From IMG/VR virus record IMGVR_UViG_3300042922_001182, positions 1 through 64,000 of that record: a DNA stretch of 64,000 bases; one strand, written 5' to 3'. Below the pieces are notes generated by a model, which did not search any database, was not told the origin of the DNA, and saw nothing but the letters and a program-made list of their open reading frames with translations. Numbering within the stretch: the first letter of the stretch is position 1; the number at the start of each line of letters is the position of its first letter. A program made the translations under genes and the position numbers. This document shows positions 1 to 64,000 of this stretch, piece after piece.

Positions 1-15
1 ACCAAGGAGGCGACC

Positions 16-519
16 ATGCCCATCTGCGAGTGCTACCCCGGCCACACCTGCGGCACCTGCATGTCGGACATGGAGGCCGACTACGACGAGATGACGACCT
101 ACACCCACTCAAGAGGAGACAACGACATGAGACCCACCAAGCAGGAGATGGAGCGCATCCTCGACGACGGAGTCGTCAAGCTCTTCATCGCCAACGTCCA
201 GTACGGCTTCCCCAAGCAGGTGGCCGAGCGCCCCGTGATGGTGTCCCACCGCCTGTACGGCAAGCAAGAGGACGGCACCCCCGCCCACTACCGGGCGACG
301 GACCTGACGGACGGGGAGGAGCACGACCTGCCCTCCGACTCCTTCGTCGGGCTGAACGTCGACAAGACGCTGACCGACGGGCTGTTCAAGGCCGTGACCG
401 TGATGGCCGTCGAGGGCCTCTTGGAGGAGGTCAAGCGCATGCAGATCAACTCCGGCGAGGACCCCTACCTCCCCAAGCTGGAGCGGCTGGTCGAGGCCAT
501 GAGAGGTCTCCTCCAATGA
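16..519 (+). CDS. Hypothetical protein; paralog of 1072..1443; second in-frame start at 127
   Basis: AAGGAGG before ATG16 and AGAGGAG before ATG127; typical codon bias; shares the motif E(M/I)xx(I/L)LxxGxxK(L/V)(F/W)IA(N/S)V with 1072..1443. Confidence 0.8.
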   Translation: MPICECYPGHTCGTCMSDMEADYDEMTTYTHSRGDNDMRPTKQEMERILDDGVVKLFIANVQYGFPKQVAERPVMVSHRLYGKQEDGTPAHYRATDLTDGEEHDLPSDSFVGLNVDKTLTDGLFKAVTVMAVEGLLEEVKRMQINSGEDPYLPKLERLVEAMRGLLQ

Positions 520-1064
520 ACCGCACCACCCCCTGCTTCGTCCGGGTAAACGAGGGGGAGCCAAAGATCTACGATACGCACACCGTCTACGAGAAGGGCG
601 ATCTGCTGTACCCCGGACCCAGGATGCGGCAGGTCATTGATCTGAGCCTGGAGAGGCTAGGATTCGACCCGCTACCTTGGAAGGCTGATGGCGCTCTGGA
701 GATCCCCGGGCCTAGAAAGGTGGTCTACTCCAACCGCGCTGCTAGCGAGGAGTACGGTTACGACTTCGTATCCATCCTGATGAAGAGGAACCGTGGCCCT
801 GGCGACGTCTACTACATCGAGGCGAGAGGGGGGCGCCGACCGCTCTACGACCTCCGAGTGACCTCTGGCAACGGGAGGGGCTCCGGTCTGAGTGCCGACC
901 TCCGACTCTCCGATGACGGCACCCACTTCATCGTTCTGCCACCCGGTTCCCCCTACGCCCGCGACGTGGGGGGCTTCCCCATGACGGGCGGTAGCAGGGA
1001 ACCGAGTAAGACGGCGCGCACCAGGGCCATCGCGATGATGGAAGCCCTAACGAGAAAGGAATAA
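516..1064 (+). CDS. Hypothetical protein
   Basis: ATGA start/stop overlap with the upstream gene; true start is 516, inside track ORF 30..1064. Confidence 0.7.
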   Translation: MNRTTPCFVRVNEGEPKIYDTHTVYEKGDLLYPGPRMRQVIDLSLERLGFDPLPWKADGALEIPGPRKVVYSNRAASEEYGYDFVSILMKRNRGPGDVYYIEARGGRRPLYDLRVTSGNGRGSGLSADLRLSDDGTHFIVLPPGSPYARDVGGFPMTGGSREPSKTARTRAIAMMEALTRKE

Positions 1065-1071
1065 GAACAGA

Positions 1072-1443
1072 ATGCACGATGAGAAAGAGATCGATAACCT
1101 CCTCCACGAGGGGGAGAAGAAGGTCTGGATCGCCTCGGTCTTCTCAGCCGTGGCCATCGGAGGCGCCACCCAGAAGGTCGTCTACGTCAAGGGGGTGAAC
1201 CACTACGCCTCCGAGGGGACCCAGTGGGACGTGGTGGCCCTGGACACCGGGGACCACCACATCATCCTCACCTCGGCCTTCGAGGAGCCGGTGGAGGACC
1301 AGGAGCGGATCGACCGCTACCAGCGCGAGGCTCAGGCCAGGGCCACCAGGCTGCTGGCGGACCACCTATCCAAGCTCTTCAGGGACAGCGAGCTGAAGGA
1401 GGCCCTGCGCTTCGCCACCGTGGCGGAGGGGCTGATTACCTAA
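1072..1443 (+). CDS. Hypothetical protein; paralog of 16..519
   Basis: GAAAGGA SD, codon bias, similarity to the first ORF. Confidence 0.8.
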   Translation: MHDEKEIDNLLHEGEKKVWIASVFSAVAIGGATQKVVYVKGVNHYASEGTQWDVVALDTGDHHIILTSAFEEPVEDQERIDRYQREAQARATRLLADHLSKLFRDSELKEALRFATVAEGLIT

Positions 1444-1455
1444 CTCCGTTTCAAC

Positions 1456-1465
1456 CACATATCAT
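1456..1465 (+). promoter_or_regulatory. Putative phage early promoter (CACATATCAT)
   Basis: One mismatch to the recurring intergenic motif CACATATTAT. Confidence 0.55.
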
Positions 1466-1557
1466 CATAGCGATCAAGGGTTCTCTGAGTGAACCCGCCC
1501 TATAGTAGTATTAATCACGTCACCCATCATCCCTACTCAGCAACAGGAGGCCCCATC

Positions 1558-1566
1558 ATGAACTAG
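1558..1566 (+). other. Candidate minigene ATG-AAC-TAG (Met-Asn-stop)
   Basis: Perfect AGGAGG at 1545-1550, 7 nt before the ATG; lies between a promoter motif and a hairpin (1594-1620). Confidence 0.4.
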
Positions 1567-1628
1567 CCCGTTCGTCTGTCTAATTGGTCACGAGGGGCGT
1601 CAACACTCCGTTGGCGCCCCGGAAAAAG

Positions 1629-1657
1629 TTGCGCTCCGGCGCGGTTCGTGTTATAAT
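1629..1657 (+). promoter_or_regulatory. Sigma70-like promoter TTGCGC-N17-TATAAT with extended -10 TG
   Basis: TTGCGC 1629-1634, TG 1649-1650, TATAAT 1652-1657, A-tract upstream. Confidence 0.6.
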
Positions 1658-1713
1658 GGGGGGCTCGGGGGACCAACCCCGCCGCCTTATGTTTTTTCTC
1701 AGGGGAGGGAAAT

Positions 1714-2346
1714 TTGAACAGCAAGTACAGTACCGTGTGGCCCCTCGATGGGGCCGTCAAGGGATTCAAGTTGAACAGGGTCTGCTCCTGCCGCCTGGCG
1801 ACCTGCCACCAGTGCGGCCCGCACGCGGTCGACGCCCACCTCCGTGGCTGCTTCAACGGGTTCGACGCCTGCATGGTGCTCCGGGCCGCCCGGGAGCAGG
1901 CCGGGGACCAGCCCTGGTTCCGCGAGTGGGCCAAAGAGCGGTTCTCCTGGGTCGGCGTCCTCATCTCGCACGTCCTCCCGGCGGCGGACATCGGCAAGCT
2001 GCGCTTCCAGAACGACCAGCGCCTCATCGAGGGGGTCATGGAGACCTTCTGCCCCGTCTGCGACGACCCGACGTGGCACAGGCGGATCAACTGCTTCCTC
2101 GACGCGGACAGGGAGATACCAGAGACCCTGCTCCAGTGCTCGACCTGCGGCCACGCCGAGGGGTGGGCCATCCCCCCGGACGCCTACCTGGCCCTGGGGT
2201 CCGGCGTCACCGAGGCCGTGGACGAGCTCGGGTACCGCCACTGCACCGTATGCCACGTCAGGACCGAACACCTCCTGGACGACACCTCGTACACCCGCAA
2301 GGAGACGTGCTGCCGCTGCAAGAGCGTCACCGTCTACCCCCACTAG
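1714..2346 (+). CDS. Multi zinc-ribbon protein
   Basis: TTG start after GGGAGG; CxC/CxxC pairs, including two CxxC...TxH...CxxC units. Confidence 0.8.
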   Translation: MNSKYSTVWPLDGAVKGFKLNRVCSCRLATCHQCGPHAVDAHLRGCFNGFDACMVLRAAREQAGDQPWFREWAKERFSWVGVLISHVLPAADIGKLRFQNDQRLIEGVMETFCPVCDDPTWHRRINCFLDADREIPETLLQCSTCGHAEGWAIPPDAYLALGSGVTEAVDELGYRHCTVCHVRTEHLLDDTSYTRKETCCRCKSVTVYPH

Positions 2347-2362
2347 CCGAGAGGACACGCAA

Positions 2363-3736
2363 TTGAAGCTTGAGCTGATAGACCTGGAGGAGCTGTTCGA
2401 CCCCTCCAGGGTCATCACCAACCCCGAGGGCATCAACAAGAACCAGCAGATGAACCCGGATGGCATCTTCTCCGAGGCCATCTTCGGCAAGCTGGAGCAG
2501 GAGAACAGCTCCTACCAGTGCAACTGCGGCGGCACCGTCGGCAAGTTCAACATCAACCAGACCTGCGCCGAGTGCAAGACCCAGGTACGCCTGTCCGAGC
2601 CCCTGGTCAAGCGCATCGCGTGGATCGACATCGGCGACTACTCGGTGCTCAACCCCAACATATACCGCATCCTGGACCGCATCATGCCCAAGAAGGCGCT
2701 GAGCGTCATCCTGTCCTACGAGGTCAAGCTCACCAAGGAGGGCATCCCCGCCGAGCAGGAGAGCACCCTGACCCCGTTCGACAACATCGGCATCATCGAG
2801 TTCCAGGAGCGCTTCGACGAGATCCTCGCCTGGGCTGCCGACAACAGCAAGGCCAGCCCGAAGGTGATCGAGGAGTGCGTGGAGTTCATCGTGAACAACC
2901 GCGACAAGGCCTTCATCAGCAAGGTCCCCGTGTACAGCAGCGTCCTGCGCCCCGCCCGGATGATGGGCAAGTCGTTCGTCTTCGACGAGGTCAACAACCA
3001 GTACAACGCCCTTCTGCGATCCTCCAACCAGATCAAGGAGGCGGCGTCCGAGGAGCTGACCTACGACTTCGCCCTCCCGCTGCTCTGCAACATGCAGCAG
3101 ATCGCCAACGACATCTTCGAGAAGACCGTCGAGAAGCTCCGGGACAAGGCAGGGTTCATCCGTTCCAGCGTGCTCGGGCGACGCATCAACTTCTCCGCCC
3201 GCTGCGTCATCACGCCGCTCCCTGGCGACCGCCCGGTGGACTCCACCGAGCTGCCGTACCTGGCCTTCCTGGAGCTGTACCGCTTCCAGCTGATCAACCT
3301 GATCTGCCAGGTTAAGCGGGTCAACTCCAAGGCGGCGCTGCGCATCTGGAGCCGGGCCCTCACCAAGTTCGACGCCGAGATCTACGAGCTCATGATGCTC
3401 CTGATCGACCGCACGGAGGGCGGCATCCAGCTGCTCCTGAACCGCAACCCGACGATCAACTTCGGCAGCATCGTGAAGCTCCAGGTGACGCACGTCAAGC
3501 GCGACATCGGGGACTACACGGCGTCCATCCACAACCTCGTCCTGCCCCTCCTGGGCGCGGACTACGACGGCGACACCCTCAACTTCATCCCCCTGCTCGA
3601 CCAGGCCCTCTGCCGCGCCTTCGCGGTGTTCAGCCCCCGCCGCATGCTGGTGGACCGGAACGACGGCTCGTTCAACAAGCAGCTGGGCCTGGACAAGGAC
3701 ATGATCCTGGGCATCCACAGCTTCTGCGCCGAGTAG
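2363..3736 (+). CDS. Phage multisubunit RNA polymerase, beta'-like N-terminal subunit containing the catalytic motif
   Basis: TTG start after GAGGA; DGIFSEAIFG, Zn site CNC...CAEC, GRRINFSARCVI, LLNRNPT, and GADYDGD at ~3554-3574; 457 aa, i.e. a split beta'. Confidence 0.93.
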   Translation: MKLELIDLEELFDPSRVITNPEGINKNQQMNPDGIFSEAIFGKLEQENSSYQCNCGGTVGKFNINQTCAECKTQVRLSEPLVKRIAWIDIGDYSVLNPNIYRILDRIMPKKALSVILSYEVKLTKEGIPAEQESTLTPFDNIGIIEFQERFDEILAWAADNSKASPKVIEECVEFIVNNRDKAFISKVPVYSSVLRPARMMGKSFVFDEVNNQYNALLRSSNQIKEAASEELTYDFALPLLCNMQQIANDIFEKTVEKLRDKAGFIRSSVLGRRINFSARCVITPLPGDRPVDSTELPYLAFLELYRFQLINLICQVKRVNSKAALRIWSRALTKFDAEIYELMMLLIDRTEGGIQLLLNRNPTINFGSIVKLQVTHVKRDIGDYTASIHNLVLPLLGADYDGDTLNFIPLLDQALCRAFAVFSPRRMLVDRNDGSFNKQLGLDKDMILGIHSFCAE

Positions 3737-3740
3737 CGAA

Positions 3741-3782
3741 GTGCGTAGGCCCGCTAGAATCGAATCTAGCGGGCCTACGCAC
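3741..3782. terminator. Perfect 18-bp inverted repeat after the RNAP gene
   Basis: GTGCGTAGGCCCGCTAGA-atcgaa-TCTAGCGGGCCTACGCAC; no U-tract. Confidence 0.6.
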
Positions 3783-3791
3783 ACACATTAT
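3782..3791 (+). promoter_or_regulatory. Putative phage early promoter (CACACATTAT)
   Basis: Motif variant ~35 nt before ATG3827. Confidence 0.55.
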
Positions 3792-3826
3792 CTTTGTGTC
3801 CTGATACGTTATTGGAGGATGATCCC

Positions 3827-4039
3827 ATGAAGCCCAGCACCAACACCGCCGCCCTGGCCGCCGCCCTCCTTGGGGTCGTCATGGCAGCGGACGGCCCCCT
3901 CTACGGCCTCGGCCGATCGCCCGTTGCCAGCTCCCCCTTGGTGGTCTACGGACCCCTCAGGAAGGAGAGGGAGAACCTCAAGAAGCGCGAGTCCCGCAAG
4001 CGCAGCAAGGCCCGCAAGGCCAAGAAAGGCAGCAAGTAA
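3827..4039 (+). CDS. Small protein with hydrophobic N-terminus and very basic tail
   Basis: GGAGG SD before ATG3827; K/R-rich C-terminus. Confidence 0.7.
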   Translation: MKPSTNTAALAAALLGVVMAADGPLYGLGRSPVASSPLVVYGPLRKERENLKKRESRKRSKARKAKKGSK

Positions 4040-4182
4040 TGAACAAGCTCGAAGACGTCGCGGTGGTCGGCCTGGCGGTCGGCTACATGGCCTACAAGAA
4101 GGCCGAGAAGTACCCGGAGATCGCGTTCTGCCTCCTCGTGGTCGGCTACCTGGTGGTAACCGCCTTCGCCGGTCCCTCGTAG
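4039..4182 (+). CDS. 47-aa two-TM membrane protein (not in ORF track)
   Basis: TAATG overlap; MNKLEDVAVVGLAVGYMAYKKAEKYPEIAFCLLVVGYLVVTAFAGPS; typical codon bias. Confidence 0.7.
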   Translation: MNKLEDVAVVGLAVGYMAYKKAEKYPEIAFCLLVVGYLVVTAFAGPS

Positions 4183-4201
4183 GGACCGGCTTTTCTTTTT
4201 T
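4168..4201 (+). terminator. Intrinsic terminator
   Basis: GCCGGTCCCT/AGGGACCGGC stem followed by TTTTCTTTTTT. Confidence 0.8.
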
Positions 4202-4207
4202 GCCGAG

Positions 4208-4219
4208 AACAAGCAGTTA
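4208..4219 (+). promoter_or_regulatory. Putative late promoter AACA-N6-TA
   Basis: AACAagcagtTA, 18 nt before ATG4238. Confidence 0.65.
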
Positions 4220-4237
4220 TGAAGGAAGGAGGGTAGA

Positions 4238-5512
4238 ATGGCAACAGAGAAGGACGTCTACTCCGCCAGGGCGATGACCTCCGTGTCGGCTACCGTCAGC
4301 AGCCTCACGGGGATCCTCGCCAACGACATCCTGGCATCGGTTTTCCCCAAGGGCTTCTTCAAGAAGTTCAAGCCCGGCACCATCAACATCGGCAGCGCCG
4401 GGGCAGAGGACGAGGACGGGGTCCACCACAGCGCCCTGCCCTACCTGGCGATCGACCCCAGGTACGAGGAGCTCCCGGACCCGCTGTTCGACCCCTCGCC
4501 CCAGGCCAACTGGAAGAGCAGCTTCCTGAGCGCCCCGTTCGGCAGGCACTACCAGAAGGTCCTCGACGACCCGATCAACGGCAGGTTCATCTACGCCATC
4601 GGCAAGCGCATGCGGGTCAACTTCGAGGTCACCATCAAGGTGCAGGGCCGCCTGCAGGTCATGAACGTGCTGCACCACCTGATGTCCTCGTTCGAGCCCG
4701 ACGGCATGTTCTACTTCCAGAACGCCCAGCTGGACGCCAACGTCCCGACGCACTTCATGGAGATGCTGATGGACGCGGCGGAGACCGACAGGGAGTCCCC
4801 GGCGTCCGTCGAGGCCTTCCGGAGCTACGTCAGGATGCACAGCAGGCACATGATCGACCGCAAGCGGGACCTGTCGACCGGCAGGGATGTGTACGTCAAC
4901 GGCTTCCGGACCAACGTGCTGTGGAGCATGAACGGCAAGCCCTCCGGCGAGGCCAACCGCAACGGCGGCTCGGAGGACGGGTCCTCGGTGCAGGTGCAGT
5001 TCTCGGCGGAGCTGTGGTACCCCGCCCGCTATCTCCTGGAGATCCTGGCCGACCCGGACTACTGGGTGCCGAGGCACCCCGATTACGTCCCCGGCGTGGA
5101 CGACCCGGCGGACGGGCCCGGCGACTTCACCTTCCAGTTCAACGCCCAGCGCACCACCATCCCCACCGTCAGCGACGGCAAGTCCCTGGTGGAGAAGGTC
5201 GGGTTCGTAACGGAGGCCGAGGGCGACACGGACACGGTGCCGCTGGACGACGGCGTCCTGCCCGAGACCGCGCTGTACGTCATGAGGTACAACGTCGAGA
5301 AGGGATACGACAACTCCCTGTGCTTCGGGCACCTGCTGCTCAAGGACGGCGAGGAGCTGGACCCGGCCCTGGACTACGAGGTCAGCTACGAGGACAGGCT
5401 CCTCACGCTGTCCCAGCCGTTCCGTGGCTACCCCTACATCCTGGCGTTCTACGCGGACATCCCTAAGGTCAAGGAGAGGTACGACCTCGCCGTGGCAGAG
5501 GGCTTCGAGTAA
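4238..5512 (+). CDS. Hypothetical protein, probably late/virion structural
   Basis: 424 aa, strong AGGAGG SD, preceded by the late-type promoter. Confidence 0.75.
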   Translation: MATEKDVYSARAMTSVSATVSSLTGILANDILASVFPKGFFKKFKPGTINIGSAGAEDEDGVHHSALPYLAIDPRYEELPDPLFDPSPQANWKSSFLSAPFGRHYQKVLDDPINGRFIYAIGKRMRVNFEVTIKVQGRLQVMNVLHHLMSSFEPDGMFYFQNAQLDANVPTHFMEMLMDAAETDRESPASVEAFRSYVRMHSRHMIDRKRDLSTGRDVYVNGFRTNVLWSMNGKPSGEANRNGGSEDGSSVQVQFSAELWYPARYLLEILADPDYWVPRHPDYVPGVDDPADGPGDFTFQFNAQRTTIPTVSDGKSLVEKVGFVTEAEGDTDTVPLDDGVLPETALYVMRYNVEKGYDNSLCFGHLLLKDGEELDPALDYEVSYEDRLLTLSQPFRGYPYILAFYADIPKVKERYDLAVAEGFE

Positions 5513-5515
5513 AGA

Positions 5516-5551
5516 GATGAGAGCAACGACCGCTTGGTCGTTGCTCTCATC
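5516..5551. terminator. Hairpin between convergent genes
   Basis: 16-bp perfect stem GATGAGAGCAACGACC-gctt-GGTCGTTGCTCTCATC. Confidence 0.75.
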
Positions 5552-5559
5552 GTCATCTC

Positions 5560-6255
5560 TTAGAACCTGATCCTGCCACCGGCGCCGACGTACGGCGTGA
5601 TGCCGGACCCGTCGAAGCCGAGGCTGAGGCCGCCCGTGACGAACAGGGGTGTCTCGGGGATCACGACGGAGACGCCCGCCCCCACCTGGGAGAAGTTCAT
5701 CTGCAAGTCGATAGACGCCTCTGGCAGCGCCCCGGGGATGTCCTGACGGACGAGCTGGTAGTCGACGAACACGAGACCGCGCACCACGCCCACGCCGAGG
5801 CCCCACCGGGTCGGGTCGGACAGGTCGGAGCCCGAGGGGCCGAACCTGGGGCCGCTCACGGTCGGGGTGGTGGGGGGAGCACTGGGGGTAACGACCGCAG
5901 CACCAGCCCCCGCGTCGGACCCGGAGGTGGCCGTCTGGTCCTGCTCCACCTCGATCTCCATGTAGGGGACCGGGGTGGCGTGGAGCACGACGCCGTCCTC
6001 CACGTTCGGGATGACGGGGGCGCTGGACCCCTCCGGGGCCGGGGTGGCGACGCGGGTGAGCGGCACGCGGATGACCACCCGCTGCTTGCCGGTGGCGGTG
6101 GCCTGGGCCTTCGCCTGGGCGGACGCCTCGACGGTGGGGACCGGCGGGGCCGACGGGGAGGCGACGGGGGCGGGTCCGGGCTGGGCGAGCAGCACGAACA
6201 GAGCCACCACCGCAGCGGCAGCCGCCGCCAACCAGAGGTAGACCTTCTTGTCCAT
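5560..6255 (-). CDS. Spanin-like membrane protein: N-terminal TM, Pro/Ala linker, beta-strand C-terminus ending in Phe
   Basis: TM at aa ~5-24; C-terminal RWGLGVGV...ITPYVGAGGRIRF; adjacent to holin-like genes. Confidence 0.6.
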   Translation of the reverse strand: MDKKVYLWLAAAAAAVVALFVLLAQPGPAPVASPSAPPVPTVEASAQAKAQATATGKQRVVIRVPLTRVATPAPEGSSAPVIPNVEDGVVLHATPVPYMEIEVEQDQTATSGSDAGAGAAVVTPSAPPTTPTVSGPRFGPSGSDLSDPTRWGLGVGVVRGLVFVDYQLVRQDIPGALPEASIDLQMNFSQVGAGVSVVIPETPLFVTGGLSLGFDGSGITPYVGAGGRIRF

Positions 6256-6281
6256 AACGTTCTCCTTCTCTTCTGGGATGC

Positions 6282-6293
6282 TATCAAAGTGTT
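6282..6293 (-). promoter_or_regulatory. Putative late promoter AACA-N6-TA
   Basis: Minus strand AACActttgaTA, 26 nt before start 6255. Confidence 0.65.
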
Positions 6294-6335
6294 AGGCGCG
6301 ATCGGGGGTTACCCGATCGCGCTCTGATTTTGTCC

Positions 6336-6578
6336 TTAGCCGTCCTGGGGGACGTCGGCCTGCTGGGCCGCCGCCTGGCGCTCGTCGGCCCTCTCCTTGA
6401 AGTAGAAGGCGATGACGGCACCGGCCAGGGCGAGGATGCCCTCGCTGGTGGGGCGACCGTTGACCTCGTTGATGAACACGGGCGCGACCAGGCCCAGGGC
6501 CAGGAGGCCCCTCACGGAGCCCTTGGGTAGACCGAGGGGCTCCGTGCTGTTGAAGATGCGCTTGAACTTGGCGACCAT
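6336..6578 (-). CDS. Small two-TM holin-like protein
   Basis: 80 aa; PLGLPKGSVRGLLAL motif, two hydrophobic segments, charged tail. Confidence 0.6.
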   Translation of the reverse strand: MVAKFKRIFNSTEPLGLPKGSVRGLLALGLVAPVFINEVNGRPTSEGILALAGAVIAFYFKERADERQAAAQQADVPQDG

Positions 6579-6587
6579 GATTCCCTC

Positions 6588-7271
6588 CTACTTGAAAAGC
6601 TTCTCGGAGATGCTGGGCCAGGCCGCCCAGAGACCGGCCACGCCGGTGGCGACGATGCCAGCGCCCTTGGCGGCGATCTCCAGGGCCTTGCTGGAGCCGA
6701 GGAACGCCTTGACGACCTCGACCTTGCCCGCGCCCTCCTCGGCGTCCTTCTTGTCCTTCTTGCCCTTGGCGGCGGCCTCCTCGGCCTTCCTCTCGGCGAG
6801 GGCCTGGGCCTCCTCGGCCTTGGCAACGCGGTCTTCGAGGAGGTCCTCCTTCCAGTCTTCGAGGACGGCGGTCCTCTCGACGAGGGTGTTGACGATCTCG
6901 GTGAGGGGTTCGAGGCGGGCGATCTTGCCCTCGTGCTCCATGATGTGCTCGAACGCGCTGTTCTGCTTCTCCACGAGCTTCTCGATGGAGGAGGTCAGCC
7001 TGGAGATCTCCTTCAGGGACTGGGCCTGCATGAAGGACAGCTCCTTCACCTCCTGGAGGAGGCCCTTGCCCATGTTGTCGATGCCGCCGCTGTAGAGCTC
7101 TATGAGCTTCGCGACGCTCTTGCTGAGGTCGTGGACGTCCCCGGCGGTCTCGTCCTCGTGCTTCGCCTGCCTCTTCGCCAGCGTCTGAACGACCATCAAG
7201 ATGTCCTTGGTCGAGACGCCGTCATCCGGAGTGGCGCCAGTACGGTCGCCCTTCTTGTTACTTCCAGCCAT
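6588..7271 (-). CDS. Coiled-coil protein with C-terminal TM (holin/antiholin-like)
   Basis: Heptad-rich helical body; C-terminal GAGIVATGVAGLWAAWP. Confidence 0.55.
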   Translation of the reverse strand: MAGSNKKGDRTGATPDDGVSTKDILMVVQTLAKRQAKHEDETAGDVHDLSKSVAKLIELYSGGIDNMGKGLLQEVKELSFMQAQSLKEISRLTSSIEKLVEKQNSAFEHIMEHEGKIARLEPLTEIVNTLVERTAVLEDWKEDLLEDRVAKAEEAQALAERKAEEAAAKGKKDKKDAEEGAGKVEVVKAFLGSSKALEIAAKGAGIVATGVAGLWAAWPSISEKLFK

Positions 7272-7355
7272 TCGTCAATACCCCGCTAACTCTGGCCCAC
7301 CGGGAACCACCCCGTGGCAACCCACCCAACGGGCCCCTAGCATGAAGCGGGGCGC

Positions 7356-7367
7356 TATCGTAGTGTT
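7356..7367 (-). promoter_or_regulatory. Putative late promoter AACA-N6-TA
   Basis: Minus strand AACActacgaTA upstream of start 7271. Confidence 0.6.
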
Positions 7368-7421
7368 CTCAAGGAAAACCGGGAAAATCGGGGCATGGGC
7401 AGACGCCCATGCCCCGCGCCC

Positions 7422-7946
7422 CTAGACGGGGCTACTCGGATCGTGCTGCAGCTCGTAGCTGGTCTTGTAGATCTGACCGAAATAGGCGACCGCTTCATCC
7501 ATGCGGTTCCAGTACCGCAGGCCGTTGGTGTCCACGGTCCCCAGCGTTCCGTCCGGTCGGAGAAAGCGGCAGATAACGTGGCTCATCTTCAGGCCCGGGT
7601 CGACGATCACCATGAGCTCGGACTCCCAGCCCATCTCCTCGAAGAGGCGTCTGGCGAGCTCTGCATAGTCGTCGCAGTCGATCATGGGCCACCAGTACTT
7701 TTCCTTGCCCTTCTTCCTAGCCCGTAGAATATGGTAGTAGCTCCGTTCAGCCCTCTGGACGAAGTCCAGCATGCCGAAGGGACCATCGCCCGTGTACTTG
7801 AGCTCCTGGATCAGGGAATTGACGTCGTACTCGTTGGAGAGGACGGGGAGGGTCGCCCTCTGCCAGAAGAGAATGGTCGCGATGAGGAACGACCACAGCT
7901 TCTTGGCACGCAGGTAGACCTGCGATAGTTGCTTTGGTTGGAACAT
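7422..7946 (-). CDS. Transglutaminase-like (Cys-His-Asp) peptidase
   Basis: DCDDYA motif, downstream SHVIC and VDTNG. Confidence 0.65.
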   Translation of the reverse strand: MFQPKQLSQVYLRAKKLWSFLIATILFWQRATLPVLSNEYDVNSLIQELKYTGDGPFGMLDFVQRAERSYYHILRARKKGKEKYWWPMIDCDDYAELARRLFEEMGWESELMVIVDPGLKMSHVICRFLRPDGTLGTVDTNGLRYWNRMDEAVAYFGQIYKTSYELQHDPSSPV

Positions 7947-7961
7947 TGATACGGCTCCTTT

Positions 7962-10061
7962 CTAGAGCTCGATGACCAGTAGGCCACCGTAGACGGTACC
8001 GGTGCCAGAGGTGACCTTAGCCGAGACCTGGAAGTTGTGGGGGCCAGCCGTTGGGGTCACCACGGCCCAAGCCGTAATGGGGATCTCCTCGTTGGCGATG
8101 TAGGTGTTGTAGGTGGGCTCGGCCGCATCCGTCAGCACGACGTCGTCCATCATCAGCCTCACCGAGGTGCTACCGGTCGAGAGGGAGTTCTTGACCTGGC
8201 CGGAGAACAGGAAGAGCATCCTGCGCCCGGTGCAGTTGGGCGTGCAGGTGTTGCCGAGGGGGACGAAGGTGGTGGAGGTGACGGTCGGGAACCCCAGGTC
8301 GGTCGAGGCCACTGGGTGCCCACGGTGGTGCCTCCGAGAGTGATCGATGAGAGCCCTCACCATCTGCATGTCATCCTGGGGGTAAACCTGGCGGTCGTCG
8401 ATCACCTGCACGGCGCACGGGAGGATGTCTATGGAGTCGATGGTGAACTGCTTCCCGGTGGAGGAGGCGTTCTTGGTGTTCGTCGCCATTATGGTGACGT
8501 CGTAGTAGCCGTAGTCTGGCCCGGAGTAGGTGAAGACCGGGCTGATGTCGTTGGGAGCGGCCTTGTAGGTGTCCACGGTTCCGTTGTCGATCCCGTTGAC
8601 GATGACCCTGAAGATACCCGTGTCCGTCTGCCTCTTGGCCCAGATCTGGAAGCCGCTCCCTGTGAACTTGAAGTTACAGTAGTCGGTGGCGTTGAGGTTG
8701 GTGTTGACGCTCTTCCGCCCGCCCGTGATCGAGGGATCGTCGTAGTAAGCCCACCCGGAGCCAAGGTAGAGCATCCTCGTATTGGCGGGGGACTTCACCC
8801 AGCCGGTGGCCGGGGTGGGGAACACGCGGGCGAGCCTGACCGCGCCCTCCGGCAGGGCCGGGGCCTTCGGCCGGTAGGTGAAGAAGGCGCGGATATCCAC
8901 GATGTAGTAGTTCGATAGGGCATTCTTGGTGCCCATCTTCCGAAGCTTTACCTTATGGGTTCCGTAGTGCAGGTTGTAGCCGATACCAGCCAACACCACC
9001 CCGTTGACGGCGGCGTAGAGGTCGATGGACCCCTTGACCACCCCGTCCACCGAGTACTCGACGTAGCCCATATCCGGACCGGTTCCGAACTCTACGGCCA
9101 AACCGGTGCCAACGAAGATGACCTCCATGAAGTCGGTGTTCGTGGTGTTGCTATCGCTGTTATCCCCGGTGTGCCCGAGGCGCACCCAAGTTGGGGCAGA
9201 AGTTCGCCTGGTAACCCAGGCGTGGAAGTAGTCCCCAGTCGTATCCCCTGCGGATACCCTGGCCAGGCTCCTTTCGTTATTCTCCAGGAAGGTTGCGTAG
9301 GTCCCACCTGCGGTGGGCTCCCCCTGGATGACCGTGGGGGCCGTGGCCCCCGGCATCAGCACCACCAGGTCCTGGCGGCCGTGCTCGGAGGACCCGGAGA
9401 GCGGCTGGATGCTCAGGCTCCCGGCCGTCTCCACCTCCGCTAGCCTCCCCCCGGGGTACGCCTTCCCGGGGACGTACCGCACGGAGCTGTCGTAGGTAGT
9501 GGTTATCTCAAAACCGCCGATGGCAACGAGGAAATCGTTGGCGAAGGCATTCTTCGTCCCCTTGACTGTAATGGTGGTCTCGTGATCTCCGTACTCACGG
9601 GTAGAGATACCCAGGACGTAGCCGTAGCTGGTCAGCGCAGCACCACCGAGATCAGCCTCCGTCGGATCCTCGCCGTCGGTGGAGTACTCGAACACACCCC
9701 GGTTTGGATGCCACAGGGTGACGAGGCTGAGTACCGTACCCCTCCATCGGATGGTGACGGTACTGCCAGGGACAGTCGTCTGGACGAAGCAGGGGGCAGC
9801 GTGCGAGGGTAGCTCCGGGTTGTTCCTGGCGAAGCCCCAAAAGTACCCGGCATCGCCGAAGTTCGTATCATATCGAACCCACGGGCCGTTGAGCGTTATC
9901 CTCCCGTCCCTGGGGGTGAGCCTCCCCGTTAACGGGTCCGGATCGCTCTCGATCGTCACCCTCTCCGTACCGCCCTCGATGCGGAGATCCGATTCCGAGT
10001 GAACGCCGTGGGGAAGCCTGTCCGCAATCGCCGTCAGCCCTAGCACTTTGCTTTGAATCAT
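7962..10061 (-). CDS. Tail-associated receptor-binding protein, paralog 3 of 3 (repeated CBM-like beta-sandwiches)
   Basis: MIQxxVLxL start; three FxGT...SxDG...GxH...TKNA modules; 699 aa. Confidence 0.75.
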   Translation of the reverse strand: MIQSKVLGLTAIADRLPHGVHSESDLRIEGGTERVTIESDPDPLTGRLTPRDGRITLNGPWVRYDTNFGDAGYFWGFARNNPELPSHAAPCFVQTTVPGSTVTIRWRGTVLSLVTLWHPNRGVFEYSTDGEDPTEADLGGAALTSYGYVLGISTREYGDHETTITVKGTKNAFANDFLVAIGGFEITTTYDSSVRYVPGKAYPGGRLAEVETAGSLSIQPLSGSSEHGRQDLVVLMPGATAPTVIQGEPTAGGTYATFLENNERSLARVSAGDTTGDYFHAWVTRRTSAPTWVRLGHTGDNSDSNTTNTDFMEVIFVGTGLAVEFGTGPDMGYVEYSVDGVVKGSIDLYAAVNGVVLAGIGYNLHYGTHKVKLRKMGTKNALSNYYIVDIRAFFTYRPKAPALPEGAVRLARVFPTPATGWVKSPANTRMLYLGSGWAYYDDPSITGGRKSVNTNLNATDYCNFKFTGSGFQIWAKRQTDTGIFRVIVNGIDNGTVDTYKAAPNDISPVFTYSGPDYGYYDVTIMATNTKNASSTGKQFTIDSIDILPCAVQVIDDRQVYPQDDMQMVRALIDHSRRHHRGHPVASTDLGFPTVTSTTFVPLGNTCTPNCTGRRMLFLFSGQVKNSLSTGSTSVRLMMDDVVLTDAAEPTYNTYIANEEIPITAWAVVTPTAGPHNFQVSAKVTSGTGTVYGGLLVIEL

Positions 10062-10064
10062 GTC

Positions 10065-10475
10065 TTAACCTCCTGGAGAGACGCTCTCCCTTTCCTTGGG
10101 GATCTCGGTCTTAATGGCATCTGCCTCGGCGAGGATGCCCTCCATATCCGGGCCGATATCCACTCCCGAATCGAGAAGGAGCTTCGCCATCTTTCGGATG
10201 GCTTCAACCTGCGACACGATCGGGATACGCTTGTTGTACTCCGTGGACCTCAGCTGATCGTAGTCGTAGGGTTCCACGTAGACGTAGCTCCGAACGGCCT
10301 CTTCGAGGGCTTCAGCCTGCTCCTCGGTCAAGGGGTCCCTACCGGGGTGCAGGTGGAAGCTCACGGTGGCGCCGTTGGTCGACAACCGGTCGCCGAAGGC
10401 GTCGATGCCGTGATCCTCGATGTGCTTGGCCAGCGCGTGGAGGTCGCGCTGGGGGACCTCGAAGTCGTATCTCAT
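10065..10475 (-). CDS. Small tail fibre assembly/chaperone-like protein
   Basis: 136 aa between fibre genes; C-terminal helix LRSTEY...QVEAI...IKTEIPK. Confidence 0.55.
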   Translation of the reverse strand: MRYDFEVPQRDLHALAKHIEDHGIDAFGDRLSTNGATVSFHLHPGRDPLTEEQAEALEEAVRSYVYVEPYDYDQLRSTEYNKRIPIVSQVEAIRKMAKLLLDSGVDIGPDMEGILAEADAIKTEIPKERESVSPGG

Positions 10476-10493
10476 GTTCTTTTCCTTTCCTCT

Positions 10494-12605
10494 CTAGTCG
10501 GTTAGCTCGAAGACGAGCAAGACCCCGTGTAAGGTGGCGGTACCGGAGTTAACCCACGCCCCCAGGTTGAAGGTGTGGATCCCAGGCGACGCCCCGGTGT
10601 ACCCCCAGGACATGATGGGGATCTTCTCGGAGGCGACGGCCGTGGCGTAGGCGATCTGAGGAGTGGCAGCCATTCCCACGCCGTCCATCATGAGACGTAG
10701 ATACGTGTAAGCCGACGACGTGTTGTTGAACAGTTCCCCTGCGTAGATCACGAGCAGCGGCCGCCCGCTGCACGAGATGGAGAGGGTGTTGCCTACCGCA
10801 ACGATGCTGGTGCTGGAGGTGGTGGGGGCCCCCACGCCGATCTGGGCGCTAGCGGCCGGGAGATGCGCGGCCTTCAGATGCTCGCGCAGTGTCACCTCCA
10901 GCTGCGCCGGACCCTGAGAGAGCTTCGAGCGAAGATCTCTTACCTGCATAGGAAGCGGCTTGTACTCGAAGGAGTCGAAGTTGATGGTGTTTCCCCCGGA
11001 GCTGGCGTTCTTCGTATTGGTCATGCGGACCTCCAATGTATGGAAGCCCGGCGTTAGAATCGAGGAGGTGAACATCACCTGGATGTTGGTTGCAGAGGTG
11101 TTGTTATAAGAGTCCACGTTCTGAACGAAGACTCCATCGATGTAGATAGCCGCAATTCCCTTACCGACGTTGTAGTTCAGCAAGAGCCTGCACTGGGTGC
11201 CTACGAATGTAAACTCGACCTTGTCGGTGGTGTTCGTGTTGTTGTTTCCCAGGCGGCTCCCTCCGGTGTAGTCGCTGTGTGTATCAACTAGCCAGTTGGT
11301 ACCGGTCAGCTTCCAACCGGAGAGGTTGCTCATTCGGATCCAGCCGTTGTCAGGAGTGACAACCCAGTCGGCGAGAGGCATGGCGTCCACCGGGCAGAGC
11401 GGGGCCCTGGGCTGGTAGACGTCGAAGGCGTCGACCCGGACCCGGTAGCCGGTGGAGCTGGCGTTCTTGGTGCCTAGCTTCCGGATTTTCAGGGTGTGGT
11501 AGCCGTAAGGGAGGTTGTAGGCCAGCTGGAACGGGTACTCCGTCCTATTCGTCGGAGAGTAACCATCGACGATCGTCTCTGACCCCCCGTTGATGGACCA
11601 CGCGAAGTTGCCGCAGTCCGGCCCGGTGTACATCACCACGTCGATGCCGGTACCGATGAAGCCTACCGAGATGGCGGGGGTGGAAGAGGTGTCCGCAGAG
11701 GTGGTCGCGTCCCCCAGGTCTACGCGGGACCCGTTCGAATTGTAGATATCCTCCTTGAGGGTATCGCCATTCGTCCATACGATAGCCATGCGGTTGGAGC
11801 GATCCTCCGCCTCCACCCGATAGGCCACCTCGTTCTTCTTCAGGAATTGATAACGGGTGTCGGTAGAATAGGATGTCTCCCCACGAATGACCTCCGGTGC
11901 GAGTGAGCCTGCCCTCAGAACGACCAGGTCTCGGGCCCCGAGGCTACCAGCGGGTAGAGTTGCAGAGAGAGTTCCGACAGAATCGATGCTCGTCGGACGG
12001 CCATCAGGGAAGCCGGTACCAGAAAGGTACTTCGCCTCCTGTAGGGTGTTGACCAGGACATCGATGCCGTACAGCCAGACGCCGCAGCTGGCGCCGCCGC
12101 CCGAGTTGCCCGTAATCGTAATGACGACGGTGTGATCGCCCAGGGCGAGCCCCGTGGCAACCGGCAGCCTGTGGCTACCGCAGTAGAGCGGGCTATAGGG
12201 GTTGTATGTAGTCGCGCTGCCGCCGTCGATCGAGACGGTAAAGGTACCGCTAGAAGAATGCAGGGGGAGAATCAGGGCTAGACCGACACCGTAGAAGCTG
12301 ATCGTCATGGTCGCCCCCGGGTTATGGGAGGCCATCTGACCGTTGGTGTTGGAGGCCGGGAAGGCCGCGTTGTGGACCGGGGCGGTCCCGACATTGGGCG
12401 GGTTCCCGCCCGGGTGGTGGGACCAGTAGCCGGTGAGCTTGATCCTGCTGTCGAACGGTACCAGCTCGTCCGTAACACGGTCGCGGTAGGCGTCCATTCC
12501 GATGCGCTCGACCCCGGCGCAGACCCGGAGGTCACCGTCAGATACGACGTTGTTCCTTAGGCGCTTCTGGATGGCATCCAGGTCTAAGACTTGAGGTTGG
12601 ATCAT
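10494..12605 (-). CDS. Tail-associated receptor-binding protein, paralog 2 of 3
   Basis: Collinear with 7962..10061 and 12645..14795; 703 aa. Confidence 0.75.
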   Translation of the reverse strand: MIQPQVLDLDAIQKRLRNNVVSDGDLRVCAGVERIGMDAYRDRVTDELVPFDSRIKLTGYWSHHPGGNPPNVGTAPVHNAAFPASNTNGQMASHNPGATMTISFYGVGLALILPLHSSSGTFTVSIDGGSATTYNPYSPLYCGSHRLPVATGLALGDHTVVITITGNSGGGASCGVWLYGIDVLVNTLQEAKYLSGTGFPDGRPTSIDSVGTLSATLPAGSLGARDLVVLRAGSLAPEVIRGETSYSTDTRYQFLKKNEVAYRVEAEDRSNRMAIVWTNGDTLKEDIYNSNGSRVDLGDATTSADTSSTPAISVGFIGTGIDVVMYTGPDCGNFAWSINGGSETIVDGYSPTNRTEYPFQLAYNLPYGYHTLKIRKLGTKNASSTGYRVRVDAFDVYQPRAPLCPVDAMPLADWVVTPDNGWIRMSNLSGWKLTGTNWLVDTHSDYTGGSRLGNNNTNTTDKVEFTFVGTQCRLLLNYNVGKGIAAIYIDGVFVQNVDSYNNTSATNIQVMFTSSILTPGFHTLEVRMTNTKNASSGGNTINFDSFEYKPLPMQVRDLRSKLSQGPAQLEVTLREHLKAAHLPAASAQIGVGAPTTSSTSIVAVGNTLSISCSGRPLLVIYAGELFNNTSSAYTYLRLMMDGVGMAATPQIAYATAVASEKIPIMSWGYTGASPGIHTFNLGAWVNSGTATLHGVLLVFELTD

Positions 12606-12644
12606 GACGTTATATCTCCTATCCAGGCTGCAAAGCGCCGGTCT

Positions 12645-14795
12645 CTATATCGTGGTGTTTACCGGGAGCTCGCCCACCTCCATCACGAGGAGCCTACCGG
12701 AGTAGGTCGCCGTACCGCCGGACACCTTCACGCTGATGCCGAAGTCGTGTAGACCTGGAGACGGACAAGCCACAAAGGCCAAGGTGGTTATCGGCATGTA
12801 CTCGTTAGCCGTGGCAGTAGCGTAGTCGTTATCTGCATGGTCGACAACCTCTAGGACTACGCCATCCATATGAGGTTTGATGGACGAGACGGCCGTGGAG
12901 GTGTTGTTGGTCACCTGCCCGGAGAAAAGGAGCAGGATCGGCCTGCCGGAGCAGTCCATGTAGGCCCTGTCGCCGACGGGAACGGGGGTGAGGCTGGTGG
13001 TGGTGACCGCGCTGTAGCTCACAGAAGAGTTCTGCCTCTTCTTGTCGTGGTGCTTCCTCTCGTGCTCTCTCAAGACGGAGATCAACGCATCCTTACCAAG
13101 GGGGTCCGTCTCGCGCAGGTCCTTCACGTAGGGGATGGCAGGCCTGACCTCGATGCAGTCGATGTTGATTGCGTAGCCCGTTGCTGAGGAATGCTTTGCA
13201 TTCGTGGTACGCACCGTGACGGTGTGGTAGCCGCCGTGGGGGAGGGTGCCGGAGGTGTACTGGACCGCATCGAACAGCTGAACTGGGTCGTAGGTAGTCA
13301 CCTGCGCGGTCAGGACGCCGTCCACAAGGACGTCGTACCAGCCCCCGACGGCCGGACCCTTGTTCCCCCTCAGCCTGAACTTGTCCCCGGTGAAGCCGAA
13401 GGTCAGGGTGTCCGTGGTGTTGGTGTTAGCGTTGTTCCAGGTGGTGCCCATGGACAGCGGCTCGTTGGTGTTGAGCAGCCAGTTAGCACCTTCCTGCAAG
13501 CCGAGCTCGGTGCTCTCGTGCCTTATCCATGCGTCCGAGGGGTACTGCACCGCCTCGCAGAGCGCCATGGCATCCGACGGAACATCTGGGGCCTTCGGGT
13601 GATAGACATTGTAGCCACCGATCAGGATGCTGTAGCCGGAAGAGCTGGCGTTCTTCGTGCCGGTCTTCCTCACCTTCAGCTGGTGGTAGCCGAAAGGGAG
13701 GTTGTAGGCGAGTACCTGCGTCCTGGCGGTATCGACGAGAGAATACGCGTCGACGGTGGTCTCCGCCCCTCCGTCGATGGACCACGCGAATATGCCCCGC
13801 TGGGACTGCCCGTTGAAGAGAATCTCGATCCCCGTGCCGATGAAGCCGATCACCTGGAAGTCCACGCCGGTCGCGTCGTCAGCTGCGGGCCCGGGGCCTC
13901 CCAGCCGGATCAGCTTGGGGTTGACGTCAAGCGTCGACGCGTTGGTGGAGTAGACCCGGCCGAGCACGCCCGTGCCGTCGCTGGCCCCGATGTGGAAGGC
14001 GACCTCGCTCTTAGAGAGGAACGTCGCAAGGCTGTCGCCCGCGCTGGTGGGATCCCCCTGGATCACCTCCGGGGCTTCGGCCCCCGCCCTCAGAATGACC
14101 AAGTCCCTTCGGGCGCTGGCCGTCCCGAGGGTCGGAAGGGAGAGGGTACCGGCGAGGACGCTGGTAGGGCGGACTTTGATGAACGCCGTTCCGGCCTTAT
14201 ACGCCAAAGTGCTGTCCAGACCGCGCACGACGTCGAAGCCCTCGATGCGGACCACCATGTCCGTGGCCGACGCGTTCTTGCTGCTGGAGACGGTGATGAC
14301 CGTGGTATGGGGCCCGTTGTTCAACCCGGAGGCGATAAGCCTTGGAATGCCGTCGATCGCGCTGTTGTTCCAGTTGTCGTACTGCACGGAAGCGCCTCCA
14401 TCCGTGGAGACCGTGTACATGCCGGAGCCGCCCCATCGGGTGCTGTAGATTACCAGGTCGGTACCCTCCCAGTTGATCGTCAGCTGCTGACCCGCCCGCC
14501 CCGTGAAGACCCTGAAGTTCAGCCCGACCTGGGGCAGGGCGGGGTTATTCCCGGCAGGGGTCCCCGCGTACCCAGGGAGGCCGAAGAACGGGCTGTGCGA
14601 CGCGGTCCATGAGGAGGACCCCTTGATGGAGAGTCGGTCGTCGTCGAAGACGAGCTCGTTCGTCAGGGGCTCCCAGTACGCGTTCAGGCTGATGCGCTCG
14701 ATGCCCGCCATGACGCGGATGTCATCTTGCGACAGGACAGTGTCGCGAAGCACGCCCTGGAGGGGTGAAAGGTCAAGCACTTCTTCCTGGATCAT
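12645..14795 (-). CDS. Tail-associated receptor-binding protein, paralog 1 of 3
   Basis: Same architecture (RRDLVILRAG..PEVIQG, YNLPxGYH, KNASS); 716 aa. Confidence 0.75.
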   Translation of the reverse strand: MIQEEVLDLSPLQGVLRDTVLSQDDIRVMAGIERISLNAYWEPLTNELVFDDDRLSIKGSSSWTASHSPFFGLPGYAGTPAGNNPALPQVGLNFRVFTGRAGQQLTINWEGTDLVIYSTRWGGSGMYTVSTDGGASVQYDNWNNSAIDGIPRLIASGLNNGPHTTVITVSSSKNASATDMVVRIEGFDVVRGLDSTLAYKAGTAFIKVRPTSVLAGTLSLPTLGTASARRDLVILRAGAEAPEVIQGDPTSAGDSLATFLSKSEVAFHIGASDGTGVLGRVYSTNASTLDVNPKLIRLGGPGPAADDATGVDFQVIGFIGTGIEILFNGQSQRGIFAWSIDGGAETTVDAYSLVDTARTQVLAYNLPFGYHQLKVRKTGTKNASSSGYSILIGGYNVYHPKAPDVPSDAMALCEAVQYPSDAWIRHESTELGLQEGANWLLNTNEPLSMGTTWNNANTNTTDTLTFGFTGDKFRLRGNKGPAVGGWYDVLVDGVLTAQVTTYDPVQLFDAVQYTSGTLPHGGYHTVTVRTTNAKHSSATGYAINIDCIEVRPAIPYVKDLRETDPLGKDALISVLREHERKHHDKKRQNSSVSYSAVTTTSLTPVPVGDRAYMDCSGRPILLLFSGQVTNNTSTAVSSIKPHMDGVVLEVVDHADNDYATATANEYMPITTLAFVACPSPGLHDFGISVKVSGGTATYSGRLLVMEVGELPVNTTI

Positions 14796-14876
14796 TCTTC
14801 TCTCCTTATTGCTAAAACTGCCTAGACAGGAAAAGAGGAGGGTTGGAATTCTTTTACGGTTTCCAACCCCCTCGGT

Positions 14877-16016
14877 CTACGCCGCCAGCAGGCCGATCAC
14901 CCGGACCTGGACGTTGATCGTCTGGGCGCCCAAGATCACCGGCGTGGTGGTCAGCACCTTCAGGACGTCCCCTGGGCTGAAGCTGACGGTGTTCCCGACC
15001 TGCCCGGTGGTGACGTTGGTCACCGGGAGGCCCCCGGCGACGGACTCAGCGGTGCCCGCAGACGCGGCCACGCCGATGTCGCAGCCGAAGTCCATGGCGT
15101 CCATGCTGGTGGTGCCGGTGCCGAAGGCCAGGTACGCCCTATTACCGACCATCATACCGGCGGCACGGGTCCTGTTCCTGGGCATCGTCAGGTTGTTGGC
15201 CCAGGTGTTGTTCGTCGGGTTGTACGTCAGTATGGCGCTGCTGACGACGTTGCTGTTGTTCATGCCGCCGCAGATGTAAATCAGGCCGTTCCCCGGTACC
15301 AGGGGAATCGCCTCCGATAGGATGAGGGGCTGGTCCGCCAGGGCGACCCAGGTGTTGGTGCCGTCCTCGTAGCGGTAGCACTTCTGGTTGGCCACACCGC
15401 CGGTGTGGCCTCCGAAGACGTGGAACTTGCCGTTGTAGTCGAAGGAGGCGGAGGCCGCCCTGGACGCCGGGAGGTTGGTCAGGCCAGAAGCCCAGAGGCC
15501 AGTGGAGAAGCTGTACTTGTAGAGGGCGCTATTCGCGGACTGGGTGGTGCCGCCAGGCTCGCCTCTTACGAGGTAGAAGTTATCGCCGATGATCACCGCC
15601 TGGTCGTCTGCGACGGTGGCGGGAGTGACGACCGAGGACAGGGACCAGCTGTTGGCGGCGATGTCGTAGGCGTAAACGGTGTTGTAGTAGGTGCTGGTAC
15701 CGGTCTTGCCACCGACCAGGTAGATCACCCCAGCCCGGTGGACGGCGGTGACCGACTCCCGGCCCACCGGGGGCGCGGCCCCGGTGCTCCAGGTGTTGCT
15801 GGCGATGTCGTAGATGTCCATGGACTGCTGGATGACGGACGAGCCGTCCTTGCCGCCGATGAAGTAGAGCTTCGAGCCGACCGCCACGTAGGCGACCTCG
15901 TCCCTGGCCTGGGTGGGCTGGGCGAGGTTGTTGACGGCCCCGCCCAGCGTCCTGGATACGATGACTTCACTTGCGTTCATCCTCCCTTGGAAGAAGGATA
16001 TCAGAGGTGGTGCCAT
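14877..16016 (-). CDS. Kelch-repeat beta-propeller protein
   Basis: About six repeats of type LYxxGG...YDxxxNxW. Confidence 0.85.
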   Translation of the reverse strand: MAPPLISFFQGRMNASEVIVSRTLGGAVNNLAQPTQARDEVAYVAVGSKLYFIGGKDGSSVIQQSMDIYDIASNTWSTGAAPPVGRESVTAVHRAGVIYLVGGKTGTSTYYNTVYAYDIAANSWSLSSVVTPATVADDQAVIIGDNFYLVRGEPGGTTQSANSALYKYSFSTGLWASGLTNLPASRAASASFDYNGKFHVFGGHTGGVANQKCYRYEDGTNTWVALADQPLILSEAIPLVPGNGLIYICGGMNNSNVVSSAILTYNPTNNTWANNLTMPRNRTRAAGMMVGNRAYLAFGTGTTSMDAMDFGCDIGVAASAGTAESVAGGLPVTNVTTGQVGNTVSFSPGDVLKVLTTTPVILGAQTINVQVRVIGLLAA

Positions 16017-18778
16017 TACACGAGTACTCCTTCCAGTAGGATGCCGAAGTTGGCGAGGGTGGCGTCCTGCGTGGCAGGAGGGGTGACCAGGATGAGGTCA
16101 TCCACGTTGAAGGTCACCTCGCTGGCGAACGTGAAGGTACCGTCGTTGGCGCCAAGCCCGAAGTTTACGGAGCCTACGGCGGTACCGTTCTTCAGGATAG
16201 CGCAGGTCTTGGCTGCGGTCGAGGCGGCGTCGACGGCGTAGGCCGACGAGCCGGGTAGACCGGCCGGAAGCTTGAACGCCCGTTTGACTTTGTGGATGTA
16301 GATGTAGTCCGTGGTGAGCGGCTTGCCCATGACCCCGAAGTGGACGGGCCAGAGGGACACGGGGGCGACCGCCTCCAGATCGGCCCTGGAGAGCTCGATG
16401 CCGCCGTCGAGCTTGCGCTGGACGATGGCGTTCGGGACCACCAGGGTGGAAGGCGCGTTCCCACCGAGGGTAGCCGCGTTGCTGCCGCTGATCGCCGCCG
16501 TGCTGGCCGACATGGCGATCCGGACGTTCTTCGCGGGGATCTTACCGGGTAGGTACTTGATCTTCCTCGGGGTGGTCTCCAGGATCTGGAAGTCGACATC
16601 GACGTAGGCGTGCTGGCCGTCGCCGTGGATGACCCAAGGGTTCTGACCCTCGCCGGGGATGACGTACTCGTCGGTGACGCCGTCGCTGACCGCCACGATC
16701 TGCGGGCTGAGCATGGCACCGGCCCCGCCGCTGCCGACCTGCTTGGCCTCCCCCTCGATGAACATCATCAGGCTCGTGCCGTCGTTCCAGATGTCGCCCT
16801 CCACCGGAACGGTGGGCGTGATACCGGCGGCGATGTTGATGCTGCTGGCACCGGCGGTGGAGGCGGCAAAGCCGACCCTGCTACCGAAGCTGAGGGAGCT
16901 GCCCCCGGAGGTCATCACCTGCTGCGTGGTGCCGTTGACCCTGACGAAGACCCCGCCCGTGGTGGTCCACACGTCGCCGTTGACCGGGGCGGAGGGCGCA
17001 GCGCCGTGCGGCAGGTTGACGCTCGCAGCGCCGGTGGCCGATGCGACGAACGTCTGCTTGACGTTGAAGGAGTTGTCCAGGCTGGTGACGCACAGCGTCC
17101 TCGTCGCGCCGTTGATGCGGACGAAGGTGCCACCCGTCGTGGTCCACAGGTCGCCGTTAACCGGGGCCGTGGGGGCCGCGCCGTGTGGGAGGTTAAGACC
17201 GGCCGCCGAAGTCGTCGAAGCCGCTAACGTCGTCTTGCCGGAGACCGTCAGGGCGCTTCCGACGCTGAGGTTAGCGCTGACGCCGAGGGTCGATGCGGCG
17301 GACCTCTCCAGCCAGACATCAGAGGCATCCGCACCGGAGCTCCACTCCAACCTGCCGTAGGTCATGAAGCTGAACCGGCTGTAGGGCTCCCCTGTTACCG
17401 ATGCCGTAAAGGCAGAGGTAACAGCATTGTCGTTGCGAATGCTGAGGATGCTGTTGACGATGTACTGGGAACCGGTGAAGAGGTTGCTGCCCAGCTGTGC
17501 CAGCTGCTGCGTGGCACCGCCAATGCGAACAAACGCCCCTGTCGAGGTGGTCCACACGTCGCCGTTGACCGGGGCCGTGGGGGTCGCACCGTGGGGCACG
17601 TTGAAGCTGGCCTCGGAGGTCGTCGAGGCAACGAAGCTAACCTTACCGCTGAAGGACATCGCCCCGCTGCTAGAGGTCATCAGCTGCTGGGTGACGCCGT
17701 TGACGCGAACGAAAGCTCCACCGGTGGTGGTCCACACGTCGCCGTTGACCGGTGCCGTGGGGGCCGCACCGTGGGGGACGTTGAGACCCGCCGCACCGGC
17801 CGCCGAAGCCGCCGTGGCGAGCTTCCCGGTGAACGCGCCGCCCACCGCCGTGAGGTTCCGGACGAGGGTCAGGTCCCCGAGGCCGTTCAGCGTGGCCGCC
17901 AGGGTCGTGCCGCCGTACCACTTGAAGCCGTAGGCGCCGGTCGCCTGGGGGGCGGTGAACCAGGTGTGCCCCGATTCGACGCCGATGGCGTGGTCGACGG
18001 TAGCCGCCGCCATCAGGGAGTACAGGACGACCTTCGTGCCGTTGGAACGGGTCGTGAAGGTGGGTGCCGCCGAGCCGACGGTCCCCCAGTCCACCGTGTT
18101 GCTGGTCGCACCGGAGAGCGAGATGCCGCCTGCGGTCTTGATCTGGCCCTTGGAGTAGACGCCGTTGGTGGGCAGCAGGCTCGCGTCCGAGTAGACGTCA
18201 GATGCCAGGAGCTGCCTGGCGTACGCCGCCTGCGCACCGCTGCCATTGGTGTAGAAGGCGATGGCATTGTTGGAGTGCACTTTGCCAGGCGTTAGGAAGA
18301 GGTCGCCTCCGAGCGTGAGATCGGCGGTGGTGTTGAAGGTCGGCATCGCGTACGCCGTCAGAGCGGTCCCGACGTCGTCGTAGCTAGCGCCCTTGATCCC
18401 GCTCGCCACCAGGGCGGTCGGCGTCCCCGTGGGGGCCGACGCCGTGGTGGTCCGCAGCAGGTCGTAGGAGTAGGCGTTGGGGACCGCCGTCCATGAGACC
18501 CGGTTGTAGTTGATGGCCGAGAGGACGGCGTTACCCGTGGTGGTGGAACCGGCCGGACCCACCAGGGTCTTACCGCCCCCTCGGTCGGTCGCGACCAACC
18601 AGTAGTAGTACGTGGTGGCCCCGGCGGTGCCGGTGGGAGTGACAGTGGGCGCCCCCGGCGTGGCCACCGGAACGGTGCTCACACGGCCGTTGACGACGAC
18701 CATGCTGGCCGTTACAGGACCGCCTTGGTAGACAGCCGTTGCGCCACCCACCGTGGTGCCTTTGCGAAGGATGCCCAT
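16016..18778 (-). CDS. Long tail fibre protein with internal repeats
   Basis: GAGGAG SD supports ATG18778; G/T/A-rich; repeated PHGAAPTAPVNGDVWTTTGG. Confidence 0.8.
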   Translation of the reverse strand: MGILRKGTTVGGATAVYQGGPVTASMVVVNGRVSTVPVATPGAPTVTPTGTAGATTYYYWLVATDRGGGKTLVGPAGSTTTGNAVLSAINYNRVSWTAVPNAYSYDLLRTTTASAPTGTPTALVASGIKGASYDDVGTALTAYAMPTFNTTADLTLGGDLFLTPGKVHSNNAIAFYTNGSGAQAAYARQLLASDVYSDASLLPTNGVYSKGQIKTAGGISLSGATSNTVDWGTVGSAAPTFTTRSNGTKVVLYSLMAAATVDHAIGVESGHTWFTAPQATGAYGFKWYGGTTLAATLNGLGDLTLVRNLTAVGGAFTGKLATAASAAGAAGLNVPHGAAPTAPVNGDVWTTTGGAFVRVNGVTQQLMTSSSGAMSFSGKVSFVASTTSEASFNVPHGATPTAPVNGDVWTTSTGAFVRIGGATQQLAQLGSNLFTGSQYIVNSILSIRNDNAVTSAFTASVTGEPYSRFSFMTYGRLEWSSGADASDVWLERSAASTLGVSANLSVGSALTVSGKTTLAASTTSAAGLNLPHGAAPTAPVNGDLWTTTGGTFVRINGATRTLCVTSLDNSFNVKQTFVASATGAASVNLPHGAAPSAPVNGDVWTTTGGVFVRVNGTTQQVMTSGGSSLSFGSRVGFAASTAGASSINIAAGITPTVPVEGDIWNDGTSLMMFIEGEAKQVGSGGAGAMLSPQIVAVSDGVTDEYVIPGEGQNPWVIHGDGQHAYVDVDFQILETTPRKIKYLPGKIPAKNVRIAMSASTAAISGSNAATLGGNAPSTLVVPNAIVQRKLDGGIELSRADLEAVAPVSLWPVHFGVMGKPLTTDYIYIHKVKRAFKLPAGLPGSSAYAVDAASTAAKTCAILKNGTAVGSVNFGLGANDGTFTFASEVTFNVDDLILVTPPATQDATLANFGILLEGVLV
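16790..17800 (-). repeat. Four to five dispersed copies of a PHGAAPTAPVNGDVWTT module
   Basis: DNA ccacacgtcgccgttgaccgg or close variants near 16967, 17143, 17552 and 17732. Confidence 0.8.
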
Positions 18779-18798
18779 ATCTATTATCTCCTCTACAG

Positions 18799-21700
18799 TT
18801 ATGCTTCGATTATCTCGTTGACCGTGAGAGCGTGGTGGGACACGCTCATGGGTACCGGCGATACCTTGCGAATGACCATGTTGCGCCAACGGAACGTTCC
18901 GTTCGACGCTCCGTTAGAGGCCGCTGGGTACACATGGCAAAGCTGGGAATCGTCGGCCACGAAGGTGATCTCCTTTGTCACCCAGGTCTCTTCAGGGAGG
19001 TCTCTCCAGTAGGGACCGTCGACGTTTCCACCCCCCTGCACTCCCTCCGCCCTCAGCACCCTTGACCAACTACCTGTCGCCGTAGAACCGGAAGACCTCC
19101 AGAACTCTCCAGAGAAGACGTAGGTAGCGCCCACCTCTAGATTGGTCATGGCGTATCCGCTAAAGGAGTTGGTTGCCGCTACGTCGATAGCTAGCTCGTA
19201 GTACCGGCCGTCGTCATTCTTGACAACAACGGATCCGGTTCCGCTGTATGGCGTCACCCTCATGAGATCGGGATCCGGCCACAGGTTCTCACCATTCTCG
19301 ACGATACATGGGGTTGTTACGCGACCGTCCTTGCTAAGGACCAGGTCCGATTTGAACAGCTTCTTGGCCTCCTTGGCCTCCAGCGCCCTGTCGTAGACCG
19401 ATAGGGACTCGGTCCAGGAGTTGAAGCCGTTGTTGTAGCCGCAACCGTCTGCCGCCGCCAACGAGCCGTCGCCGTTGAGGACCTTGTTGAGGGTGAAGCC
19501 CGAAGGGATCCCCCCGGCGTTGACCTCCTCCAGCTCGGCGTCGGTCAACATCCGGTCGTACGCGGTGATCCCGTGGTAGACGTTACCGCTGGAATCACGG
19601 ATGTGGAGGACGCTGCCGTTCCAGGTGGAGATCGGGTCGGCGATCGTCCACGGGCCGTACTTGACGCCGTCCGTATAGACGTAGAACGTATCCCTGTTGG
19701 TCCACATGACGACGGATCGACGCCGCTCGTTCTGCTTGTACCAGCCGGAGTTGTACGGCCGAACCGTCGGTGTAGCAGACCATCCGGAGTTCGATCCTCC
19801 CTTGATGTAGAGCCGTAGGTTGGGATCCGTTATGGCGGTGGAGGACTGGTAGAACGCCCATAGCACCAGGGAGCTGTTGCTGTGGTAGTTGCCGAGCTCG
19901 AATACCCTGGCGCTCACCGCCTGGTCCCAGAAGGAGGACTCTTCCCTAGTCGGGGTCCAGTCCACTACGATCGAGCCCTCTACCGGAGAGGGCGGTGCCT
20001 CGAAGGTCAGCGAGAACTGCTCGGTGCTCCTCGACCCGATCGCGCCGTTGGTCGGGATGAGGGATGTAACGAGGCCGAACTCCAATTGGAACCCTGCGGT
20101 ATCCGCCGTGAAGTCAGCCCTACAACGGTAGACCGCTCCTATCGTCATGGCATCGAGGGCACCAGCCGGGAGGGTGGGAAGCCGTAAGACCACGCGGACC
20201 CAATCGCCCACGACGGTGTTGTTAGCCCCGAACCAATTTGGCTCTGCGGTAACCTGGTCTGCGGTCAGCCACGACGCTAAATCAGACGACAGGTAGTATT
20301 CCGCACCACCAACGGTGGCGCGAATATGACTCTTCCCGACGGCCCCCGCTACGCTGGACCTCAGCCAGTACGAGATGAAGGGCTTGAGACTGCTGTTGCT
20401 GGGCATGGCGCCTACGGTGGGGACCACTCCGAAGGCGATATCGGCCGTCGCCCCCTGCACCCATGCGGTCCCGGGCTGGGAGGCTCCGTCGATGACGAAC
20501 GTCGTCTTCGTCACGGAGGCAGCACCGACCACGCTGTCGGACATGTTCTGGAACCCCGAGTACAGGACGTAGTTGGCGCTGGTGATGTCGGTCAGCATCC
20601 CGACCGAACCGGCCACCCTGACGAAGCGCGGTTTGTTGGCCGCGTAGGAGGTGACACCCCAGTGCGCCAGGCTCGCCCGGGTGAAGTTGACCTGGGCGGC
20701 CGTGGTCGTGAAGAAGTCCACCGGCAGCTTCGCGGTCTGGTACCGGACGTTCGGGTGGACGCTCAGGCGGGCGGAGGCGACCCTGTTGGGAGAGGTCGAC
20801 AGCAGCTCGTTGTAGCCCTGCGTGTTGTCGGTGAGATAGAAGATCGCTCCTCCGTTGTCACCATCCATGCCCCACAGCTCGACGCAGTTCCAGCCGACCT
20901 TGAGGTCGATGTAGTTGTCAGGCGCGTTCTCACCGGTCGGGGCCGTGTAGCCCCCCATGGCCTGCGCGTCCCGGCCGTTGACCCGGATGCTGCCGCCGTT
21001 GTCGTTGTGGTAGCGGTGCCAGATCCGGACGTCCGCGTCCGAGTACACGAAGGTGCGGATCAGGTAACCCGCCTTGTCGGTGCTCTGGTTCAGGGCGACC
21101 TGGTAGGCCGAGTCCGAGACGGTTCCGTCCGTCGCCTTGAGGTTGTCGAGAGCCGCGAAGTTGTAGCTGACCGTGGGTCGGTGGTACCTGAAGCGGGCCC
21201 ACCTGTCCTCGTAGGCGGTGGTGGCCACGCCGTTCTCGTAGAGGACGAACGTGTCGCCGGACTTGGTGAGCACGAGGTGCTCGGAATCCGCCGTGGCGAT
21301 GCTCCGACGCCTTCCGGCAAGCGTGTGGTCCCCCGGGAGCGGGTGCTGTCCCAGGTTCAGCCTAGAGTACGGGCTGGTGCGAGGGGCCGACTCCGTGGCC
21401 GGGGAGTGATAGGACTTCGTCAGCTGGATGTCCCACACCTCCAGCACCATGCCCGCGAGAACCAGGATGTCGGTGAAGCGGTAAACGACGTCGTATGTGG
21501 CCCTTGCCTTGGTGAGGGACTCAAAGATGAAGTCGGAGTAGGCGATCTTCTTGAAGTCCGCCGCCACGGGGACGATGTCGCAGAAGTCGCTCATCAGGTA
21601 GGACTTGGTCGGACCCGCCTCCTGCCTGTACCGCAGGGAGGTGGTGTACGTCTCGCCGTTCGTGAAGACGGACTGGTTCCAGAGGAGGCGAATAGTGGTC

Positions 21701-22542
21701 TGACCCGAGCCGAAGGAGGAGGCGTCGATCCTCCAACGACCGTCGCCCATGTCTGTGATGGGGATGACGTTGCCGTCCACCCTGCTGAGGGTGAAGTTGG
21801 TGGCCCCCGCGCTCGTGAGCGCAAGGTTCTGGGAAGGTTGGCCGATGAAGACCCCCTTCTCGTCGTCCAGGGCGGCGTCGGTCGCGGTGATCAGCTCGAC
21901 GTCGATCCTGTGGAAGGCGATGTTGCCGATGTAGCCGGTGAACGGGTAGTGGCTGCCGCTGACGATGGTGCGGCCGTCCCCAACGATGATCGTGTCCGTC
22001 TTGATCTCCCGGGCGCCGGTCATCGGGTTACCGCTCATCGCCTGTAGGACACCGTCGTAGTAGATCTTGCTCTTGTTGGTGTCGGCCGTGTCGATCAGGT
22101 AGGCGACGTGCACCCGCTTGGAGGCCGGGTACAGCGCCCCCCAGGTCTGGGACGCCCAGGCGTTGAGGCCCAGGCGCCCCCCGGTGACGAAGAGATCCAT
22201 GTTGCTGTCGCCACCTGGGGTGGGAAAACCGATCGGCATCCCCCCGGTCCCGTCCATGAGCATGTCGAACTCGACCATGACGTACCTGGACCCGGTGATG
22301 CCGGGGGCCGTGAACGTCTTGAACTTGCTGAGCTTGATCAGGTCAGGGTGGTCGGGGTGCGTCACGCCTTCGAGCTGTTCCGCGACGACCTCCAGGAGGG
22401 GGGTCGGCTCCGGCGTCCCGTCGAACGGGAAGTGGGCCAGGAGGCCCTTGGTGACGTTGGGGAGCCTCTCGTGGAGGCCATCGGTCGGGTGACCGATGGC
22501 CTTGAACTGCCCGTGACGGGAGAGGGATGCGATCTTAGGCAT
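18799..22542 (-). CDS. Large tail protein with LamG/concanavalin-like and CBM-like domains
   Basis: 1247 aa; GLLAHFPFDG, YDRMLTDAEL, YDRALEAKE motifs. Confidence 0.75.
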   Translation of the reverse strand: MPKIASLSRHGQFKAIGHPTDGLHERLPNVTKGLLAHFPFDGTPEPTPLLEVVAEQLEGVTHPDHPDLIKLSKFKTFTAPGITGSRYVMVEFDMLMDGTGGMPIGFPTPGGDSNMDLFVTGGRLGLNAWASQTWGALYPASKRVHVAYLIDTADTNKSKIYYDGVLQAMSGNPMTGAREIKTDTIIVGDGRTIVSGSHYPFTGYIGNIAFHRIDVELITATDAALDDEKGVFIGQPSQNLALTSAGATNFTLSRVDGNVIPITDMGDGRWRIDASSFGSGQTTIRLLWNQSVFTNGETYTTSLRYRQEAGPTKSYLMSDFCDIVPVAADFKKIAYSDFIFESLTKARATYDVVYRFTDILVLAGMVLEVWDIQLTKSYHSPATESAPRTSPYSRLNLGQHPLPGDHTLAGRRRSIATADSEHLVLTKSGDTFVLYENGVATTAYEDRWARFRYHRPTVSYNFAALDNLKATDGTVSDSAYQVALNQSTDKAGYLIRTFVYSDADVRIWHRYHNDNGGSIRVNGRDAQAMGGYTAPTGENAPDNYIDLKVGWNCVELWGMDGDNGGAIFYLTDNTQGYNELLSTSPNRVASARLSVHPNVRYQTAKLPVDFFTTTAAQVNFTRASLAHWGVTSYAANKPRFVRVAGSVGMLTDITSANYVLYSGFQNMSDSVVGAASVTKTTFVIDGASQPGTAWVQGATADIAFGVVPTVGAMPSNSSLKPFISYWLRSSVAGAVGKSHIRATVGGAEYYLSSDLASWLTADQVTAEPNWFGANNTVVGDWVRVVLRLPTLPAGALDAMTIGAVYRCRADFTADTAGFQLEFGLVTSLIPTNGAIGSRSTEQFSLTFEAPPSPVEGSIVVDWTPTREESSFWDQAVSARVFELGNYHSNSSLVLWAFYQSSTAITDPNLRLYIKGGSNSGWSATPTVRPYNSGWYKQNERRRSVVMWTNRDTFYVYTDGVKYGPWTIADPISTWNGSVLHIRDSSGNVYHGITAYDRMLTDAELEEVNAGGIPSGFTLNKVLNGDGSLAAADGCGYNNGFNSWTESLSVYDRALEAKEAKKLFKSDLVLSKDGRVTTPCIVENGENLWPDPDLMRVTPYSGTGSVVVKNDDGRYYELAIDVAATNSFSGYAMTNLEVGATYVFSGEFWRSSGSTATGSWSRVLRAEGVQGGGNVDGPYWRDLPEETWVTKEITFVADDSQLCHVYPAASNGASNGTFRWRNMVIRKVSPVPMSVSHHALTVNEIIEA

Positions 22543-22552
22543 TGGTTGTCTC

Positions 22553-25500
22553 CTATGAGAAGATGAAGTCCAGTGTGTCGTCGGTCTCGTTGTACTCGAT
22601 GGAGAACTTGTTAGCGGTGGTGGTGGACTTGATCTCCACCGACGGGGCCGTGACGGGCACCGTGGAGTCGATCGAGGTCGCGCCCACCGTCATCCGGGTT
22701 GTCCCGGCTGCGGCGAGGTTGACCACCAGGCCCTTGACGTCCAGGTTCCTCCAGGCGGCCCCCGTGCGGTCGTAGGCCTGCAGGACGCCGACCCCACCGG
22801 TGTACATCAGCTCAGCGCCCGCCCCGGCCCCGGGGGTGCCGGTGCCGGTCACTCGGAAGCCGTGGCTGACGTCGGTCAGGGACGAGTTGATGACCACCCG
22901 GTCGACCCCGGAGGTCCGGAGGGATACGAACGAACCGTCGACGTAGATGCCCTTGTAGGCGCTGGCGGTACGGTCGTACGACCTGATGAAACCGGCTGCA
23001 GAGCCGTCGTGAGAGAGCTCTAGACCGGTACCGGAGGTCGGGGTGCTGGTCCCGGAGACCCTGAACGCCTGGGCGTTATCGGTCCAGACCGAGCCGACCG
23101 CGAGCTTGGTAGAGCCATCCGGCCGTAGGTTGATGGTAGACGCTTCGACGTTCAGCGCCTTGTAGACGGAGCCAGTTCTGTCGTAGGCTCGAATGTAACC
23201 GGTGTTGGAACCCAGCGCGTACTCCATCTCGACACCGGCACCAGAAGCAGGGACGGTCTGGGCGGTGGCGCGGACCATGCCGGTGACGTCCAGCTTGGCC
23301 TTAGGGTCGCTGTTGCCGATGCCCAGACCTGCCGCATTGAGCCATGCGACGGCGGTGGGGGTGAAGGTGGCCTCTGCGGTGAGACCGGTGTTGACGTACC
23401 AGGCGTGGTAGCTACCGGCCCCGGAGTAGATGCTGGCGGCGGTCTGCTTGGCCACGTAGGCGTTGCCGTTGAAGGTCGCGCCCCAGTAGAGGTGGGTCGC
23501 GCTGTTCGACCCCCTGAGGAAGCCCTGCCCCGCAGTGGCGCCGAAGGCGATCTGGGAGTTGTTGGTGGAGTCCTGGACCTCAAGCTTGGCCGCCGCGTTG
23601 GCCGCCGCGCCGATCATCAGGCCAGAGCCCGTTCCGGTGTGGTAACGCATCAGCTCGGTGGCGCCGTTGTACCACTTGAAGTTGTTGTTGGACGCGCCGG
23701 GAAGGCCGAACCAGATCGACTGGGACTCGACGCCGATGGCGTAGTCCGCGTTGCCCGCGCTCAGGGAGTTGTGGAGGATGATCTTCACGCCGAGGGAGCG
23801 GGTGGTGACCGTGGGGGCCGCCACGCCGACGGTGCCGAAGTTGATTCGGTTGCTGGCGGCGTGGGCCAGCGTGAGGTCGCCGCCCGCGAGCGTGAAGTTG
23901 TGGTCCGTCCGGAGGTTACCGGCCGAGGGGCGGTACAGGTTGGTGTCGCGGGCGTTGGTGCCGTCGCCCCACGTCTGGGCGCCGCTGACCTGCAGCGCCC
24001 ACCGGGCCTGCGCGTCGCCGGGGACGCTCGTGTAGAGGGCGATCGCCCCGGCCGACGCGTTGCTGATGCTCTGGCCAGCGGCGAACGAGTTGACCGCGCT
24101 CTTGAGCGCGACGTTGTTGGAGAGGGCGGTATCGGCCACGCTGCCGTTGGGCAGGGTCACCGTTCCGGTGACGGTGAGCCCGGACGAGGCGGTGACGAGG
24201 CCCGAGAAGGTGGCGCTGTTGTTGGCTCCGAGGGTGAACGCCGCCGCGTTGGGCGCTGCCCCCTGGGTGGAACCGTAGTGGAACCCCAGGGAGTTGGTGG
24301 TGCCGTCCAGGAAGACCCTCCACCTTTCGGCGAACGTGTCGCCATAGTTGTTGCCGAAGGTGAGGGCGGCGGCCGAGTTTGGACCGGAACCCTCGATTGT
24401 CAGGCCGCCATAGCCGCCGCCGTGTCGGATGCGCGTTTGGCCGTGGTTACCGGTCGTCAGGACGGCACCGGCTGCGGTCAGGGCTCCCGCGATGGCGGCG
24501 TTGCCAGTCGTGCTGCTCACCGTCAGCTTGGCACCGGCCGCGCTGAAGTCCCCGGTCGTGGTAACGGCGCCAGCGTTGACGGTCGCCAGGCTCGACGTCC
24601 CGGTCACCGCCAGGGTACCCGCCACGGCGGTGTTGCCGGTGGCGGCGGCGACCGTGAACTTGTTGGTCGCGATGGAGAAGTCGCCGGTAACACCGAGGGT
24701 GGACGAAAGGGTCGTAGCTCCCGTCACCGCCAGGGTACCCGCCACGGCGGTGTTGCCGGTGGCCGCCGTTACCGTGAACTTGCTGGTGTTGACAGAGAAG
24801 TCGCTCGTTACGCCAAGGGTCGAGGAGAGCGTAACAGCACCGGTCACCGCGAGGGTACCAGCGATGCCAGTGTTACCTGTCGCCGCTGCCACTGTGAACT
24901 TGTTGGTGTTGATGGCGAAGTTACCGGTCACCACGAGAGTAGAGGACAGAGTCGCAGCGCCCGTCACTGCCAAGGTGCCAGCCATGGCGGTGTTGCCAGT
25001 CGCAGCCGCGACCGTGAACTTGTTGGTGGCAACGGAGAAGTCGCCGGTCACGCCGAGGGTGGACGAAAGCGTTACAGCGCCCGTCACCGAAAGGGTGGAG
25101 GACAGCGTCGTAGCGCCCGTAACCGCGAGGGTGCCAGCCACGACGGTGTTGCCGGTGGCGGCGGCCACGGTGAACTTGTTGGTGGCAACGGAGAGGTCTC
25201 CGGTCACGCCTAGGGTGGAGGACAGTGTCGTAGCGCCCGTAACCGCGAGGGTGCCAGCCACGACGGTGTTGCCGGTGGCGGCGGCCACGGTGAACTTGTT
25301 GGTGTTGACCGCAAAGTTACCGGTGACGCCTAAGGTGGACGACAGGGTAGCCGCGCCCGTCACCGTCAGGGCCCCACCGACCGCCAGGGCGTCGTCGGTC
25401 TTCAGCTGGTTGGCGGCCCCCCAGTAGAGGTTGACGTCCGCCCCGAAGAGGAGCTTCTTCGCCTGGGCGATCGTCTGGTCCTCGGTGAACGTCTGCGGTG

Positions 25501-25627
25501 CGTCCACCAGGGCCGCCCTGCCCAGCCTCGTCGCCACGCTCTCCGTGGCGCTGTATGGAATCCCGGAGGCCTTCAGACCCGTTGGAGAGTTGAAGCTAAG
25601 GTCCAGGAAGTGAGAGTAGATTCTCAT
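22553..25627 (-). CDS. Long tail fibre protein with 40-aa tandem repeats
   Basis: 1024 aa; TNKFTVAAATGNT..AGTLAVTGA..LSSTLGVTG repeated six times; three C-terminal YDRT modules. Confidence 0.8.
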   Translation of the reverse strand: MRIYSHFLDLSFNSPTGLKASGIPYSATESVATRLGRAALVDAPQTFTEDQTIAQAKKLLFGADVNLYWGAANQLKTDDALAVGGALTVTGAATLSSTLGVTGNFAVNTNKFTVAAATGNTVVAGTLAVTGATTLSSTLGVTGDLSVATNKFTVAAATGNTVVAGTLAVTGATTLSSTLSVTGAVTLSSTLGVTGDFSVATNKFTVAAATGNTAMAGTLAVTGAATLSSTLVVTGNFAINTNKFTVAAATGNTGIAGTLAVTGAVTLSSTLGVTSDFSVNTSKFTVTAATGNTAVAGTLAVTGATTLSSTLGVTGDFSIATNKFTVAAATGNTAVAGTLAVTGTSSLATVNAGAVTTTGDFSAAGAKLTVSSTTGNAAIAGALTAAGAVLTTGNHGQTRIRHGGGYGGLTIEGSGPNSAAALTFGNNYGDTFAERWRVFLDGTTNSLGFHYGSTQGAAPNAAAFTLGANNSATFSGLVTASSGLTVTGTVTLPNGSVADTALSNNVALKSAVNSFAAGQSISNASAGAIALYTSVPGDAQARWALQVSGAQTWGDGTNARDTNLYRPSAGNLRTDHNFTLAGGDLTLAHAASNRINFGTVGVAAPTVTTRSLGVKIILHNSLSAGNADYAIGVESQSIWFGLPGASNNNFKWYNGATELMRYHTGTGSGLMIGAAANAAAKLEVQDSTNNSQIAFGATAGQGFLRGSNSATHLYWGATFNGNAYVAKQTAASIYSGAGSYHAWYVNTGLTAEATFTPTAVAWLNAAGLGIGNSDPKAKLDVTGMVRATAQTVPASGAGVEMEYALGSNTGYIRAYDRTGSVYKALNVEASTINLRPDGSTKLAVGSVWTDNAQAFRVSGTSTPTSGTGLELSHDGSAAGFIRSYDRTASAYKGIYVDGSFVSLRTSGVDRVVINSSLTDVSHGFRVTGTGTPGAGAGAELMYTGGVGVLQAYDRTGAAWRNLDVKGLVVNLAAAGTTRMTVGATSIDSTVPVTAPSVEIKSTTTANKFSIEYNETDDTLDFIFS
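24600..25380 (-). repeat. ~120-bp tandem coding repeat (about 6 units)
   Basis: 25092-25184 and 25212-25304 are identical except for 1 nt; other units differ mainly at synonymous sites. Confidence 0.9.
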
Positions 25628-25653
25628 CCTCTTCTCCTATCTCTTTCTTTATG

Positions 25654-26778
25654 CTAGATGACGACGCCACGGGCGGCCAGTAGGGTCTTCAGGGAGAGCC
25701 TCACCTGCTCGACCTCCGCCGCGCTCAGCTCCCGGTCGTAGACCAGGGCGTAGCAGCAGTAGTGGCCGGTGGTGGTGAACGACGACGTGACGCCGATCGT
25801 CCAGGAGCCCCCGACGGCGGCGATGGCGGGGGAGCCCGCCAGGGTGTCGGAGACCTGCACCGGGGCCCTGCTACCGGCGTAGACCTTGAAGGTCGACCCC
25901 TTCTTACGGGTAGCCGCTAGGAAGGCGGCTTGGCCCTGGACCATGACCTCTGCGGACAGGGCGGTGACCGTGGTGGTTCCGTCGCTGATGGCGGCCTGGT
26001 AGGCGTCGCCGGTGCCGGTGGAGAAGCGGATGGGGAACGCCTTGCCGGTGTTCCAGGAGCCGATGCCGACCCCCTTCGACCCCGCCACCAGACCGGTGGT
26101 CGGCCTGACGACGCAGATGACCGTGTAGTCCCCGGAGCCGATCGTCTTGAGGCGGTCGGAGGGGGCCACCAGGAGGCGGCTGGCGTTGGTGGGAAGCTGG
26201 ATGCCCGGGGTCCCCCATGTCGGGGACCCCTCGGCCTCGGCGATGTTGCCGACGCCGCTGTAGTCCAGGGCCAGGGTGCCGCTGCCCTCGGTGAGGGGGA
26301 ACTCGGCCACCAGGCCGGTCTTGACGATGTTGCTGTCGGAGTCGAACAAGCAGGGGTAGCTGACGAGCAGCCGATCGCCCTCGATGATCAGGCCGTCCAT
26401 GCCCAAGCCGGTCCAGGAGAGCTGCTTGACACCGGCCAAGTCCGTGACCTCGAAGTCCGAGGTCACGGGGTCCAGGGCCTTGTTCACCTGCTCCGGCCCC
26501 CCGGCCGGGACCACCCTGACGCCGCCGACGTTGGCCGGGGCCTTCGCCAGGGCGACCCGCTTGTTGGCGAGCACGGTGGCGGTGACAGGGACGAGCAGGC
26601 TGACGTTGCTCTCGTTCTTGGAGAGCGCAGTCTTGGCGGCTCCCGTCGACGACGACCTGAGGGTGCCGTCGGAACCCACGACGCTGACGTCGCCGGTAGC
26701 GCGGTTGACGACCAGCTCGCCGGGGACGGCGACGGCCGCCATCTCCAGCGGCAGCGGAACGAATCCTACTCTTCCCAT
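25654..26778 (-). CDS. Tail protein with C-terminal LamG-like domain
   Basis: GLVAEFPLTEGSGT...DYSG and YDRELSAAEV motifs. Confidence 0.75.
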   Translation of the reverse strand: MGRVGFVPLPLEMAAVAVPGELVVNRATGDVSVVGSDGTLRSSSTGAAKTALSKNESNVSLLVPVTATVLANKRVALAKAPANVGGVRVVPAGGPEQVNKALDPVTSDFEVTDLAGVKQLSWTGLGMDGLIIEGDRLLVSYPCLFDSDSNIVKTGLVAEFPLTEGSGTLALDYSGVGNIAEAEGSPTWGTPGIQLPTNASRLLVAPSDRLKTIGSGDYTVICVVRPTTGLVAGSKGVGIGSWNTGKAFPIRFSTGTGDAYQAAISDGTTTVTALSAEVMVQGQAAFLAATRKKGSTFKVYAGSRAPVQVSDTLAGSPAIAAVGGSWTIGVTSSFTTTGHYCCYALVYDRELSAAEVEQVRLSLKTLLAARGVVI

Positions 26779-26790
26779 TTTGCTTTCCTC

Positions 26791-29577
26791 CTATAAGATT
26801 ACCTCGACCAGGGACCCCGGGGCCGAGTAGCTGACGAATTCCTCGTTGTAGATCTGGACGGTTGAGATGGGCGCTGCGACCTGGGTCGGCCCCGCCCCGC
26901 TGGCGCTGGCGTCGAAGATGAGGTCGCCGACGAGCCCCAGGGAGGCGGCGAAGTTTGGATCGCTGGCGTCCAGGATCAGGTCCCCCGCCAGAAGCGGGTT
27001 GTCCGTGTCGCTGGCGTCCAGGTTGATCTGCGGGTGGCTGGTGGTACCGTGCCTCAGGAAGAAGGCCACTGACTCCTCGTCGAAGGGGGCGCTGGCAAGG
27101 TCCCTCTTGTTGACCGAGGCATCGTCCGCGACCGGCGTGACTGAGTTGTCGGAGACGTAGCCGTCCCTCCAGGGGTTGAGCCCCTCAGAGACGACGTCCT
27201 GGGCCTCTTTGCTCCTGTGACCCCTGACCACTTCGATCTTACCCTCGGTAAACCTGACAGACGCGGTAAATTGCGTCGGTACAGAACCGAGTGATGCCGC
27301 GATCGATTCCGAATCAGATAGCACATCGTCGTAGAGCACCGCGTAGGGGATGACGCCGTTGATTCGGGTGGTACCGGCAGTCAATCCTCCCAAGATGGCG
27401 TCTGTCAGGAGACCGGGTGCAAGGGCTCCGGTGTACTGCCCCGCGATGGCGCCAGCGATCGCCACCGATGCGCCGACCGGGCTCCACCGGAAGACCGCGT
27501 AGTACAGGGTGTCCGCTGCGAGCGTCACGCTGGTGGCCGCCTCTTTGAGCGCCGTGCCGTCGCTGACGCGGAATTGGAGCTTACCCGTGGAGTTGATCTG
27601 GGCGTACATGCCGGAGGCCTGAGAGGTCCCGCCCAGGTCGAGCAGGGGCACACTCACGGCCCGGGGAACCTGGAACGCGAGTATCACGGATCCCTTCTGG
27701 GAGTTTAGCAGCCCTTCAGTCGGGATGGACAGCGTTTCGACAGCGCGTGTCCCGGTGGCGGTGCTGGTGCTGGAAGACTTGTTCTCCGACTGAACCCCCC
27801 ATACCAACACGTCGAAAGCCGGGGTTCCGAGGGCCACTGCAAGTCGTACGGAACCAGCGCCGGAATTGGCGGGCGTTCCGGTGATGGAGTAAGGAAGATA
27901 CTCATCGGTCGTAGTAATAGTAGTTCCTACCACGACGTTATTGGCCGAGTCGTATAGGAACAAGCGAAGGCTGTTCGTTGACCCTGGTACGGTGCTCTTC
28001 AACCAGACGGTGGTGGTGTTTGCTGTCCCGGCCGTCAGTGCGACGCTCGTACGGCGATCGCCGTAGAGCGCGGGTGTGTAGACAAGACGACTAGCCTTCG
28101 GGCTTGTAGGCGTAGGGCCATCGGCGTAGTCTTTGGTAGTGGCAATCCCAGATCCAGCGGTGATCCACCCGGAACCTGTCAGATCGTAAGGACTGGCGAT
28201 CAAATTGACCGTCCCCTCCTCGATGAGCATACCCGTCACGTCTGATTGCGAGGGATCAACGAATCGGGGCTCGTCGACAGGGTACGAGACGCCGAACATC
28301 CACGCCACCGAGTTGCGGGCGAACCCAACCTCCGGTAGGACGTCATTGACGCCCGTGTGGTACTCCGCCGCAGCCTCAAGGGCGTCGGTGTGACCCGGCT
28401 TGAACAGGACCTCAAGCTCGTCGGATCCGTATGCTTCCAGCCTCACGACGTTGTCCGTCAGCGTCTCGACGTCCACCCTGCGGCCCTTCGAGAAGCCCCT
28501 GGCCGTCTTGGGGGTGATCGGGAGCGGGGAGCCATCCAGACCGAGGATGGCGTGCTCCTGGGAGGTGGCGTAGGCGGTGGAGCCGGTCGAGGGCTCGTAG
28601 GGCCTCCCCGTCTCGACCTCCAGCACGTCCTGGGGGTCGAGCATGCCCTTGAGGCGCAGCTCGGGGTACCAGTCGGTGCCGGTGTTCATCTTCACCCGGT
28701 AGTCGCGGCCCAGGGTGAGGCGCTCGCCGTTCAGCCAGACGTCCAGGTCCTCCTCCCTCTCGATGGGGAGGGGCAGGAGCTCGCCGTTGGTGCCGACCGC
28801 CTGGTGGAGCGGGAGGCGAAACAGCGGGTGCTTGACGTAGTCCGCACCGGGGTTGGAGACCGTGATTCGCTTGGCGTAGTACGAGCGCCTGTCGACGACG
28901 CAGACGCGAGAGCCTGACAGCAGGGTCTTCGCCACGATCACCTTGGAGAGCCCCGAGGGCCCTGACTGCACGGCGTAGTCCGTGCCACGGACCATGGGCT
29001 TGTAGTAGGTCTTACCCGGGGCCTTCAGGAAGGCCGTCAGCATGCGCGAGCTGCCGCCGATGTCCTGCACCTCCAGGACCGCGCCGGTAACCTCTGAACC
29101 GATGGAGAAGACGTTGTACCGTGGGGGCATGGAGTTGTGGTCCAGCTCTGCGATGACCTTGGGGGAGACCCCCATGCGGTCCGCGTAGGCGTAGATCCTG
29201 CAGCCACCCTGGGTGAAGCGGACGAAGTAGTCGAGCCCTTCGAGGAGCTTCTGCCCGTTCTCGAAGACCCTCGTGCGGGCCCTGCGACCGCTCCAGGACG
29301 CGGGGGTCGAGTTCTGGAGCGGGTACATGACCAGCGCCCTCCCCTGGGAGATGGCGCTCACCTCGACCGCGTCGTTGCCGAAGCGATCGGTGAAGGGGGT
29401 CTCGGAGCCGTAGTCGAAGGAGGCCACCACCACCGTCTTGGAGATCGCGTTTACCTCCCTGCGCAGCTGCTCGGGGCTTGGTCGGAATTCGGGCCTCTGC
29501 CCCATGGGGGCCGATGCCACCTGCGCGGGCTTCGTCAGCGAGGACTGGGCCCTGAAGGAGCTGAGGTAATCGGTCAC
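26791..29577 (-). CDS. Baseplate/tail structural protein with a LamG-like insert
   Basis: 928 aa; VWLNGERL..GRDY, IEEGTVNL, YDDVLSD motifs; lies in the tail operon. Confidence 0.7.
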   Translation of the reverse strand: MTDYLSSFRAQSSLTKPAQVASAPMGQRPEFRPSPEQLRREVNAISKTVVVASFDYGSETPFTDRFGNDAVEVSAISQGRALVMYPLQNSTPASWSGRRARTRVFENGQKLLEGLDYFVRFTQGGCRIYAYADRMGVSPKVIAELDHNSMPPRYNVFSIGSEVTGAVLEVQDIGGSSRMLTAFLKAPGKTYYKPMVRGTDYAVQSGPSGLSKVIVAKTLLSGSRVCVVDRRSYYAKRITVSNPGADYVKHPLFRLPLHQAVGTNGELLPLPIEREEDLDVWLNGERLTLGRDYRVKMNTGTDWYPELRLKGMLDPQDVLEVETGRPYEPSTGSTAYATSQEHAILGLDGSPLPITPKTARGFSKGRRVDVETLTDNVVRLEAYGSDELEVLFKPGHTDALEAAAEYHTGVNDVLPEVGFARNSVAWMFGVSYPVDEPRFVDPSQSDVTGMLIEEGTVNLIASPYDLTGSGWITAGSGIATTKDYADGPTPTSPKASRLVYTPALYGDRRTSVALTAGTANTTTVWLKSTVPGSTNSLRLFLYDSANNVVVGTTITTTDEYLPYSITGTPANSGAGSVRLAVALGTPAFDVLVWGVQSENKSSSTSTATGTRAVETLSIPTEGLLNSQKGSVILAFQVPRAVSVPLLDLGGTSQASGMYAQINSTGKLQFRVSDGTALKEAATSVTLAADTLYYAVFRWSPVGASVAIAGAIAGQYTGALAPGLLTDAILGGLTAGTTRINGVIPYAVLYDDVLSDSESIAASLGSVPTQFTASVRFTEGKIEVVRGHRSKEAQDVVSEGLNPWRDGYVSDNSVTPVADDASVNKRDLASAPFDEESVAFFLRHGTTSHPQINLDASDTDNPLLAGDLILDASDPNFAASLGLVGDLIFDASASGAGPTQVAAPISTVQIYNEEFVSYSAPGSLVEVIL

Positions 29578-29593
29578 GGTGTCCTCCTAATGG

Positions 29594-30532
29594 CTACCTG
29601 AGGATTCGGGTCACGGCGTTGTAGACGTCGGGGGAGACGTTACCGGCGACCTGCTCCACCTGGTAGTCCCTGGTGATGCGGGAACCGGCGAGGGCCCCGG
29701 CGAGGGTGTGGACGAGGGTCGGGAAGAACTCCACGGAGTAGACCGCGCCGTCGCCGTACATCTTCGCGTAGTTCTCCATGAAGCCCACGAAGGAGAGCCC
29801 CTGGAGGCCGTCGATGTGGGAGAGCTCGGCGAAGAAGCCGGGGAGGCTCCTGTACGCGTCGTCGCTGATCTGGGCACCGGCGGCGGACAGGGTGTTCTTG
29901 GTCGTGCCGTGCGTGGCGCAGTTCATCGCCAGCGACTCCGTGGTGTCGTTGTCGGACTTGCCGAGGACGTACAGCAGGAAGAACTTGGCGACCGAGTAGT
30001 GGATGATGTCCGACTTGAGGGCCTGGAGGTTGATGCCGTACATCCGGTCCAGGACCTGGCAGAACATCTGGGAGTACGCCTTGGAGGCGGACTTGAGGAC
30101 GTCCGAGTCCATGGTCAGCTTGTTCCAGTTCTCGTAGGAGCCGAGCAGGATGGTACCGGCCTGGAGGAGGCCGAACAGCACCCGGGGCTCGATGGTGAAC
30201 TGACCCTCTCGGTTCTTCGTGGTGAAGGCCCCGAGGTTCACGACCGCCTGGGCGTTGCCCGTTGAGGGCTCCCTGCGCAGGAAGGCCGGGATGGCCGTCG
30301 TGAGCTGGATCTTGGTGGGGTTGTAGATGAGCAGCGTGCGCCCCGAGTTCAGGTCGGAGAGCACCCTCTCCTTCAGGGCGAAGGACAGTCGGCGCTTGAT
30401 CGTCGCGAGTGCGTCGTCCAGCAAGCCGTCGGTCACCGCGTCGGCGGTCGTGTTCACGGACTGCATGGTCTTGACCAGCCCCGACTTGGAATCCATGAGC
30501 CGAAAGAGCTCAAGCTCCATCATGCTTCTCAT
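29594..30532 (-). CDS. Hypothetical late protein, first gene of the tail operon
   Basis: ATG30532 after GAAAGGAAG; late promoter at 30585-30596. Confidence 0.75.
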   Translation of the reverse strand: MRSMMELELFRLMDSKSGLVKTMQSVNTTADAVTDGLLDDALATIKRRLSFALKERVLSDLNSGRTLLIYNPTKIQLTTAIPAFLRREPSTGNAQAVVNLGAFTTKNREGQFTIEPRVLFGLLQAGTILLGSYENWNKLTMDSDVLKSASKAYSQMFCQVLDRMYGINLQALKSDIIHYSVAKFFLLYVLGKSDNDTTESLAMNCATHGTTKNTLSAAGAQISDDAYRSLPGFFAELSHIDGLQGLSFVGFMENYAKMYGDGAVYSVEFFPTLVHTLAGALAGSRITRDYQVEQVAGNVSPDVYNAVTRILR

Positions 30533-30584
30533 TATGGCACTCTTCCTTTCTCTCGTATCTTGACGCTTTGTAACGGTTTTTCGG

Positions 30585-30596
30585 TAATAACTTGTT
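30585..30596 (-). promoter_or_regulatory. Putative late promoter AACA-N6-TA heading the 23-kb tail operon
   Basis: Minus strand AACAagttatTA in an AT-rich divergent intergenic region. Confidence 0.65.
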
Positions 30597-30797
30597 ACCT
30601 CTGGTGAACGTGAACAGAGCTTGTAAGGAAACACCTAAGTATAAACCGAAAACCCCCTCAACAACACCAGAAGTAGACAGGTTTCCGAAACCCTATTCTA
30701 TATATTAGGAACGAACCGTACACCCACTTAGGGTATTCGCGCAGGGGTGCGCGGACAGAACCGACAACGTACTGCTGAAACTGCAAGGAGAAGCGGA

Positions 30798-31118
30798 ATG
30801 ATCAACATTTTCAAGGAACTCGTGGACGAGGCGAAGGAGAATCTCAAGAACGACGTCAAGAGGTTCGGGTGGGTCAGGGTCATGCTGCTGGAGCTGGTCG
30901 ACATCCTCTTCATCTCCCTCCTGTTCTACTGCTCGCACAGGGCGGGTAGCGACAACCGGATCGCCACCGCATGGGTCTGCGGCTTCCTGGCGGTCGTCGG
31001 CTACCCCCGCATCCGCAACGTCGTGACCAACCGGATCGGCAACGGTCCCCTGGCGTCGTTCTCCGTCTTCGCCTTCGGCCTCACCCTCCTGGGCTTGGCC
31101 GTCTACTTCGACCGCTAG
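30798..31118 (+). CDS. Three-TM membrane protein
   Basis: AAGGAG SD before ATG30798; three hydrophobic segments. Confidence 0.7.
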   Translation: MINIFKELVDEAKENLKNDVKRFGWVRVMLLELVDILFISLLFYCSHRAGSDNRIATAWVCGFLAVVGYPRIRNVVTNRIGNGPLASFSVFAFGLTLLGLAVYFDR

Positions 31119-31127
31119 GAGGTCCCC

Positions 31128-32261
31128 TTGAGCAAGATCCAGTGTATCCACATCGCCGACATCCACTGGGGAGCTGTCCCGGCCGCCAGGCTGTCCTACG
31201 AGCTGCACGAGGTGTTCTTCCCCTACGTCGAGAGCGTCGTCGACGACCTCGACTTCCTGGTCATCTGCGGCGACCTGTTCCACAAGAAGATCAACATGAA
31301 CGACCCGACCGGCAAGGCGGTGATCGACTTCATGAACTGCATCATGAAGCTCTCCCTGTCCTCGGCCAAGCGCTTCAAGGTCCGGGTCGTCAAGGGCACC
31401 AGGACCCACGACTTCGACCAGTGCGAGGTCTTCCGCTGGATGGAGAAGGAGCCCGGCTACGACTTCCGCATCATCAACCACGCTGAGGTCGAGGAGCTGT
31501 TCCCGGACTACTTCGTCCTCTGGATCCCCGAGGAGTACATGGAGAACCCCCAGGAGTTCTACGAGCCCTTCTTCAACCTCGAAGACGGCCAGAAGTACGA
31601 CAACGTCTTCTTCCACGGCTCGGTCGACTTCGTGCAGTTCGCTTCCTTCCTGGGCGAGAACAAGAGCGGCAGGGACGCCCCGTGCTTCCGGTCCGCCGAC
31701 CTGGAGCGCATCAGCCACGGCCACGTCCTCGGCGGCCACATCCACGGCGGCCAGGACTGGGAGGGCAAGATCTGGTACCCGGGGTCGTTCACCCGCTGGC
31801 ACCACGGCGAGGAGGACCCCAAGCGGTTCTTCCACCACATCTACGACATGGAGACCCTCACCTCCGAGCTCCTGATCGTGGAGAACCCCTACGCCCCCCT
31901 CTACGTGACCTTCGACATTGAGGACTACCTGGAGGCCAATGCCAGCATGGAGCAGAAGAAGGAGACCATTCAGGCCCTCCGCGATTCCTGCGACCACGCC
32001 AGGATCCGCCTCCCCGCCGAGGAGGCCGCCGACGCCGCCTCGATGGCGGTCCTCAAGGAGGCGTTCAGCGCCGACCGGACGGTCAGGCTGGACACCAGCG
32101 CCGCGTACAAGGCGGAGGTGGAGGAGCCGGAGGACGACCGCTACGCGTTCATCGTGAACAGGGAGCTCAGCGTCCCGGACACCATCAAGCGGTACATCCA
32201 GGAGAGCTCTGGTACCGTCATCACCAAAGCGCAGATCGAAGAGGCGATATCCCCCCTCTAG
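31128..32261 (+). CDS. sbcD: SbcD/Mre11-like metallophosphoesterase nuclease
   Basis: IADIHWG, CGDLFH, GTRTHD, FHG, GGHIH, YPGS motifs. Confidence 0.85.
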   Translation: MSKIQCIHIADIHWGAVPAARLSYELHEVFFPYVESVVDDLDFLVICGDLFHKKINMNDPTGKAVIDFMNCIMKLSLSSAKRFKVRVVKGTRTHDFDQCEVFRWMEKEPGYDFRIINHAEVEELFPDYFVLWIPEEYMENPQEFYEPFFNLEDGQKYDNVFFHGSVDFVQFASFLGENKSGRDAPCFRSADLERISHGHVLGGHIHGGQDWEGKIWYPGSFTRWHHGEEDPKRFFHHIYDMETLTSELLIVENPYAPLYVTFDIEDYLEANASMEQKKETIQALRDSCDHARIRLPAEEAADAASMAVLKEAFSADRTVRLDTSAAYKAEVEEPEDDRYAFIVNRELSVPDTIKRYIQESSGTVITKAQIEEAISPL

Positions 32262-32285
32262 GATTTTCGCGTCAGGGGCCCCGCT

Positions 32286-32297
32286 AACACCCTGATG
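32286..32297 (+). promoter_or_regulatory. Putative AACA-N6-TG promoter
   Basis: AACAccctgaTG, 43 nt before the helicase ATG. Confidence 0.55.
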
Positions 32298-32340
32298 ACG
32301 GCGGGGCCCACCGCCACCGCTAGAGACCAAGGGAGACGAG

Positions 32341-34065
32341 ATGAAGACCAAGAAAAAGCGACAGCAGGACATCAAGATCCGGTTCGACCTGTCGATCAAT
32401 ATCCTCGACCTGATGATCGGGTACATCCTGTCGGCCAACGCCAGCGTCACCAAGAAGTCCATGGTGAAGATGCGGGAGCTGTTCTACCGGCTGGACGACA
32501 GCTCGTTCGACGAGGACCGGCAGATGGAGGTCCGCATCTTCATGGTGAAGAAGCTCCTCAAGCGGTTCCTGGACGATCGGCTCACCGATCTCGACCTGCT
32601 GGCGCAGTCCATCCTGGGCGGCCAGTACGACGAGGACGTCCTGGAGGTCTACGAGCAGCTGAACGACTTCGGGGACCTGAGCAACGACGAGGTCCACTTC
32701 GTCGACAAGTGGGTGTCTGACCGCCTCGCCCACTACTACCTGTTCACCTGCCAGGAGGAGATGGATGACCTGATGATCCGCTTCAAGAGCGGCGACTTCA
32801 GCGACCTGGGAGAGTTCACCGACGAGTTCCGGGAGACGATCAGCGGGCTCCACGGCCTGATGCGCAACGCCCAGGCCCAGTCCAAGCACGCCAACGCGGA
32901 CTTCTCCACCGACTTCGACTCCCTGGCCCTCGCCGTGGACCAGACGATCACGGAGCTGAAGCGGCCGTCGAACGTCCTCAGGACCGGCGTCAAGGAGCTC
33001 AACCGTATGCTCGGGCCCGGCGGCTTCCAGGGCGGGCGCTCCTACCTGTTCCTCGCCATCTCCGGCGGCTGGAAGAGCGGCATGCTGCTCAACGCCTGCC
33101 AGTGGTCCCTCAGGTACAACCAGGGGCTCACGACGAAGGACCCCACCAAGCGCCCCGGTATCCTGCTGGTCTCCCTGGAGAACAGCACGGGTGAGACCAT
33201 CGAGCGCATGTACTCCTACTACGTCGGGATGGACAGCGACCTCAAGGACGCCGACCCGAACGAGGTGGCCCGTGCCATGCGCCTGGGCGTCCCGGACGAC
33301 GACAAGGAAGGACCCGTCCTTCTCGTCAAGTACCGTCCGAGCAAGTCGATCAACGTCGCGGACGTCGATGCGATGTGCGACGAGGCGGAGCTGGACGGCA
33401 TCGAGATCGTCGCGGTCGTCATCGACTACATCAAGCGCATCCGCTCCAACAACCCCGATCCGGAGCTCCGCATCGAGCTAGGCAACGCCATGGACGACAT
33501 GGCCTCACTGGCGAAGGCCCGCAAGATCCCCGTGATCACGGCCTCGCAGCTCAACCGCGAGGCGTTCAAGGTCATCGAGCAGATGGCCGACAAGAAGGTG
33601 GACATGGCGAAGCAGCTGGGCATGTCCCACATCGGCGAGTCCACCCTGATGATCGAGAACGCCGACTTCGTCGCAGTCCTGCAGCGCGAGACCCAGGCCT
33701 CCACGGGCAAGAAGTTCCTGACCGTGAAGAAGCTCAAGATTCGCGGCAAGGACACCCCCTCCAGCTACATCGCCCACCCGATGTACAACGACATGAAGCT
33801 GGAGGAGGACGTCGACCTCAAGGACAGCCTCAGCCTCAAGAGCATCGGCGACGGGCTGGCCGGGTTCGACCCTCAGACGCAGGGGCCCGGCGCCACCAGG
33901 GTTCCCAGCCCGGACGCGCCTTCCACAGGGGCCCCGCGAAGGGGCAACAGCCGCCTTCCCTCCATCAACCGGGTCCCCGCAGCGCCGACACCAACCGAGG
34001 CGGTGGCGACGGTTCCCAAGGCCACAGAGGACGACATCGAGGACTACTTCGAGGCCGGGGTCTAG
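32341..34065 (+). CDS. dnaB: DnaB-like replicative helicase
   Basis: TGVKELN, Walker A variant AISGGWKS, VSLEN, IDYIK, ASQLNR, ENAD. Confidence 0.88.
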   Translation: MKTKKKRQQDIKIRFDLSINILDLMIGYILSANASVTKKSMVKMRELFYRLDDSSFDEDRQMEVRIFMVKKLLKRFLDDRLTDLDLLAQSILGGQYDEDVLEVYEQLNDFGDLSNDEVHFVDKWVSDRLAHYYLFTCQEEMDDLMIRFKSGDFSDLGEFTDEFRETISGLHGLMRNAQAQSKHANADFSTDFDSLALAVDQTITELKRPSNVLRTGVKELNRMLGPGGFQGGRSYLFLAISGGWKSGMLLNACQWSLRYNQGLTTKDPTKRPGILLVSLENSTGETIERMYSYYVGMDSDLKDADPNEVARAMRLGVPDDDKEGPVLLVKYRPSKSINVADVDAMCDEAELDGIEIVAVVIDYIKRIRSNNPDPELRIELGNAMDDMASLAKARKIPVITASQLNREAFKVIEQMADKKVDMAKQLGMSHIGESTLMIENADFVAVLQRETQASTGKKFLTVKKLKIRGKDTPSSYIAHPMYNDMKLEEDVDLKDSLSLKSIGDGLAGFDPQTQGPGATRVPSPDAPSTGAPRRGNSRLPSINRVPAAPTPTEAVATVPKATEDDIEDYFEAGV

Positions 34066-34068
34066 GGG

Positions 34069-34080
34069 AACAACCCCATA
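34069..34080 (+). promoter_or_regulatory. Putative late promoter AACA-N6-TA
   Basis: AACAaccccaTA, 30 nt before GTG34111. Confidence 0.6.
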
Positions 34081-34110
34081 GACGAGTACCCCCAAAGAGG
34101 AGGAAGAACA

Positions 34111-34443
34111 GTGGAAAAGCAAGATATCACCGGCGCCGAGAGCCTTCGGGACTACCTCGTGTCCAAGGCCGAAGAGATGCAGGGCCCGCTTGACGAGCTC
34201 GGCGTCCTCAACGGAGACGGAGAGCTCGACGAGACCGCCCTGGATGCCCTGGATGAGGAGACTCGTCAGGGTGCGTGCTGCAACTACGCCGCCATGGTGA
34301 CCTACCAGGACGCCGTGGCGGCGTACGACGTCGCCGCAGAGGCGTCCAGCAGCGAGATCGAGGACCTGGACCTCGACGACGTGGGCGGCGATGACGAGGA
34401 GTACTCGGAGGAGTACTACGACGAAGGCGCCCCCATCCTCTAA
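34111..34443 (+). CDS. Small, highly acidic protein
   Basis: GAGGAGG SD; D/E-rich, 110 aa. Confidence 0.75.
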   Translation: MEKQDITGAESLRDYLVSKAEEMQGPLDELGVLNGDGELDETALDALDEETRQGACCNYAAMVTYQDAVAAYDVAAEASSSEIEDLDLDDVGGDDEEYSEEYYDEGAPIL

Positions 34444-34455
34444 GAGAAGCGAAAT

Positions 34456-34484
34456 GCACCAACGCCCCTAGCGGGCGTTGGTGC
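34456..34484. terminator. Hairpin between convergent genes
   Basis: GCACCAACGCCC-ctagc-GGGCGTTGGTGC. Confidence 0.75.
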
Positions 34485-34491
34485 TCTTGCT

Positions 34492-34938
34492 TTACTTCAA
34501 CGGGTCGATCGTGATGTCCGGGATCACGAGCGGCTCCTCCCTGCTGAGGGCGATCCGCTTCTTGGCACCCTCCAGGATGGAGTTCAGGACCTCCATCTTC
34601 TGGGGGTCGTACGCCTTGATCGTGTTGCCCGGGGTGAACTCGACCTTACTGGGGGCGTCGTTGGCCCACAGGATGAGGTACCACAGGTCCGCCGTGCCGT
34701 AGATCCTCTGGGCGATGACCTCCGGTCGGTGGGCGGCCTCCGGGCCGACGGTGTAGTCTACCAGGTTATTCATGATGAAGTCCATGTACTCCAGGAGGAT
34801 CACCTGGTCGTCCATCACCACCCCGTCGATCGACACCTTCTCGGAGATGTTGGTCAGAGTCAGCTTGTTGGTGCTGGCGTGCTCCACGGACTGGGTCAGC
34901 GTCATGAACCGGCTGCTGTCGTAAGCGCTTAGATTCAC
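34492..34938 (-). CDS. Baseplate wedge protein, T4 gp53/LysM-like
   Basis: RPEVIAQRIYGTADLWYLILWAN motif. Confidence 0.75.
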   Translation of the reverse strand: MNLSAYDSSRFMTLTQSVEHASTNKLTLTNISEKVSIDGVVMDDQVILLEYMDFIMNNLVDYTVGPEAAHRPEVIAQRIYGTADLWYLILWANDAPSKVEFTPGNTIKAYDPQKMEVLNSILEGAKKRIALSREEPLVIPDITIDPLK

Positions 34939-34948
34939 CTTGTTACCC

Positions 34949-35524
34949 TCACTTCTTGTACTCGTTGTAGATCAGCCTGATGTTGTCCATGTCCAGTTTA
35001 GGCCCCAGCTGGACGTCGTACCGGAGGCGGCTGGACGCCAGGGAGTCCCTCCACCCCGCCATCAGGCAGTCGTCCAGGCTCACGATCCTGCTGCGGTCGA
35101 GGCCGTACTCCTTGGCCATGGGGCCAAGCACCTTGTCGCAGAGGTGCTCGATCATGCGCCTCTCTGCCTGTTGGTAGGAGAAGTCGTCCCCCACCAGGAC
35201 GAGCAGGGAGTGGCGGTACCTCTCGTAGATCACGTAGTTGTCCGCCAGGTCGTCGATGAAGTAGCTCCTCTCGGTCAGGCCGACGCCGTTGAGGACCGCG
35301 TAGTCGTCCCCGATGAGCTCCGTGAAGAAGTGGCAGGGGACCGACCGACGCTTGAGCTCGACGTGGAAGTAGCGCTGCCAGGCGCCCCATGTGTAGACGT
35401 AGCTCCCCCCGAAGCGCACGTCCGGGCTGAGGTGGGTGGTGTTCTCGTAGAGGTTCCTCGCCTGGGAGATGATGATGTAGTCCGTCCTCATCCTGCCCCT
35501 GCGGTCGTTGAATATCTGGTACAA
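34949..35524 (-). CDS. Degenerate amidase-2-fold protein in the baseplate operon
   Basis: PCHFF..., SLLVLVGDDFS..., KEYGLDRSRIV pattern; Zn-binding His residues not evident. Confidence 0.45.
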   Translation of the reverse strand: MYQIFNDRRGRMRTDYIIISQARNLYENTTHLSPDVRFGGSYVYTWGAWQRYFHVELKRRSVPCHFFTELIGDDYAVLNGVGLTERSYFIDDLADNYVIYERYRHSLLVLVGDDFSYQQAERRMIEHLCDKVLGPMAKEYGLDRSRIVSLDDCLMAGWRDSLASSRLRYDVQLGPKLDMDNIRLIYNEYKK

Positions 35525-35533
35525 GGCTTCCTC

Positions 35534-36034
35534 CTAGCTCTGGCTGAGTTTACCCGGCCCGCCGCCCACGGGCGGGGGCATGACGATGGCTACCGCGACC
35601 CCGTCGTGGATGGCCCTGGCGACCTTCTTGCCCATGTCCTCCCTGGACGTCCCCTCGGCGGGGATGCTGGTGAAGATGGGTAGGAGGTTGGCGTTGACCG
35701 CCGCGATGACGAGTGCCGCAGAGGGGGCCGACGTTGCCCCCGTGGGCCCCACGCCAGCGCCGATGGCGGTGCCCACGGCCGCCGCGATGGCCATGGCCGT
35801 CAGGGTCCCACCTGCGGCGGTGGGGGTGGACCAGATGCCCGCCAGGGTACCGGCCAGCCCCGGGGTCCCGATGCCCGTCAGCGGCCCGTAGGCCCCAGGC
35901 GTCGTCGCCAGGCCGCCCAGCAGGTAGGTGTTGATCGGCCCCGCCCACCTGGCACCGGCGTCGACGGCGCTGTCGGGGAAGGACTTCACGGCGTTCACCA
36001 GCCCCGATTCGAGCTGGGAGTAGGATAGCGTCAC
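35534..36034 (-). CDS. Ala/Gly-rich structural protein downstream of the spike gene
   Basis: 166 aa; GAGGAG SD; operon position. Confidence 0.65.
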   Translation of the reverse strand: MTLSYSQLESGLVNAVKSFPDSAVDAGARWAGPINTYLLGGLATTPGAYGPLTGIGTPGLAGTLAGIWSTPTAAGGTLTAMAIAAAVGTAIGAGVGPTGATSAPSAALVIAAVNANLLPIFTSIPAEGTSREDMGKKVARAIHDGVAVAIVMPPPVGGGPGKLSQS

Positions 36035-36043
36035 TGTCTCCTC

Positions 36044-36847
36044 CTAGTTCACGACGTGCTTGGTCGAGAGGTGGGCCGCGCCGTTCATCGGGATCATCGG
36101 GGGGCTACTAGGGCCCATGGGGGTCATCACGGTCATGGCGTTGTACAGGGCCATGAAGGCGTCCCCCTTGACGATGTGCTCCGACGCCCCGCCGCCGACG
36201 TCCACCTTGTCGGACTTCAGCACCACGTCCTTCGACTCCACCACGGTCTTGGCGGCCACCACCGTCACGAGGCCCGGTTGGACCACCACGCTGGTCTTGT
36301 CGTCCAGGACGAAGAACAGCGTGGGCTTGCTCTCGTTGAAGTCGCACCCGATGATGGCCCCGTTGGGGAACTCCTCGATGATGTGGATCTTCGACCGCTT
36401 CTTCTCGTCGTCCCAGTTGGCCTTGACGGACTCCGGGAGGAGCTTGGCCGGGATGACCTGGCCCTTGCGGGTCATGGCCCTGGGGTCGTAGTAGCACTTG
36501 GAGGGGTCGCCGTCGAGGAAGATGACCGTGACCTCGGAGCCGAGCTGGGTGGGCCTGTACTCGCCCCCGACCACGACCTCGCCGTCGACGTACTGGTTCC
36601 ACATGGGCCTGGCCCAGTAGGCGTTCAGAGTCTTGACCGTCGAGTCCGAGCTGAGCTTCTCCTCGTTGACCGCGATACCGGGGTCCGCCGTCTCCTGCCC
36701 CGGTTTGAGCTCCTTGCCGACCTCGTAGGCGGGCATCAGGCTGGGGATGTAGACGGCGACCCTCCCCTCCTTGAGGGGGTCGTCCTGGGACACCACGATG
36801 CCCCTCTTGTAGCCCTCAAGGCAGGGCGGCTCGATATTGCTGCTCAT
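36044..36847 (-). CDS. gp5/VgrG-like baseplate central spike (OB-fold plus beta-helix)
   Basis: GIVVSQDDPLKEGRVAVYIP, GSEVTVIFLDGDP; C-terminal VKGD...TPMGPSSPP. Confidence 0.8.
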   Translation of the reverse strand: MSSNIEPPCLEGYKRGIVVSQDDPLKEGRVAVYIPSLMPAYEVGKELKPGQETADPGIAVNEEKLSSDSTVKTLNAYWARPMWNQYVDGEVVVGGEYRPTQLGSEVTVIFLDGDPSKCYYDPRAMTRKGQVIPAKLLPESVKANWDDEKKRSKIHIIEEFPNGAIIGCDFNESKPTLFFVLDDKTSVVVQPGLVTVVAAKTVVESKDVVLKSDKVDVGGGASEHIVKGDAFMALYNAMTVMTPMGPSSPPMIPMNGAAHLSTKHVVN

Positions 36848-36869
36848 GGCGCTCCTCCGTTACTATTCA

Positions 36870-36881
36870 CATGGGATTGTT
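36870..36881 (-). promoter_or_regulatory. Putative late promoter AACA-N6-TG heading the baseplate operon
   Basis: Minus strand AACAatcccaTG, 22 nt before ATG36847. Confidence 0.65.
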
Positions 36882-37049
36882 AGGCGGAGACCCCGCCCGA
36901 GGAGGCACCTGATTCGGCACCGGCGCGGCCCAGGGACCAGTCGGCGCTGGGGTTTACGCGGGAAATCCGGGCCGGAACCAGTGATTGAACCTCGCTCGGC
37001 GCGGGCGACCAGAGGTCCCGGCCAAGGAAACGACAGGAGAACCACCCAG

Positions 37050-38474
37050 ATGAGCATCATCTATTCGGAAGGCCAGCGGAAGGCCATTCACATCATCATC
37101 GACTTCTTCCGGGGCGTCCTGGATAAGCAGCTTATCACCATCGCTGGATACGCCGGTACGGGTAAGTCCACCATCATCATGGGGGCGCTCGACGAGGCCG
37201 GGGTGAACATCGAGGAGGTGGCATTCGTCGCCTTCACCGGCAAGGCCGCCCTCGTCCTCCGCAGGAAGGGGTGCCCCAACGCCTCCACCATCCACAAGAT
37301 CTGCTACGAGCTCAAGGAGTCCCAGGAGTGCATCAACCCGCAGCAGGTGGCTAGCGGCAAGGAGGAGGCCAAGTACCGGACGGTCATGAAGTTCGTCAAG
37401 CGGGCCGAGCTCCCCGACCCCCGGATCAAGGTCATCGTCGTCGACGAGTGCTCCATGGTCACGGCGGAGATGCTCCAGGACCTCATGAGCTTCGGCGCCC
37501 AGCTGATCCTCCTGGGCGACCCCGGCCAGCTCCCCCCGGTCGAGAAGGACGAGGACCGCAAGAAGGGCTCCTCGTGGGCCGTCGCGTCGCAGGGGAAGAC
37601 CGGCACCGACTACCTCAAGAGTCCCGACGTCTTCCTCACCGAGATCCACCGCCAGGCCGAGGGCGACCCCATCATCCACCTGTCCTTCCTGGCACGCACC
37701 GGGGGCTTCATCGACTTCGGGCGCTACGGCGAGAAGGCTGCGGTCATCCGCAAGAACGAGCTGGCGCTGATCGACAAGTGCATCGTCAAGGCGGGGCAGA
37801 TCCTCGTCACCAAGCACGACGACCGACACCTCTACAACCGCAGGATGCGCCACCTCCTCGGCAAGGACGAGTGCATCCTCCCGGACGCTGGCGACAAGCT
37901 CGTCTGCCGCCGCAACAACTGGCAGACCTCCATCGGAGGCGCGACCGACCTCTCCAACGACGCCTACTCGGCCTTCATGGAGGCGTACGCCGACTCCGGC
38001 TACGGCAGCGTGGAGGAGTGGACCCAGAGCCCCGAGTACCAGCAGTACCGGGCCGAGAGGGACGCCGTCAAGGTCGTGTCCTCCGGCAGGGAGGTCCTCC
38101 CCCTGATCAACGGCCTGATCGGCCACGCCGTAAACCCGGTGATGGACGACGACGTAGACGAGGGCAAGAGGACGATGCTGCTGGACTTCCAGCCCGAGGG
38201 CCGCGAGGACTACTTCAAGGGCCTCGTCGTCGACCTGAACACCTTCGACCCGCTGCCGGACAGCGCCGACTTCCACCGCAGGAGCAACTACCTCGGCGAC
38301 ACGATGATCAACCAGTTCGACTTCGGATACGCCCTGACGGTGCACACCTCCCAGGGCTCCGAGTGGGACAACGTCTTCTTCCACTACTCCCCCTGGGGTG
38401 ACGCGGACATGCGTAAGAAGATGCTGTACACCGCCATCACCCGCGCCTCCAAGCGCTTCATCATGGCCAAGTAA
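37050..38474 (+). CDS. RecD/Dda-like SF1B helicase
   Basis: ATG37050 after AGGAG; GYAGTGKS, VDECSM, GDPGQLPPV, HRQ, TVHTSQGSE, YTAITRA. Confidence 0.9.
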   Translation: MSIIYSEGQRKAIHIIIDFFRGVLDKQLITIAGYAGTGKSTIIMGALDEAGVNIEEVAFVAFTGKAALVLRRKGCPNASTIHKICYELKESQECINPQQVASGKEEAKYRTVMKFVKRAELPDPRIKVIVVDECSMVTAEMLQDLMSFGAQLILLGDPGQLPPVEKDEDRKKGSSWAVASQGKTGTDYLKSPDVFLTEIHRQAEGDPIIHLSFLARTGGFIDFGRYGEKAAVIRKNELALIDKCIVKAGQILVTKHDDRHLYNRRMRHLLGKDECILPDAGDKLVCRRNNWQTSIGGATDLSNDAYSAFMEAYADSGYGSVEEWTQSPEYQQYRAERDAVKVVSSGREVLPLINGLIGHAVNPVMDDDVDEGKRTMLLDFQPEGREDYFKGLVVDLNTFDPLPDSADFHRRSNYLGDTMINQFDFGYALTVHTSQGSEWDNVFFHYSPWGDADMRKKMLYTAITRASKRFIMAK

Positions 38475-39335
<861 letters not shown>

Positions 39336-39407
39336 CGGGCGACCTCACCTGAGGTCTGTCTTGAGGAATGGCGCGTCGTCCCGATTTGGACGCCGCGCCT
39401 AGCCTTT

Positions 39408-39607
39408 TTTGGGATCGCAGCCGACTTTTCGGCTAGGGAAGCGGGCAACGAAACCATCGTGCAGCCGCCGCGTTCCCTTGGGATGACAGCCACTCCGGGA
39501 GAGCGGCCTCCGTCCCCCACCGCAGGCCCGCCCGAAGTTACACCCCGATGGCACCCGCAGAAAGCGCCGGGTCATGGGCGCCATCGCAGACCAATACGAT
39601 ACCCAAA
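39408..39607 (+). ncRNA. Candidate structured leader RNA upstream of the nrdJ operon
   Basis: Closing stem 39408-39417/39597-39607 encloses four hairpin arms; no convincing ORF. Confidence 0.45.
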
Positions 39608-39623
39608 CCCGGCAGAAAGGCTT

Positions 39624-40106
39624 ATGACGATGAAAGTGTACGCCGCCCTGAGGACCGACTTCTCTGTCGTCTCCCACGGCTTGCTTGAGGTGGCCATGGT
39701 GACCGAGCACGGAGACAAGCTGTCGCTCAGCTGCTCGGAGGACGCATCCGCGAAGGCCCCCTCCTCCTGCGAGTACAACTCCCTCATCCCCGGGGTCGGC
39801 CAGCGCAAGGACGTGGCCGAGTTCCTCCGCGACAGCGGCGAGGACTCCCACTACTTCGCCCTCCTCTCGTGGCTTCTCTGCCAGTGGATGGGCTCCTTCC
39901 GAGCCCCTGAGCTGATCTTCGCCACCACCGAGGAGGCCAACCAGTTCAAGGTGATCTTCAACAGCGCCTTCGGGCTCTACGGCGCACAGCCGAAATCGGT
40001 GTCCTCGCTCCCCGACCGCGCCAATGACATGGGGAGCAATACCCTCGGCCGGGCGCAGGAAGCGCGGCTCTCCCACCACGCCCTGAGCATGATGGCCCAG
40101 GGCTAA
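39624..40106 (+). CDS. Hypothetical protein; probable catalytically dead paralog of the upstream DEDDh exonuclease
   Basis: AGAAAGG SD; LLEVAMVTEHG aligns with [11 protein letters not shown]; NTLGRA aligns with NALHDA. Confidence 0.6.
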   Translation: MTMKVYAALRTDFSVVSHGLLEVAMVTEHGDKLSLSCSEDASAKAPSSCEYNSLIPGVGQRKDVAEFLRDSGEDSHYFALLSWLLCQWMGSFRAPELIFATTEEANQFKVIFNSAFGLYGAQPKSVSSLPDRANDMGSNTLGRAQEARLSHHALSMMAQG

Positions 40107-40124
40107 GACAGAAGGGAAAACACA

Positions 40125-40373
40125 GTGACCAACGACCAGATCCAGCACGTCCTCTCCGAGAATAATCTCACACAAGTCGACGAGCTTTCTTCCTTCCGGG
40201 TTACCTCCAAGACCACCTACATCCGTGGTATCGATTGGAAGTCCGGGACCCTCGTCTACGACAGCACCAAGCTCCTGATCAAGATGCCCGACCGCGAGCG
40301 AGCCGGACGCTTCATCTACATCCCCCTCGACCAGATCGAGGCCATCGCCGTGACGCCTGCTGCGGAAGCGTAG
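40125..40373 (+). CDS. Hypothetical protein
   Basis: 82 aa; GTG start after AAGGG; operon position. Confidence 0.7.
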   Translation: MTNDQIQHVLSENNLTQVDELSSFRVTSKTTYIRGIDWKSGTLVYDSTKLLIKMPDRERAGRFIYIPLDQIEAIAVTPAAEA

Positions 40374-40409
40374 ACGCCCTCCTCCGAGATATAGAAAGGC
40401 TGCACCACA

Positions 40410-43004
40410 ATGGTCCTCCAACCCAAAGCCCAAGCCCAGCTCCCCACCCTGTCGGATCTGGTCGACGGCCTCCGTGAGCCCGTCTCGTTCGAGAGCGTCC
40501 GCCACCTCACAGCAGAGCAGGTCTTCGACGGCGACACGTTCGCTATCGACGCCTTCACCCGCAAGTACTCCCACAAGGTCAGCATGTTCTTCGGCCCCCT
40601 CGGCCAGTGCCCCCTTCCCGACGTCACCTACGAGGACGAGCGCAAGGAGACCCCCGCCGAGGCGATGCTCCGCGTCGCCTACGCCGCCGCCGCCGTCGAG
40701 ACCGACGAGGAGCGCCGTCGCCACGCCCTGGCCTTCTGGTTCGACATGCTCTGGAACCGCATGATGGTCCCCGGCGGTCGCCCCTACTACGGCCTCGGCA
40801 CCCTCACCCGCAAGATCTCCCTGATCAACTGCACCACCGTGGGCGCTAAGCCCGACACCCTTGAGGGCATCTTCGAGATGGGCTTCGAGGTGGCGAAGGT
40901 CGAGTCCCGTGGCGAGGGCGTCGGTGCCGACATCACCGGCTTCCGCCCCAAGGGCATGGCCACCAACAACGCCGCCAAGACCACCAGCGGCGCCGTCCAC
41001 TGGGGCGAGATCGCGGACTGGTCCACCGGGGCCATTAGCCAGGAGGGCCGACGCGGCGCCCTGCTGCTGTCCATCGGCGGTCGCCACCCCGAGGCGTACG
41101 GCGGCTTCATCACGGTCAAGAGCGAGGAAGGCAAGATCATCAACGCCAACATCTCGATCAAGATCGACGACGAGATGATGCAGGCGTACGAGAGCGGCGA
41201 GACCATCGAGCTGTACTGGGACGACGAGGACGGCGTTCGCCACTCGTTCGGCCACGTCGACATGCGCGAGTACATGGGCAAGATCGCCTCCAACGCCCGC
41301 GACTACGCCGAGCCCGGCGTCCTCTTCTGGACGACGGCCCAGCTGTACTCCAACTCCGACGCCCTGGGCGACCCCCGTTGGGAGATCGTCGGCGTCAACG
41401 CCTGCTCCGAGCAGCCCCTCAACCACCTGGGTCAGTGCACCCTGGCCCACCAGAACTGGGGCACCCTGCCCACCAGCCTGGAGCTCGCCAAGCGCGAGGC
41501 CTTCCTGCGCTCGTACTACGTCCACTGGTTCCTCGACAACGTCGTGCAGCTCCAGATCGACGAGGAGCGCTACGCCCTCCCCGAGCAGCTGGAGTCCCTG
41601 GTGGCCCTCCGCCGCGTCGGCGTCGGCTACACCGGCGTCGCGGACATCCTCATCCGCATGGGCGTCCCCTACGACAGCGAGGAGGGCATCGCCATCGCCG
41701 AGGAGCTGGCCCGCGAGCACTGCCGTGGCGCCTACCGTTCGTCGGTGGACCTTGGCAAGCTGAAGGGCCCCTTCCCGGCCAACAACCCCAACATCAAGAA
41801 CAGCCTCTTCATCCAGGCGATGCTCGAAGAGGGCATCCTGACGGAGGAGGACCTCCCCTGGCTCCGCAACGTGTGCAGCCTGACGGTGGCCCCCACCGGC
41901 ACCGGCTCGCTCATGGTCCAGACCTACGGCTCCGGCTGCGAGCCCGGCTTCGGCTTCTGGATGTACCGCCGCCAGCGCACCTCCGGCCAGTACATGTGGT
42001 ACTTCAAGGTCGACCCGTTCGTCAAGCGCAACTGCGAGATGCTGACCGGCCTCCCCTGGCCCTTCACCAACGAGCAGGAGAACGACGAGGCGTACGAGGA
42101 GCAGATCAAGCAGTGGCTCGACTCCCACATCGACCCCACCGTCGTCCGCCCCGCCAAGTACGTCGACTCCAACATGAAGCTGCGCCTCATGGGCAAGCTC
42201 CAGAAGTACATCGACTCCGCCATCTCGGTCACCTTCAACCTGGTGGACGCGACGGTCGAGGACGTGGAGCGAATCTACGTCGAGGCCTGGAAGCAGAAGC
42301 TCAAGGGCTGCTCGGTGTACATCTACAACGACAAGAACCGCGAGCCCATCATCCAGTGGGTCCGCCCCATCACCTACAACTTCGCCCCGAAGTCGGCCCC
42401 GCCCGCGACCCCGGTCCCGGCGTTCGACCCCGAGGAGGTCACCGGCTGCGTCCTGTTCACCCAGGAGGAGCGGGCCCGGTACGAGGCGTCCAAGCGCCCC
42501 GACCGCCTGAAGGCCGAGACCATCATCCGCAAGGGCGAGGGCAAGAAGTGGTACTTCACCCTCTCCACCGACGACAGCGGCAAGCTCGCCGAGGTCTTCG
42601 TCAACACCTCCGACGAGGAAGAGGAGCACACGTTCCCCGACGTCGTCCTTGAGCACGTCGTCGACACGATGCGCCAGCACGGCATCCCGACCGGCGTCAT
42701 CGCCAGCCAGATGAGGAAGTCCGTCAAGGAACGCGACTACATCCGCCTCTCCCGCATGATCTCGATCTCGCTGCGCTGGGGCGTCCTCGCGTTCGACGTG
42801 GTCCAGAGCCTTCGGGCCGGTGCGGAGCGCGACGGCGGCCTGCGGGTCGGCACCCTACTGTTCCACCTGGTCCACCTGCTGGAGGAGCACGTCACCCTGC
42901 CCGAGGGCTACTCGCTCAAGTGCAACGAGTGCAAATCGACCAACCTCCTCTTCAAGGGCGGTTGCCATGAGTGCGCGGACTGTGGCAGCCAGAAGTGCGG
43001 CTAG
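40410..43004 (+). CDS. nrdJ: Ribonucleotide reductase, class II (adenosylcobalamin-dependent)
   Basis: LINCT, NACSEQ (NPCxE variant), VAPTGT, IDSAIS; C-terminal TSCPD-like region and CxxC...CxxC...KCG; no nrdB adjacent. Confidence 0.88.
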   Translation: MVLQPKAQAQLPTLSDLVDGLREPVSFESVRHLTAEQVFDGDTFAIDAFTRKYSHKVSMFFGPLGQCPLPDVTYEDERKETPAEAMLRVAYAAAAVETDEERRRHALAFWFDMLWNRMMVPGGRPYYGLGTLTRKISLINCTTVGAKPDTLEGIFEMGFEVAKVESRGEGVGADITGFRPKGMATNNAAKTTSGAVHWGEIADWSTGAISQEGRRGALLLSIGGRHPEAYGGFITVKSEEGKIINANISIKIDDEMMQAYESGETIELYWDDEDGVRHSFGHVDMREYMGKIASNARDYAEPGVLFWTTAQLYSNSDALGDPRWEIVGVNACSEQPLNHLGQCTLAHQNWGTLPTSLELAKREAFLRSYYVHWFLDNVVQLQIDEERYALPEQLESLVALRRVGVGYTGVADILIRMGVPYDSEEGIAIAEELAREHCRGAYRSSVDLGKLKGPFPANNPNIKNSLFIQAMLEEGILTEEDLPWLRNVCSLTVAPTGTGSLMVQTYGSGCEPGFGFWMYRRQRTSGQYMWYFKVDPFVKRNCEMLTGLPWPFTNEQENDEAYEEQIKQWLDSHIDPTVVRPAKYVDSNMKLRLMGKLQKYIDSAISVTFNLVDATVEDVERIYVEAWKQKLKGCSVYIYNDKNREPIIQWVRPITYNFAPKSAPPATPVPAFDPEEVTGCVLFTQEERARYEASKRPDRLKAETIIRKGEGKKWYFTLSTDDSGKLAEVFVNTSDEEEEHTFPDVVLEHVVDTMRQHGIPTGVIASQMRKSVKERDYIRLSRMISISLRWGVLAFDVVQSLRAGAERDGGLRVGTLLFHLVHLLEEHVTLPEGYSLKCNECKSTNLLFKGGCHECADCGSQKCG

Positions 43005-43323
43005 GTTCGTAGCGACGCACGGCCTGTCCTCCCATCGGCTCTACCCCAGGTGGAAGTCGATGATGGACAGGTGCTACAAGCCAAATCACATCTACTACAA
43101 GCGGTACGGGGCTCGCGGGATAACCGTCGAGCCCTTCCTCCAGGACGTGGTGAACTACATACAGTACATCACAACTCTGCCCAGATACGACGAGCTCCTG
43201 GACGGTGCCGTCCTGGAGGTGGACCGCATCGACAACAACGGGAACTACGCAAGGGGGAACCTGCGCTTCGCCACCAAGTCGGAGAACAGGCTCAACCAGA
43301 TGAAACGAGAGACGGATCTCTGA
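42967..43323 (+). CDS. HNH-type homing endonuclease-like protein overlapping the nrdJ 3' end
   Basis: THGLS..RLY..W..M..RC...YGARGI and VDRIDNNGNY..GNLRFAT motifs; in-frame ATG at 42967. Confidence 0.75.
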   Translation: MSARTVAARSAARFVATHGLSSHRLYPRWKSMMDRCYKPNHIYYKRYGARGITVEPFLQDVVNYIQYITTLPRYDELLDGAVLEVDRIDNNGNYARGNLRFATKSENRLNQMKRETDL

Positions 43324-43328
43324 CACAC

Positions 43329-43356
43329 GGGACCTACCCTGCGAGGGGTAGGTCCC
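43329..43356 (+). terminator. Hairpin with GCGA loop after the HNH gene
   Basis: GGGACCTACCCT-gcga-GGGGTAGGTCCC. Confidence 0.6.
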
Positions 43357-43377
43357 CTTCCAAACAGAGGAGAAAGA

Positions 43378-43719
43378 ATGCTGTTCAACCAACCCAACCA
43401 GGGCGGTAGGCTCATCCTGCCCGGTGCCCACATCGAGCACCCCACCGGTAAGACCGTGTCCATCAACCTCGTCCTGCCCCCGGGCGTGGAGCCCCCCGAG
43501 AAGATCGACGCCGAGACGGCGGCCGTCCTGGCTTTCCAGGCCTTCAACTTCCAGGCCATCGTGGAGTACGCGGTCAACGAGGCCGTCCTGGCCGAGAGGG
43601 AGGCGTGCGCCAAGCTGATCGAGGGCCACCCGGCGGCCTCCTCCGCCAGCACCTCGACCGCCGTGGCAAGGTTGGCCGAGGCCATCCGCCAGCGCGTCCA
43701 GCCGGAGGAGGTCCAATGA
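43378..43719 (+). CDS. Hypothetical protein
   Basis: GAGGAG SD; AEREACAKL motif common in phage early proteins. Confidence 0.75.
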   Translation: MLFNQPNQGGRLILPGAHIEHPTGKTVSINLVLPPGVEPPEKIDAETAAVLAFQAFNFQAIVEYAVNEAVLAEREACAKLIEGHPAASSASTSTAVARLAEAIRQRVQPEEVQ

Positions 43720-44048
43720 TCGAGGGTATCCAGGTCGGCTTCCCACTGGGTAAGATGGTCCTCCGAGTGAAGGGCAACACCATCGCCGGGGAATGCCCCA
43801 TGGGCCCGGTTAGCGGCACGCTGTCGGACGAGGGTGTACTCCTGGAGGGCCGTGGGTTCAGCGTCCGCCTGACCCTGGAGGAGTTCGCCCTGCTCGCCGG
43901 GAACAAGCTCATGTACGACGCCTCCTGGAAGATCGCGGAGACCAAGCTGAGCGAGCTTCCGTTCCGCAACCAGCTCTTCATGACCTTCAGGCAGGGCGCG
44001 GAATTCCTGGCGAAGAAACTTAGGAGGATCTCCGGCTATGATCATTAA
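43716..44048 (+). CDS. Hypothetical protein
   Basis: ATGA overlap; GGAGG SD. Confidence 0.7.
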   Translation: MIEGIQVGFPLGKMVLRVKGNTIAGECPMGPVSGTLSDEGVLLEGRGFSVRLTLEEFALLAGNKLMYDASWKIAETKLSELPFRNQLFMTFRQGAEFLAKKLRRISGYDH

Positions 44049-44757
44049 GAACGTCGACACCAAGGGCAAGCGCTACGCCGACATCACCCACCTGTTCGGG
44101 GAGCGCCTGGTCACCATCAACGGCCACATGGCGGTGGACCTCCACGCGGCCAACAAGCAGAAGCACGAGGGGCGCGGTCGCGCCAAGTGCGTCACCTTCC
44201 ACTGGCTGGCGACCGACTGGGACTGCGCCTACGACGACTACGACTACGTCATCGTCTTCTGCTCGAAGACCCGCAAGGTCTACGTCCTCAAGTGCGTGAA
44301 GAGCGGCGACAAGCCTCAGCACTGCTGGGGCCGCAACAGCAACACCATCGCCATCGGCCTAGCCGGTATGCACGGCGCGAGCGGCCCCAACGCCCTCGGC
44401 CGCTACGCCATCCAGGACGAGCAGCTCTGGATCGCCGCCCAGCTGGCCGGTGAGATCTGCGCTATGAAGGGCATCGACCCCCACCAGCTGGTCGAGATGC
44501 CCGAGCTCAAGTGCAACAGGGCGCAGACCGTGATCAGCCCGACCGGCAAGACCATCATGGTCCCCGCGATCAACGACCACGCCCTGTTCGCCAAGCACGA
44601 CGGCTACGGCAACGCCCGCTGGGACTGCACCCCCTACATCGCCAAGCTCCGCAAGGACGCCACCCGCGTCTACGACGAGCTGAAGGGCGCGTCCAAGGGA
44701 GTCAAGAAGCTGGGCACCGACGACGCCCGCTCCTTCGAGTTCGCCGAGATCCTGTGA
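44038..44757 (+). CDS. N-acetylmuramoyl-L-alanine amidase (amidase-2-like)
   Basis: VTFHW, HCWGRNSNTIAIGL, DEQL, NDHA, RWD motifs. Confidence 0.7.
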   Translation: MIIKNVDTKGKRYADITHLFGERLVTINGHMAVDLHAANKQKHEGRGRAKCVTFHWLATDWDCAYDDYDYVIVFCSKTRKVYVLKCVKSGDKPQHCWGRNSNTIAIGLAGMHGASGPNALGRYAIQDEQLWIAAQLAGEICAMKGIDPHQLVEMPELKCNRAQTVISPTGKTIMVPAINDHALFAKHDGYGNARWDCTPYIAKLRKDATRVYDELKGASKGVKKLGTDDARSFEFAEIL

Positions 44758-44797
44758 TCCCGATGCCCCATCCCCGCCAGGGGATGGGGCGTTCGAC

Positions 44798-44807
44798 CAC
44801 ATATTAT
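44798..44807 (+). promoter_or_regulatory. Putative phage early promoter CACATATTAT
   Basis: Exact motif just after hairpin 44765-44790. Confidence 0.65.
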
Positions 44808-44838
44808 AGGGGTGCACCCATCAGAAAGGAGTGGAACC

Positions 44839-45258
44839 TTGATCCACATTCTCAGCTCCGGTGACGCCGCCACGCTGCTAGTGGAGAAGCGCGTCGACAA
44901 GGCGCTCATGCTTGAGGAGATGGAGCTCCGTCAGAGAATCTCCTTCAACACCGACAAGCTGGACGGCCTCCGGACCATCATCTTCGACAGCCAGGAGGAG
45001 TTCTCCACCTTCCGCTGCTGGACCGAGGACCCCGACAAGGAGATCATCTACGAGGCCATCGAGGACGCCGGTAACGGGAAGTTCACCAGAATCCGGGCCT
45101 ACGTCCAGAGGGTCGGCAACGTCCACTACATCGTCAGGGCCAACGATATCGAGGCCAAGCTATCGGTCTTCTTCAACCTCCATCACGCCTCTCGGAGCCC
45201 CATGTGGCGGGCCCTGGCAGCGAATTGCACCCTCAAGGGCCTGCCCGAGCCCGACTAG
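44839..45258 (+). CDS. Hypothetical protein
   Basis: TTG start after AAAGGAG; codon bias. Confidence 0.7.
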   Translation: MIHILSSGDAATLLVEKRVDKALMLEEMELRQRISFNTDKLDGLRTIIFDSQEEFSTFRCWTEDPDKEIIYEAIEDAGNGKFTRIRAYVQRVGNVHYIVRANDIEAKLSVFFNLHHASRSPMWRALAANCTLKGLPEPD

Positions 45259-45302
45259 GAACACTAGATCGTTAAAAGATCTAGCAAACCTGGAGGTGAA
45301 CC

Positions 45303-45530
45303 ATGCCGATGACAGAGGAACAGGCCCGCGCCATGAAGACCGGGGACCTCGTCCGGGAGGACGAGACCGGAGGCCTGTGGGAGCTCGTGGCCCGCATCGT
45401 TCCATACCCCGATATGGAGAACGAGCTGACCGGCTACGTGCGTCTGAACAGCGACAAGGAGACCCTCAAGCACTTCAGCAGGGACTCGCTGGAGCGATAC
45501 ACCCCCGTACTTCCATCTAAGAGGAAGTGA
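45303..45530 (+). CDS. Hypothetical protein
   Basis: GGAGGTG SD; 75 aa. Confidence 0.7.
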   Translation: MPMTEEQARAMKTGDLVREDETGGLWELVARIVPYPDMENELTGYVRLNSDKETLKHFSRDSLERYTPVLPSKRK

Positions 45531-45634
45531 CCATAGGCCCAACGCCCAAGGCGTTGGGCCGGTTTAATCCGCGAGGAGTCGCGGGAACTACGCATTATGC
45601 CTATGGCACAAGCGTAGGAAGGAGAAATGCAACA

Positions 45635-46333
45635 GTGAACGCAAGAACACCGCACTACCGACAGCAGCTGTCCATATGGCTCCTGGCCGTGCTTCTGTCC
45701 CTCGCCCTCTTCGGGGTGGTGGGGCACACGCTGAACCAGAGCCGCCCGGAGCCCGTCAGGCCCGCCCCCGTGGACGGCCCCAGGCCCAAGGACACGCCCA
45801 AGGTGGTGCCCATCCCGTCCGTCCTCCCCAAGCCCAAGCCCCGGCCGCACGGCCCCGTCTGGGAGTACGTCTACAGCAGCACGGTGGAGCACCAGGGGAG
45901 GGGCAAGGCCCGCGAGAAGGCCGACATGTACGCCCTGCCCATCTACACCAAGGCCGTCAAGTACCGGATCAGCCCGATCCTGGTGGCGTCCCTGGTGAAG
46001 ACCGAGAGCCACTTCGACCGGTTCGCCGTGTCCAGCGCGGGGGCCCTCGGTCTAGCGCAGATCATGCCGTTCCACTTCGAGTCGCACGGCTACAGCCTCT
46101 CCAGGTGGAAGGACCCGTGGGTCAACATGGAGATCAGCTGCAGGCTGCTGCACGGCTTCCGCAGGGACCTGAGCAAGAGGTTCCCGGGGTCGTCGGACCT
46201 GGCGGTGAAGAACATGATGCTCGTGGCCTACAACATGGGCCAGGGCGCGGTGGTCAACCGGGGGATCCGGAGCAGCCACTACAGCAGGACGGTCATCCGC
46301 GACGCCAAGCCGAGACCGGTCAAGTACATCTGA
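45635..46333 (+). CDS. Membrane-anchored lytic transglycosylase (SLT family)
   Basis: N-terminal TM, Pro-rich linker, KTESHF..AVSSAGALGLAQIMP, AYNMG. Confidence 0.85.
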   Translation: MNARTPHYRQQLSIWLLAVLLSLALFGVVGHTLNQSRPEPVRPAPVDGPRPKDTPKVVPIPSVLPKPKPRPHGPVWEYVYSSTVEHQGRGKAREKADMYALPIYTKAVKYRISPILVASLVKTESHFDRFAVSSAGALGLAQIMPFHFESHGYSLSRWKDPWVNMEISCRLLHGFRRDLSKRFPGSSDLAVKNMMLVAYNMGQGAVVNRGIRSSHYSRTVIRDAKPRPVKYI

Positions 46334-46340
46334 TTTTACA

Positions 46341-46370
46341 GGGGAACGCCGAAAGGCGTTCCCCGCTTTT
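46341..46370 (+). terminator. Intrinsic terminator
   Basis: GGGGAACGCC-gaaa-GGCGTTCCCC followed by GCTTTT. Confidence 0.75.
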
Positions 46371-46393
46371 CGTTCCTAAGAAGGAGGACCACC

Positions 46394-46972
46394 GTGTCCA
46401 AGATTACCGAAGTCTACATCCTCAACACCGGCGTCCGTCTCGCAGCCATCAGCGCCCTCGCCGAAGGGATGTCGGAGGGCCTGAAGGCGAAAATCAAGGA
46501 CGTCGCGGAGGCGCTCAGCAGCGAGTCCAAGCAGATCGCTGAGATGGTCAAATCCCCCGAACCGTACCTCGGGCTTGACAACCTCCCCGATGGCACCAAG
46601 TCGCTCGTCTTCTGCGTGGCCCCTCAGATGGCCGTCGGGGAGATCGGCGGGATCAACGCGTCTGTCACCGCCTACGCCACCCAGGATCAGAACGAGATCG
46701 AGGAGGACGAAGCCGAAGAGCTGGCCGATGGCCTCAGCTGCGTCCAGACTGCCGAAGAGGTCCTGGACTTCGTCAGCTACATCCCCGACCCCTGGGAGCC
46801 CGGCGTGGACGGAGTCCCCTACGGCGACATCGTCTCCGCCCTCAAGCCCGAGGTCATGGAGAAGGTGGAGAGCGGCGAAATCCTGCTCCTCTGGGGCGGC
46901 AGCTGGGGCGTCGGCGTCGAGGAGATCGAGCCGGGCGGCGTCTACGAGTTCGGCTTCGACGAGGACAGCTAG
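46394..46972 (+). CDS. Acidic hypothetical protein; paralog of 47261..47851
   Basis: Shared SLVF, TAY, PDPW and EPGxxYxFG motifs. Confidence 0.8.
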   Translation: MSKITEVYILNTGVRLAAISALAEGMSEGLKAKIKDVAEALSSESKQIAEMVKSPEPYLGLDNLPDGTKSLVFCVAPQMAVGEIGGINASVTAYATQDQNEIEEDEAEELADGLSCVQTAEEVLDFVSYIPDPWEPGVDGVPYGDIVSALKPEVMEKVESGEILLLWGGSWGVGVEEIEPGGVYEFGFDEDS

Positions 46973-46973
46973 G

Positions 46974-47264
46974 ATGAGGGAGGGGAAGGAGCACTTCTGG
47001 TACACCCTGCTGGCGTCCGTCCCGGAGACCTACGACCAGCGCCACATCGACATCCTGATCCGCCGCCTTAACTCCAAGGGGGTCCACGTCACCCTGAAGA
47101 CCATCGACAAGAACCTCACCGGGATGGAGAGGTCCTACGTGGTCGCCACCGACGCGTGGACGCGCATGGACAACATCGAGCGGATCGCCGCCATCATGAA
47201 GAAGGAGGGGCTCAAGCCCTTCCTTCACACCCTCGTCAAGAAAGGAAGCTACAGGCCGTTATGA
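46974..47264 (+). CDS. Hypothetical protein
   Basis: ATG46974 inside track ORF 46575..47264; fills the operon gap. Confidence 0.65.
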   Translation: MREGKEHFWYTLLASVPETYDQRHIDILIRRLNSKGVHVTLKTIDKNLTGMERSYVVATDAWTRMDNIERIAAIMKKEGLKPFLHTLVKKGSYRPL

Positions 47265-47851
47265 GCAACGAAGAAGAGAAGATCGTCCCCGAGACCCAGA
47301 AGTTCATGAACCGGGAGCAGCTGGAGGGTGTCGGCAAGCAGCTCGACGACATCGCCAGCACCCTGGAGCGGATGGGCAAGCTCCCCACCACCATGGGCGA
47401 CCTCCGGGAGGCCGCCGAGAAGCTCCTCCTGAAGTCCCGCGACATCGAGCAGGTCATGGAGATGGCCTTCAGCTCGAACCCCATCGTCACCAGCGAGGAC
47501 GTCCCGGAGGAGATGGGGTCCCTCGTCTTCGGCGCCGACCGCCAGAACAACTTCCCGGGTGGGGTGTCGTTCACCGCCTACGGGTACGATTCGGGGAAGT
47601 CGGTCGGCAAGGACTCCCCCGACTTCGAGATCGAGCCGGTCTTCAACGGGGCGTGCGACCGCTGGCCCGACCCCTGGAAAGCGGAGAACATCAGCTACGA
47701 GCAGGTCGTGGCGATTCTCTCCGAGGAACTGCGGAAGCGCCTGGAGGAGGGCACCCTGGAGCTGTACTGGTACACCGGCGGCCGGAAGGACACCCGCACC
47801 CGGATGGAGCCTGGCAAGCTCTACCCGTTCGGCGAGAACGACGACACCTAG
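47261..47851 (+). CDS. Acidic hypothetical protein; paralog of 46394..46972
   Basis: ATGA overlap; shared motifs. Confidence 0.8.
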   Translation: MSNEEEKIVPETQKFMNREQLEGVGKQLDDIASTLERMGKLPTTMGDLREAAEKLLLKSRDIEQVMEMAFSSNPIVTSEDVPEEMGSLVFGADRQNNFPGGVSFTAYGYDSGKSVGKDSPDFEIEPVFNGACDRWPDPWKAENISYEQVVAILSEELRKRLEEGTLELYWYTGGRKDTRTRMEPGKLYPFGENDDT

Positions 47852-47866
47852 GAAGGAAGAATCAGC

Positions 47867-48418
47867 ATGACCGATAAGGCATACATCCTCCGCCCCAACG
47901 GGGGGAAGCTCATGAACAAGGGCGACGGCCACGATATGGGTATCAAGAAGGGGAAGGTGTACCCCACCAAGGAACAGCGCCTGGCGCTGGACCTGGCGAT
48001 CCAGAAGCTCGGCTGGAAGCCCCTCAACTGGAACGAGGACGGGTCCCTTAGCCTCGGAGGGAAGGTGGTCGCCTCCTTCATCGACCTCAACCACGAGGAC
48101 CCCGCGAAGTCGGATCATTACGTCGAGATCCAGTACACCAACAAGTTCAAAGCAGACGAGCTCTGGGAGATGATCGAGGTCAGCAGCGCCAGCGGCAACC
48201 CGCCGCACACCTACACCTACAGCCTGGAGGAAGAGGACAACTCCTACTTCTGCTTCATGCTCAACGAGGCCAAGGATGGTCTGGTTCACAACCCGGTGTG
48301 GGACAGCTGCAGCACCGACGAGACCATCGAGGAGTACGGCGTCGCGGTGGACACCGACATGGGCAGCGAAGACACTCTCAAGGTGGCCGCCAAGGCCGCC
48401 AAGAAGCTAATCAGCTGA
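47867..48418 (+). CDS. Hypothetical protein
   Basis: AAGGA SD; 183 aa; codon bias. Confidence 0.75.
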   Translation: MTDKAYILRPNGGKLMNKGDGHDMGIKKGKVYPTKEQRLALDLAIQKLGWKPLNWNEDGSLSLGGKVVASFIDLNHEDPAKSDHYVEIQYTNKFKADELWEMIEVSSASGNPPHTYTYSLEEEDNSYFCFMLNEAKDGLVHNPVWDSCSTDETIEEYGVAVDTDMGSEDTLKVAAKAAKKLIS

Positions 48419-48422
48419 AACG

Positions 48423-48452
48423 GAGGGAGCCCCGGCGGCTCCCTCTTTTTTT
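48423..48452 (+). terminator. Intrinsic terminator
   Basis: GAGGGAGCC/GGCTCCCTC stem followed by T7. Confidence 0.8.
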
Positions 48453-48528
48453 CTGCGCTCCTGTGCATGACGCGCAAAACCGAGGGGGAACCAAACGATA
48501 GCGAAACCCCCCAACACAGGAGGATGAA

Positions 48529-50880
48529 ATGTCCAACATCACCAAGGTGTCCACCACCGTCGGCGGCCAGCCCGCCGTCCTGCTCCACATCTCCCACAAG
48601 CAGGAGGAGCAGGTGAAGGAGGAGGTGAGCGTCGACTCCCTGCACTTCATCGAGATCGTGGACCGGTCCTACTCCATGAGCGGCAACCTGCGGGAGCTGG
48701 GCAACCACGTCTACCAGTCCACCCAGGCGATGGGCCCGAACGACCGCTTCAGCCTCATCTGGTTCGCCGGTGAGGGCCAGTACCGCACCGTCTTCAAGGG
48801 CGCGAAGCGGGACGACGAGGGCCTGCGGGTCATGATCGACGAGATCATCAGCCCGGTGGGCCTGACCTGCTTCTCGGAGTCGCTCCAGGAGGCCGAGGTC
48901 ATCATGAAGGAGCTGGCGAAGCTCTGCCCCAACTTCGTCCTCGGCCTCTTCACCGACGGCGAGCCCGTCGTCTCGTGGGGCGCCGCCGAGGAGATGAAGC
49001 GCTGCCTCGACATCGCCGCCCGCATCGGCGGCACCGCCCTCGCCCTGAACTGCATCGGCTACGGCTACAACTACGACATGGACTTCCTCAAGGGCCTGTC
49101 GGCCAAGACCCAGTTCGGCCAGGCCGTCCACAGCTCCAAGATCGAGGACTTCACGGAGATCTTCCGCCACAACTACGAGCGCGTCTCGGACCTGGTGGTG
49201 GACACCCTGGACGTGGTCGGCCCCAGCTGCGACGACATCGTCTACATCGGCTCCAAGAACTCCAAGCTGACCGTCAACAAGCTCGGCGACGGCAACGTCA
49301 ACCGGCTGCACCTCACCGCCCTCGACAAGCGCAAGAACCAGGTCCTCCTGGTCCTCCGGCCCGGCGGCGACGGCAAGGTCAACGGCCTCGTCGAATACAA
49401 CGGTGCCACCATCGACGTCAACTCCCTCAAGGAGGGCAAGCTGCGCGAGGACACCCTCCGCAACGCCCTCTACGCCTACGCCCACGAGCTGTACTACGCC
49501 GGACGCCGTCAGGAGGCCCTGGACGTGCTCGCCCACGACCTCGGCGACAGGTTCCTGGTCGACTCCCAGTTCCAGGCGTTCACCCGCGACGAGGTCGCCG
49601 AGCACAGCGCGAAGCTTCGCAAGGCGGCTTTCGACACCAAGGCCCGCTTCCTCGGCGGCACCTGCTCCAAGGACTACCTACCCGCAGCCGACGCCCCGTG
49701 CGTCTACGGCCTGCTGCGCACCCTGGCGGCCAGCTCCCGTGCCTGGTACCTCCCGGACGAGAAGGGCTACAAGCGCATCGGCCTCAAGGCCGTCGACTCC
49801 TACAACCTGTTCAAGGCGGACGTCTCGCACGTCCCGATGGCCCCCTTCAGCGACCTCGTGTTCAACGAGGAGCACCTGAACGTCTCCCTCCGCTGGTCCA
49901 AGCAGGGCACGGTCGCCATCAACCCCAGGACCGCCGAGCGCGTCGGCCTCCCCACCGACTTCCCCACCCAGATCTACCGCGTCCACACGGTGGTCAAGGA
50001 CGGCGAGCTGCACACCCCCCGCATCTGGGCGGTCGTCGGCGAGGACGTGATGGAGATCCTGGACACCGTCTACCCCGGGATCGTCCTCAAGACGTCCCCG
50101 TCCGCTAACGTCGACAGGAACGACTTCAAGGGCAAGGACGGCTCGGTCGAGGCCGGGTTCGACGTCCCCTACCACGACGTCTTCCTGGACCTGTCGGTGC
50201 TCCCCGTCATCAACCGCTCCTACCTGGAGAGCAGTCGGGACACCCGCTCCGTTCTCGCCCAGGTCGTCCACCTCAACGAGCTCAAGGCCGAGCAGAAGGT
50301 GCTGAAGCACTACCTGAAGGCCATGACCGAGGCCACCAACGTCGCGAAGGACCGCGTCGGCGGCGGCTACAACAAGGAGCAGATGGAGGTCCTGCTGGAG
50401 AACGGTCTCGATTACAGCCTGAACTACAGCGGCGTCAAGCGCGAGGTCGAGAAGAAGAACGAGGAGGACTTCTACGAGATCCGCACCCTGACCCTCCAGC
50501 TCGCCGGGTGGTCCAGCCTCCCGAAGGTCGAGGACGTGATCGCGTCCCTGGACGGCGTCTCCGGCAAGAAGCTCAACGGCCCCGGCACCCAGATGGCCAA
50601 GATCATCGAGGAGCTGCGCTCGGAGGAGGTCGCCCTCGACAAGAAGCCCACCGTGGAGCAGTCGCGCTTCATCGAGGGATGCCTGAGGACGGTCAAGAAC
50701 TCCATCCTGCGCACCAGCGCGGATCTGGCCGCCATGAAGCTCGCCAAGGTGTTGACCGGCGATTGGTTCGACGGCGCCGTCCCCAACGACAAGGGTCAGT
50801 ACGTCTTCGCCTCCGACATCGGCGGCGTCGAGCGCCAGCTCGTGATCAAGGCAGGTCGCGAGAAGCAGTACTTCTCCTAA
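48529..50880 (+). CDS. von Willebrand factor A (vWA) domain protein
   Basis: MIDAS motif DRSYSM, conserved T, FTDG, IGYG; 783 aa. Confidence 0.85.
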   Translation: MSNITKVSTTVGGQPAVLLHISHKQEEQVKEEVSVDSLHFIEIVDRSYSMSGNLRELGNHVYQSTQAMGPNDRFSLIWFAGEGQYRTVFKGAKRDDEGLRVMIDEIISPVGLTCFSESLQEAEVIMKELAKLCPNFVLGLFTDGEPVVSWGAAEEMKRCLDIAARIGGTALALNCIGYGYNYDMDFLKGLSAKTQFGQAVHSSKIEDFTEIFRHNYERVSDLVVDTLDVVGPSCDDIVYIGSKNSKLTVNKLGDGNVNRLHLTALDKRKNQVLLVLRPGGDGKVNGLVEYNGATIDVNSLKEGKLREDTLRNALYAYAHELYYAGRRQEALDVLAHDLGDRFLVDSQFQAFTRDEVAEHSAKLRKAAFDTKARFLGGTCSKDYLPAADAPCVYGLLRTLAASSRAWYLPDEKGYKRIGLKAVDSYNLFKADVSHVPMAPFSDLVFNEEHLNVSLRWSKQGTVAINPRTAERVGLPTDFPTQIYRVHTVVKDGELHTPRIWAVVGEDVMEILDTVYPGIVLKTSPSANVDRNDFKGKDGSVEAGFDVPYHDVFLDLSVLPVINRSYLESSRDTRSVLAQVVHLNELKAEQKVLKHYLKAMTEATNVAKDRVGGGYNKEQMEVLLENGLDYSLNYSGVKREVEKKNEEDFYEIRTLTLQLAGWSSLPKVEDVIASLDGVSGKKLNGPGTQMAKIIEELRSEEVALDKKPTVEQSRFIEGCLRTVKNSILRTSADLAAMKLAKVLTGDWFDGAVPNDKGQYVFASDIGGVERQLVIKAGREKQYFS

Positions 50881-50888
50881 GGATTCAT

Positions 50889-50925
50889 CGGGAATCGCCC
50901 TAGGGGCGATTCCCGTCTTCCTTTT
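50889..50925 (+). terminator. Intrinsic terminator
   Basis: CGGGAATCGCCC/GGGCGATTCCCG stem followed by a pyrimidine tract. Confidence 0.75.
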
Positions 50926-50929
50926 CAAA

Positions 50930-50939
50930 CGCACATTAT
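50930..50939 (+). promoter_or_regulatory. Putative phage early promoter (CGCACATTAT)
   Basis: Motif variant directly after a terminator and before a gene cluster. Confidence 0.5.
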
Positions 50940-50966
50940 TAGAGTGACCGCAGGAAGGAAAACCAA

Positions 50967-51329
50967 GTGGAGCGAGAATCCCATCTTCCCGAGGGGTCTC
51001 CTGTCACCGAGGAGGAGATCACCCGATACACGACGGCCCAGTGCTGGGTCCTGGCGTGGCACCTGGCGCGGGAGATCCCCGCCCCGTACCAGCCCGCGAT
51101 CGTCGACTTCGACGAGCACGTCCTCGTGCAGATAGGCGGCGAAGACATGTACCTGGATGTGACCGGCATGCATACGAAGGCAGAGCTGAGCGGGTTCTGG
51201 GAGCTGTCGCACAGGATGCACCCGATAGCCTACGACCTCACCCCGCACATCATCCCGGACCAGAGCCACCCGGAGAACGAGCGGGCCAGAGAGGTAGCAA
51301 GAAAATTGATAGCGTACTATCTCAAATAG
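50967..51329 (+). CDS. Hypothetical protein
   Basis: GTG start after AAGGA; CWVLAWHL...HVLV...YLDVTG (C/H/D pattern). Confidence 0.7.
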   Translation: MERESHLPEGSPVTEEEITRYTTAQCWVLAWHLAREIPAPYQPAIVDFDEHVLVQIGGEDMYLDVTGMHTKAELSGFWELSHRMHPIAYDLTPHIIPDQSHPENERAREVARKLIAYYLK

Positions 51330-51344
51330 AAAGGAGATACGAAG

Positions 51345-51686
51345 ATGGAAGACACTCAGACCATCTCCAGCAACGCCAGGCTGGTGATGAAGCAGTTCCT
51401 CGAAAGTTGGCGCGAGGAGATGTTCAAGCTCTTCGGGTCCTACGAGCTCGATGACTACGTCTCCGCGAGCTTCGTCCAGGAGAGCAGCAAGCTCATCGAG
51501 TTCGAGTACCGCTTCCAGGACGGGGGCGACCAGGCGCAGATCGTGGCGACCACCGCCCGCATCCGCCTGTGCACCAACGGCCCCGCCCTCAAGAACGCGG
51601 ACACCCTGGGGCGCTCCTACGCGCGACTGGCGAACGCCTACTACGCCGCACAGGAAGACCACTGCGAGGTGGCACCGTGGCAGTGA
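51345..51686 (+). CDS. Hypothetical protein
   Basis: AAAGGAG SD. Confidence 0.75.
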   Translation: MEDTQTISSNARLVMKQFLESWREEMFKLFGSYELDDYVSASFVQESSKLIEFEYRFQDGGDQAQIVATTARIRLCTNGPALKNADTLGRSYARLANAYYAAQEDHCEVAPWQ

Positions 51687-52117
51687 GGGTCGTACACGTC
51701 CCGAAGGGCTCGTCGGAGGAGCTGCGCCAAGACGTCGAGGGTCAGCTCAGGGGCTCCCCCATCGGGTACCTCTTCACCAGGGAGGAGGTGCCCATCCCAG
51801 GAGAGGCCGCACCGGGGATGGACTTCACGTCTCGCATCTACGCCAGCGGAGATCTGATCTTCCTGACCAGCGCGGCGGCCAACAAGGGCACGGGGATGTC
51901 CATGTTCACGGTCAGGGGCTCCGCGCAGGGCCTGAAGATGGACAAGGAGCTCCCAGTCCAGCAGGTGCTGGAGCACGAGTCCTGGGCGATCATCGCTCAG
52001 ACCTACGGGGAATTCCTCGACGGCCTGAAGCAGATCGAGACGATGAGGGCGCTAAAGACCAGCGAGACGCACGACTTCTTCGTGAAGTACAGAAAGGAAA
52101 TCGAGGAGAGGCTATGA
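51677..52117 (+). CDS. Hypothetical protein
   Basis: GTG start after GAGGT (alternative 51683); overlaps neighbours. Confidence 0.65.
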   Translation: MAVRVVHVPKGSSEELRQDVEGQLRGSPIGYLFTREEVPIPGEAAPGMDFTSRIYASGDLIFLTSAAANKGTGMSMFTVRGSAQGLKMDKELPVQQVLEHESWAIIAQTYGEFLDGLKQIETMRALKTSETHDFFVKYRKEIEERL

Positions 52118-52734
52118 TCGAGGTTAACCTGAACAAGAGGCAGATCGTCGTCGACATCATCAAGGCGGTGGTCAACAACGCCAGCGGCCCCCTCCCCAAG
52201 CTGGAGAGCTGGATGGCGGAGTTCTTCGACGCCGAGGGGCTCATCGAGGCCATCATCATGAGCGGGGCCGAGCACCCCGGATGGAGCTTCGTCTCCATCT
52301 CCGGGGACGCCTTCCTGCTCCGCAACCTGCCGTCCGCCGGGCCCTTCTTGCTGAGGGAGCTACTGCCGGTGAATAGCCCCTTCCGCGTCAACCAGGCATT
52401 AGGCGAAGTTAGTGAACGCGCTCCCTACGACGAGGACGACCTCATCGACCTGGCGCAATGCCTGGTGGACGCGTTCGAGCGCACCGGCACCCCGATCGCG
52501 ATCCCCCCCGAGATCACGAGCGAGATCGCAGAGGCGGTCCTGAATGCCTGCATCGACCACGATCCGGGAGGCTGGGAGGACTACCGCCTCTGCGGCTTCA
52601 GCAAGGAGCTGTACGAATTCATCGCCATCGAGGTTCAGAACCTCGAACTCAGGAGCCTGCACGCGACCAGGGCGATGATCGCCGAGGTCATCGGGCTCGC
52701 CAACGCCCGCGCCAATCAAGAGGAGGACAAGTAG
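52114..52734 (+). CDS. Hypothetical protein
   Basis: ATGA overlap; GAGGAG SD. Confidence 0.75.
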   Translation: MIEVNLNKRQIVVDIIKAVVNNASGPLPKLESWMAEFFDAEGLIEAIIMSGAEHPGWSFVSISGDAFLLRNLPSAGPFLLRELLPVNSPFRVNQALGEVSERAPYDEDDLIDLAQCLVDAFERTGTPIAIPPEITSEIAEAVLNACIDHDPGGWEDYRLCGFSKELYEFIAIEVQNLELRSLHATRAMIAEVIGLANARANQEEDK

Positions 52735-53265
52735 ATGGGCGTCGACCTGTACACCATCGCCCTCCAGGGACCCCACCTCATCAGCGTCGAGGCCGGTACC
52801 TTCCTCGCCAAGAACGAGGGGATGAAGCGCGTCGAGTCCTTGATCCGATTCGTCAAGGGCTACGACGACGAGGGAGGGATACCCGAGGAGATCTGCGATG
52901 ATATCGAGAAGGACTTCACCCACCTCGGGGAGACCTGGGTGGGGGAGCTCGAATCGCTCTCCGGGAGAATCCTCGACTTGGAGCTGGTCGTCATGGACGG
53001 GCAGATGACCCATGAGGCGTACCTCGATAACATCCTCCACGAGTTCACGAAGGCCTGGAATCGTAACTCGGGTTTCAACTGCTACGACCTCGGTCAGCAC
53101 AAGGTCGCCGTGACCGGGTACGAGTGCGGAGGGGACGGCGAGCCGCCTTACCTCTACGAGGTGGTCCAGAGGCTCGCAGCCCTCGGGTGCCTGGAGCCCT
53201 ACTACGTCCGGCGTCTGGCCGCGCTCCCGTCCGTCAGGCCGGAGGGCTCCCCGCCCCGGCCCTAA
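52735..53265 (+). CDS. Hypothetical acidic protein
   Basis: GAGGAGG SD; abuts the upstream stop. Confidence 0.75.
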   Translation: MGVDLYTIALQGPHLISVEAGTFLAKNEGMKRVESLIRFVKGYDDEGGIPEEICDDIEKDFTHLGETWVGELESLSGRILDLELVVMDGQMTHEAYLDNILHEFTKAWNRNSGFNCYDLGQHKVAVTGYECGGDGEPPYLYEVVQRLAALGCLEPYYVRRLAALPSVRPEGSPPRP

Positions 53266-53313
53266 CCCCTGCTTCGTTTCGGCCCTTCCGCCGCCGGGTA
53301 TAAGGCACTCGGG

Positions 53314-53323
53314 CACATATAAT
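53314..53323 (+). promoter_or_regulatory. Putative promoter for gyrB (CACATATAAT) inside an inverted repeat
   Basis: Motif variant flanked by CTCGGGCAC (53308-53316) and GTGCCCGAG (53334-53342). Confidence 0.6.
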
Positions 53324-53460
53324 GAAATAGGACGTGCCCGAGCCCTCACCCGCCGAGCGCGGGAGGACTTCCTATGGCCTAACGGCCAAATCCCCCTGGA
53401 AACAGGGAATCGTATCGCGGCCCCTGAGAGGGCCCAACCCTAGTCACCGAAAGGTTGGTT

Positions 53461-55842
53461 ATGACTGCAACCAAGAAGTACGATAGCTCATCTATCGTCA
53501 CTCTGAAGGGCCTGGAGGCCGTTCGGAAGCGCCCGACGATGTACATCGGCACCCTGGGCGTGGAGGGGTGCTTCCACCTGTTCCGAGAGATCTTCGACAA
53601 CTGCTTGGACGAGTTCATGGGCGGTTGGGGTAAGACCATCTGGGTCTCCATGGACAAGGACGGACGCGGCGTCACCGTCCGGGACGAGGGGCGCGGCATC
53701 CCCGTGGACAACGGGGCGCTTGAGCACCTGCTGACCACGCTCCACTCCGGCGGCAAGTTCGAGGAGGGCGCGTACGCCACCAGCGCCGGTCTGAACGGCG
53801 TCGGCTCGTCCTGCGTGAACGCCCTGTCCGACGTGATGGACGTCACCGTCTTCAAGGACGGCTTCGTTTGGAAGCAGAGCTTCAGCAAGGGCGTCGCCAA
53901 GGGCAAGATCGTCAAGGGCGAGCCCACCAAGAAGAGCGGCACCACGGTCCACTTCGTCCCCGACGTCACCATCATGGAGGAGGTCGCGTTCGACATCGAC
54001 CGGATCCGCCAGTACTGCGACATCCAGGCGTACCTGAACGCCGGGCTGAAGGTGGTGCTGAACGTCGACGGAAAGACGGAGGAGTTCCATCACCCCCAGG
54101 GCCTGATCGAGTACGTCGAACACCTCAATAAGCAGCCCATGTTCAAGACCGTCGCCAGCATGGCGGCGTCGGAGCAGATGCCCTCCGGCAAGCCGGGGCA
54201 GATGATCCACGTCGAGGTGGCCATCGGCTACTCGAAGGGCAGCGAGGAGGAGATGCAGTCCTTCTGTAACTCGATCCCCACCACCGACGGCGGCACCCAC
54301 GTCCAGGGCTTCCGCATGTCCCAGGTCACGATCATCAAGAACCTCGTGAAGGAGTTGAAGATCCTGGGCAAGAAGGATGAGGACATCGAGATCAAGGGCG
54401 AGGACGTCCGCGAGGGCCTGGTCGCCATCGTCTCCGTCAAGCACCCGGACCCCAAGTACAAGGGCCAGACCAAGCACAACCTGGGCAACCAGGACGTGCA
54501 GGGCATCGTCCAGCGCCTCCTGAACGCCGAGTTCAAGATCTGGCTCGACGCTCACCCGGAAGAGGCCAAGATCATCGCCAAGAAGTGCGTGGCCGCAGCC
54601 AAGGCCCGCGTGGCCGCCAACCGCGCCCGCACCGCCGTCCAGCGCAAGGAGTCGCTGGGCTTCGCCGCCGTCAACAACGTCGGCAAGCTCGCCGACTGCA
54701 CCAGCACCAACGCCGAGGAGTGCGAGCTCTTCATGGTCGAGGGCGACAGCGCGGGCGGCTCGGCGAAGAGCGGTCGCGACCCCCGGGTCCAGGCCATCTA
54801 CGCCCTGCGTGGCAAGCCCCTCAACTCCAACGACGTGCAGGTGCAGCGCCTGCTCGACAACAAGGAGCTGTCCGACCTGCTGACCGTCATGGGCTGCGGC
54901 TACGGCGAGCACTTCGACGTCGAGAAGCGCAAGTACCACAAGATCGTCATCATGACCGACGCGGACGTGGACGGCGCCCACATCGCCATCCTCCTGCTGA
55001 CGTTCCTGTTCCGCCACTGCCGCCCGCTGTTCGAGGTCGGCGCGATCTACGCCGCCCAGCCCCCGCTCTACAAGGTGGAGACCAAGGGCGGTAAGGACGT
55101 GTACATGCTGAACGACCACCAGTACGAGACCTACATCCGCAAGCGGGCGGCAGAGCTCTTCGACGTCAGCCTGAGCAAGGACGGCGAGACCTACGAGGAC
55201 TACCTGGCGGCCAACGCCTTCTCCTCGTTCCTCTCCAAGGCCCAGAACTACCCGGAGACCATCCGGGCCACCGCAGAGCGCATCGGCTGCAACGCGCAGC
55301 TGGTGGAGTTCTTCGCGGACTACGGCGGCTACATCGGGGACACGGAGAACACCGAGACCTTCGCGGAGGCCCTCACCGACGCGTTCCCCGGCCTCACCAC
55401 TACCGTCACCCAGCCGGGCCAGTTCTACCTGGAGGGCCTCTACCAGAACCGCTTCCACGCGTTCTACGTGGACGCCGATCTCCTCCCCCTCGTCGAACCC
55501 GTCGTCAAGGCCCGCGAGGGCTTCGGCGGCTACACCATGGCCTACGTCCTGCCCAAGGGCTCGGAGGAGGGCGAGTACCTGTCCATCTCCCAGGCCGTCG
55601 CCAAGGTCATCAGCGCGGCCACCCCGGCGCACCGCCAGCGGTTCAAGGGCCTGGGCGAGATGCCCGCGCCCGAGCTGTGGGACACCACCATGAACCCCGC
55701 CACCCGCTCGATGCTCCGCATCACGGTCGCGGACATGGAGGGCACCGACGACCTCATCCAGCGCCTCATGGGCAACGACCCGGAGCACCGCAAGGCGTTC
55801 CTGGAGACCAACCAGAACCTAGTTAAGAACCTGGACGTCTAG
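53461..55842 (+). CDS. gyrB: DNA gyrase subunit B
   Basis: GLEAVRKRPTMYIG, DEGRGIP, GGTH, EGDSAGG, MTDADVDG, RFKGLGEM, C-terminal NLDV; long Toprim insertion. Confidence 0.95.
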   Translation: MTATKKYDSSSIVTLKGLEAVRKRPTMYIGTLGVEGCFHLFREIFDNCLDEFMGGWGKTIWVSMDKDGRGVTVRDEGRGIPVDNGALEHLLTTLHSGGKFEEGAYATSAGLNGVGSSCVNALSDVMDVTVFKDGFVWKQSFSKGVAKGKIVKGEPTKKSGTTVHFVPDVTIMEEVAFDIDRIRQYCDIQAYLNAGLKVVLNVDGKTEEFHHPQGLIEYVEHLNKQPMFKTVASMAASEQMPSGKPGQMIHVEVAIGYSKGSEEEMQSFCNSIPTTDGGTHVQGFRMSQVTIIKNLVKELKILGKKDEDIEIKGEDVREGLVAIVSVKHPDPKYKGQTKHNLGNQDVQGIVQRLLNAEFKIWLDAHPEEAKIIAKKCVAAAKARVAANRARTAVQRKESLGFAAVNNVGKLADCTSTNAEECELFMVEGDSAGGSAKSGRDPRVQAIYALRGKPLNSNDVQVQRLLDNKELSDLLTVMGCGYGEHFDVEKRKYHKIVIMTDADVDGAHIAILLLTFLFRHCRPLFEVGAIYAAQPPLYKVETKGGKDVYMLNDHQYETYIRKRAAELFDVSLSKDGETYEDYLAANAFSSFLSKAQNYPETIRATAERIGCNAQLVEFFADYGGYIGDTENTETFAEALTDAFPGLTTTVTQPGQFYLEGLYQNRFHAFYVDADLLPLVEPVVKAREGFGGYTMAYVLPKGSEEGEYLSISQAVAKVISAATPAHRQRFKGLGEMPAPELWDTTMNPATRSMLRITVADMEGTDDLIQRLMGNDPEHRKAFLETNQNLVKNLDV

Positions 55843-55900
55843 TCCGGGAGCAGGGGAGGGCTCCGGCCCTCCCCGAACCAGATAAAGAGAGGAGCGCACC

Positions 55901-56503
55901 ATGCGTGGCACCAAAGAGATCGACACCAAGACCTACGTCGAGGGGATGACCGCGTTCATCGAGAAGCACAACCCCGGGATGAACGTCATCCAGGCGATCC
56001 CGGAGCACGAGATCGTCTCAGCCTACACCGTCGACGATCTCAGCCGGGTCGTCATCCACATCTTCAGAGCCCGCAACATCCCGGGGATGGCCCCCACCAA
56101 GGTCCTGAAGGTCGACACGGAGGTCCTGTGGACGGAGGGGCTGAACGTCCGCGAGAGCGAGAAGCGCAACACGGCCATCCGAATGGCGGCCAGCAAGGTG
56201 GTGGAGAGCTTCTTGGAGGACCAGGAGAGGGCCCGTAAGGCCCAGGGCATCCCGACCGCCGTGGAGACGGGGCTCATCCTTCTCGCGATCTCGTACCTGC
56301 GCAGCGAGATCGTCCGGGACGCGGGGCAGGGGAACTACGACGTGATGCCCCACCGGGTCGTCCGCCTCAGCGTCGACGACGTGAAGGGCGTGGTCCAGAA
56401 GGCCAAGCACGCCCTTGAGCTCTACAGCAGCGACGAGGACTTCCTCGTCAACAAGATCGTCCAGTTCCTCAAGGGGATGGGCCTGGCCGTACCGTCGGAC
56501 TAA
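55901..56503 (+). CDS. Hypothetical protein
   Basis: GAGGAG SD; 200 aa. Confidence 0.75.
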   Translation: MRGTKEIDTKTYVEGMTAFIEKHNPGMNVIQAIPEHEIVSAYTVDDLSRVVIHIFRARNIPGMAPTKVLKVDTEVLWTEGLNVRESEKRNTAIRMAASKVVESFLEDQERARKAQGIPTAVETGLILLAISYLRSEIVRDAGQGNYDVMPHRVVRLSVDDVKGVVQKAKHALELYSSDEDFLVNKIVQFLKGMGLAVPSD

Positions 56504-56508
56504 CACGA

Positions 56509-56536
56509 GGGGGAGACACGTCTCCCCCATTTTTTT
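56509..56536 (+). terminator. Intrinsic terminator
   Basis: GGGGGAGAC/GTCTCCCCC stem followed by ATTTTTTT. Confidence 0.75.
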
Positions 56537-56548
56537 GGAGGGGAAGAG

Positions 56549-57520
56549 ATGCTGAAGAGCAAGATCAACAAGAAGCTGATGGACCAGTTCGGAGAGCCGT
56601 ACGGCATCTTCGACAAGATGGGGCTGCCTAGGAAGAGCGAGAAGCGCCCGACCCCCATCCCGCCGCTGACGTTCACCGGCTACGGCAACCTGTACGGCTA
56701 CTACAGCCCTCTGCTGTACGGCGACGCGTCCGGGGTGACCGGCGACGTGACGGGGCTGACCGGCGACATCAGCGGCCTGACCGGCGACGTGAGCGGCATC
56801 AAGGGCAAGATCGACGGGCTCCGTGGGGACGTCACGAACATCTACGGCGACATCAGCAACCTCTGGGGCGTCTGCTCCACCATGAAGGGGGACCTCGTCG
56901 GTCTGCTGGGCAACTGCACCGGAATCAGCGGAGACGTGACGAAGATCGTTGGCATCTTCGGTGGTAACTTCCTGAGGCCCACCGGCCCCCTGGACAGCAA
57001 CGGTCAAGTGGACTACGGGGTCACCCCCGACCCCCTCAAGAACCCGATGGGCGACGTGTCTGACCTGATGGGCATGATCACCCTCCTGGTCGGCGACGTC
57101 GGTCAGATCAAGGGCAACTGCTCGTTCATCGGCGGCGACTGCACCGGCCTCAGCGGCGACGTCGGCGGCATCAGCGGGAGCGTCGGCAAGGTGGTCACCA
57201 CCGATCACCCCACCGACAAGGACTCCGACGGCGAGCCCCTGAAGGTCCTGTCCGTCGAGGGCAAGGTGACCGGCGACTGCTCCAAGATCCAGGGCGACGT
57301 CACGAAGATCTACGGCGACGTCACGAAGCTGTCCGGCAACGTCTCCCTCCTCATCGGCGACGTCAGCGGTCTCACCGGCTACGCCACCGCCATGTCCGGC
57401 AACGTCACCGGGCTCATGGGCAACCTCAACTCCATCCCATTCGAGAAACGGGCCATGCCCATCGTCCCCACCTGGCTGTCCCCCGGCCCCGTCGAGCCCA
57501 TCGGCGGCGTCCTCCCCTAG
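56549..57520 (+). CDS. Heptapeptide-repeat (GD[VIC][TS]x[LI]x) beta-solenoid protein
   Basis: More than 20 seven-residue repeats in three blocks. Confidence 0.8.
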   Translation: MLKSKINKKLMDQFGEPYGIFDKMGLPRKSEKRPTPIPPLTFTGYGNLYGYYSPLLYGDASGVTGDVTGLTGDISGLTGDVSGIKGKIDGLRGDVTNIYGDISNLWGVCSTMKGDLVGLLGNCTGISGDVTKIVGIFGGNFLRPTGPLDSNGQVDYGVTPDPLKNPMGDVSDLMGMITLLVGDVGQIKGNCSFIGGDCTGLSGDVGGISGSVGKVVTTDHPTDKDSDGEPLKVLSVEGKVTGDCSKIQGDVTKIYGDVTKLSGNVSLLIGDVSGLTGYATAMSGNVTGLMGNLNSIPFEKRAMPIVPTWLSPGPVEPIGGVLP

Positions 57521-57542
57521 AAGAAAGAAGGAGATACCAACC

Positions 57543-58109
57543 TTGGCAATCGTGGAACTGAACAAGGGCATCGCGAAGAAGAAGGAGCTCCCGCTCTACA
57601 TCGACGTCCTGGAGGTGGCCTCCAGGACGGACAAGGCGGTCCAGGTCCTCTACACCCTGGCGACGGGGGAGACGAAGAACTGCCACAAGTGCGGCAGGGC
57701 GCTCACCGACCCGGTGTCGCAGCTCCTCATGTACGGCCCCCACTGCTGCGCCGACCTGGGGATCGACCGGAGCGTCACCAACCGGGAGGAAGCGCTGGCC
57801 TCCCTGGCCGCTGCGGCCGACGCCTTCGGAGCCCGCGTGGACTGGTTCCCCATCGGCTCCATCTACATGGGGATCGCCGACAACAAGGAGATCAAGGGGT
57901 ACGTGGGGACCATGGTCCTATCCGATGAGCAGAAGCAGTTCATCGCCAGGTACCACGCCTCCGGGCGCTCCCTCTCCAGGTTGGTGGCGGCCATCAACCT
58001 CAAGCACGAGCGCCAGTCTATGCTCCTGTGGCAGCTGAACCAGATCCAGGCGGTCTGGGACAGCTGCGCGGAGGCCTCCAAGGGTCGCCTCCGGCAGCAG
58101 CCCGTGTGA
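57543..58109 (+). CDS. Zinc-finger protein (DUF6011-like motif)
   Basis: CHKCGRALTDPVS...YGPHC. Confidence 0.7.
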   Translation: MAIVELNKGIAKKKELPLYIDVLEVASRTDKAVQVLYTLATGETKNCHKCGRALTDPVSQLLMYGPHCCADLGIDRSVTNREEALASLAAAADAFGARVDWFPIGSIYMGIADNKEIKGYVGTMVLSDEQKQFIARYHASGRSLSRLVAAINLKHERQSMLLWQLNQIQAVWDSCAEASKGRLRQQPV

Positions 58110-58111
58110 AG

Positions 58112-58121
58112 CACATATTAT
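58112..58121 (+). promoter_or_regulatory. Putative phage early promoter CACATATTAT
   Basis: Exact motif followed by a 5' hairpin GACCCTTCGCCC/GGGTGAAGGGTC. Confidence 0.65.
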
Positions 58122-58189
58122 AGCAAAGACCCTTCGCCCATAATCGGGTGAAGGGTCGCCTTCAGTCCTCTTAGAAAGGAATAAGAATC

Positions 58190-59245
58190 ATGAGCGAGAA
58201 GAAGCTCCCCATGGGCGCGGCCAGCCAGGTCAACGGCCTCGTCGGGACCCGGAACGGGCTGCTGGTCGTCCGGGAGGCCAGGGGGAACGGGGCGTACGAG
58301 TGTCTGTGCCTCGGATGTAACAAGGGATCCGTCGTCGGGGCGGGTTACATCAAGCACAACTCCTGCTGCTACAACTGCGGGCTGAAGATCCCCAAGCGCA
58401 AGTCAAAGATGTACACCGTTCTCAGCAAGCGCCACCTACAGATGACCAAGAGCTGCACGGACAAGAGCAGCAGGTCCTACCCGAGTCTCGGCGGCCGTGG
58501 GATCAGCGTCGACCCCTCCATTCGCAACGTCAACGCCTACATGGCCTTGATAGTCAACCTACCCGGCTACGCCGAGATGAAGAGCGCGAAGGATGTCTCC
58601 GTCTATGATGTCTCTCGGATAGACAGAGATGTGGACTTCGCCCCGGGGAACCTCAGGATCATCCACGAGAGCCTGAAGGGTAAAGCTGCAACCCCCGAAT
58701 CGATCACGCAGGCCGAAGCCCCCAAACTGGCCGTCGTCGATGGGTTCGGCATCTTCCTGAAGCTGACCCCCGGTGGGGGGATCAAGCCCCTGGAGATGGA
58801 GCTGGCGGTCGGCCCGTTCCGGAAGAGCGGGAAAGTCTACTACGACGAGGAGCACCGGTGCGTCCTGGAGGAGCACTACGCCCCCACCAGGGCGGAGATC
58901 CGGAAGAAGGCGAAGGAGATGGCGGAGAAGCACCTGGATGACCTCGGTCGTGCGGCGAAGCTCACCAGGGACTCGCTCACCCTCTTCCTCAACGACGCCA
59001 CGCCCAGGACCGGCGCCCCCGAGGGGTGGATGGTCGCCGTCAACGAGGAGTCCGGCCATGTGGTCGAGGCCCCCAACAAGGACGCCCTGGCGAGGTTGCT
59101 GGAGGTATCGCGCTCCACCGTCTACCGCTCGCTCAACGAGAAGCGGAAGCTGCTCAACGGCTACCAGGTGAGGACCGCCGAGGACTACAACCAGTCCGTA
59201 AACGACGGGATGGGCTACAAGGTGACGGGGCTCGACCCGGAGTGA
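58190..59245 (+). CDS. Degenerate HNH-like protein with C-terminal NUMOD1/HTH-like domain
   Basis: ECLC..C, GGRGISV, VSRIDRDVDFAPGNLR; C-terminal ALARLLEVSRSTVYRSL. Confidence 0.7.
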   Translation: MSEKKLPMGAASQVNGLVGTRNGLLVVREARGNGAYECLCLGCNKGSVVGAGYIKHNSCCYNCGLKIPKRKSKMYTVLSKRHLQMTKSCTDKSSRSYPSLGGRGISVDPSIRNVNAYMALIVNLPGYAEMKSAKDVSVYDVSRIDRDVDFAPGNLRIIHESLKGKAATPESITQAEAPKLAVVDGFGIFLKLTPGGGIKPLEMELAVGPFRKSGKVYYDEEHRCVLEEHYAPTRAEIRKKAKEMAEKHLDDLGRAAKLTRDSLTLFLNDATPRTGAPEGWMVAVNEESGHVVEAPNKDALARLLEVSRSTVYRSLNEKRKLLNGYQVRTAEDYNQSVNDGMGYKVTGLDPE

Positions 59246-59305
59246 ACCCCTAAACCCCCGGGGAACACCGAATGGTCAGAGCCCCCGATAGAAAGGTAGG
59301 CAGTA

Positions 59306-59620
59306 GTGGCCACGAACGTTCCAATCGGATTCTCCAAAGAGGCAATCGGCGTCTACATCAGCGACGGTTCGAGCATCAACGACTTCAAGGTGAGCACCGT
59401 CCCCGGTACCTGGACGCACCAGGGAGGGGACATGTGGGCCCACCCCACCCACGCCGGTTGGCTCCTGGGAGCCTCCATCGTGGGCACGCCCGAGGAGGCC
59501 ACCCTCCTAGTCCAGGGCACCGCCGTCAAGCGCATCAAGATCCTGGAAGAGGCGCTGCAGAAAGCCAGGGGAATCCTCCGCAACACCTACGCCCCCGAGG
59601 AGGTCCACCGTGGCGGTTAG
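59306..59620 (+). CDS. Hypothetical protein
   Basis: GTG start after AAAGGT; codon bias. Confidence 0.65.
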   Translation: MATNVPIGFSKEAIGVYISDGSSINDFKVSTVPGTWTHQGGDMWAHPTHAGWLLGASIVGTPEEATLLVQGTAVKRIKILEEALQKARGILRNTYAPEEVHRGG

Positions 59621-59804
59621 CATCGACAACGGCCCCGAGGTCACGGTGAACCTCACCCAGGCCGAGCTGCAGGAGATCATCGGCTCCCTCATGATCAGGC
59701 AGCGGCACGCCAACAGCTCCACCGACTCCGCAGTCATCAAGCGCAACTGCGAGAGCGCCCTGACAAAGCTCCGCCCCCTTCGGAAGGGCGGGTTCTACGA
59801 TTAG
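59610..59804 (+). CDS. Hypothetical protein
   Basis: GGAGG SD; 64 aa. Confidence 0.65.
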   Translation: MAVSIDNGPEVTVNLTQAELQEIIGSLMIRQRHANSSTDSAVIKRNCESALTKLRPLRKGGFYD

Positions 59805-59815
59805 AAAGGACCACG

Positions 59816-62296
59816 ATGACCAAGATCATCGATAAGGACATCACCTCCGTCTTCACCGAGAACTTCGTGGACTACTCCATGAGCGTCCTCCTGAAGCGTG
59901 CCATCCCGTCCGCTCTGGACGGGCTCAAGCCGGTCCACCGGCGCATCCTGTACGCGATGCGCCAGAACGGGCTCTTCCCCAGCAAGAAGTACAAGAAGTC
60001 CGCCCACACGGTCGGCTTCGTGCTCGGCTCGTTCCACCCCCACGGCGACTCGTCCGTCTACGACGCCATGGTGCGCATGGCTCAGCCCTGGGCCGTCAAC
60101 GCCATGCTGGTGGACGGCTACGGCAACTTCGGCTCCCAGGACGGGGACGGGGCCGCCGCTTACCGCTACACCGAGGCCCGTCTGCAGAAGTTCACCACGG
60201 ACTTCCTCCTGGACGAGATCCACAAGGACGCCGTCCCCATGCTCCCGACGTACGACGGGAGCGACATGGAGCCGTTCGTTCTCCCGGCCAAGCTCCCCCT
60301 GCTGCTCATCAACGGCACCTCGGGCATCGGCTCGGCTCACTCCACCGACATCCCCCCCTGCAACCCCAGCGACGTGATCCAGGCCACTCTGGCCCTGCTC
60401 CAGGACCCCACCATCGGGGACCGGGACATCGCCCGCCGCATCCGCATCGACTACCCCACCGGGGGCATCGTCTGCTCCTCCGTGGCGGTCGAGAACGCCT
60501 TCACCACCGGCCGAGGCAGCGTCCGGGTCCGGGCCAAGGTCCACCACGAGGAGGACAAGAAGAACGGCCGCGAGCTGATCGTCGTGGACGAGCTGGCGTA
60601 CGGCACCAACACCGAGAACGTGCTGAACTCCATCGTCCAGAAGGTCAAGGAGGGCACGATCGAGGGCATCTCCAACATCCGCAACGAGTCCGCCAAGGGC
60701 AAGATCCGCGTGGTGGTGGAGGTCAAGCCCGGCCACCAGGCCGGTGTGGTCGAGAACCTGCTCTACAAGATGACCCAGCTGCAGATCACGCAGAAGATCA
60801 TCATGATCGCGACGAGCAACAACGACTTCCGCCAGTACAACGCCAAGGGGCTGCTCACCGACTGGATCGAGTTCCGCCGTACCACCTTGAAGCGCATCTT
60901 CTCGTTCGACGTCCAGAAGCACCTCGTCCGCATGCACATCCTGGAGGGCTTGCTGAAGGCCCTCGCCGACATCGACAAGGTGGTCGCCATCATCCGGGCA
61001 TCCAAGGGCCGCCATGAGGCCATCGAGCGCCTCGTCGCGTTCAAGCACGACAAGAGCGACCCCGGCTACAGCCCCGAGCAGGCCGCAGCCATCTTGGACA
61101 TGCGCCTCTCCAAGCTCACAGGCCTGGAGAAGAACCAGCTCGCCGAGGAGCACGTCCAGCTCACGGCGACCGTGGAGCGTCTCAAGGACCTGCTGCGGGA
61201 CTCCGACGAGCTGGACGCCTTCATCCGCTCTCAGCTGGAGGAGATCGCCTCGAAGGTCAAGGACATTTTCGGTCGCAAGGACCCCTGGACCAGCATCGAG
61301 GAGATCGAGACCAACATCGAGGCCGAGGACGTGGTGCCGGACGAGGACTACCTCGTCGCCATCACCAACGGCGGCTTCATCAAGAAGCTGAAGCACGAGA
61401 TCAACGCGCAGAAGCGCGGGGGCAAGGGCACCTCTGTCGGCAAGACTCGCGAGGACGACTTCGTCTCCCGCATGTTCATCGCCAACAGCAAGGACCACCT
61501 GCTCATCTTCACCAACACCGGCCGCGTGTTCGACGTCAAGGTCTGGCGCGTCGCGGAGAGCAGCATGGGCTCGGTGGGCAAGCCCGCCGCCGCCTACGTC
61601 AGCCTCCGGGAGAACGAGCGGGTCCAGGCCGTGCTCAACCTCAGCAACACCCAGTTCGAGGACGACGGATCGTACCTCATGTTCGCCACCCAGAACGGCC
61701 AGGTGAAGAAGACGCTGCTCTCCGAGTTCCGCAACATCCTCACCACCGGCATCATCGCCATCACCCTCAAGGAGGGCGACGAGCTCCTGGGCGTCAAGTT
61801 CATCGACGGCGCCAAGGCCCAGCAGAACGTCTTCATGGCGACGGCTGGCGGAACCGGCATCCGCTTCGACCACTCGGACGTGCGCCCCATGGGCCGCGAC
61901 ACCACGGGTGTGATGGGCATCAAGCTCCGAGAGGACAGCGGCGACTACGTGGTCTCGTTCGACATCGTGGAGGACGAGGACTCCTACGTCCTGACCGCCA
62001 CCCAGGACGGCCGCTCCAAGCGCACGCCCATCACGGAGTACCCCGTGCAGGAGCGCGGCGGCTTCGGCCGCATCGCCACCCAGCTCCAGGAGAACGACCT
62101 CCTGATCAAGGCGCTCATCGTCAAGGAGGAGGACATCATGTTCATTAGCTCCGAGAAGATGGCCCGCGTCCCCGCAGAAGAGATCAAGATCTACCTGCGT
62201 CCCACCTACGGCATCAAGGCGGTCAGCCTGGACGAGGGCGCGTACCTCGTCGACGTGGTCCGCATCGACGCCGATGAGACCTCGGAAGAGGTCTAG
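59816..62296 (+). CDS. gyrA: DNA gyrase subunit A
   Basis: DGLKPVHRRILY, HPHGDSSVY, AYRYTEAR (catalytic Tyr), GyrA-box QKRGGKG, six C-terminal pinwheel blades. Confidence 0.95.
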   Translation: MTKIIDKDITSVFTENFVDYSMSVLLKRAIPSALDGLKPVHRRILYAMRQNGLFPSKKYKKSAHTVGFVLGSFHPHGDSSVYDAMVRMAQPWAVNAMLVDGYGNFGSQDGDGAAAYRYTEARLQKFTTDFLLDEIHKDAVPMLPTYDGSDMEPFVLPAKLPLLLINGTSGIGSAHSTDIPPCNPSDVIQATLALLQDPTIGDRDIARRIRIDYPTGGIVCSSVAVENAFTTGRGSVRVRAKVHHEEDKKNGRELIVVDELAYGTNTENVLNSIVQKVKEGTIEGISNIRNESAKGKIRVVVEVKPGHQAGVVENLLYKMTQLQITQKIIMIATSNNDFRQYNAKGLLTDWIEFRRTTLKRIFSFDVQKHLVRMHILEGLLKALADIDKVVAIIRASKGRHEAIERLVAFKHDKSDPGYSPEQAAAILDMRLSKLTGLEKNQLAEEHVQLTATVERLKDLLRDSDELDAFIRSQLEEIASKVKDIFGRKDPWTSIEEIETNIEAEDVVPDEDYLVAITNGGFIKKLKHEINAQKRGGKGTSVGKTREDDFVSRMFIANSKDHLLIFTNTGRVFDVKVWRVAESSMGSVGKPAAAYVSLRENERVQAVLNLSNTQFEDDGSYLMFATQNGQVKKTLLSEFRNILTTGIIAITLKEGDELLGVKFIDGAKAQQNVFMATAGGTGIRFDHSDVRPMGRDTTGVMGIKLREDSGDYVVSFDIVEDEDSYVLTATQDGRSKRTPITEYPVQERGGFGRIATQLQENDLLIKALIVKEEDIMFISSEKMARVPAEEIKIYLRPTYGIKAVSLDEGAYLVDVVRIDADETSEEV

Positions 62297-62381
62297 CGAG
62301 ACAACTGAACAGACGCCGGGAGACCGGCTGTACGGAGCCGGGGGTGCGAGCCCCCGGCCTACCAAGAAAGGAACAACGACA

Positions 62382-63020
62382 ATGCCGTCTGAGCACAGGA
62401 GGCTCTCTGCCAGGGAGATCGGAGAGGGGATCGAGGTCCAGCGTTTGCGGGTCTACGGCCTCTACAACCACCAGGGCGCGATCCCTCCTGAAACGTCGAA
62501 GAAGATCCACGAGGACCTGAAGGGGCTCTTCCCGACCACCAAGGTCAAGAGCTTCTCCACCCTCGGTTCCGCTGACAAGATGAAGTACCTGGAGTGGCTG
62601 AAGGAACAGCCCTCGTCCGGGGAAGAAGACAAGGGAAAGGAAGCGCAAGAGATGACCCAGAACAAGGGGCAGGAGTCCGGAGAGGTCACGGTGGTCCCCA
62701 ACGACCGCTCCAAGGTGATCGTCATCCTGGGCACGGAGCTGGCCGAGCGACGGGAAGAGGTGAACTCCCTCCGTCTCATGCTCAAGGAGCGTGACTCGGA
62801 GATCGGCTACATGTCGACCCAGATCGTCCAGAAGCTCAAGGAGGACAACGAGTACAAGGACCTCCTCATCGAGGAGCAGAAGGCCGAGATCGAGGCCCTC
62901 AAGGAGAAGCTGAAGGAGTTCGAGCAGGTTCCCTCCCCCAAGTTGGACAAGGAGGAGAAGGAAGTGCTTGAAAAATTGCAGTTCAGGGTTGAAGGGGGTG
63001 GTACCGCATCGGCCGCTTGA
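62382..63020 (+). CDS. Coiled-coil protein; paralog of 63543..>64000
   Basis: AAAGGA SD before ATG62382; RLRVYG and YxxWLxxQP motifs. Confidence 0.75.
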   Translation: MPSEHRRLSAREIGEGIEVQRLRVYGLYNHQGAIPPETSKKIHEDLKGLFPTTKVKSFSTLGSADKMKYLEWLKEQPSSGEEDKGKEAQEMTQNKGQESGEVTVVPNDRSKVIVILGTELAERREEVNSLRLMLKERDSEIGYMSTQIVQKLKEDNEYKDLLIEEQKAEIEALKEKLKEFEQVPSPKLDKEEKEVLEKLQFRVEGGGTASAA

Positions 63021-63453
63021 CCCGGCGGCACTATCACTGTCCACGACCTGCGGAATCAGCGACGGAGCCCGCAAGACGAACCGCAAGATCGAGACCTTCT
63101 CCGTCTCGAAGAAGGCCCTGACGGCTATGGACGATGCCGAGAAGCGGCTTGCGGCCGTGTTCGGCCAGGACGCCGCCGATGAGATGATGGACGAGATCCT
63201 GCGTTGCATGAAGGACACCAACATGAAGGACCACAACGCGGTCAGGAAGGCGTTCCGCCTCTGCGCGGACGTGTTCATCAACCCCCGTGTCGGCGTGGCG
63301 CTCCGACGGGAGTCCTCCCTGTACCACACCCTGGGCGGTACCCACTACTACAAGAAGGACCCGATCCGGATCGTCTACCGTGCCAACGGCCCGGTGGTGA
63401 CCCTGGTCAAGGTGGGCATGCGGAACGACGTCTACGAAGACGTGGCTATGTAG
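62968..63453 (+). CDS. RelE/ParE-like toxin-fold protein (start uncertain)
   Basis: FSVSKKA near the N-terminus; C-terminal RIVYR...VTLVKVGMRNDVY. Confidence 0.6.
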   Translation: MKNCSSGLKGVVPHRPLDPAALSLSTTCGISDGARKTNRKIETFSVSKKALTAMDDAEKRLAAVFGQDAADEMMDEILRCMKDTNMKDHNAVRKAFRLCADVFINPRVGVALRRESSLYHTLGGTHYYKKDPIRIVYRANGPVVTLVKVGMRNDVYEDVAM

Positions 63454-63461
63454 TAATCAGC

Positions 63462-63471
63462 TACATATTAT
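63462..63471 (+). promoter_or_regulatory. Putative phage early promoter (TACATATTAT)
   Basis: Motif variant followed by a 5' hairpin. Confidence 0.6.
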
Positions 63472-63542
63472 TCACTTGTCGGAAGGGGGCTCACGCCCTC
63501 TTCCGGCGTCAGCTAAAGACTTACCGGAACACGAGGTCCCCG

Positions 63543-64000
63543 ATGAACATCGAAAACGAGAGGCTCAGGGTCTACGGGCCCGACTTCCAGCGTGACAAGG
63601 GCGTCCGACGCCAGATGATGCTGGACATGCAGCAGAACGTCGAAGGCGCCAAGGCACTGAAGAGCTACGGCAACCTCACATTCAAGCGGTTGAACGACTA
63701 CTACCGCTGGCTCCAGGCGCAGCCCGACTTCGGGACGCCCAAGGAGCCGCCCGCTCCGCCCCTTCGGCTCTCCGCCATCCGGAGGGCAAGCCGGGCCCGT
63801 CGGGGGGCCGCCCTGACCGCCACTCTCCGCGAGGAGGTGGCCCAGCTCAAGGGGGAGATCAACACCCTGCTCGACGACGTGGAGATCCGCGACATGGAGA
63901 TCGAGGAGCTGAAGGACAACTTGGTCGCAATCCAGGCCGAGCTGGTCCAGCACCAGATGACCACCAACGGGAACACCCACCAGGTCAGCCACCGCCTGGC
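63543..64000 (+). CDS. Coiled-coil protein, partial (runs off the window); paralog of 62382..63020
   Basis: GAGGT SD; MNIENERLRVYG...YYRWLQAQP...REEVAQLK; absent from the ORF track because it has no stop in the window. Confidence 0.75.
   Translation, partial: MNIENERLRVYGPDFQRDKGVRRQMMLDMQQNVEGAKALKSYGNLTFKRLNDYYRWLQAQPDFGTPKEPPAPPLRLSAIRRASRARRGAALTATLREEVAQLKGEINTLLDDVEIRDMEIEELKDNLVAIQAELVQHQMTTNGNTHQVSHRL

What the first reader, a model, noticed from the sequence alone, without database searches (positions are those of the whole stretch)
1456..63471. Second phage promoter class, CACATATTAT, before early gene clusters
Seen: AT-rich decamer YRCAYATHAT at 1456, 3782, 44798, 50930, 53314, 58112 and 63462, all + strand and intergenic. 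It usually follows a terminator or stop codon and often precedes a 5' hairpin. Known: early promoters of phiKZ/AR9-type virion RNAPs have a TATATTA-like core. Inference: these are virion-RNAP promoters, so both temporal programmes are readable in this window and gyrB is an early gene.
Basis: partly seen in the sequence, partly recalled or inferred. Interest (0 to 1): 0.6.

Follow-up and report, generated by a model that had tools for sequence, protein, structure and literature searches.

The report
AR9-type virion-RNAP early promoters
The AT-rich decamer is real and is most likely the early promoter read by the RNA polymerase that this GC-rich soil jumbo phage carries in its virion, because it matches the mapped early promoter of Bacillus phage AR9 in sequence, spacing and genome position.

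Summary
Observation confirmed. An eighth pattern match (51244) lies inside an ORF and is probably chance.

The window is the first 64 kb of a complete 238,984-bp soil-metagenome jumbo phage (63.5% GC). Genome-wide there are about 25 strong sites. All are on the + strand; one weaker site with a perfect core is on the - strand.

Aligning 21 sites gives tTCRa-CACAYATTAT-N6-G. The G was not used to choose the sites, yet it is present in 21 of 21.

The dRNA-seq-mapped early (virion RNAP) promoter of AR9 is AAATATATATTAT-N6-G(+1). The core and spacing are therefore the same.

The phage encodes AR9-like virion and non-virion split RNAP subunit sets. 69 of my 276 gene calls match AR9 in synteny. Six or more sites sit where AR9 has an early promoter, including before gyrB. 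Six metagenomic relatives, from 28% to 65% GC, keep ATAT[TCA]AT-N6-G within 500 nt upstream of the same nvRNAP gene.

No -35 hexamer is present, so a host sigma-70 promoter is unlikely.

The AR9 late motif AACA-N6-TA/G is also present, so both programmes are readable in the window.

Verdict: interpretation supported, but only computationally. This is a new member of a known kind.

The parts
1456..1472 (+). Early promoter: core CACATATCAT, N6, then predicted start G at 1472. It lies 13 nt after a stop codon and 388 nt before the nvRNAP beta'-N gene.
   Evidence: (30.2 bits)
3762..3798 (+). Early promoter: core CACACATTAT at 3782-3791, predicted start G at 3798. GAATCTA (3762-3768) lies 20 nt before the core, inside the 3' part of terminator hairpin 3745-3778. 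The likely ATG of the small downstream gene is at 3827.
   Evidence: (23.7 bits)
44798..44814 (+). Early promoter: consensus core CACATATTAT, predicted start G at 44814. It directly follows hairpin 44765-44790 and heads a cluster of small genes of unknown function.
   Evidence: (31.3 bits)
50930..50946 (+). Early promoter: core CGCACATTAT, predicted start G at 50946. It follows terminator 50889-50915 plus a T run, after the VWA-domain gene.
   Evidence: (29.5 bits)
53314..53330 (+). Early promoter: core CACATATAAT, predicted start G at 53330, about 125 nt before gyrB. AR9 has an early promoter in the same position before its gyrB homologue gp024.
   Evidence: (23.7 bits)
58112..58157 (+). Early promoter: consensus core, predicted start G at 58128, 3 nt after a stop codon. 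The transcript would begin with a 12-bp hairpin (58128-58157). It heads an HNH-like gene and, further on, gyrA.
   Evidence: (24.1 bits)
63462..63508 (+). Early promoter: core TACATATTAT, predicted start G at 63478, 9 nt after a stop codon. A 14-bp hairpin (63477-63508) sits at the 5' end of the transcript.
   Evidence: (25.4 bits)
51244..51253 (+). It lies inside an ORF, has C instead of G after N6, and scores under 8 bits.
1844..3736 (+). nvRNAP beta'-N subunit gene (homologue of AR9 gp269). This gene has to be transcribed before the phage's second polymerase can exist.
53455..55842 (+). gyrB-like topoisomerase II subunit (homologue of AR9 gp024). Predicted to be early.
59816..62296 (+). gyrA-like topoisomerase II subunit (homologue of AR9 gp044, which is an early gene in AR9).
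6282..6293 (-). Late-type promoter AACA-N6-TA, 38 nt before a - strand gene. This is the other promoter class.
7356..7367 (-). Late-type promoter AACA-N6-TA before the - strand gene 6588-7271.
1602..1613 (+). Late-type AACA-N6-TG in tandem with the early site at 1456, before the nvRNAP beta'-N gene. AR9 uses this early-plus-late arrangement for its 'continuously expressed' genes.

Best explanation
These sites are early promoters of an AR9-like jumbo phage. They are read by the multisubunit RNA polymerase that is packaged in the virion and injected with the DNA.

The recognised element is a single block, tTCRa-CACAYATTAT, lying at about -16 to -7. Transcription should start at the invariant G six bases downstream. 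A sub-class adds a GAATCTA or GAAACTA element at about -36 to -30.

Transcription from these sites would express the + strand clusters straight after injection. These clusters hold small genes of unknown function, gyrB and gyrA, and above all the subunits of the second, non-virion polymerase. That second polymerase then reads the AACA-N6-TA/G late promoters in front of the structural genes and the virion-RNAP genes.

What is shown: the motif, its statistics, its orientation and position, the presence of both polymerase gene sets, and conservation of the motif in AR9 and in metagenomic relatives.

What is inferred: the start site, the timing, and which polymerase reads the sites.
For: - Motif and invariant G: 21 of 21 sites. 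25 sites score 18.9 bits or more, all on the + strand and co-oriented with the genes downstream.
- The AR9 early consensus AAATATATATTAT-N6-G(+1) was mapped by dRNA-seq and primer extension, and is independent of protein synthesis (PMC5312081). I read AR9's 34 annotated early promoters from the record and they show the same ATATTAT-N6-G.
- tblastn to AR9 finds homologues of nvRNAP subunits gp269, gp088, gp104, gp153 and gp225, and of vRNAP subunits gp077, gp144, gp188 and gp263. 69 of 276 proteins match in synteny. Pfam gives weak Rpb1 and Rpb2 hits.
- Sites share their position with AR9 early promoters: before gyrB, before nv beta-C, after the DNA ligase gene, before the gp199-like and gp213-like genes, before nv beta'-N, and the genome's only - strand site, next to the gp263 homologue.
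- All five nvRNAP genes have a site or a close variant upstream (1456, 73564, 83649, 144531, 188523). Three of the four vRNAP genes, the capsid gene and the sheath gene have the late motif instead.
- Six relatives at 39-48% protein identity keep ATAT[TCA]AT-N6-G on the coding strand within 500 nt upstream of their nv beta-C gene, directly before it in four of them. Their GC content ranges from 28% to 65%.
- No conserved -35 hexamer is present, and the sigma-70 scan flags none of the sites.
Against: - There is no transcript data. The only public run holding this DNA is the source soil metagenome.
- TATTAT followed 7 nt later by a start base is also the geometry of a bacterial -10 element, so host RNAP is not formally excluded.
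- For three of the five nvRNAP genes, only off-consensus variants are found upstream.
- A separate GGGTATAAT-type element sits beside several sites, and its reader is unknown.
- Some relatives of this phage group (RSL2, RSF1) are reported to be rifampicin-sensitive (PMC5312081).
Confidence: 0.85

Rival explanations
1. These are host sigma-70-type early promoters. TATTAT would act as a -10 hexamer with the start 7 nt downstream, read by the host RNA polymerase before any phage polymerase is made.
For: The -10-like hexamer and the distance to the G fit the bacterial geometry. The AR9 authors could not fully exclude some host transcription, and RSL2 and RSF1 are rifampicin-sensitive.
Against: - No -35 hexamer is conserved 16-18 nt upstream.
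- No TGn extended -10 is present; the bases there are an invariant CACA.
- The sigma-70 scan flags none of the sites.
- The extended block matches the AR9 vRNAP promoter, not a sigma-70 promoter.
- The same core is kept in relatives that must infect very different hosts, from 28% to 65% GC.
Confidence: 0.07
2. These are promoters for the non-virion polymerase, with an alternative specificity factor. That would make them a middle class rather than an early class.
For: phiKZ has a middle class that its purified nvRNAP does not read in vitro (PMC7598289). The phage has a gp226-like specificity subunit.
Against:
- AR9 has only two classes, and this motif matches its early class.
Confidence: 0.05
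3. The motif is not a promoter. It could be a binding site for a regulator or an RNA processing signal that happens to lie between genes.
For: Its position after stop codons and terminators would also suit an RNA-level signal.
Against: - The motif is asymmetric and strictly strand-specific.
- It has a fixed distance to an invariant G.
- It is homologous to a mapped promoter.
- It also occurs in divergent intergenic regions, where no upstream transcript would carry it (sites 87900, 93798, 156845, 174815, 196775, 201324).
Confidence: 0.03

Closest known systems
Early (virion RNAP) promoters of Bacillus phage AR9/PBS1: AAATATATATTAT-N6-G(+1)
   Same: - The core ATATTAT, the 6-nt spacer and the G start are identical.
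- It is a single-block element without a -35.
- The positions match: before gyrB, before nvRNAP genes and at other syntenic places.
- Some genes carry the early motif in tandem with AACA-N6-TA/G late promoters.

   Different: - The upstream half reads CACA instead of TATA, so two T positions have become C. AR9's A-rich -19..-17 becomes tTCRa.
- The genome is 63.5% GC against about 28% in AR9-like phages, so each promoter is an AT island.
- A sub-class carries an extra GAATCTA element 20 nt upstream of the core.
- Proteins are only 25-50% identical to AR9's.
Early promoters of phiKZ and 201phi2-1 (Chimalliviridae)
   Same: They are highly conserved AT-rich elements about 10 bp upstream of the start site of early genes, attributed to the injected multisubunit vRNAP (PMC7598289; PMC11512511).
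   Different: - The phiKZ-type motifs are longer, with conserved -10, -20 and -30 regions.
- The RNAP subunits of those phages are much more distant: about 24-26% identity, against 31-39% for the AR9 group.
Bacterial sigma-70 -10 element (TATAAT at -12 to -7)
   Same: The hexamer TATTAT and its distance to the start base fit.
   Different: There is no -35 and no TGn. An invariant CACA prefix is present.
Early promoters of coliphage N4 virion RNAP
   Same: Both follow the logic of an injected polymerase transcribing early genes (PMC5312081).
   Different: N4 uses a giant single-subunit polymerase. From my own knowledge, not tested here, its promoters are DNA hairpins. No hairpin is part of the conserved element here.

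Membership tests
AR9/phiKZ-type vRNAP early promoter | A highly conserved AT-rich element of about 10-13 nt centred near -10 | tested here: met
   CACAYATTAT has 1.3-2.3 bits per position in 21 aligned sites. It shares ATATTAT with the AR9 consensus.
AR9/phiKZ-type vRNAP early promoter | A conserved start base (G) 6 nt downstream of the element | tested here: met
   G is present in 21 of 21 sites at N6+1 and in all seven window sites. Whether it is the real 5' end cannot be tested without RNA.
AR9/phiKZ-type vRNAP early promoter | The genome encodes a split beta/beta' virion RNAP as well as a non-virion RNAP | tested here: met
   tblastn to AR9 finds vRNAP homologues at 70068-70799, 131741-133252, 152496-156647 and 236664-237896. 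It finds nvRNAP homologues at 1844-3736, 73572-75590, 83807-85225, 144915-146873 and 189132-190922. E-values run from 1e-45 to 1e-150. Virion packaging itself is not testable.
AR9/phiKZ-type vRNAP early promoter | Lies upstream of, and co-oriented with, early operons including nvRNAP subunit genes, and is absent before late genes | tested here: met
   Strong sites lie before nv beta'-N and nv beta-C. Variant sites lie before the other three nvRNAP genes. No site lies before the - strand structural genes or vRNAP genes, which carry AACA-N6-TA instead.
AR9/phiKZ-type vRNAP early promoter | Conserved in related phages at orthologous places | tested here: met
   Six positions are shared with AR9. 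ATAT[TCA]AT-N6-G lies within 500 nt upstream of nv beta-C in loci L016-L021.
AR9/phiKZ-type vRNAP early promoter | Transcription is immediate, rifampicin-resistant and independent of new protein synthesis | not testable with these tools
   The phage is uncultured. The only public run holding the DNA is the source soil metagenome, and there is no RNA.
Bacterial sigma-70 promoter | A -35 hexamer 16-18 nt upstream of the -10 hexamer, or a TGn extended -10 | tested here: not met
   Information content at -19..-14 is 0.5 bit or less. The sigma-70 scan flags none of the sites. The bases before TATTAT are ACA, not TGn.
AR9-type nvRNAP late promoter (AACA-N6-TA/G) | AACA at -11 to -8, with TA or TG at -1/+1 | tested here: not met
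   The CACATATTAT sites do not contain it. It forms a separate class with 37 co-oriented intergenic sites.

The most novel reading that the evidence does not exclude
This may be a high-GC lineage of the deoxyuridine-DNA jumbo phages (the AR9, PBS1, phiR1-37 group).

Both promoter grammars of AR9 are kept. That includes the late AACA-N6-TA motif, whose recognition by AR9 nvRNAP strictly needs template-strand dU.

The complete genome has no ThyA, ThyX, dUTPase or dCMP deaminase, and it keeps a homologue of AR9's 5'(3')-deoxyribonucleotidase.

If this is right, the T-to-C changes in the upstream half of the early promoter (CACA for TATA), together with the extra GAATCTA element at about -33, would show which positions the virion polymerase really reads.
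Probability: 0.3. Interest if true: 0.65.

Novelty: new member of a known kind. Interest (0 to 1): 0.35.

Why it matters

The useful result here is the contrast. A phage with 63.5% GC, from soil, whose proteins are only 25-50% identical to AR9's, keeps ATATTAT-N6-G for its early genes and AACA-N6-TA/G for its late genes.

- This points to ATATTAT-N6-G as the likely invariant core of vRNAP recognition. No promoter-specificity factor has yet been identified for that enzyme.
- It gives a ready-made natural set of variants for biochemical tests: CACA against TATA, C or A at one core position, and the optional upstream GAATCTA.
- It allows a full early/late transcription map of an uncultured phage from sequence alone.
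- It raises the testable question of whether high-GC members of this clade also use dU-DNA.

Tried and rejected
- Megablast of 8 kb of the window against GenBank phages found no match.
- The search for related loci with the beta'-N protein in viral contigs found no relative.
- The sequencing-run search found only the source soil metagenome and no RNA.
- The genome search by handle for the relatives' records failed because they are not held.
- Rfam on the window gave no hits, and there are no tRNAs.
- The k-mer CTACGAG looked like a second intergenic motif. It turned out to be coding sequence of genes that my first gene caller had missed, and I then improved the gene calls.
- The pattern [GT]ATAAGG is not a class.
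- I tested whether 5' hairpins start exactly at the predicted +1, which would have been independent support for the start site. Only one does, at 58112. The others start between -10 and +12, so this gives no support.
- My first GC3-only gene caller confused antisense frames in the structural block. I replaced it with a codon-likelihood caller.
- Pfam alone barely detects the split RNAP subunits, so the subunit assignments rest on tblastn to AR9.
Full report
WHAT THE WINDOW IS

The window is bases 1-64000 of a single 238,984-bp contig with 63.5% GC. The contig is held as a virus record rated 100% complete, with a 127-nt direct terminal repeat, so it assembles as a circle. The only public sequencing run that holds it is a soil metagenome, probably its source, and no RNA run holds it.

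There is no near-identical phage in GenBank. The protein at 1844-3736 is a beta'-like RNAP fragment. Its best matches are in Bacillus phages Goe21, AR9 and PBS1 and in Yersinia phage phiR1-37, at 34-39% identity. phiKZ-like phages are far weaker, at about 24-26%.

CHECKING THE OBSERVATION

The pattern YRCAYATHAT matches at the seven stated places and at 51244, all on the + strand. Shuffles expect 0.48 matches.

I made my own gene calls with a codon-likelihood model: 276 genes covering 94% of the genome. By these calls the seven sites are intergenic and 51244 is inside an ORF.

Because the degenerate pattern was fitted to the sites, I looked for evidence that does not depend on it.
- Genome-wide, the pattern occurs 24 times on the + strand and once on the - strand. 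The exact decamer CACATATTAT occurs 10 times and once respectively. My estimate from base composition expects about 0.03 per strand.
- Aligning 21 intergenic sites shows weakly conserved flanking bases, tTCRa, before the core.
- The same alignment shows a G exactly 7 nt after the last T in 21 of 21 sites. That column played no part in choosing the sites.
- A matrix built from the sites finds 25 hits at 18.9 bits or more, all on the + strand and co-oriented with the next gene. A tail of variants includes the one - strand site, at 236265.
- 51244 and a similar in-ORF match at 187984 lack the G and score under 8 bits. They are chance matches.

- Three window sites abut strong terminator-like hairpins (3745-3778, 44765-44790, 50889-50915). 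The other four lie 3 to 49 nt after a stop codon.
- Strong hairpins at the 5' end of the predicted transcript occur at two of the seven window sites (58128-58157, 63477-63508). About seven of the 25 genome sites have a hairpin at or near the predicted start.

WHAT IT IS

The AR9 transcriptome paper (PMC5312081) mapped 41 early start sites by dRNA-seq and primer extension. It gives the consensus AAATATATATTAT-(6N)-G(+1). [quoted passage not shown]

I read the 34 early promoters annotated in the AR9 record. They show that consensus directly. The one at 227688 is annotated on the + strand but fits only on the - strand, in front of the nvRNAP beta'-N gene.

Aligned at the G, the consensus here (CACAYATTAT-N6-G) is identical to AR9's in ATATTAT-N6-G. 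It differs by two T-to-C changes further upstream.

The review PMC7598289 states that every RNAP-encoding jumbo phage has such an AT-rich motif of about 10 nt centred near -10 before its presumed early operons.

THE GENETIC LOGIC FITS

tblastn of my 276 proteins against AR9 gives 69 hits in long syntenic runs.

It finds homologues of all five nvRNAP subunits:
- 1844-3736 (gp269)
- 73572-75590 (gp088)
- 83807-85225 (gp104)
- 144915-146873 (gp153)
- 189132-190922 (gp225)

It finds homologues of four vRNAP subunits:
- 70068-70799 (gp077)
- 131741-133252 (gp144)
- 152496-156647 (gp188)
- 236664-237896 (gp263)

Strong early sites precede nv beta'-N (1456) and nv beta-C (73564). Off-consensus variants precede the other three nvRNAP genes (83649, 144531, 188523).

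The late genes carry a different motif, AACA-N6-T(A/G). This group includes three of the four vRNAP genes, the capsid, sheath and terminase genes, and the - strand block in the window. The motif is exactly AR9's nvRNAP late consensus.
- It occurs 49 times in the 8% of the genome that is non-coding, against 122 times in the coding 92%.
- 37 of the non-coding sites are co-oriented with a start codon 20-140 nt downstream. The distances cluster at 36-59 nt.
- The nv beta'-N gene has the early site (1456) and a late-type site (1602) in tandem. This is the arrangement AR9 uses for its 'continuously expressed' genes, which include four of its nvRNAP subunits.

POSITIONS ARE CONSERVED TOO

AR9 has early promoters at the following places, and each has a counterpart here.

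| AR9 early promoter | Position in AR9 | Site here |
|---|---|---|
| Before gyrB homologue gp024 | 17247 | 53314 |
| Before the gp086-088 operon, which includes nv beta-C | 72060 | 73564 |
| Just after the DNA ligase gene | 79912 | 78793 |
| Before gp199 | 164214 | 156845 |
| Before gp213 | 181705 | 174815 |
| Before nv beta'-N | 227688 | 1456 |
| On the opposite strand, next to gp263 | 220698 | 236265, the only - strand site |

RELATIVES

The nearest proteins to nv beta-C are 39-48% identical and lie on metagenomic contigs of 85-275 kb. I fetched six loci.

Each has ATAT[TCA]AT-N6-G on the coding strand within 500 nt upstream of its nv beta-C gene. In four loci it lies directly before the gene; in L019 and L021 it heads the operon that contains it. 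Each locus has several more such sites in intergenic positions, whatever its base composition.
- ggATAT[ACT]AT in the two loci at 62-65% GC.
- TATATATTAT in the loci at 28-47% GC.

ATATNAT-N6-G is therefore the core for the whole clade. The CAC prefix is specific to this phage.

RIVALS

A host sigma-70 promoter is the main rival, because TATTAT followed 7 nt later by the start base is the bacterial -10 geometry. Against it:
- No -35 hexamer is conserved.
- There is no TGn.
- The sigma-70 scan flags none of the sites.
- The block upstream of the hexamer matches AR9's vRNAP promoter.
- The same core persists in relatives that must infect very different hosts.

A middle class read by nvRNAP is unlikely, because the sites precede the nvRNAP genes themselves.

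A non-promoter signal is unlikely given the strict strandedness, the fixed G, and the sites in divergent intergenic regions.

My estimates are about 0.85 for vRNAP early promoters, 0.07 for host RNAP, 0.05 for a middle class and 0.03 for anything else.

EXTRA ANATOMY FOUND ON THE WAY

(a) Seven sites carry GAATCTA or GAAACTA exactly 20 nt before the core, which is -36 to -30 from the predicted start. Five of the nine GAATCTA heptamers in the whole genome are in that position. These sites mostly have off-consensus cores, and five of the seven lie in divergent intergenic regions. The element may act as a compensating upstream element. The window example is 3762.

(b) Six + strand sites of the form GGGTATAAT(G), with TTTNNN or TTGCGC 16-17 nt upstream, lie before four nvRNAP genes, gyrB and a gp199-like gene. 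They are often next to an early site. In the window they are at 1652 and 53299. Their reader is unknown. They could be host-type promoters or a third class.

(c) At 78793, 210019 and 221941 the promoter core sits between a stop codon and a terminator-like hairpin, and the predicted start falls inside the hairpin's 5' arm.

(d) The complete genome has no ThyA, ThyX, dUTPase or dCMP deaminase. It keeps a homologue of AR9's deoxyribonucleotidase. The late AACA motif is conserved, and AR9 nvRNAP recognises it only with template-strand dU (PMC7598289). Together these make a dU-DNA genome possible but unproven.

VERDICT

It has not been tested experimentally.

This is a new member of a known kind. 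Its interest is modest, and lies mainly in the conservation of both promoter grammars across a very large shift in base composition.

Noticed in passing
window 6282-6293(-), 7356-7367(-), 1602-1613, 4208-4219, 30630-30641, 32286-32297, 34069-34080, 39323-39334 (+); 37 co-oriented sites genome-wide: A second promoter class, AACA-N6-T(A/G), is identical to the AR9 nvRNAP late consensus. It is about 4.5-fold enriched in non-coding DNA. Sites cluster 36-59 nt before start codons of structural genes, vRNAP genes and some replication genes.
   Followed up: partly
window 3762-3768; genome 87880, 127782, 140604, 181744, 196755, 236285(-): GAATCTA or GAAACTA lies exactly 20 nt before the early core, about -36 to -30 from the predicted start, in a sub-class of sites that mostly have off-consensus cores. 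Five of the nine GAATCTA heptamers in the genome are in this position.
   Followed up: partly
window 1652-1657 and 53299-53304; genome 73537, 83733, 156893, 188444: GGGTATAAT(G)-type elements have TTTNNN or TTGCGC 16-17 nt upstream. They lie before four nvRNAP subunit genes, gyrB and a gp199-like gene, often beside an early site. They could be host-type promoters or a third class. The strict sigma-70 scan does not flag them.
   Followed up: partly
genome 78793, 210019, 221941 (loci L001, L008, L009): The early core sits between a stop codon and a terminator-like hairpin with a T run, and the predicted start falls inside the hairpin's 5' arm. Read-through transcripts from upstream would meet the full stem. 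Transcripts started at the promoter would carry only a shortened stem.
   Followed up: partly
whole genome G000: No ThyA, ThyX, dUTPase or dCMP deaminase was found in a genome rated complete. A homologue of AR9 gp150, a 5'(3')-deoxyribonucleotidase, lies at 137991-138770(-) beside the DNA polymerase genes. This is compatible with dU-DNA as in AR9, PBS1 and phiR1-37, but no Ugi homologue was found.
   Followed up: partly
genome 238813-238829, 45 nt before window base 1 on the circular map: The contig has a 127-nt terminal repeat. An early promoter just before the window start would drive the first window genes, 16-1443.
   Followed up: yes
window 1444-1843: A 400-nt gap with no convincing ORF lies before the nvRNAP beta'-N gene. 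It stacks three promoter-like elements: early at 1456, late-type at 1602 and TATAAT-type at 1652. The beta'-N protein has about 174 extra N-terminal residues compared with AR9 gp269.
   Followed up: no
window 58190-59245: The first gene after the early promoter at 58112, lying between gyrB and gyrA, has weak HNH-endonuclease PHROG hits and a weak CENP-B-type HTH hit. It may be a homing endonuclease or a DNA-binding protein.
   Followed up: no
window 30690-30710: A TATATATTAG-like sequence lies on the + strand in the divergent region before the SbcD-like operon, where AR9 has an early promoter (AR9 position 47). It lacks the final T and the G and was not scored as a site.
   Followed up: no

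What the first reader, a model, noticed from the sequence alone, without database searches (positions are those of the whole stretch)
4208..36881. AR9-type late promoter (AACA-N6-TA/G) heads each late operon of a GC-rich jumbo phage
Seen: seven intergenic, correctly oriented AACA-N6-T(A/G) sites 18-85 nt before starts: 4208-4219(+), 6282-6293(-), 7356-7367(-), 30585-30596(-), 32286-32297(+), 34069-34080(+), 36870-36881(-). They precede the tail operon, baseplate operon, lysis-like genes and the helicase. Known: this is the late-promoter consensus of Bacillus phage AR9 non-virion RNAP, which reads it via deoxyuridines in the template strand; characterised U-DNA jumbo phages (AR9, PBS1, phiR1-37) are AT-rich. 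Inference: this is either a GC-rich uracil-DNA phage or a thymine-DNA relative whose sigma-like subunit kept the motif but lost U-dependence. Either would be a new variant of this transcription system.
Basis: partly seen in the sequence, partly recalled or inferred. Interest (0 to 1): 0.85.

Follow-up and report, generated by a model that had tools for sequence, protein, structure and literature searches.

The report
AR9-type late promoters, GC-rich jumbo phage
A 239-kb, 64% GC uncultured jumbo phage carries the same short late-promoter signal (AACA-N6-TA/G) and the same promoter-reading RNA polymerase subunit as the AT-rich uracil-DNA Bacillus phage AR9, which makes it a new GC-rich member of that family and probably a uracil-DNA phage.

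Summary
All seven sites exist as described. I read 98.4% of the parent contig, a circularly closed genome of ~238.9 kb. In its upstream regions AACA-N6-T(A/G) occurs 48 times against 4.7±2.1 in shuffles. The count peaks only at a spacer of exactly 6, only for the AACA core and only for TA/TG. In co-directional gaps there are 25 sense and 2 antisense sites. AACA-N6-TA is the top-ranked of 45,056 dyads. The raw window excess (34 vs 17) is mostly a codon and repeat artefact.

The phage encodes all five AR9-type non-virion RNAP subunits, including a full-length gp226 homolog. Many sites precede orthologs of AR9 genes with mapped late promoters at similar 5'-UTR lengths.

The uracil-versus-thymine question cannot be settled from sequence, but the evidence leans to uracil (~65-70%). 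The gp226 valine that excludes thymine is kept. A homolog of the validated PBS1 dTMP phosphatase and an HD-family nucleotidase are present. No thymidylate synthase or dUTPase was found. Against uracil, no dCTP deaminase and no Ugi homolog were found.

Verdict: a new GC-rich member of a known system.

The parts
4208..4219 (+). Late-promoter consensus AACAAGCAGTTA, 19 nt before gene 4238-5512 (AR9 g251 homolog). It follows a hairpin plus T-run terminator at 4170-4201.
   Evidence: AR9 g251 has a mapped consensus late promoter with a 65-nt UTR
6282..6293 (-). Late-promoter consensus AACACTTTGATA, 27 nt before gene 5560-6255. It lies 2 nt after an 11-bp GC hairpin.
7356..7367 (-). Late-promoter consensus AACACTACGATA before gene 6588-7271 (or 6588-7196), with a UTR of 85 or 160 nt.
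30585..30596 (-). Late-promoter consensus AACAAGTTATTA, 53 nt before 29594-30532 (AR9 g281 homolog). This gene is the first of the ~23-kb minus-strand structural gene block 7422-30532.
   Evidence: AR9 g281 has a mapped late promoter with a 26-nt UTR
30630..30641 (+). It is the divergent partner of the 30585 site, 157 nt before 30798-31118, which is followed by SbcD.
32286..32297 (+). Late-promoter consensus AACACCCTGATG, 44 nt before the DnaB-like helicase gene 32341-34065 (AR9 g007 homolog). It lies in the loop of a 10-bp GC hairpin.
   Evidence: AR9 g007 has a mapped late promoter with a 32-nt UTR
34069..34080 (+). Late-promoter consensus AACAACCCCATA, 31 nt before gene 34111-34443.
36870..36881 (-). 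Late-promoter consensus AACAATCCCATG, 23 nt before 36044-36847 (AR9 g012 homolog). This gene is the first of the baseplate block 34492-36847.
   Evidence: AR9 g012 has a mapped late promoter with a 20-nt UTR
12648..12659 (-). Weaker candidate late promoter AACACCACGATA. It occupies the last four codons of gene 12645-14795, 43 nt before the next fibre-like gene 10494-12605.
   Evidence: AR9 also has internal late promoters
39323..39334 (+). Weaker candidate late promoter AACAAAGCAATA at the end of the RNase H gene, ahead of a 288-nt gap and gene 39624-40106.
1458..1472 (+). Early-promoter-like CATATCAT-N6-G ahead of 1714-2346 and the nvRNAP beta' N-terminal gene.
   Evidence: AR9 g270 has a mapped early promoter with a 161-nt UTR
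3784..3798 (+). Early-promoter-like CACATTAT-N6-G, 29 nt before 3827-4039.
44800..44814 (+). Early-promoter-like CATATTAT-N6-G, 25 nt before 44839-45258.
50932..50946 (+). Early-promoter-like CACATTAT-N6-G, 21 nt before 50967-51329.
53316..53330 (+). Early-promoter-like CATATAAT-N6-G, 131 nt before the topoisomerase II large subunit gene 53461-55842 (AR9 g024 homolog).
   Evidence: AR9 g024 has a mapped early promoter with a 109-nt UTR
58114..58128 (+). Early-promoter-like CATATTAT-N6-G, 62 nt before 58190-59245.
63464..63478 (+). Early-promoter-like CATATTAT-N6-G, 65 nt before the gene starting at 63543.
2363..3736 (+). Gene for the N-terminal half of the non-virion RNAP beta' subunit (AR9 g270 homolog). 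It is the only subunit of the polymerase presumed to read the late promoters that lies inside the window.
   Evidence: 37% identity to AR9, E 3e-77

Best explanation
The AACA-N6-T(A/G) sites are late promoters of this phage's own non-virion multisubunit RNA polymerase, working as in Bacillus phage AR9.

The proposed sequence of events is as follows. A virion-packaged RNAP transcribes early genes from CACATATTAT-N6-G promoters. Among the early products are the four split beta/beta' subunits and a gp226-like specificity subunit. That holoenzyme binds the template-strand complement of AACA at -11 to -8 and initiates at the A or G that follows the T. It drives the structural genes (portal, sheath, capsid, tape measure, baseplate, virion RNAP) and also some replication genes.

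What is shown: the motif, its spacing, its orientation, its genome-wide enrichment, the presence of all five polymerase subunits, and positional agreement with AR9's mapped promoters.

What is inferred: that transcription starts at these sites, and that recognition is on the template strand.

A further inference, with my probability about 0.65-0.7: the genome is dU-DNA and recognition is uracil-dependent as in AR9. If so, dUTP supply differs from PBS1, phiR1-37 and the roseophage, because no phage dCTP deaminase was found.
For: Motif statistics.
- Genome-wide there are 48 sense sites in 16.4 kb of upstream DNA against 4.71+-2.08 in shuffles.
- The N6 spacer gives 48 sites, against 4-11 for every spacer from N2 to N11.
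- In co-directional gaps there are 25 sense and 2 antisense sites.
- None of the 12 single-base variants of AACA is enriched, and only TA (37 vs 3.5 expected) and TG (11 vs 3.9) are enriched at the start.
- AACA-6-TA ranks first of 45,056 dyads, Bonferroni p 1.4e-19.
- The result replicates in a hold-out region.

Cognate enzyme.
- beta'N is at window 2363-3736.
- betaC, betaN and beta'C are at contig 73.7, 83.8 and 145.0 kb.
- The gp226 homolog is at contig 189,471-190,922: hhalign probability 100%, E 8.7e-55, 452 aligned columns, in AR9-like synteny.

Orthology with AR9.
- Sites precede homologs of AR9 g251, g281, g007, g012, g052, g114 and of the portal, sheath, capsid and virion RNAP genes.
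- The AR9 copies have mapped late promoters, often with near-equal UTRs: 31 vs 28, 36 vs 38 and 23 vs 20 nt.
- The 2x2 test gives p = 0.005.

Other support.
- There are no sigma-70-like promoters in 20 kb (0 vs 2.2 expected).
- Three other GC-rich relatives show the same N6-specific peak.

Evidence for dU-DNA.
- The gp226 2.1bis helix reads TRYSDKVLW, keeping Val206. In AR9 the substitution V206G is what allows T at -10 (PMC9209446).
- betaN R363 is conserved.
- A homolog of the experimentally validated dTMP phosphatase Dtm_PBS1 is present (phmmer E 9e-29, catalytic DxDxV motif intact).
- Among 50,697 cultured phage records that family occurs only in 19 AR9/PBS1, S6 and LPJP1-type phages.
- An HD-family YfbR-like 5'-deoxynucleotidase lies next to the DNA polymerase genes, in the same enzyme family as the roseophage Dtm.
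- No thymidylate synthase or dUTPase was found in 98.4% of the genome.
Against: - No transcription start site has been mapped for this phage, so promoter function rests on homology and statistics.
- 46 of 110 upstream regions of at least 40 nt carry neither consensus.
- The ortholog 2x2 test weakens to p = 0.066 when restricted to genes that have their own upstream gap.
- Two sites (1602, 32286) are embedded in hairpins.

Against dU-DNA specifically:
- No dCTP/dCMP-deaminase homolog and no zinc-deaminase motif occurs in any six-frame ORF of at least 60 aa, although all three characterised dU phages encode a Dcd.
- No Ugi homolog was found.
- betaN K375, which hydrogen-bonds the -10 uracil in AR9, aligns with Asp here, and gp226 I207 is Leu.
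- 3.7 kb of the genome (166,561-170,297) was not read.
Confidence: 0.8

Rival explanations
1. The sites are real late promoters of the phage's non-virion RNAP, but the genome is ordinary thymine DNA. The polymerase would then read 3'-TTGT-5' in the template strand, having become uracil-independent through changes other than the known Val206 switch.
For: - No phage dCTP deaminase and no Ugi homolog was found, while every characterised dU phage has a Dcd.
- betaN K375 aligns with Asp and gp226 I207 with Leu, so the -10 pocket is not identical to AR9's.
- At 64% GC, short AT-containing motifs are rare in a high-GC genome, so the proposed role of uracil in keeping the polymerase off host DNA would matter less (argument from PMC7598289, plus inference).
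Against: - Val206, the one residue shown to exclude thymine, is retained here and in all six GC-rich family representatives examined.
- The phage keeps a catalytically intact homolog of the dTMP phosphatase Dtm_PBS1 and also an HD-type deoxynucleotidase. Both are hard to rationalise in a thymine phage.
- No thymidylate synthase or dUTPase was found.
- All cultured carriers of gp226 homologs belong to the known or presumed dU clade.
Confidence: 0.25
2. The motif marks something other than an nvRNAP promoter. Possibilities are a site read by host RNAP with a phage-encoded factor (as with T4 gp55), an RNA-processing site, or part of the terminator modules it often follows.
For: - Several sites lie directly after or inside GC hairpins.
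- No transcription start site data exist for this phage.
Against: - The consensus is identical in core, spacing and start dinucleotide to a motif shown to be a promoter in AR9, both by dRNA-seq and primer extension and by purified enzyme in vitro.
- The cognate specificity subunit is present.
- Sites precede gene starts at a median of 43.5 nt and in sense orientation.
- Most sites are not in hairpins.
- No sigma-70-like promoters were found.
Confidence: 0.05
3. The seven sites are a chance or compositional pattern picked out by eye in AT-richer intergenic DNA.
For: - Within the window alone the motif ranks 21st of 45,056 dyads and does not survive Bonferroni correction.
- The raw window excess is a codon and repeat artefact.
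Against: - The result replicates in a hold-out region.
- Genome-wide it ranks 1st, with Bonferroni p 1.4e-19.
- The spacer, core-variant and orientation controls are all specific.
Confidence: 0.01

Closest known systems
Bacillus phage AR9 (and PBS1/PBS2): late promoters AACA-N6-T A/G(+1), read by the five-subunit non-virion RNAP through gp226 on the uracil-containing template strand
   Same: - Identical consensus, spacer and start dinucleotide.
- All five subunits have homologs: gp226 at 28% identity over its full length, beta'N at 37%.
- Val206 is kept.
- An early-promoter core ATATTAT-N6-G is also shared.
- Extensive synteny, with late promoters before many of the same orthologous genes.
- A Dtm (dTMP phosphatase) homolog lies next to the DNA polymerase genes.
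   Different: - 64% GC rather than AT-rich.
- No dCTP deaminase and no Ugi homolog were found.
- An extra HD-family deoxynucleotidase is present.
- betaN K375 aligns with Asp and gp226 I207 with Leu.
- Known only from metagenomes (one JGI contig and one Logan run), so the host is unknown and no transcription start sites or DNA chemistry are available.
Yersinia phage phiR1-37 (dU-DNA jumbo phage of a Gram-negative host)
   Same: - Same clade by beta'N (34%) and gp226 (27%) identity.
- Two multisubunit RNAPs.
   Different: - phiR1-37 is AT-rich.
- It uses a dTTP pyrophosphatase (Dtt) plus a Dcd.
- Its transcriptome study did not yield a late-promoter consensus (PMC5312081). Here the motif stands out clearly.
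phiKZ-type (Chimalliviridae) non-virion RNAP with gp68 and late promoter TATG
   Same: - Split beta/beta' polymerase with a fifth sigma-like subunit.
- Independence from the host polymerase.
   Different: - Thymine DNA and a phage nucleus.
- A different, much shorter late motif.
- beta'N is only about 24% identical.
Roseophage DSS3_VP1 (small dU-DNA podovirus)
   Same: It has an HD-family dTMP phosphatase, the same enzyme family as the YfbR-like protein here, and shows that dU-DNA is not confined to AT-rich Firmicutes phages.
   Different: It is an unrelated virion type, has no multisubunit RNAP and no AACA promoters, and encodes a Dcd.

Membership tests
AR9-type nvRNAP late promoter | Consensus AACA, exactly six unspecified bases, then T followed by A or G | tested here: met
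   48 sites. The N6 spacer gives 48 against 4-11 for other spacers. Only the AACA core and only TA/TG are enriched. Top-ranked dyad genome-wide.
AR9-type nvRNAP late promoter | Lies upstream of genes in sense orientation, with 5'-UTRs of tens to a few hundred nt | tested here: met
   Median UTR 43.5 nt (interquartile range 31-87). 25 sense against 2 antisense sites in co-directional gaps. The AR9 range is 17-491 nt.
AR9-type nvRNAP late promoter | Cognate enzyme encoded: four split beta/beta' subunits plus a gp226-family specificity subunit | tested here: met
   beta'N, betaC, betaN and beta'C homologs at E 1e-77 to 1e-150. gp226 homolog at hhalign probability 100%, E 8.7e-55.
AR9-type nvRNAP late promoter | Transcription starts at the A/G following the T, late in infection | not testable with these tools
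   There is no transcriptome or culture. The only support is indirect: 18 of 25 motif-bearing genes with an AR9 ortholog match an AR9 gene that has a mapped late transcription start site.
AR9-type nvRNAP late promoter | Recognition of the template strand requires deoxyuridine at -11 and -10 | not testable with these tools
   Indirect only. Val206 of the 2.1bis helix and betaN R363 are conserved. betaN K375 is not conserved.
AR9-type vRNAP early promoter | AT-rich block ending in ATATTAT, then six bases, then G(+1) | tested here: met
   CA[TC]AT.AT-N6-G occurs 22 times in upstream regions against 0.21 in shuffles, with 14 sense and 0 antisense in co-directional gaps. It precedes the g270 and g024 homologs, as in AR9.
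dU-DNA phage (PBS1/AR9, phiR1-37, DSS3_VP1 pathways) | Thymidine-nucleotide hydrolase (Dtm or Dtt) | tested here: met
   A Dtm_PBS1 homolog lies at contig 137,991-138,689, with E 9e-29 and the DxDxV motif intact. There is also an HD YfbR-like protein at 143,201-143,833. Substrate specificity was not assayed.
dU-DNA phage (PBS1/AR9, phiR1-37, DSS3_VP1 pathways) | Phage dCTP deaminase (Dcd) supplying dUTP | tested here: not met
   No phmmer hit and no H[AVSC]E...PCxxC motif in any six-frame ORF of at least 60 aa across 98.4% of the genome. A 3.7-kb gap was not read.
dU-DNA phage (PBS1/AR9, phiR1-37, DSS3_VP1 pathways) | Uracil-DNA glycosylase inhibitor | tested here: inconclusive
   No Ugi homolog was found. 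UDG inhibitors are small and have arisen on several unrelated folds, so a sequence search cannot exclude one.
dU-DNA phage (PBS1/AR9, phiR1-37, DSS3_VP1 pathways) | No thymidylate synthase and no dUTPase | tested here: met
   There are no Pfam hits in the JGI gene tables or in my scans, and no signature motifs in called genes.
dU-DNA phage (PBS1/AR9, phiR1-37, DSS3_VP1 pathways) | Deoxyuridine replaces thymidine in virion DNA | not testable with these tools
   This needs nucleoside LC-MS, UDG sensitivity or raw nanopore signal.
phiKZ-type late promoter (TATG) and Chimalliviridae | RNAP closest to phiKZ-like phages, with a TATG-only late motif | tested here: not met
   beta'N is about 24% identical to phiKZ-like phages against 31-39% to the AR9 clade. 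gp226 homologs occur only in the AR9 clade among cultured phages. The upstream AACA element is obligatory here. Chimallin was not searched for.

The most novel reading that the evidence does not exclude
The phage has ordinary thymine DNA despite keeping Val206. It encodes no Dcd and no recognisable UDG inhibitor. Its nvRNAP would then read a thymine-containing template-strand TTGT element through a remodelled -10 pocket (betaN K375D, gp226 I207L). That would be a natural, previously unseen route to uracil-independent template-strand promoter recognition. The two dNMP phosphatases would then serve some other purpose.
Probability: 0.2. Interest if true: 0.75.

Novelty: new member of a known kind. 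Interest (0 to 1): 0.6.

Why it matters
- **Conservation across the clade.** The AR9 late-promoter consensus was defined experimentally in one AT-rich phage. [quoted passage not shown] Here the same 6-base signal is the strongest motif in the upstream DNA of a 64% GC genome. Promoter specificity of the gp226-type polymerase has therefore been conserved across very distant relatives (28% identity in gp226), and GC-rich members give a high-contrast system for mapping these promoters by computation alone.
- **Size of the family.** The gp226 family is far larger than the 21 cultured phage records suggest: 504 clusters at 50% identity, including several GC-rich lineages.
- **If it is a dU phage.** It would be the first GC-rich jumbo one, and it appears to lack its own dCTP deaminase, which would point to a different route to dUTP.
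- **A cheap decisive experiment.** Recombinant five-subunit enzyme on dU versus dT PCR templates would settle the uracil question.

Tried and rejected
- Megablast of 12 kb against 50,697 phage records gave no match.
- The whole-window motif excess (34 vs 17) is not promoter evidence. It comes from Asn-Thr-Ala/Val-Val codons in 120-nt repeats.
- The window-only de novo dyad scan was not significant after correction. It became decisive only with the whole genome.
- The word-indexed protein search with AR9 gp226 reached only close AT-rich relatives. The exhaustive profile search was needed.
- Two size-matched candidates for gp226, of 472 aa and 516 aa near 80-85 kb, were rejected by hhalign. The 472-aa protein is betaN.
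- An 84-aa ORF in the Ugi-like position has no similarity to Ugi.
- One-mismatch cores such as AACC before the g068 and Dda homologs looked attractive by eye, but are not enriched (11 vs 8.2).
- Thymidylate synthase and dUTPase signature regexes hit only non-coding frames.
- The metagenome-contig scan meant to close the 166.6-170.3 kb gap found nothing, so that collection evidently lacks the contig. One contig look-up returned only the near-identical Logan contig.
- There are no Rfam families and no tRNAs in the window.
- I did not run a structure prediction of the gp226 homolog, because the profile match is already unambiguous.

Full report
**What the window is**

The window is the first 64 kb of JGI metagenome contig 3300042922|Ga0456363_0000132 (238,984 bp), which is also held as IMGVR_UViG_3300042922_001182. 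I walked along the contig and read all of it except 166,561-170,297. Its first 127 nt recur at 238,858, so it is a circularly closed assembly of about 238.9 kb with 63.6% GC. Near-identical contigs occur in Logan run SRR35179700.

Megablast finds no cultured relative. Window 2363-3736(+) encodes the N-terminal half of a jumbo-phage RNAP beta' subunit. Its best matches are Bacillus phages Goe21, AR9 and PBS1 (37-39% identity), Yersinia phiR1-37 (34%), Listeria LPJP1 and Staphylococcus S6-type phages (about 31%). phiKZ-like phages reach only about 24%. Gene order from 30.8 kb onward follows AR9 genes g001-g024: a small ORF, SbcD, DnaB, a divergent baseplate block, Dda helicase and topoisomerase II.

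**Checking the observation**

All seven sites are present as stated, intergenic, and aimed at a start codon 19-85 nt downstream. The raw window count, 34 against 17.3 in shuffles, is misleading. 22 of the 34 sites are coding-sense, many of them AAC-ACC-GYC-GTG codons in 120-nt repeats of gene 22553-25627.

The relevant test is on upstream regions in the sense orientation.

| Region tested | Observed sites | Shuffle mean ± sd |
|---|---|---|
| Window upstream regions (3,567 nt) | 9 | 0.91 ± 0.93 |
| Hold-out, 64-102 kb of the same contig | 10 | 1.04 ± 1.02 |
| Whole genome, 128 upstream regions (16.4 kb) | 48 | 4.71 ± 2.08 (max 13 of 500) |

Within the window alone, an unbiased enumeration of 45,056 four-mer/gap/two-mer dyads ranks AACA-6-TA only 21st.

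The internal controls on the whole genome are clean.
- **Spacer.** N6 gives 48 sites, and every spacer from N2 to N11 gives 4-11.
- **Orientation.** Co-directional gaps hold 25 sense and 2 antisense sites.
- **Core.** None of the 12 single-base variants of AACA exceeds expectation.
- **Start dinucleotide.** Of 16 dinucleotides after the spacer, only TA (37 vs 3.5 expected) and TG (11 vs 3.9) are enriched.
- **De novo rank.** With the whole genome, AACA-6-TA is the top dyad of 45,056, with Bonferroni p 1.4e-19, ahead of the Shine-Dalgarno sequence and the early-promoter core.
- **Position -2.** It is A or T in 40 of 48 sites.
- **5'-UTR.** The median is 43.5 nt.

**What the sites are**

The published AR9 late-promoter consensus is AACA-(6N)-T A/G, with the last base as the transcription start. 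It was found at 94 of 118 non-early start sites and is read by the non-virion RNAP (PMC5312081 and PMC7598289). The match is therefore exact.

The cognate enzyme is fully encoded.

| Subunit | Location | AR9 counterpart |
|---|---|---|
| beta'N | window 2363-3736 | g270 |
| betaC | contig 73,653-75,590 | g089 |
| betaN | contig 83,807-85,225 | g105 |
| beta'C | contig 145,002-146,873 | g154 |
| specificity subunit | contig 189,471-190,922 | gp226 |

The specificity subunit is a 483-aa protein that aligns over its whole length to an AR9-type gp226 profile (hhalign probability 100%, E 8.7e-55, 28% identity to AR9 gp226). It sits in AR9-like synteny between the GroEL/g227 homologs and the primase. 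I confirmed the identity of the AR9 gp226 query against PDB 7S01 chain A.

Promoter positions agree with AR9's experimentally mapped start sites (AR9 Table S3).

| Site | Downstream gene (AR9 ortholog) | UTR here (nt) | UTR in AR9 (nt) |
|---|---|---|---|
| window 4208 | g251 | 19 | 65 |
| window 30585 | g281 | 53 | 26 |
| window 32286 | g007, DnaB | 44 | 32 |
| window 36870 | g012, baseplate | 23 | 20 |
| contig 66,915 | g052 | 31 | 28 |
| contig 87,855 | g114, protease | 36 | 38 |

Sites also precede the portal, sheath, major capsid, tape-measure and both large virion-RNAP genes. Over the 66 genes with an AR9 homolog, having the motif here is associated with a mapped late start site in AR9 ([[18,7],[15,26]], Fisher p = 0.005). 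The association drops to p = 0.066 when only genes with their own upstream gap are counted, so part of it reflects conserved operon structure. Host-type sigma-70 promoter matches are absent from 20 kb of the window (0 against 2.2 expected).

Upstream of the plus-strand replication and nucleotide-metabolism genes there is a longer motif, CA[TC]AT.AT-(6N)-G. It occurs 7 times in the window and 22 times genome-wide against 0.21 in shuffles. In co-directional gaps it is never antisense.

It shares its 3' core and its six-base distance to a G with the AR9 early (virion-RNAP) promoter AAATATATATTAT-(6N)-G(+1). It precedes the homologs of g270 and g024, whose AR9 copies have mapped early promoters. 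Both halves of the AR9 transcription programme are thus recognisable.

**Uracil or thymine**

This cannot be decided from sequence, but several tests bear on it.

Evidence for uracil:
1. In AR9 the -10 uracil sits in a pocket formed by the gp226 2.1bis helix and betaN. Val206 would clash with a thymine methyl group, V206G makes the enzyme accept T, and the valine is invariant in homologs from dU phages (PMC9209446). Here the helix reads TRYSDKVLWAYLKNM against AR9's TKYSDVVIWTYLKNM. Val206 is kept, I207 is Leu, betaN R363 is kept, and betaN K375 aligns with Asp. Among 150 family representatives the position is Val in 94, and it is Val in all six GC-rich representatives examined.
2. A 2025 study defined the dU pathway as a dCTP deaminase (Dcd) plus a thymidine-nucleotide hydrolase. 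The hydrolase is Dtm in PBS1 and in roseophage DSS3_VP1, and Dtt in phiR1-37 (PMC12697855). This phage encodes a homolog of Dtm_PBS1 at contig 137,991-138,689, with phmmer E 9e-29 and the HAD DxDxV motif intact, next to the DNA polymerase genes as in AR9. I verified that the AR9 '5'(3')-deoxyribonucleotidase' clusters with PBS1 gp39, which is UniProt A0A223LEB8, the assayed enzyme.
3. Among 50,697 cultured phage records, that family occurs in only 19, all of AR9/PBS1, S6 or LPJP1 type.
4. An HD-family YfbR-like 5'-deoxynucleotidase, the enzyme family of the roseophage Dtm, lies 4.5 kb away.
5. No thymidylate synthase or dUTPase was found in the JGI Pfam tables, in my Pfam scans or by signature motifs.

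Evidence against uracil:
1. No Dcd is detectable by phmmer or by the zinc-deaminase motif in any six-frame ORF.
2. No Ugi homolog exists.

A host dCTP deaminase, or reduction of uridine nucleotides by the phage's ribonucleotide reductase (window 40410-43004), could supply dUTP. That is inference. I put dU-DNA at about 0.65-0.7.

**Breadth of the family**

The gp226 family has 504 clusters at 50% identity in 1.84 billion representative proteins. It occurs in only 21 cultured phage records, all AT-rich. Three other GC-rich members (57-66% GC; loci L018, L019, L022) show the same N6-specific peak in their intergenic DNA. The motif is therefore a clade property rather than a peculiarity of this contig.

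**Verdict**

The interpretation as AR9-type late promoters is supported. The motif and the known specificity residue are unchanged, so the system is the known one in a new, GC-rich, uncultured lineage. What is new:
- the late promoters of this polymerase family can be found by computation alone in a GC-rich genome;
- both promoter classes are conserved at 28-40% protein identity;
- a probable dU phage appears to lack its own dCTP deaminase.

Transcription start sites, uracil content and uracil dependence remain untested.

Noticed in passing
window 1458-1472, 3784-3798, 44800-44814, 45591-45605, 50932-50946, 53316-53330, 58114-58128, 63464-63478 (all +): There is a second, longer promoter-like motif, CACATATTAT-(6N)-G, before replication and nucleotide-metabolism genes. 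It matches the core of the AR9 virion-RNAP early promoter. Genome-wide it occurs 22 times against 0.21 expected.
   Followed up: yes
window 32276-32309 (+) and 1594-1620 (+): Two AACA-N6-TG matches are embedded in GC hairpins. The DnaB-gene site lies in the loop of a 10-bp stem. The 1602 site is part of the stem itself, so it may be a terminator rather than a promoter. AR9 nvRNAP can initiate on single-stranded templates, so a loop-presented promoter is conceivable.
   Followed up: partly
window 30585-30641; also contig 83,558-83,571 (L015), 183,407-183,451 and 156,971-157,027: Late-type sites occur as back-to-back or overlapping divergent pairs driving both strands. At contig 83,558 the two sites overlap in a near-palindrome. 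AR9 Table S3 lists similar pairs (g051/g052, g114/g115).
   Followed up: partly
window 24600-25365 (inside gene 22553-25627, - strand): There are about six tandem copies of a 120-nt (40-aa) unit at 75-88% identity in a 1,024-aa structural protein. This repeat produces five of the in-gene AACA-N6-TG matches.
   Followed up: partly
window 7962-10061, 10494-12605, 12645-14795 (- strand): Three consecutive paralogous genes of about 700 aa have tail-protein-like central domains (phrog_15881, phrog_10059). They are followed by a Kelch/beta-propeller repeat protein at 14877-16016. This looks like a set of alternative receptor-binding proteins.
   Followed up: no
contig 1-127 and 238,858-238,984 (window 1-127): The contig ends overlap by 127 nt, which implies a circularly closed assembly and an essentially complete genome of about 238.9 kb. 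A near-identical phage is present in an independent Logan run (SRR35179700).
   Followed up: yes
L021:11436-11933 (contig 190,999-191,496), directly downstream of the gp226 homolog: A 165-aa protein carries a GmrSD N-terminal (DUF262-type) domain. That domain belongs to enzymes that restrict modified DNA, which is unexpected in a phage that may itself carry non-canonical DNA.
   Followed up: no
L035:5219-6040 (contig 142,312-143,184), between the DNA polymerase and the HD nucleotidase: A metallo-beta-lactamase-fold protein hits the Anti-Pycsar Apyc1 family in the JGI Pfam table and is weakly similar to AR9's 'metal-dependent hydrolase'. It is a possible cyclic-nucleotide-degrading anti-defence gene.
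   Followed up: no
window 1-64000: There are no tRNA genes and no Rfam family matches. Sigma-70-like promoter matches are below the shuffle expectation.
   Followed up: yes
late-site logo, positions -7 to -2 of all 48 sites: The spacer is not fully free. G is strongly depleted at -7 (2 of 48) and -5 (2 of 48) on the non-template strand, and -2 is A or T in 40 of 48 sites. In AR9 any such preference would be masked by the AT-rich background.
   Followed up: partly

What the first reader, a model, noticed from the sequence alone, without database searches (positions are those of the whole stretch)
5560..7271. Lysis-like cassette with a candidate single-chain spanin anchored by a C-terminal beta-barrel-type domain
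Seen: three late-promoter-driven membrane genes. 5560..6255 has an N-terminal TM with no lipobox Cys, a ~120-aa Pro/Ala/Thr extended linker, and ~80 aa of amphipathic strands (RWGLGVGV...TPYVGAGGRIRF) ending in Phe. Known: a terminal Phe strand is the BAM signal of outer-membrane barrels; described spanins use a lipoprotein OM anchor (Rz/Rz1, T1 gp11). Inference: an inverted unimolecular spanin (inner-membrane helix plus oligomeric OM barrel), implying a diderm host and a non-canonical route to OM disruption.
Basis: partly seen in the sequence, partly recalled or inferred. Interest (0 to 1): 0.7.

Follow-up and report, generated by a model that had tools for sequence, protein, structure and literature searches.

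The report
Phage envelope protein with barrel-like tail
A soil jumbo phage carries, next to holin-like genes, a gene from a small undescribed family whose protein has a membrane helix at one end and an outer-membrane-barrel-like domain at the other; it may be a new way for phages to break the outer membrane, but neither its function nor its host is shown.

Summary
Gene 5560..6255(-) is real (GC3 0.93, Shine-Dalgarno site, own AR9-type late-promoter motif, strong terminator). It encodes an N-terminal hydrophobic helix with no lipobox, a Pro/Ala/Thr-rich spacer, and six amphipathic C-terminal strands ending G-x-R-x-R-F.

New here:
- It belongs to a family of 7 sequences, all from metagenomic phage contigs, with no Pfam, PHROG or PDB match.
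- On the C-terminal strands the polar/Gly face is conserved and the hydrophobic face varies. The last strand fits the BAM beta-signal. Fold searches return mostly outer-membrane barrels, all weakly.
- In three or four divergent relatives of this AR9/phiR1-37-like jumbo phage, the gene is the last in the same module: coiled-coil protein with C-terminal TM, then a small multi-TM protein, then this gene.
- No lipobox ORF, so no canonical o- or u-spanin, was found in the 239-kb genome.

Not shown:
- whether the N-terminal helix is retained or cleaved;
- the oligomeric state (the trimer prediction gave no answer);
- the host (soil metagenome);
- any role in lysis.

A plain 8-stranded phage outer-membrane protein is a serious rival. 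Verdict: partly supported, moderately interesting, a new variant of a known kind if it acts as a spanin.

The parts
5516..5551 (-). Intrinsic-terminator-like hairpin (16-bp stem plus a T-rich tail) that ends the transcription unit. It lies between the convergent 231-aa and 424-aa genes.
   Evidence: sequence
5560..6255 (-). Gene for P0001 (231 aa), the founding member seen here of a 7-sequence phage family.
   Evidence: (GC3 0.93)
6184..6243 (-). Codons for residues 5-24: an Ala-rich hydrophobic helix. It is either a signal-anchor or a long signal peptide; there is no lipobox.
   Evidence: helix 3-23, pLDDT about 72
6058..6087 (-). Codons for residues 57-66: conserved strand 'Q-x-V-T-V-R-I-P' (V60 and P65 invariant).
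5926..5964 (-). Codons for residues 98-110: conserved strand 'I-E-V-E-V-T-Q'. Its charges are mostly opposite to those of strand 57-66 (R63/E104 in four members, D63/K104 in P0012).
5563..5826 (-). Codons for residues 144-231: motif SDLxDxxRWG followed by six amphipathic strands, ending G226-x-R228-x-R-F231. This is the barrel-like domain.
   Evidence: (pLDDT 74-87)
6282..6293 (-). AR9-type late-promoter-like motif AACACTTTGATA, 27 nt upstream of the ATG at 6255.
6295..6323 (.). 12-bp GC-rich hairpin between the 80-aa and 231-aa genes. It has no T-tract on the minus strand, so it may be a partial terminator or an RNA-stability element.
6336..6578 (-). 80-aa protein with two TM segments and a charged C-terminal tail. 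Holin-like, with class II architecture.
   Evidence: PHROG 4237 holin, E 0.0029, weak
6588..7271 (-). 227-aa (or 202-aa, from ATG 7196) coiled-coil protein with one Gly-rich C-terminal TM segment. XhlA-like in architecture only.
   Evidence: ESM features: XhlA, DUF1515, DUF7201; scores 0.85-0.86, a lead only
7356..7367 (-). AR9-type late-promoter-like motif AACACTACGATA upstream of the 227-aa gene.
7375..7415 (-). Hairpin GGGGCATGGGC-GTCT-GCCCATGCCCC followed by GATTTTCCCGGTTTT, after the 174-aa gene. It is a likely terminator that separates the tail-fibre operon from the membrane-gene module. The scan did not flag it because its window holds 4 T, not 5.
   Evidence: read directly
7422..7946 (-). 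174-aa protein P0002 with an invariant Cys91-His123-Asp139. Transglutaminase-like cysteine-peptidase fold by ESM Atlas. It is the last gene of the upstream tail-fibre operon, and its role in lysis is unproven.

Best explanation
P0001 is the outer-envelope component of a conserved, late-transcribed, lysis-type membrane module of an AR9/phiR1-37-like jumbo phage.

Proposed mechanism:
1. Two AACA-(6N)-TA late promoters drive the coiled-coil tail-anchored protein plus the 2-TM holin-like protein, and separately P0001.
2. P0001 is targeted to Sec by its N-terminal helix, which stays in the inner membrane as a signal-anchor.
3. The Pro/Ala/Thr spacer of about 125 residues, with its charged beta-hairpin, crosses the periplasm.
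4. The BAM machinery recognises the C-terminal 85-residue domain through its G-x-x-Phi-x-F end and inserts it into the outer membrane as a beta-barrel-type element.
5. When the holin fires and the wall is cut, this two-membrane tether disrupts the outer membrane. That would make it a functional analogue of a unimolecular spanin with reversed polarity and a protein anchor instead of a lipid anchor.

Shown: gene reality, the family, the architecture, the inside-out conservation, the fit to the beta-signal, the promoter motif, the conserved gene order, and the absence of lipobox ORFs.

Inferred: Sec export, retention of the helix, insertion into the outer membrane, a diderm host, and any role in lysis.
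For: - Real gene: GC3 0.93.
- Family of 7 with the same architecture.
- Six strands predicted at pLDDT 74-87.
- The polar/Gly face has 14 of 28 positions invariant (entropy 0.60); the hydrophobic face has 4 of 29 (entropy 1.16). Hydrophobicity and variability correlate at Spearman 0.57, p 4e-6.
- The last strand V-G-A-G-L-R-L-R-F meets positions Phi0, G3, Phi6 and Omega8 of the published beta-signal (PMC10945584). Arg and Lys are the commonest penultimate residues in 22,447 outer-membrane-protein ends (PMC3582582).
- Fold and feature searches return de novo TM barrels, OprF-N, Tsx, CarO, PagL, phage opacity-like and cyanophage outer-membrane proteins.
- The module order coiled-coil+TM, then TM protein, then family member recurs in L010/L011, L012/L013 and the P0011 contig. 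In L010 and L012 the stop and start codons overlap, and the coiled-coil partners are homologous at E 2e-9. L010 and L012 belong to the same phage clade as the window.
- Late-promoter motif.
- No lipobox ORF in 239 kb.
- A different protein of this phage, at genome 65358-66017, has a short canonical signal peptide with a polar c-region. P0001 lacks such a c-region.
Against: - No experiment, and the host is unknown (soil metagenome).
- There is no detectable homology to any spanin, holin or XhlA family at curated thresholds.
- Every structural match is weak (best Foldseek E 0.011-0.047; VIA Z 5-6 for outer-membrane proteins).
- Six strands cannot form a known monomeric outer-membrane barrel, and the trimer prediction gave no support.
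- 5-6 of 7 members carry small-x-small sites at the end of the helix, so it may be cleaved.
- Charge flanks around the helix are nearly balanced, and reversed in P0011.
- In the L008/L016/L005 lineage the gene sits between primase and RNase HII, next to an 89-aa soluble-looking protein rather than holin-like genes.
- The SLT muramidase candidate is 40 kb away.
Confidence: 0.38

Rival explanations
1. An ordinary phage-encoded small outer-membrane protein. The N-terminal helix is a cleaved Sec signal peptide. The two conserved spacer strands (57-66, 98-110) join the six C-terminal strands to form a monomeric 8-stranded barrel with a long variable surface loop (67-97) and a long periplasmic turn (111-150). 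Its function would resemble that of Lom/Ail or cyanophage outer-membrane proteins (surface modification, superinfection exclusion), or be an undefined outer-membrane role, not a two-membrane tether.
For: - The total length of the N-terminal segment (23-33 aa) is in the range of signal peptides, and A-V-A|G, V-A-A|G, G-V-A|G and L-L-A|Q sites sit at its end.
- The spacer strands are amphipathic, conserved, and mostly opposite in charge, as expected for neighbouring strands with an R/E-lined lumen.
- Conserved lumen-face Gly and packed polar residues suit a narrow barrel.
- The best viral structural match is a 179-aa phage opacity-type outer-membrane protein.
- ESM features point to the Phage_OMP family.
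- In one lineage the gene lies among replication genes, not in a lysis context.
- In lambda, bor lies next to the lysis cassette without taking part in lysis (own knowledge).
Against: - Pfam Phage_OMP, OMP_b-brl and all other families fail to match.
- The spacer strands show the opposite conservation pattern to the C-terminal strands: their hydrophobic face is conserved and their polar face variable. They have only about 3 lipid-facing hydrophobic residues and low model confidence (pLDDT 40-53).
- The hydrophobic stretch is 17-20 residues long with no polar c-region, unlike the canonical signal peptide of another protein of the same phage.
- Translational coupling to the holin-like gene in two relatives argues for a joint function.
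Confidence: 0.3
2. The host is monoderm, or the domain is simply not membrane-inserted. P0001 is then a cytoplasmic-membrane-anchored protein with an extracytoplasmic soluble beta-sandwich or small closed beta-barrel. That domain would bind cell wall or regulate the holin/XhlA-like pair, as accessory proteins do in the lysis cassettes of Firmicutes and Actinobacteria phages.
For: - The AR9/PBS1 and Staphylococcus relatives of this phage group infect Gram-positive hosts.
- XhlA-type partners are typical of Bacillus prophages (ESM lead; own knowledge).
- The best structural Z score (8.6) is to a soluble designed 6-strand barrel (PMC12478100).
- phmmer also picked up PKD and SpaA Ig-like repeat proteins.
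- High GC plus a soil origin fits Actinobacteria.
Against: - A soluble barrel or sandwich should conserve its hydrophobic core and vary its polar surface. The opposite is seen.
- The invariant terminal Phe together with the G-x-x-Phi-x-F pattern would have no explanation.
- The PKD and SpaA hits belong to two different folds, cross domain boundaries, and owe their E-values to 5-10 tandem repeats.
- Family members occur in phages of 47-65% GC from lakes and soil, which is hard to fit to one Gram-positive clade.
Confidence: 0.15

Closest known systems
Unimolecular spanin T1 gp11 (u-spanins; Kongari et al. 2018, PMC6139136)
   Same: A single chain proposed to connect the inner and outer membranes. 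Its periplasmic part is predicted to be mainly beta, it has no periplasmic Cys, and it is encoded next to holin-type genes. Canonical two-component spanins are absent from the same genome.
   Different: [quoted passage not shown] P0001 has the TM helix at the N-terminus, no lipobox, and a beta-barrel-like C-terminus. P0001 is also larger (231 aa). There is no sequence similarity.
Small 8-stranded outer-membrane barrels, including phage-encoded ones (OmpX/Ail/Lom, PagL, OprF-N; Pfam OMP_b-brl, Phage_OMP PF24653)
   Same: Amphipathic strands rich in Gly, a conserved polar lumen face, a terminal aromatic beta-signal, and weak structural and feature-level matches.
   Different: No HMM match. Only six strands are confidently predicted, within 85 residues. 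A spacer of about 125 residues and a long uninterrupted hydrophobic N-terminus come before them.
TonB/TolA-type envelope-spanning proteins (own knowledge)
   Same: An N-terminal signal-anchor in the inner membrane, a Pro-rich periplasm-spanning spacer, and a C-terminal domain of about 90 residues that engages the outer membrane.
   Different: The TonB C-domain is a mixed alpha/beta fold that docks onto receptors and is not inserted. P0001's C-domain is all-beta with a membrane-type surface. There is no homology.
XhlA-XhlB-type lysis modules of Bacillus prophages/phages and the phiKZ lysis cassette (PMC12894885)
   Same: A tail-anchored coiled-coil protein next to a small holin-like protein, in a late gene cluster of a large phage. 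In phiKZ, an extra regulator sits beside the holin.
   Different: The partner proteins here do not reach any family threshold. phiKZ uses a canonical i-spanin and o-spanin, and no such genes are found here.

Membership tests
Unimolecular spanin (T1 gp11 type) | N-terminal outer-membrane lipoprotein signal (lipobox ending in Cys) | tested here: not met
   P0001 has no Cys. Three relatives have a Cys after the helix, but in the contexts K-R-C, K-S-C and R-S-C, which are not lipoboxes. A genome-wide lipobox scan found no credible ORF.
Unimolecular spanin (T1 gp11 type) | C-terminal transmembrane domain in the inner membrane | tested here: not met
   The only hydrophobic helix is N-terminal, at residues 5-24.
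Unimolecular spanin (T1 gp11 type) | Encoded in a lysis cassette with holin and endolysin | tested here: inconclusive
   The neighbours are holin-like and XhlA-like by architecture and weak scores only. The SLT candidate is 40 kb away. The adjacent 174-aa Cys-His-Asp protein has no characterised function.
Unimolecular spanin (T1 gp11 type) | Complements lambda Rz/Rz1 defects; needed for outer-membrane disruption | not testable with these tools
   This requires a bench experiment.
BAM-dependent outer-membrane beta-barrel protein | C-terminal beta-signal zeta-x-G-x-x-[aromatic/hydrophobic]-x-[aromatic/hydrophobic] with a terminal aromatic residue | tested here: met
   The family consensus is V-G-A-G-L-R-L-R-F. 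G226, R228 and F231 are invariant; only the polar 'zeta' position is Gly/Ala.
BAM-dependent outer-membrane beta-barrel protein | Even number (8 or more) of amphipathic TM strands with a variable lipid face and a conserved lumen face | tested here: inconclusive
   Six strands show the expected inside-out pattern. Two further candidate strands show the opposite pattern at low confidence. The test for oligomerisation gave no answer.
BAM-dependent outer-membrane beta-barrel protein | Cleavable Sec signal peptide | tested here: inconclusive
   A hydrophobic N-terminus is present. Cleavage could not be judged without SignalP or DeepTMHMM; possible small-x-small sites occur in 5-6 of 7 members.
BAM-dependent outer-membrane beta-barrel protein | Host has an outer membrane with BamA | not testable with these tools
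   The host is unknown (soil metagenome). No relatives were found in 185,579 reference genomes.
Pfam Phage_OMP (PF24653) / OMP_b-brl (PF13505) | HMM match above the gathering threshold | tested here: not met
   No hit even at E 10. The only link is an ESM feature-level resemblance of 0.89.
XhlA family (PF10779), for the 227-aa neighbour | HMM match; short coiled-coil protein with a C-terminal TM next to the holin | tested here: not met
   There is no Pfam hit. The architecture matches and the ESM feature score is 0.85. The L010 counterpart hits PHROG 937 'hemolysin' only at E 0.095.

The most novel reading that the evidence does not exclude
P0001 and its relatives are a new class of outer-membrane-disrupting lysis protein: a single chain anchored in the inner membrane by an N-terminal helix and in the outer membrane by a BAM-inserted, possibly oligomeric, beta-barrel element. 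It would work with an XhlA-like/holin pair in jumbo phages that lack lipoprotein spanins.
Probability: 0.22. Interest if true: 0.8.

Novelty: new variant of a known kind. Interest (0 to 1): 0.55.

Why it matters
About 13% of phages of Gram-negative hosts have no recognisable spanin (PMC6139136), and how they breach the outer membrane is an open question. A protein-anchored, reversed-polarity tether would be a third solution, beside lipoprotein spanins and cationic disruptins. It would also be a rare case of one polypeptide embedded in both membranes, and it would give a search model (helix, Pro-rich spacer, short barrel ending in Phe) for annotating lysis genes in uncultivated jumbo phages. 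The terminal beta-signal would also serve as a host-envelope marker for viral contigs with no known host. If the protein is instead a plain phage outer-membrane protein, the result is a new but ordinary family.

Tried and rejected
- The k-mer protein search found only the query itself. With the family profile it was swamped by low-complexity words.
- tblastn and megablast against 50,697 phage genomes found nothing for the region, P0001, P0002 or the 699-aa fibre-like protein.
- Scans of GTDB genomes found no relative of P0001 or of the 424-aa structural protein, so there is no prophage or host clue.
- The IMG/VR and metagenome scans added only one new sequence.
- The single-sequence AlphaFold model was useless.
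- The trimer prediction for residues 50-231 scored 0.00, 'no answer'.
- The PKD (P0010) and SpaA (P0009) repeat proteins found by phmmer were rejected as relatives. They are two unrelated folds, the alignment crosses domain borders, and the scores are inflated by repeats.
- The cyanophage idea was rejected as untestable: there is no psbA and no Phage_OMP match.
- The 74-aa/128-aa membrane pair at genome 146883-147480 was considered as a holin plus i-spanin. It was rejected because the basic cluster after the helix of the 128-aa protein predicts a cytoplasmic C-domain, and the pair lies among early genes.
- Positional-replacement test: five distant relatives of the 424-aa protein (28-31% GC) have no comparable cassette nearby, so this was uninformative.
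- 'Relatives' of a virus record cannot be drawn.
- Twenty further proteins scanned for host-derived genes gave only replication proteins and a chaperonin.
Full report
**Where the window lies.** The window is the first 64 kb of a complete IMG/VR viral genome of 238,984 bp. It has a 127-bp terminal repeat, 63.5% GC and one tRNA-Arg(CCT). The only sequencing run that holds it is a soil metagenome. The conserved 424-aa protein at 4238..5512 has distant relatives (21-31% identity) in the uracil-DNA, two-RNA-polymerase jumbo phages AR9/PBS1, the Staphylococcus jumbo phages and Yersinia phiR1-37. The order RpoC-N fragment, small gene, 424-aa protein matches phiR1-37 g274-g272. This group infects both Gram-positive and Gram-negative hosts, so the relationship says nothing about the envelope of this phage's host.

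**Checking the observation.**
- The three minus-strand ORFs are present, and their third-position GC of 0.93-0.96 marks them as coding.
- P0001 (5560..6255) has a strong Shine-Dalgarno site. It is followed by a 16-bp-stem terminator at 5551..5516.
- Its upstream region and that of the 227-aa gene both carry AACAC-N3-GATAGC. The core AACA-N4-GATA occurs 3 times in the window against 0.32 expected. It occurs 10 times in the genome, 9 of them intergenic and 38-171 nt upstream of a gene on the same strand.
- The motif is a special case of the experimentally defined AR9 late promoter AACA-(6N)-TA/G (PMC5312081).
- The 'late-promoter-driven' remark is therefore reasonable, but there are two promoters for three genes. 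A hairpin at 6295-6323 separates the 80-aa gene from P0001.
- The 174-aa gene upstream belongs to the preceding tail-fibre operon and is followed by its own terminator-like hairpin.

**The protein and its family.**
- No Pfam, PHROG or PDB family matches P0001.
- An exhaustive phmmer search with residues 136-231 found five proteins of 209-249 aa with the domain at their very C-terminus. A metagenome scan added a sixth.
- All seven share a hydrophobic Ala/Gly-rich N-terminal stretch of 17-20 residues, with no lipobox. They also share a low-complexity spacer with two conserved strands ('VTVRIP' and 'IEVEVTQ'), the motif SDLxDxxRWG, and about 85 residues ending G-x-R-x-R-F.
- With this 7-row alignment AlphaFold2 predicts six strands (152-158, 161-171, 180-186, 190-198, 204-213, 219-230) at pLDDT 74-87. 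The rest of the chain is poorly modelled.

**Is the C-domain a membrane barrel?** The most telling result is the distribution of conservation.
- On the six strands the polar/Gly face holds 14 invariant positions out of 28, with mean entropy 0.60.
- The hydrophobic face holds 4 out of 29, with mean entropy 1.16.
- Hydrophobicity and variability correlate at Spearman 0.57, p 4e-6.
- This is the reverse of a soluble beta domain. It is the pattern expected for lipid-facing versus lumen-facing residues.

Two further lines agree with this.
- The last nine residues (V-G-A-G-L-R-L-R-F) meet four of the five defined positions of the BAM beta-signal (PMC10945584). Arg or Lys is the commonest penultimate residue in outer-membrane proteins (PMC3582582).
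- Structure and feature searches lean towards outer-membrane barrels: designed TM barrels, OprF-N, Tsx, CarO, OmpW, PagL, a phage opacity-type protein and a cyanophage outer-membrane protein.
- All of these matches are weak. The single best VIA match (Z 8.6) is a soluble designed six-strand barrel, BBn6 (PMC12478100), so the monomer model simply closes on itself.

**What is not settled about the barrel.**
- Six strands are too few for any known monomeric outer-membrane barrel.
- A trimer prediction for residues 50-231 returned 'no answer'.
- The alternative is that the two spacer strands complete an 8-stranded barrel. They are amphipathic and mostly opposite in charge (R63/E104 in four members, D63/K104 in one). 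However, they conserve their hydrophobic face and are modelled with low confidence.

**Genomic context.**
- In L010/L011 (47% GC), in L012/L013 (64% GC, a 245-kb contig) and on the P0011 contig, the family member is the last gene of the same string. The order is a CheY-like receiver protein, a coiled-coil protein with a C-terminal TM segment, a small multi-TM protein, and then the member.
- In L010 and L012 the member's start codon overlaps the stop of the TM-protein gene.
- The coiled-coil proteins of L010 and L012 are homologous (E 2e-9). The window's 227-aa protein shares only the architecture.
- Both contigs carry homologues of the window's 424-aa protein at 31-32% identity, so this is a conserved module of one jumbo-phage clade.
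- L010 also has an AACA-(6N)-TG motif after a hairpin, upstream of its module.
- The 227-aa protein resembles XhlA, DUF1515 and DUF7201 proteins only at the level of ESM features. The 80-aa protein hits a holin PHROG at E 0.003. The 174-aa protein has an invariant Cys-His-Asp triad and a transglutaminase-like fold.
- These features make a lysis-type module plausible, not proven.

**Evidence against a lysis-only reading.**
- A second lineage (L005-L009, L016; its record is a 35%-complete fragment, so probably also a jumbo phage) has the gene between primase and RNase HII. There it is preceded by an 89-aa soluble-looking protein.
- The clearest peptidoglycan hydrolase of the phage is an SLT-domain protein with its own hydrophobic segment and a Pro-rich linker, at 45527..46333.

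**Spanins.** A scan of every ORF of 35 aa or more, in all six frames of the genome, found no credible lipobox. The few hits are antisense artefacts. The one other protein with an N-terminal TM segment and a helical domain (genome 147094-147480) has a basic cluster after the helix, which predicts a cytoplasmic domain. By the criteria of Kongari et al. (PMC6139136) the phage is therefore 'spanin-less'. Either the host has no outer membrane, or another protein does the job.

**Anchor or signal peptide?**
- I could not run a signal-peptide predictor.
- For an anchor: the stretch is 17-20 uninterrupted hydrophobic residues without a polar c-region. This differs from the canonical signal peptide of another protein of this phage, MSRKTYIGFFIALFITLFCDASFA|W.
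- For cleavage: 5-6 of 7 members have small-x-small sites at the end of the stretch, and the total length (23-33 aa) is compatible.
- If the helix is retained and only the last 85 residues enter the outer membrane, the spacer of about 125 residues is long enough to cross a periplasm. If the 8-strand model holds, only 33-50 residues would remain, which is short for E. coli-type spacing. The two questions are therefore linked.

**Verdict.**
It is compatible with all the data.
- I give 0.38 to the tethered, lysis-associated model and about 0.22 to its strict form.
- I give 0.30 to a plain phage outer-membrane protein, and 0.15 to a non-inserted extracytoplasmic domain in a monoderm host.
- The family itself is new by sequence.

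Noticed in passing
window 45527-46333 (+); also 44038-44757 (+): The 268-aa ORF has an SLT lytic-transglycosylase domain (E 2e-17). Before it come a hydrophobic segment (QQLSIWLLAVLLSLALFGVV) and a Pro-rich linker, so this may be a membrane-tethered or SAR-type endolysin. The start codon is uncertain. The nearby 239-aa ORF has a weak Amidase_2 hit (E 0.002).
   Followed up: partly
whole genome; in the window at 6282-6293, 7356-7367 and 12648-12659 (all minus strand): AACA-N4-GATA is a strongly intergenic motif: 9 of 10 copies lie 38-171 nt upstream of genes. It matches the AR9 late-promoter consensus, which suggests that this high-GC soil phage keeps the AR9-type non-virion RNA polymerase promoter code.
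   Followed up: partly
window 2363-3736 (+), 3794-4182 (+), 4238-5512 (+): The order is an RNA polymerase beta-prime N-terminal fragment (ADYDGD motif), two small hydrophobic ORFs (81 and 47 aa), and a 424-aa conserved virion-type protein. This is syntenic with phiR1-37 g274-g272.
   Followed up: partly
window 7422-7946 (-); relatives in L001, L002/L003, L004: The 174-aa protein family has an invariant WPMIDCDDYA...SH...VDTNG (Cys-His-Asp) and a transglutaminase-like fold. It occurs in unrelated phage contigs next to different genes, once beside a secreted M10-type metallopeptidase.
   Followed up: partly
L010:6398-6901, L012:6574-7068 and the P0011 contig: A stand-alone CheY-like receiver-domain protein (Response_reg, E 3e-19) directly precedes the coiled-coil/TM/family-member module in the relatives. 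It is absent from the window.
   Followed up: no
L008:7742-8011, L005:108-377, L016 (about 750-1024): A conserved 89-aa beta-rich protein without a hydrophobic segment is encoded immediately before, and overlapping, the family member in the lake-phage lineage. Its function is unknown.
   Followed up: no
genome 146883-147480 (outside the window): A 74-aa protein with two TM segments is followed by an overlapping 128-aa protein with one N-terminal TM segment. The pair lies between an RNA-polymerase-like gene and a helicase gene. It is not spanin-like by charge topology.
   Followed up: partly
genome 186612-188366 (L025:612-2366): A divergent GroEL-type chaperonin (Cpn60_TCP1, E 3.5e-28).
   Followed up: no
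genome 65358-66017 (L018:5358-6017): A 219-aa helical protein with a textbook cleavable signal peptide (…CDASFA|W). The phage therefore does export at least one protein through Sec.
   Followed up: no
G001 (IMGVR_UViG_3300010354_000069), positions 50123-50422: An SLT domain lies inside an open frame of 5,866 aa, a giant virion-type protein. The record is only about 35% complete, which implies that the lake-phage lineage carrying the family is also of jumbo size.
   Followed up: no
genome 150407-151051 (outside the window): A 214-aa protein with a long (DQQ)n / (DGDQQ)n acidic repeat.
   Followed up: no
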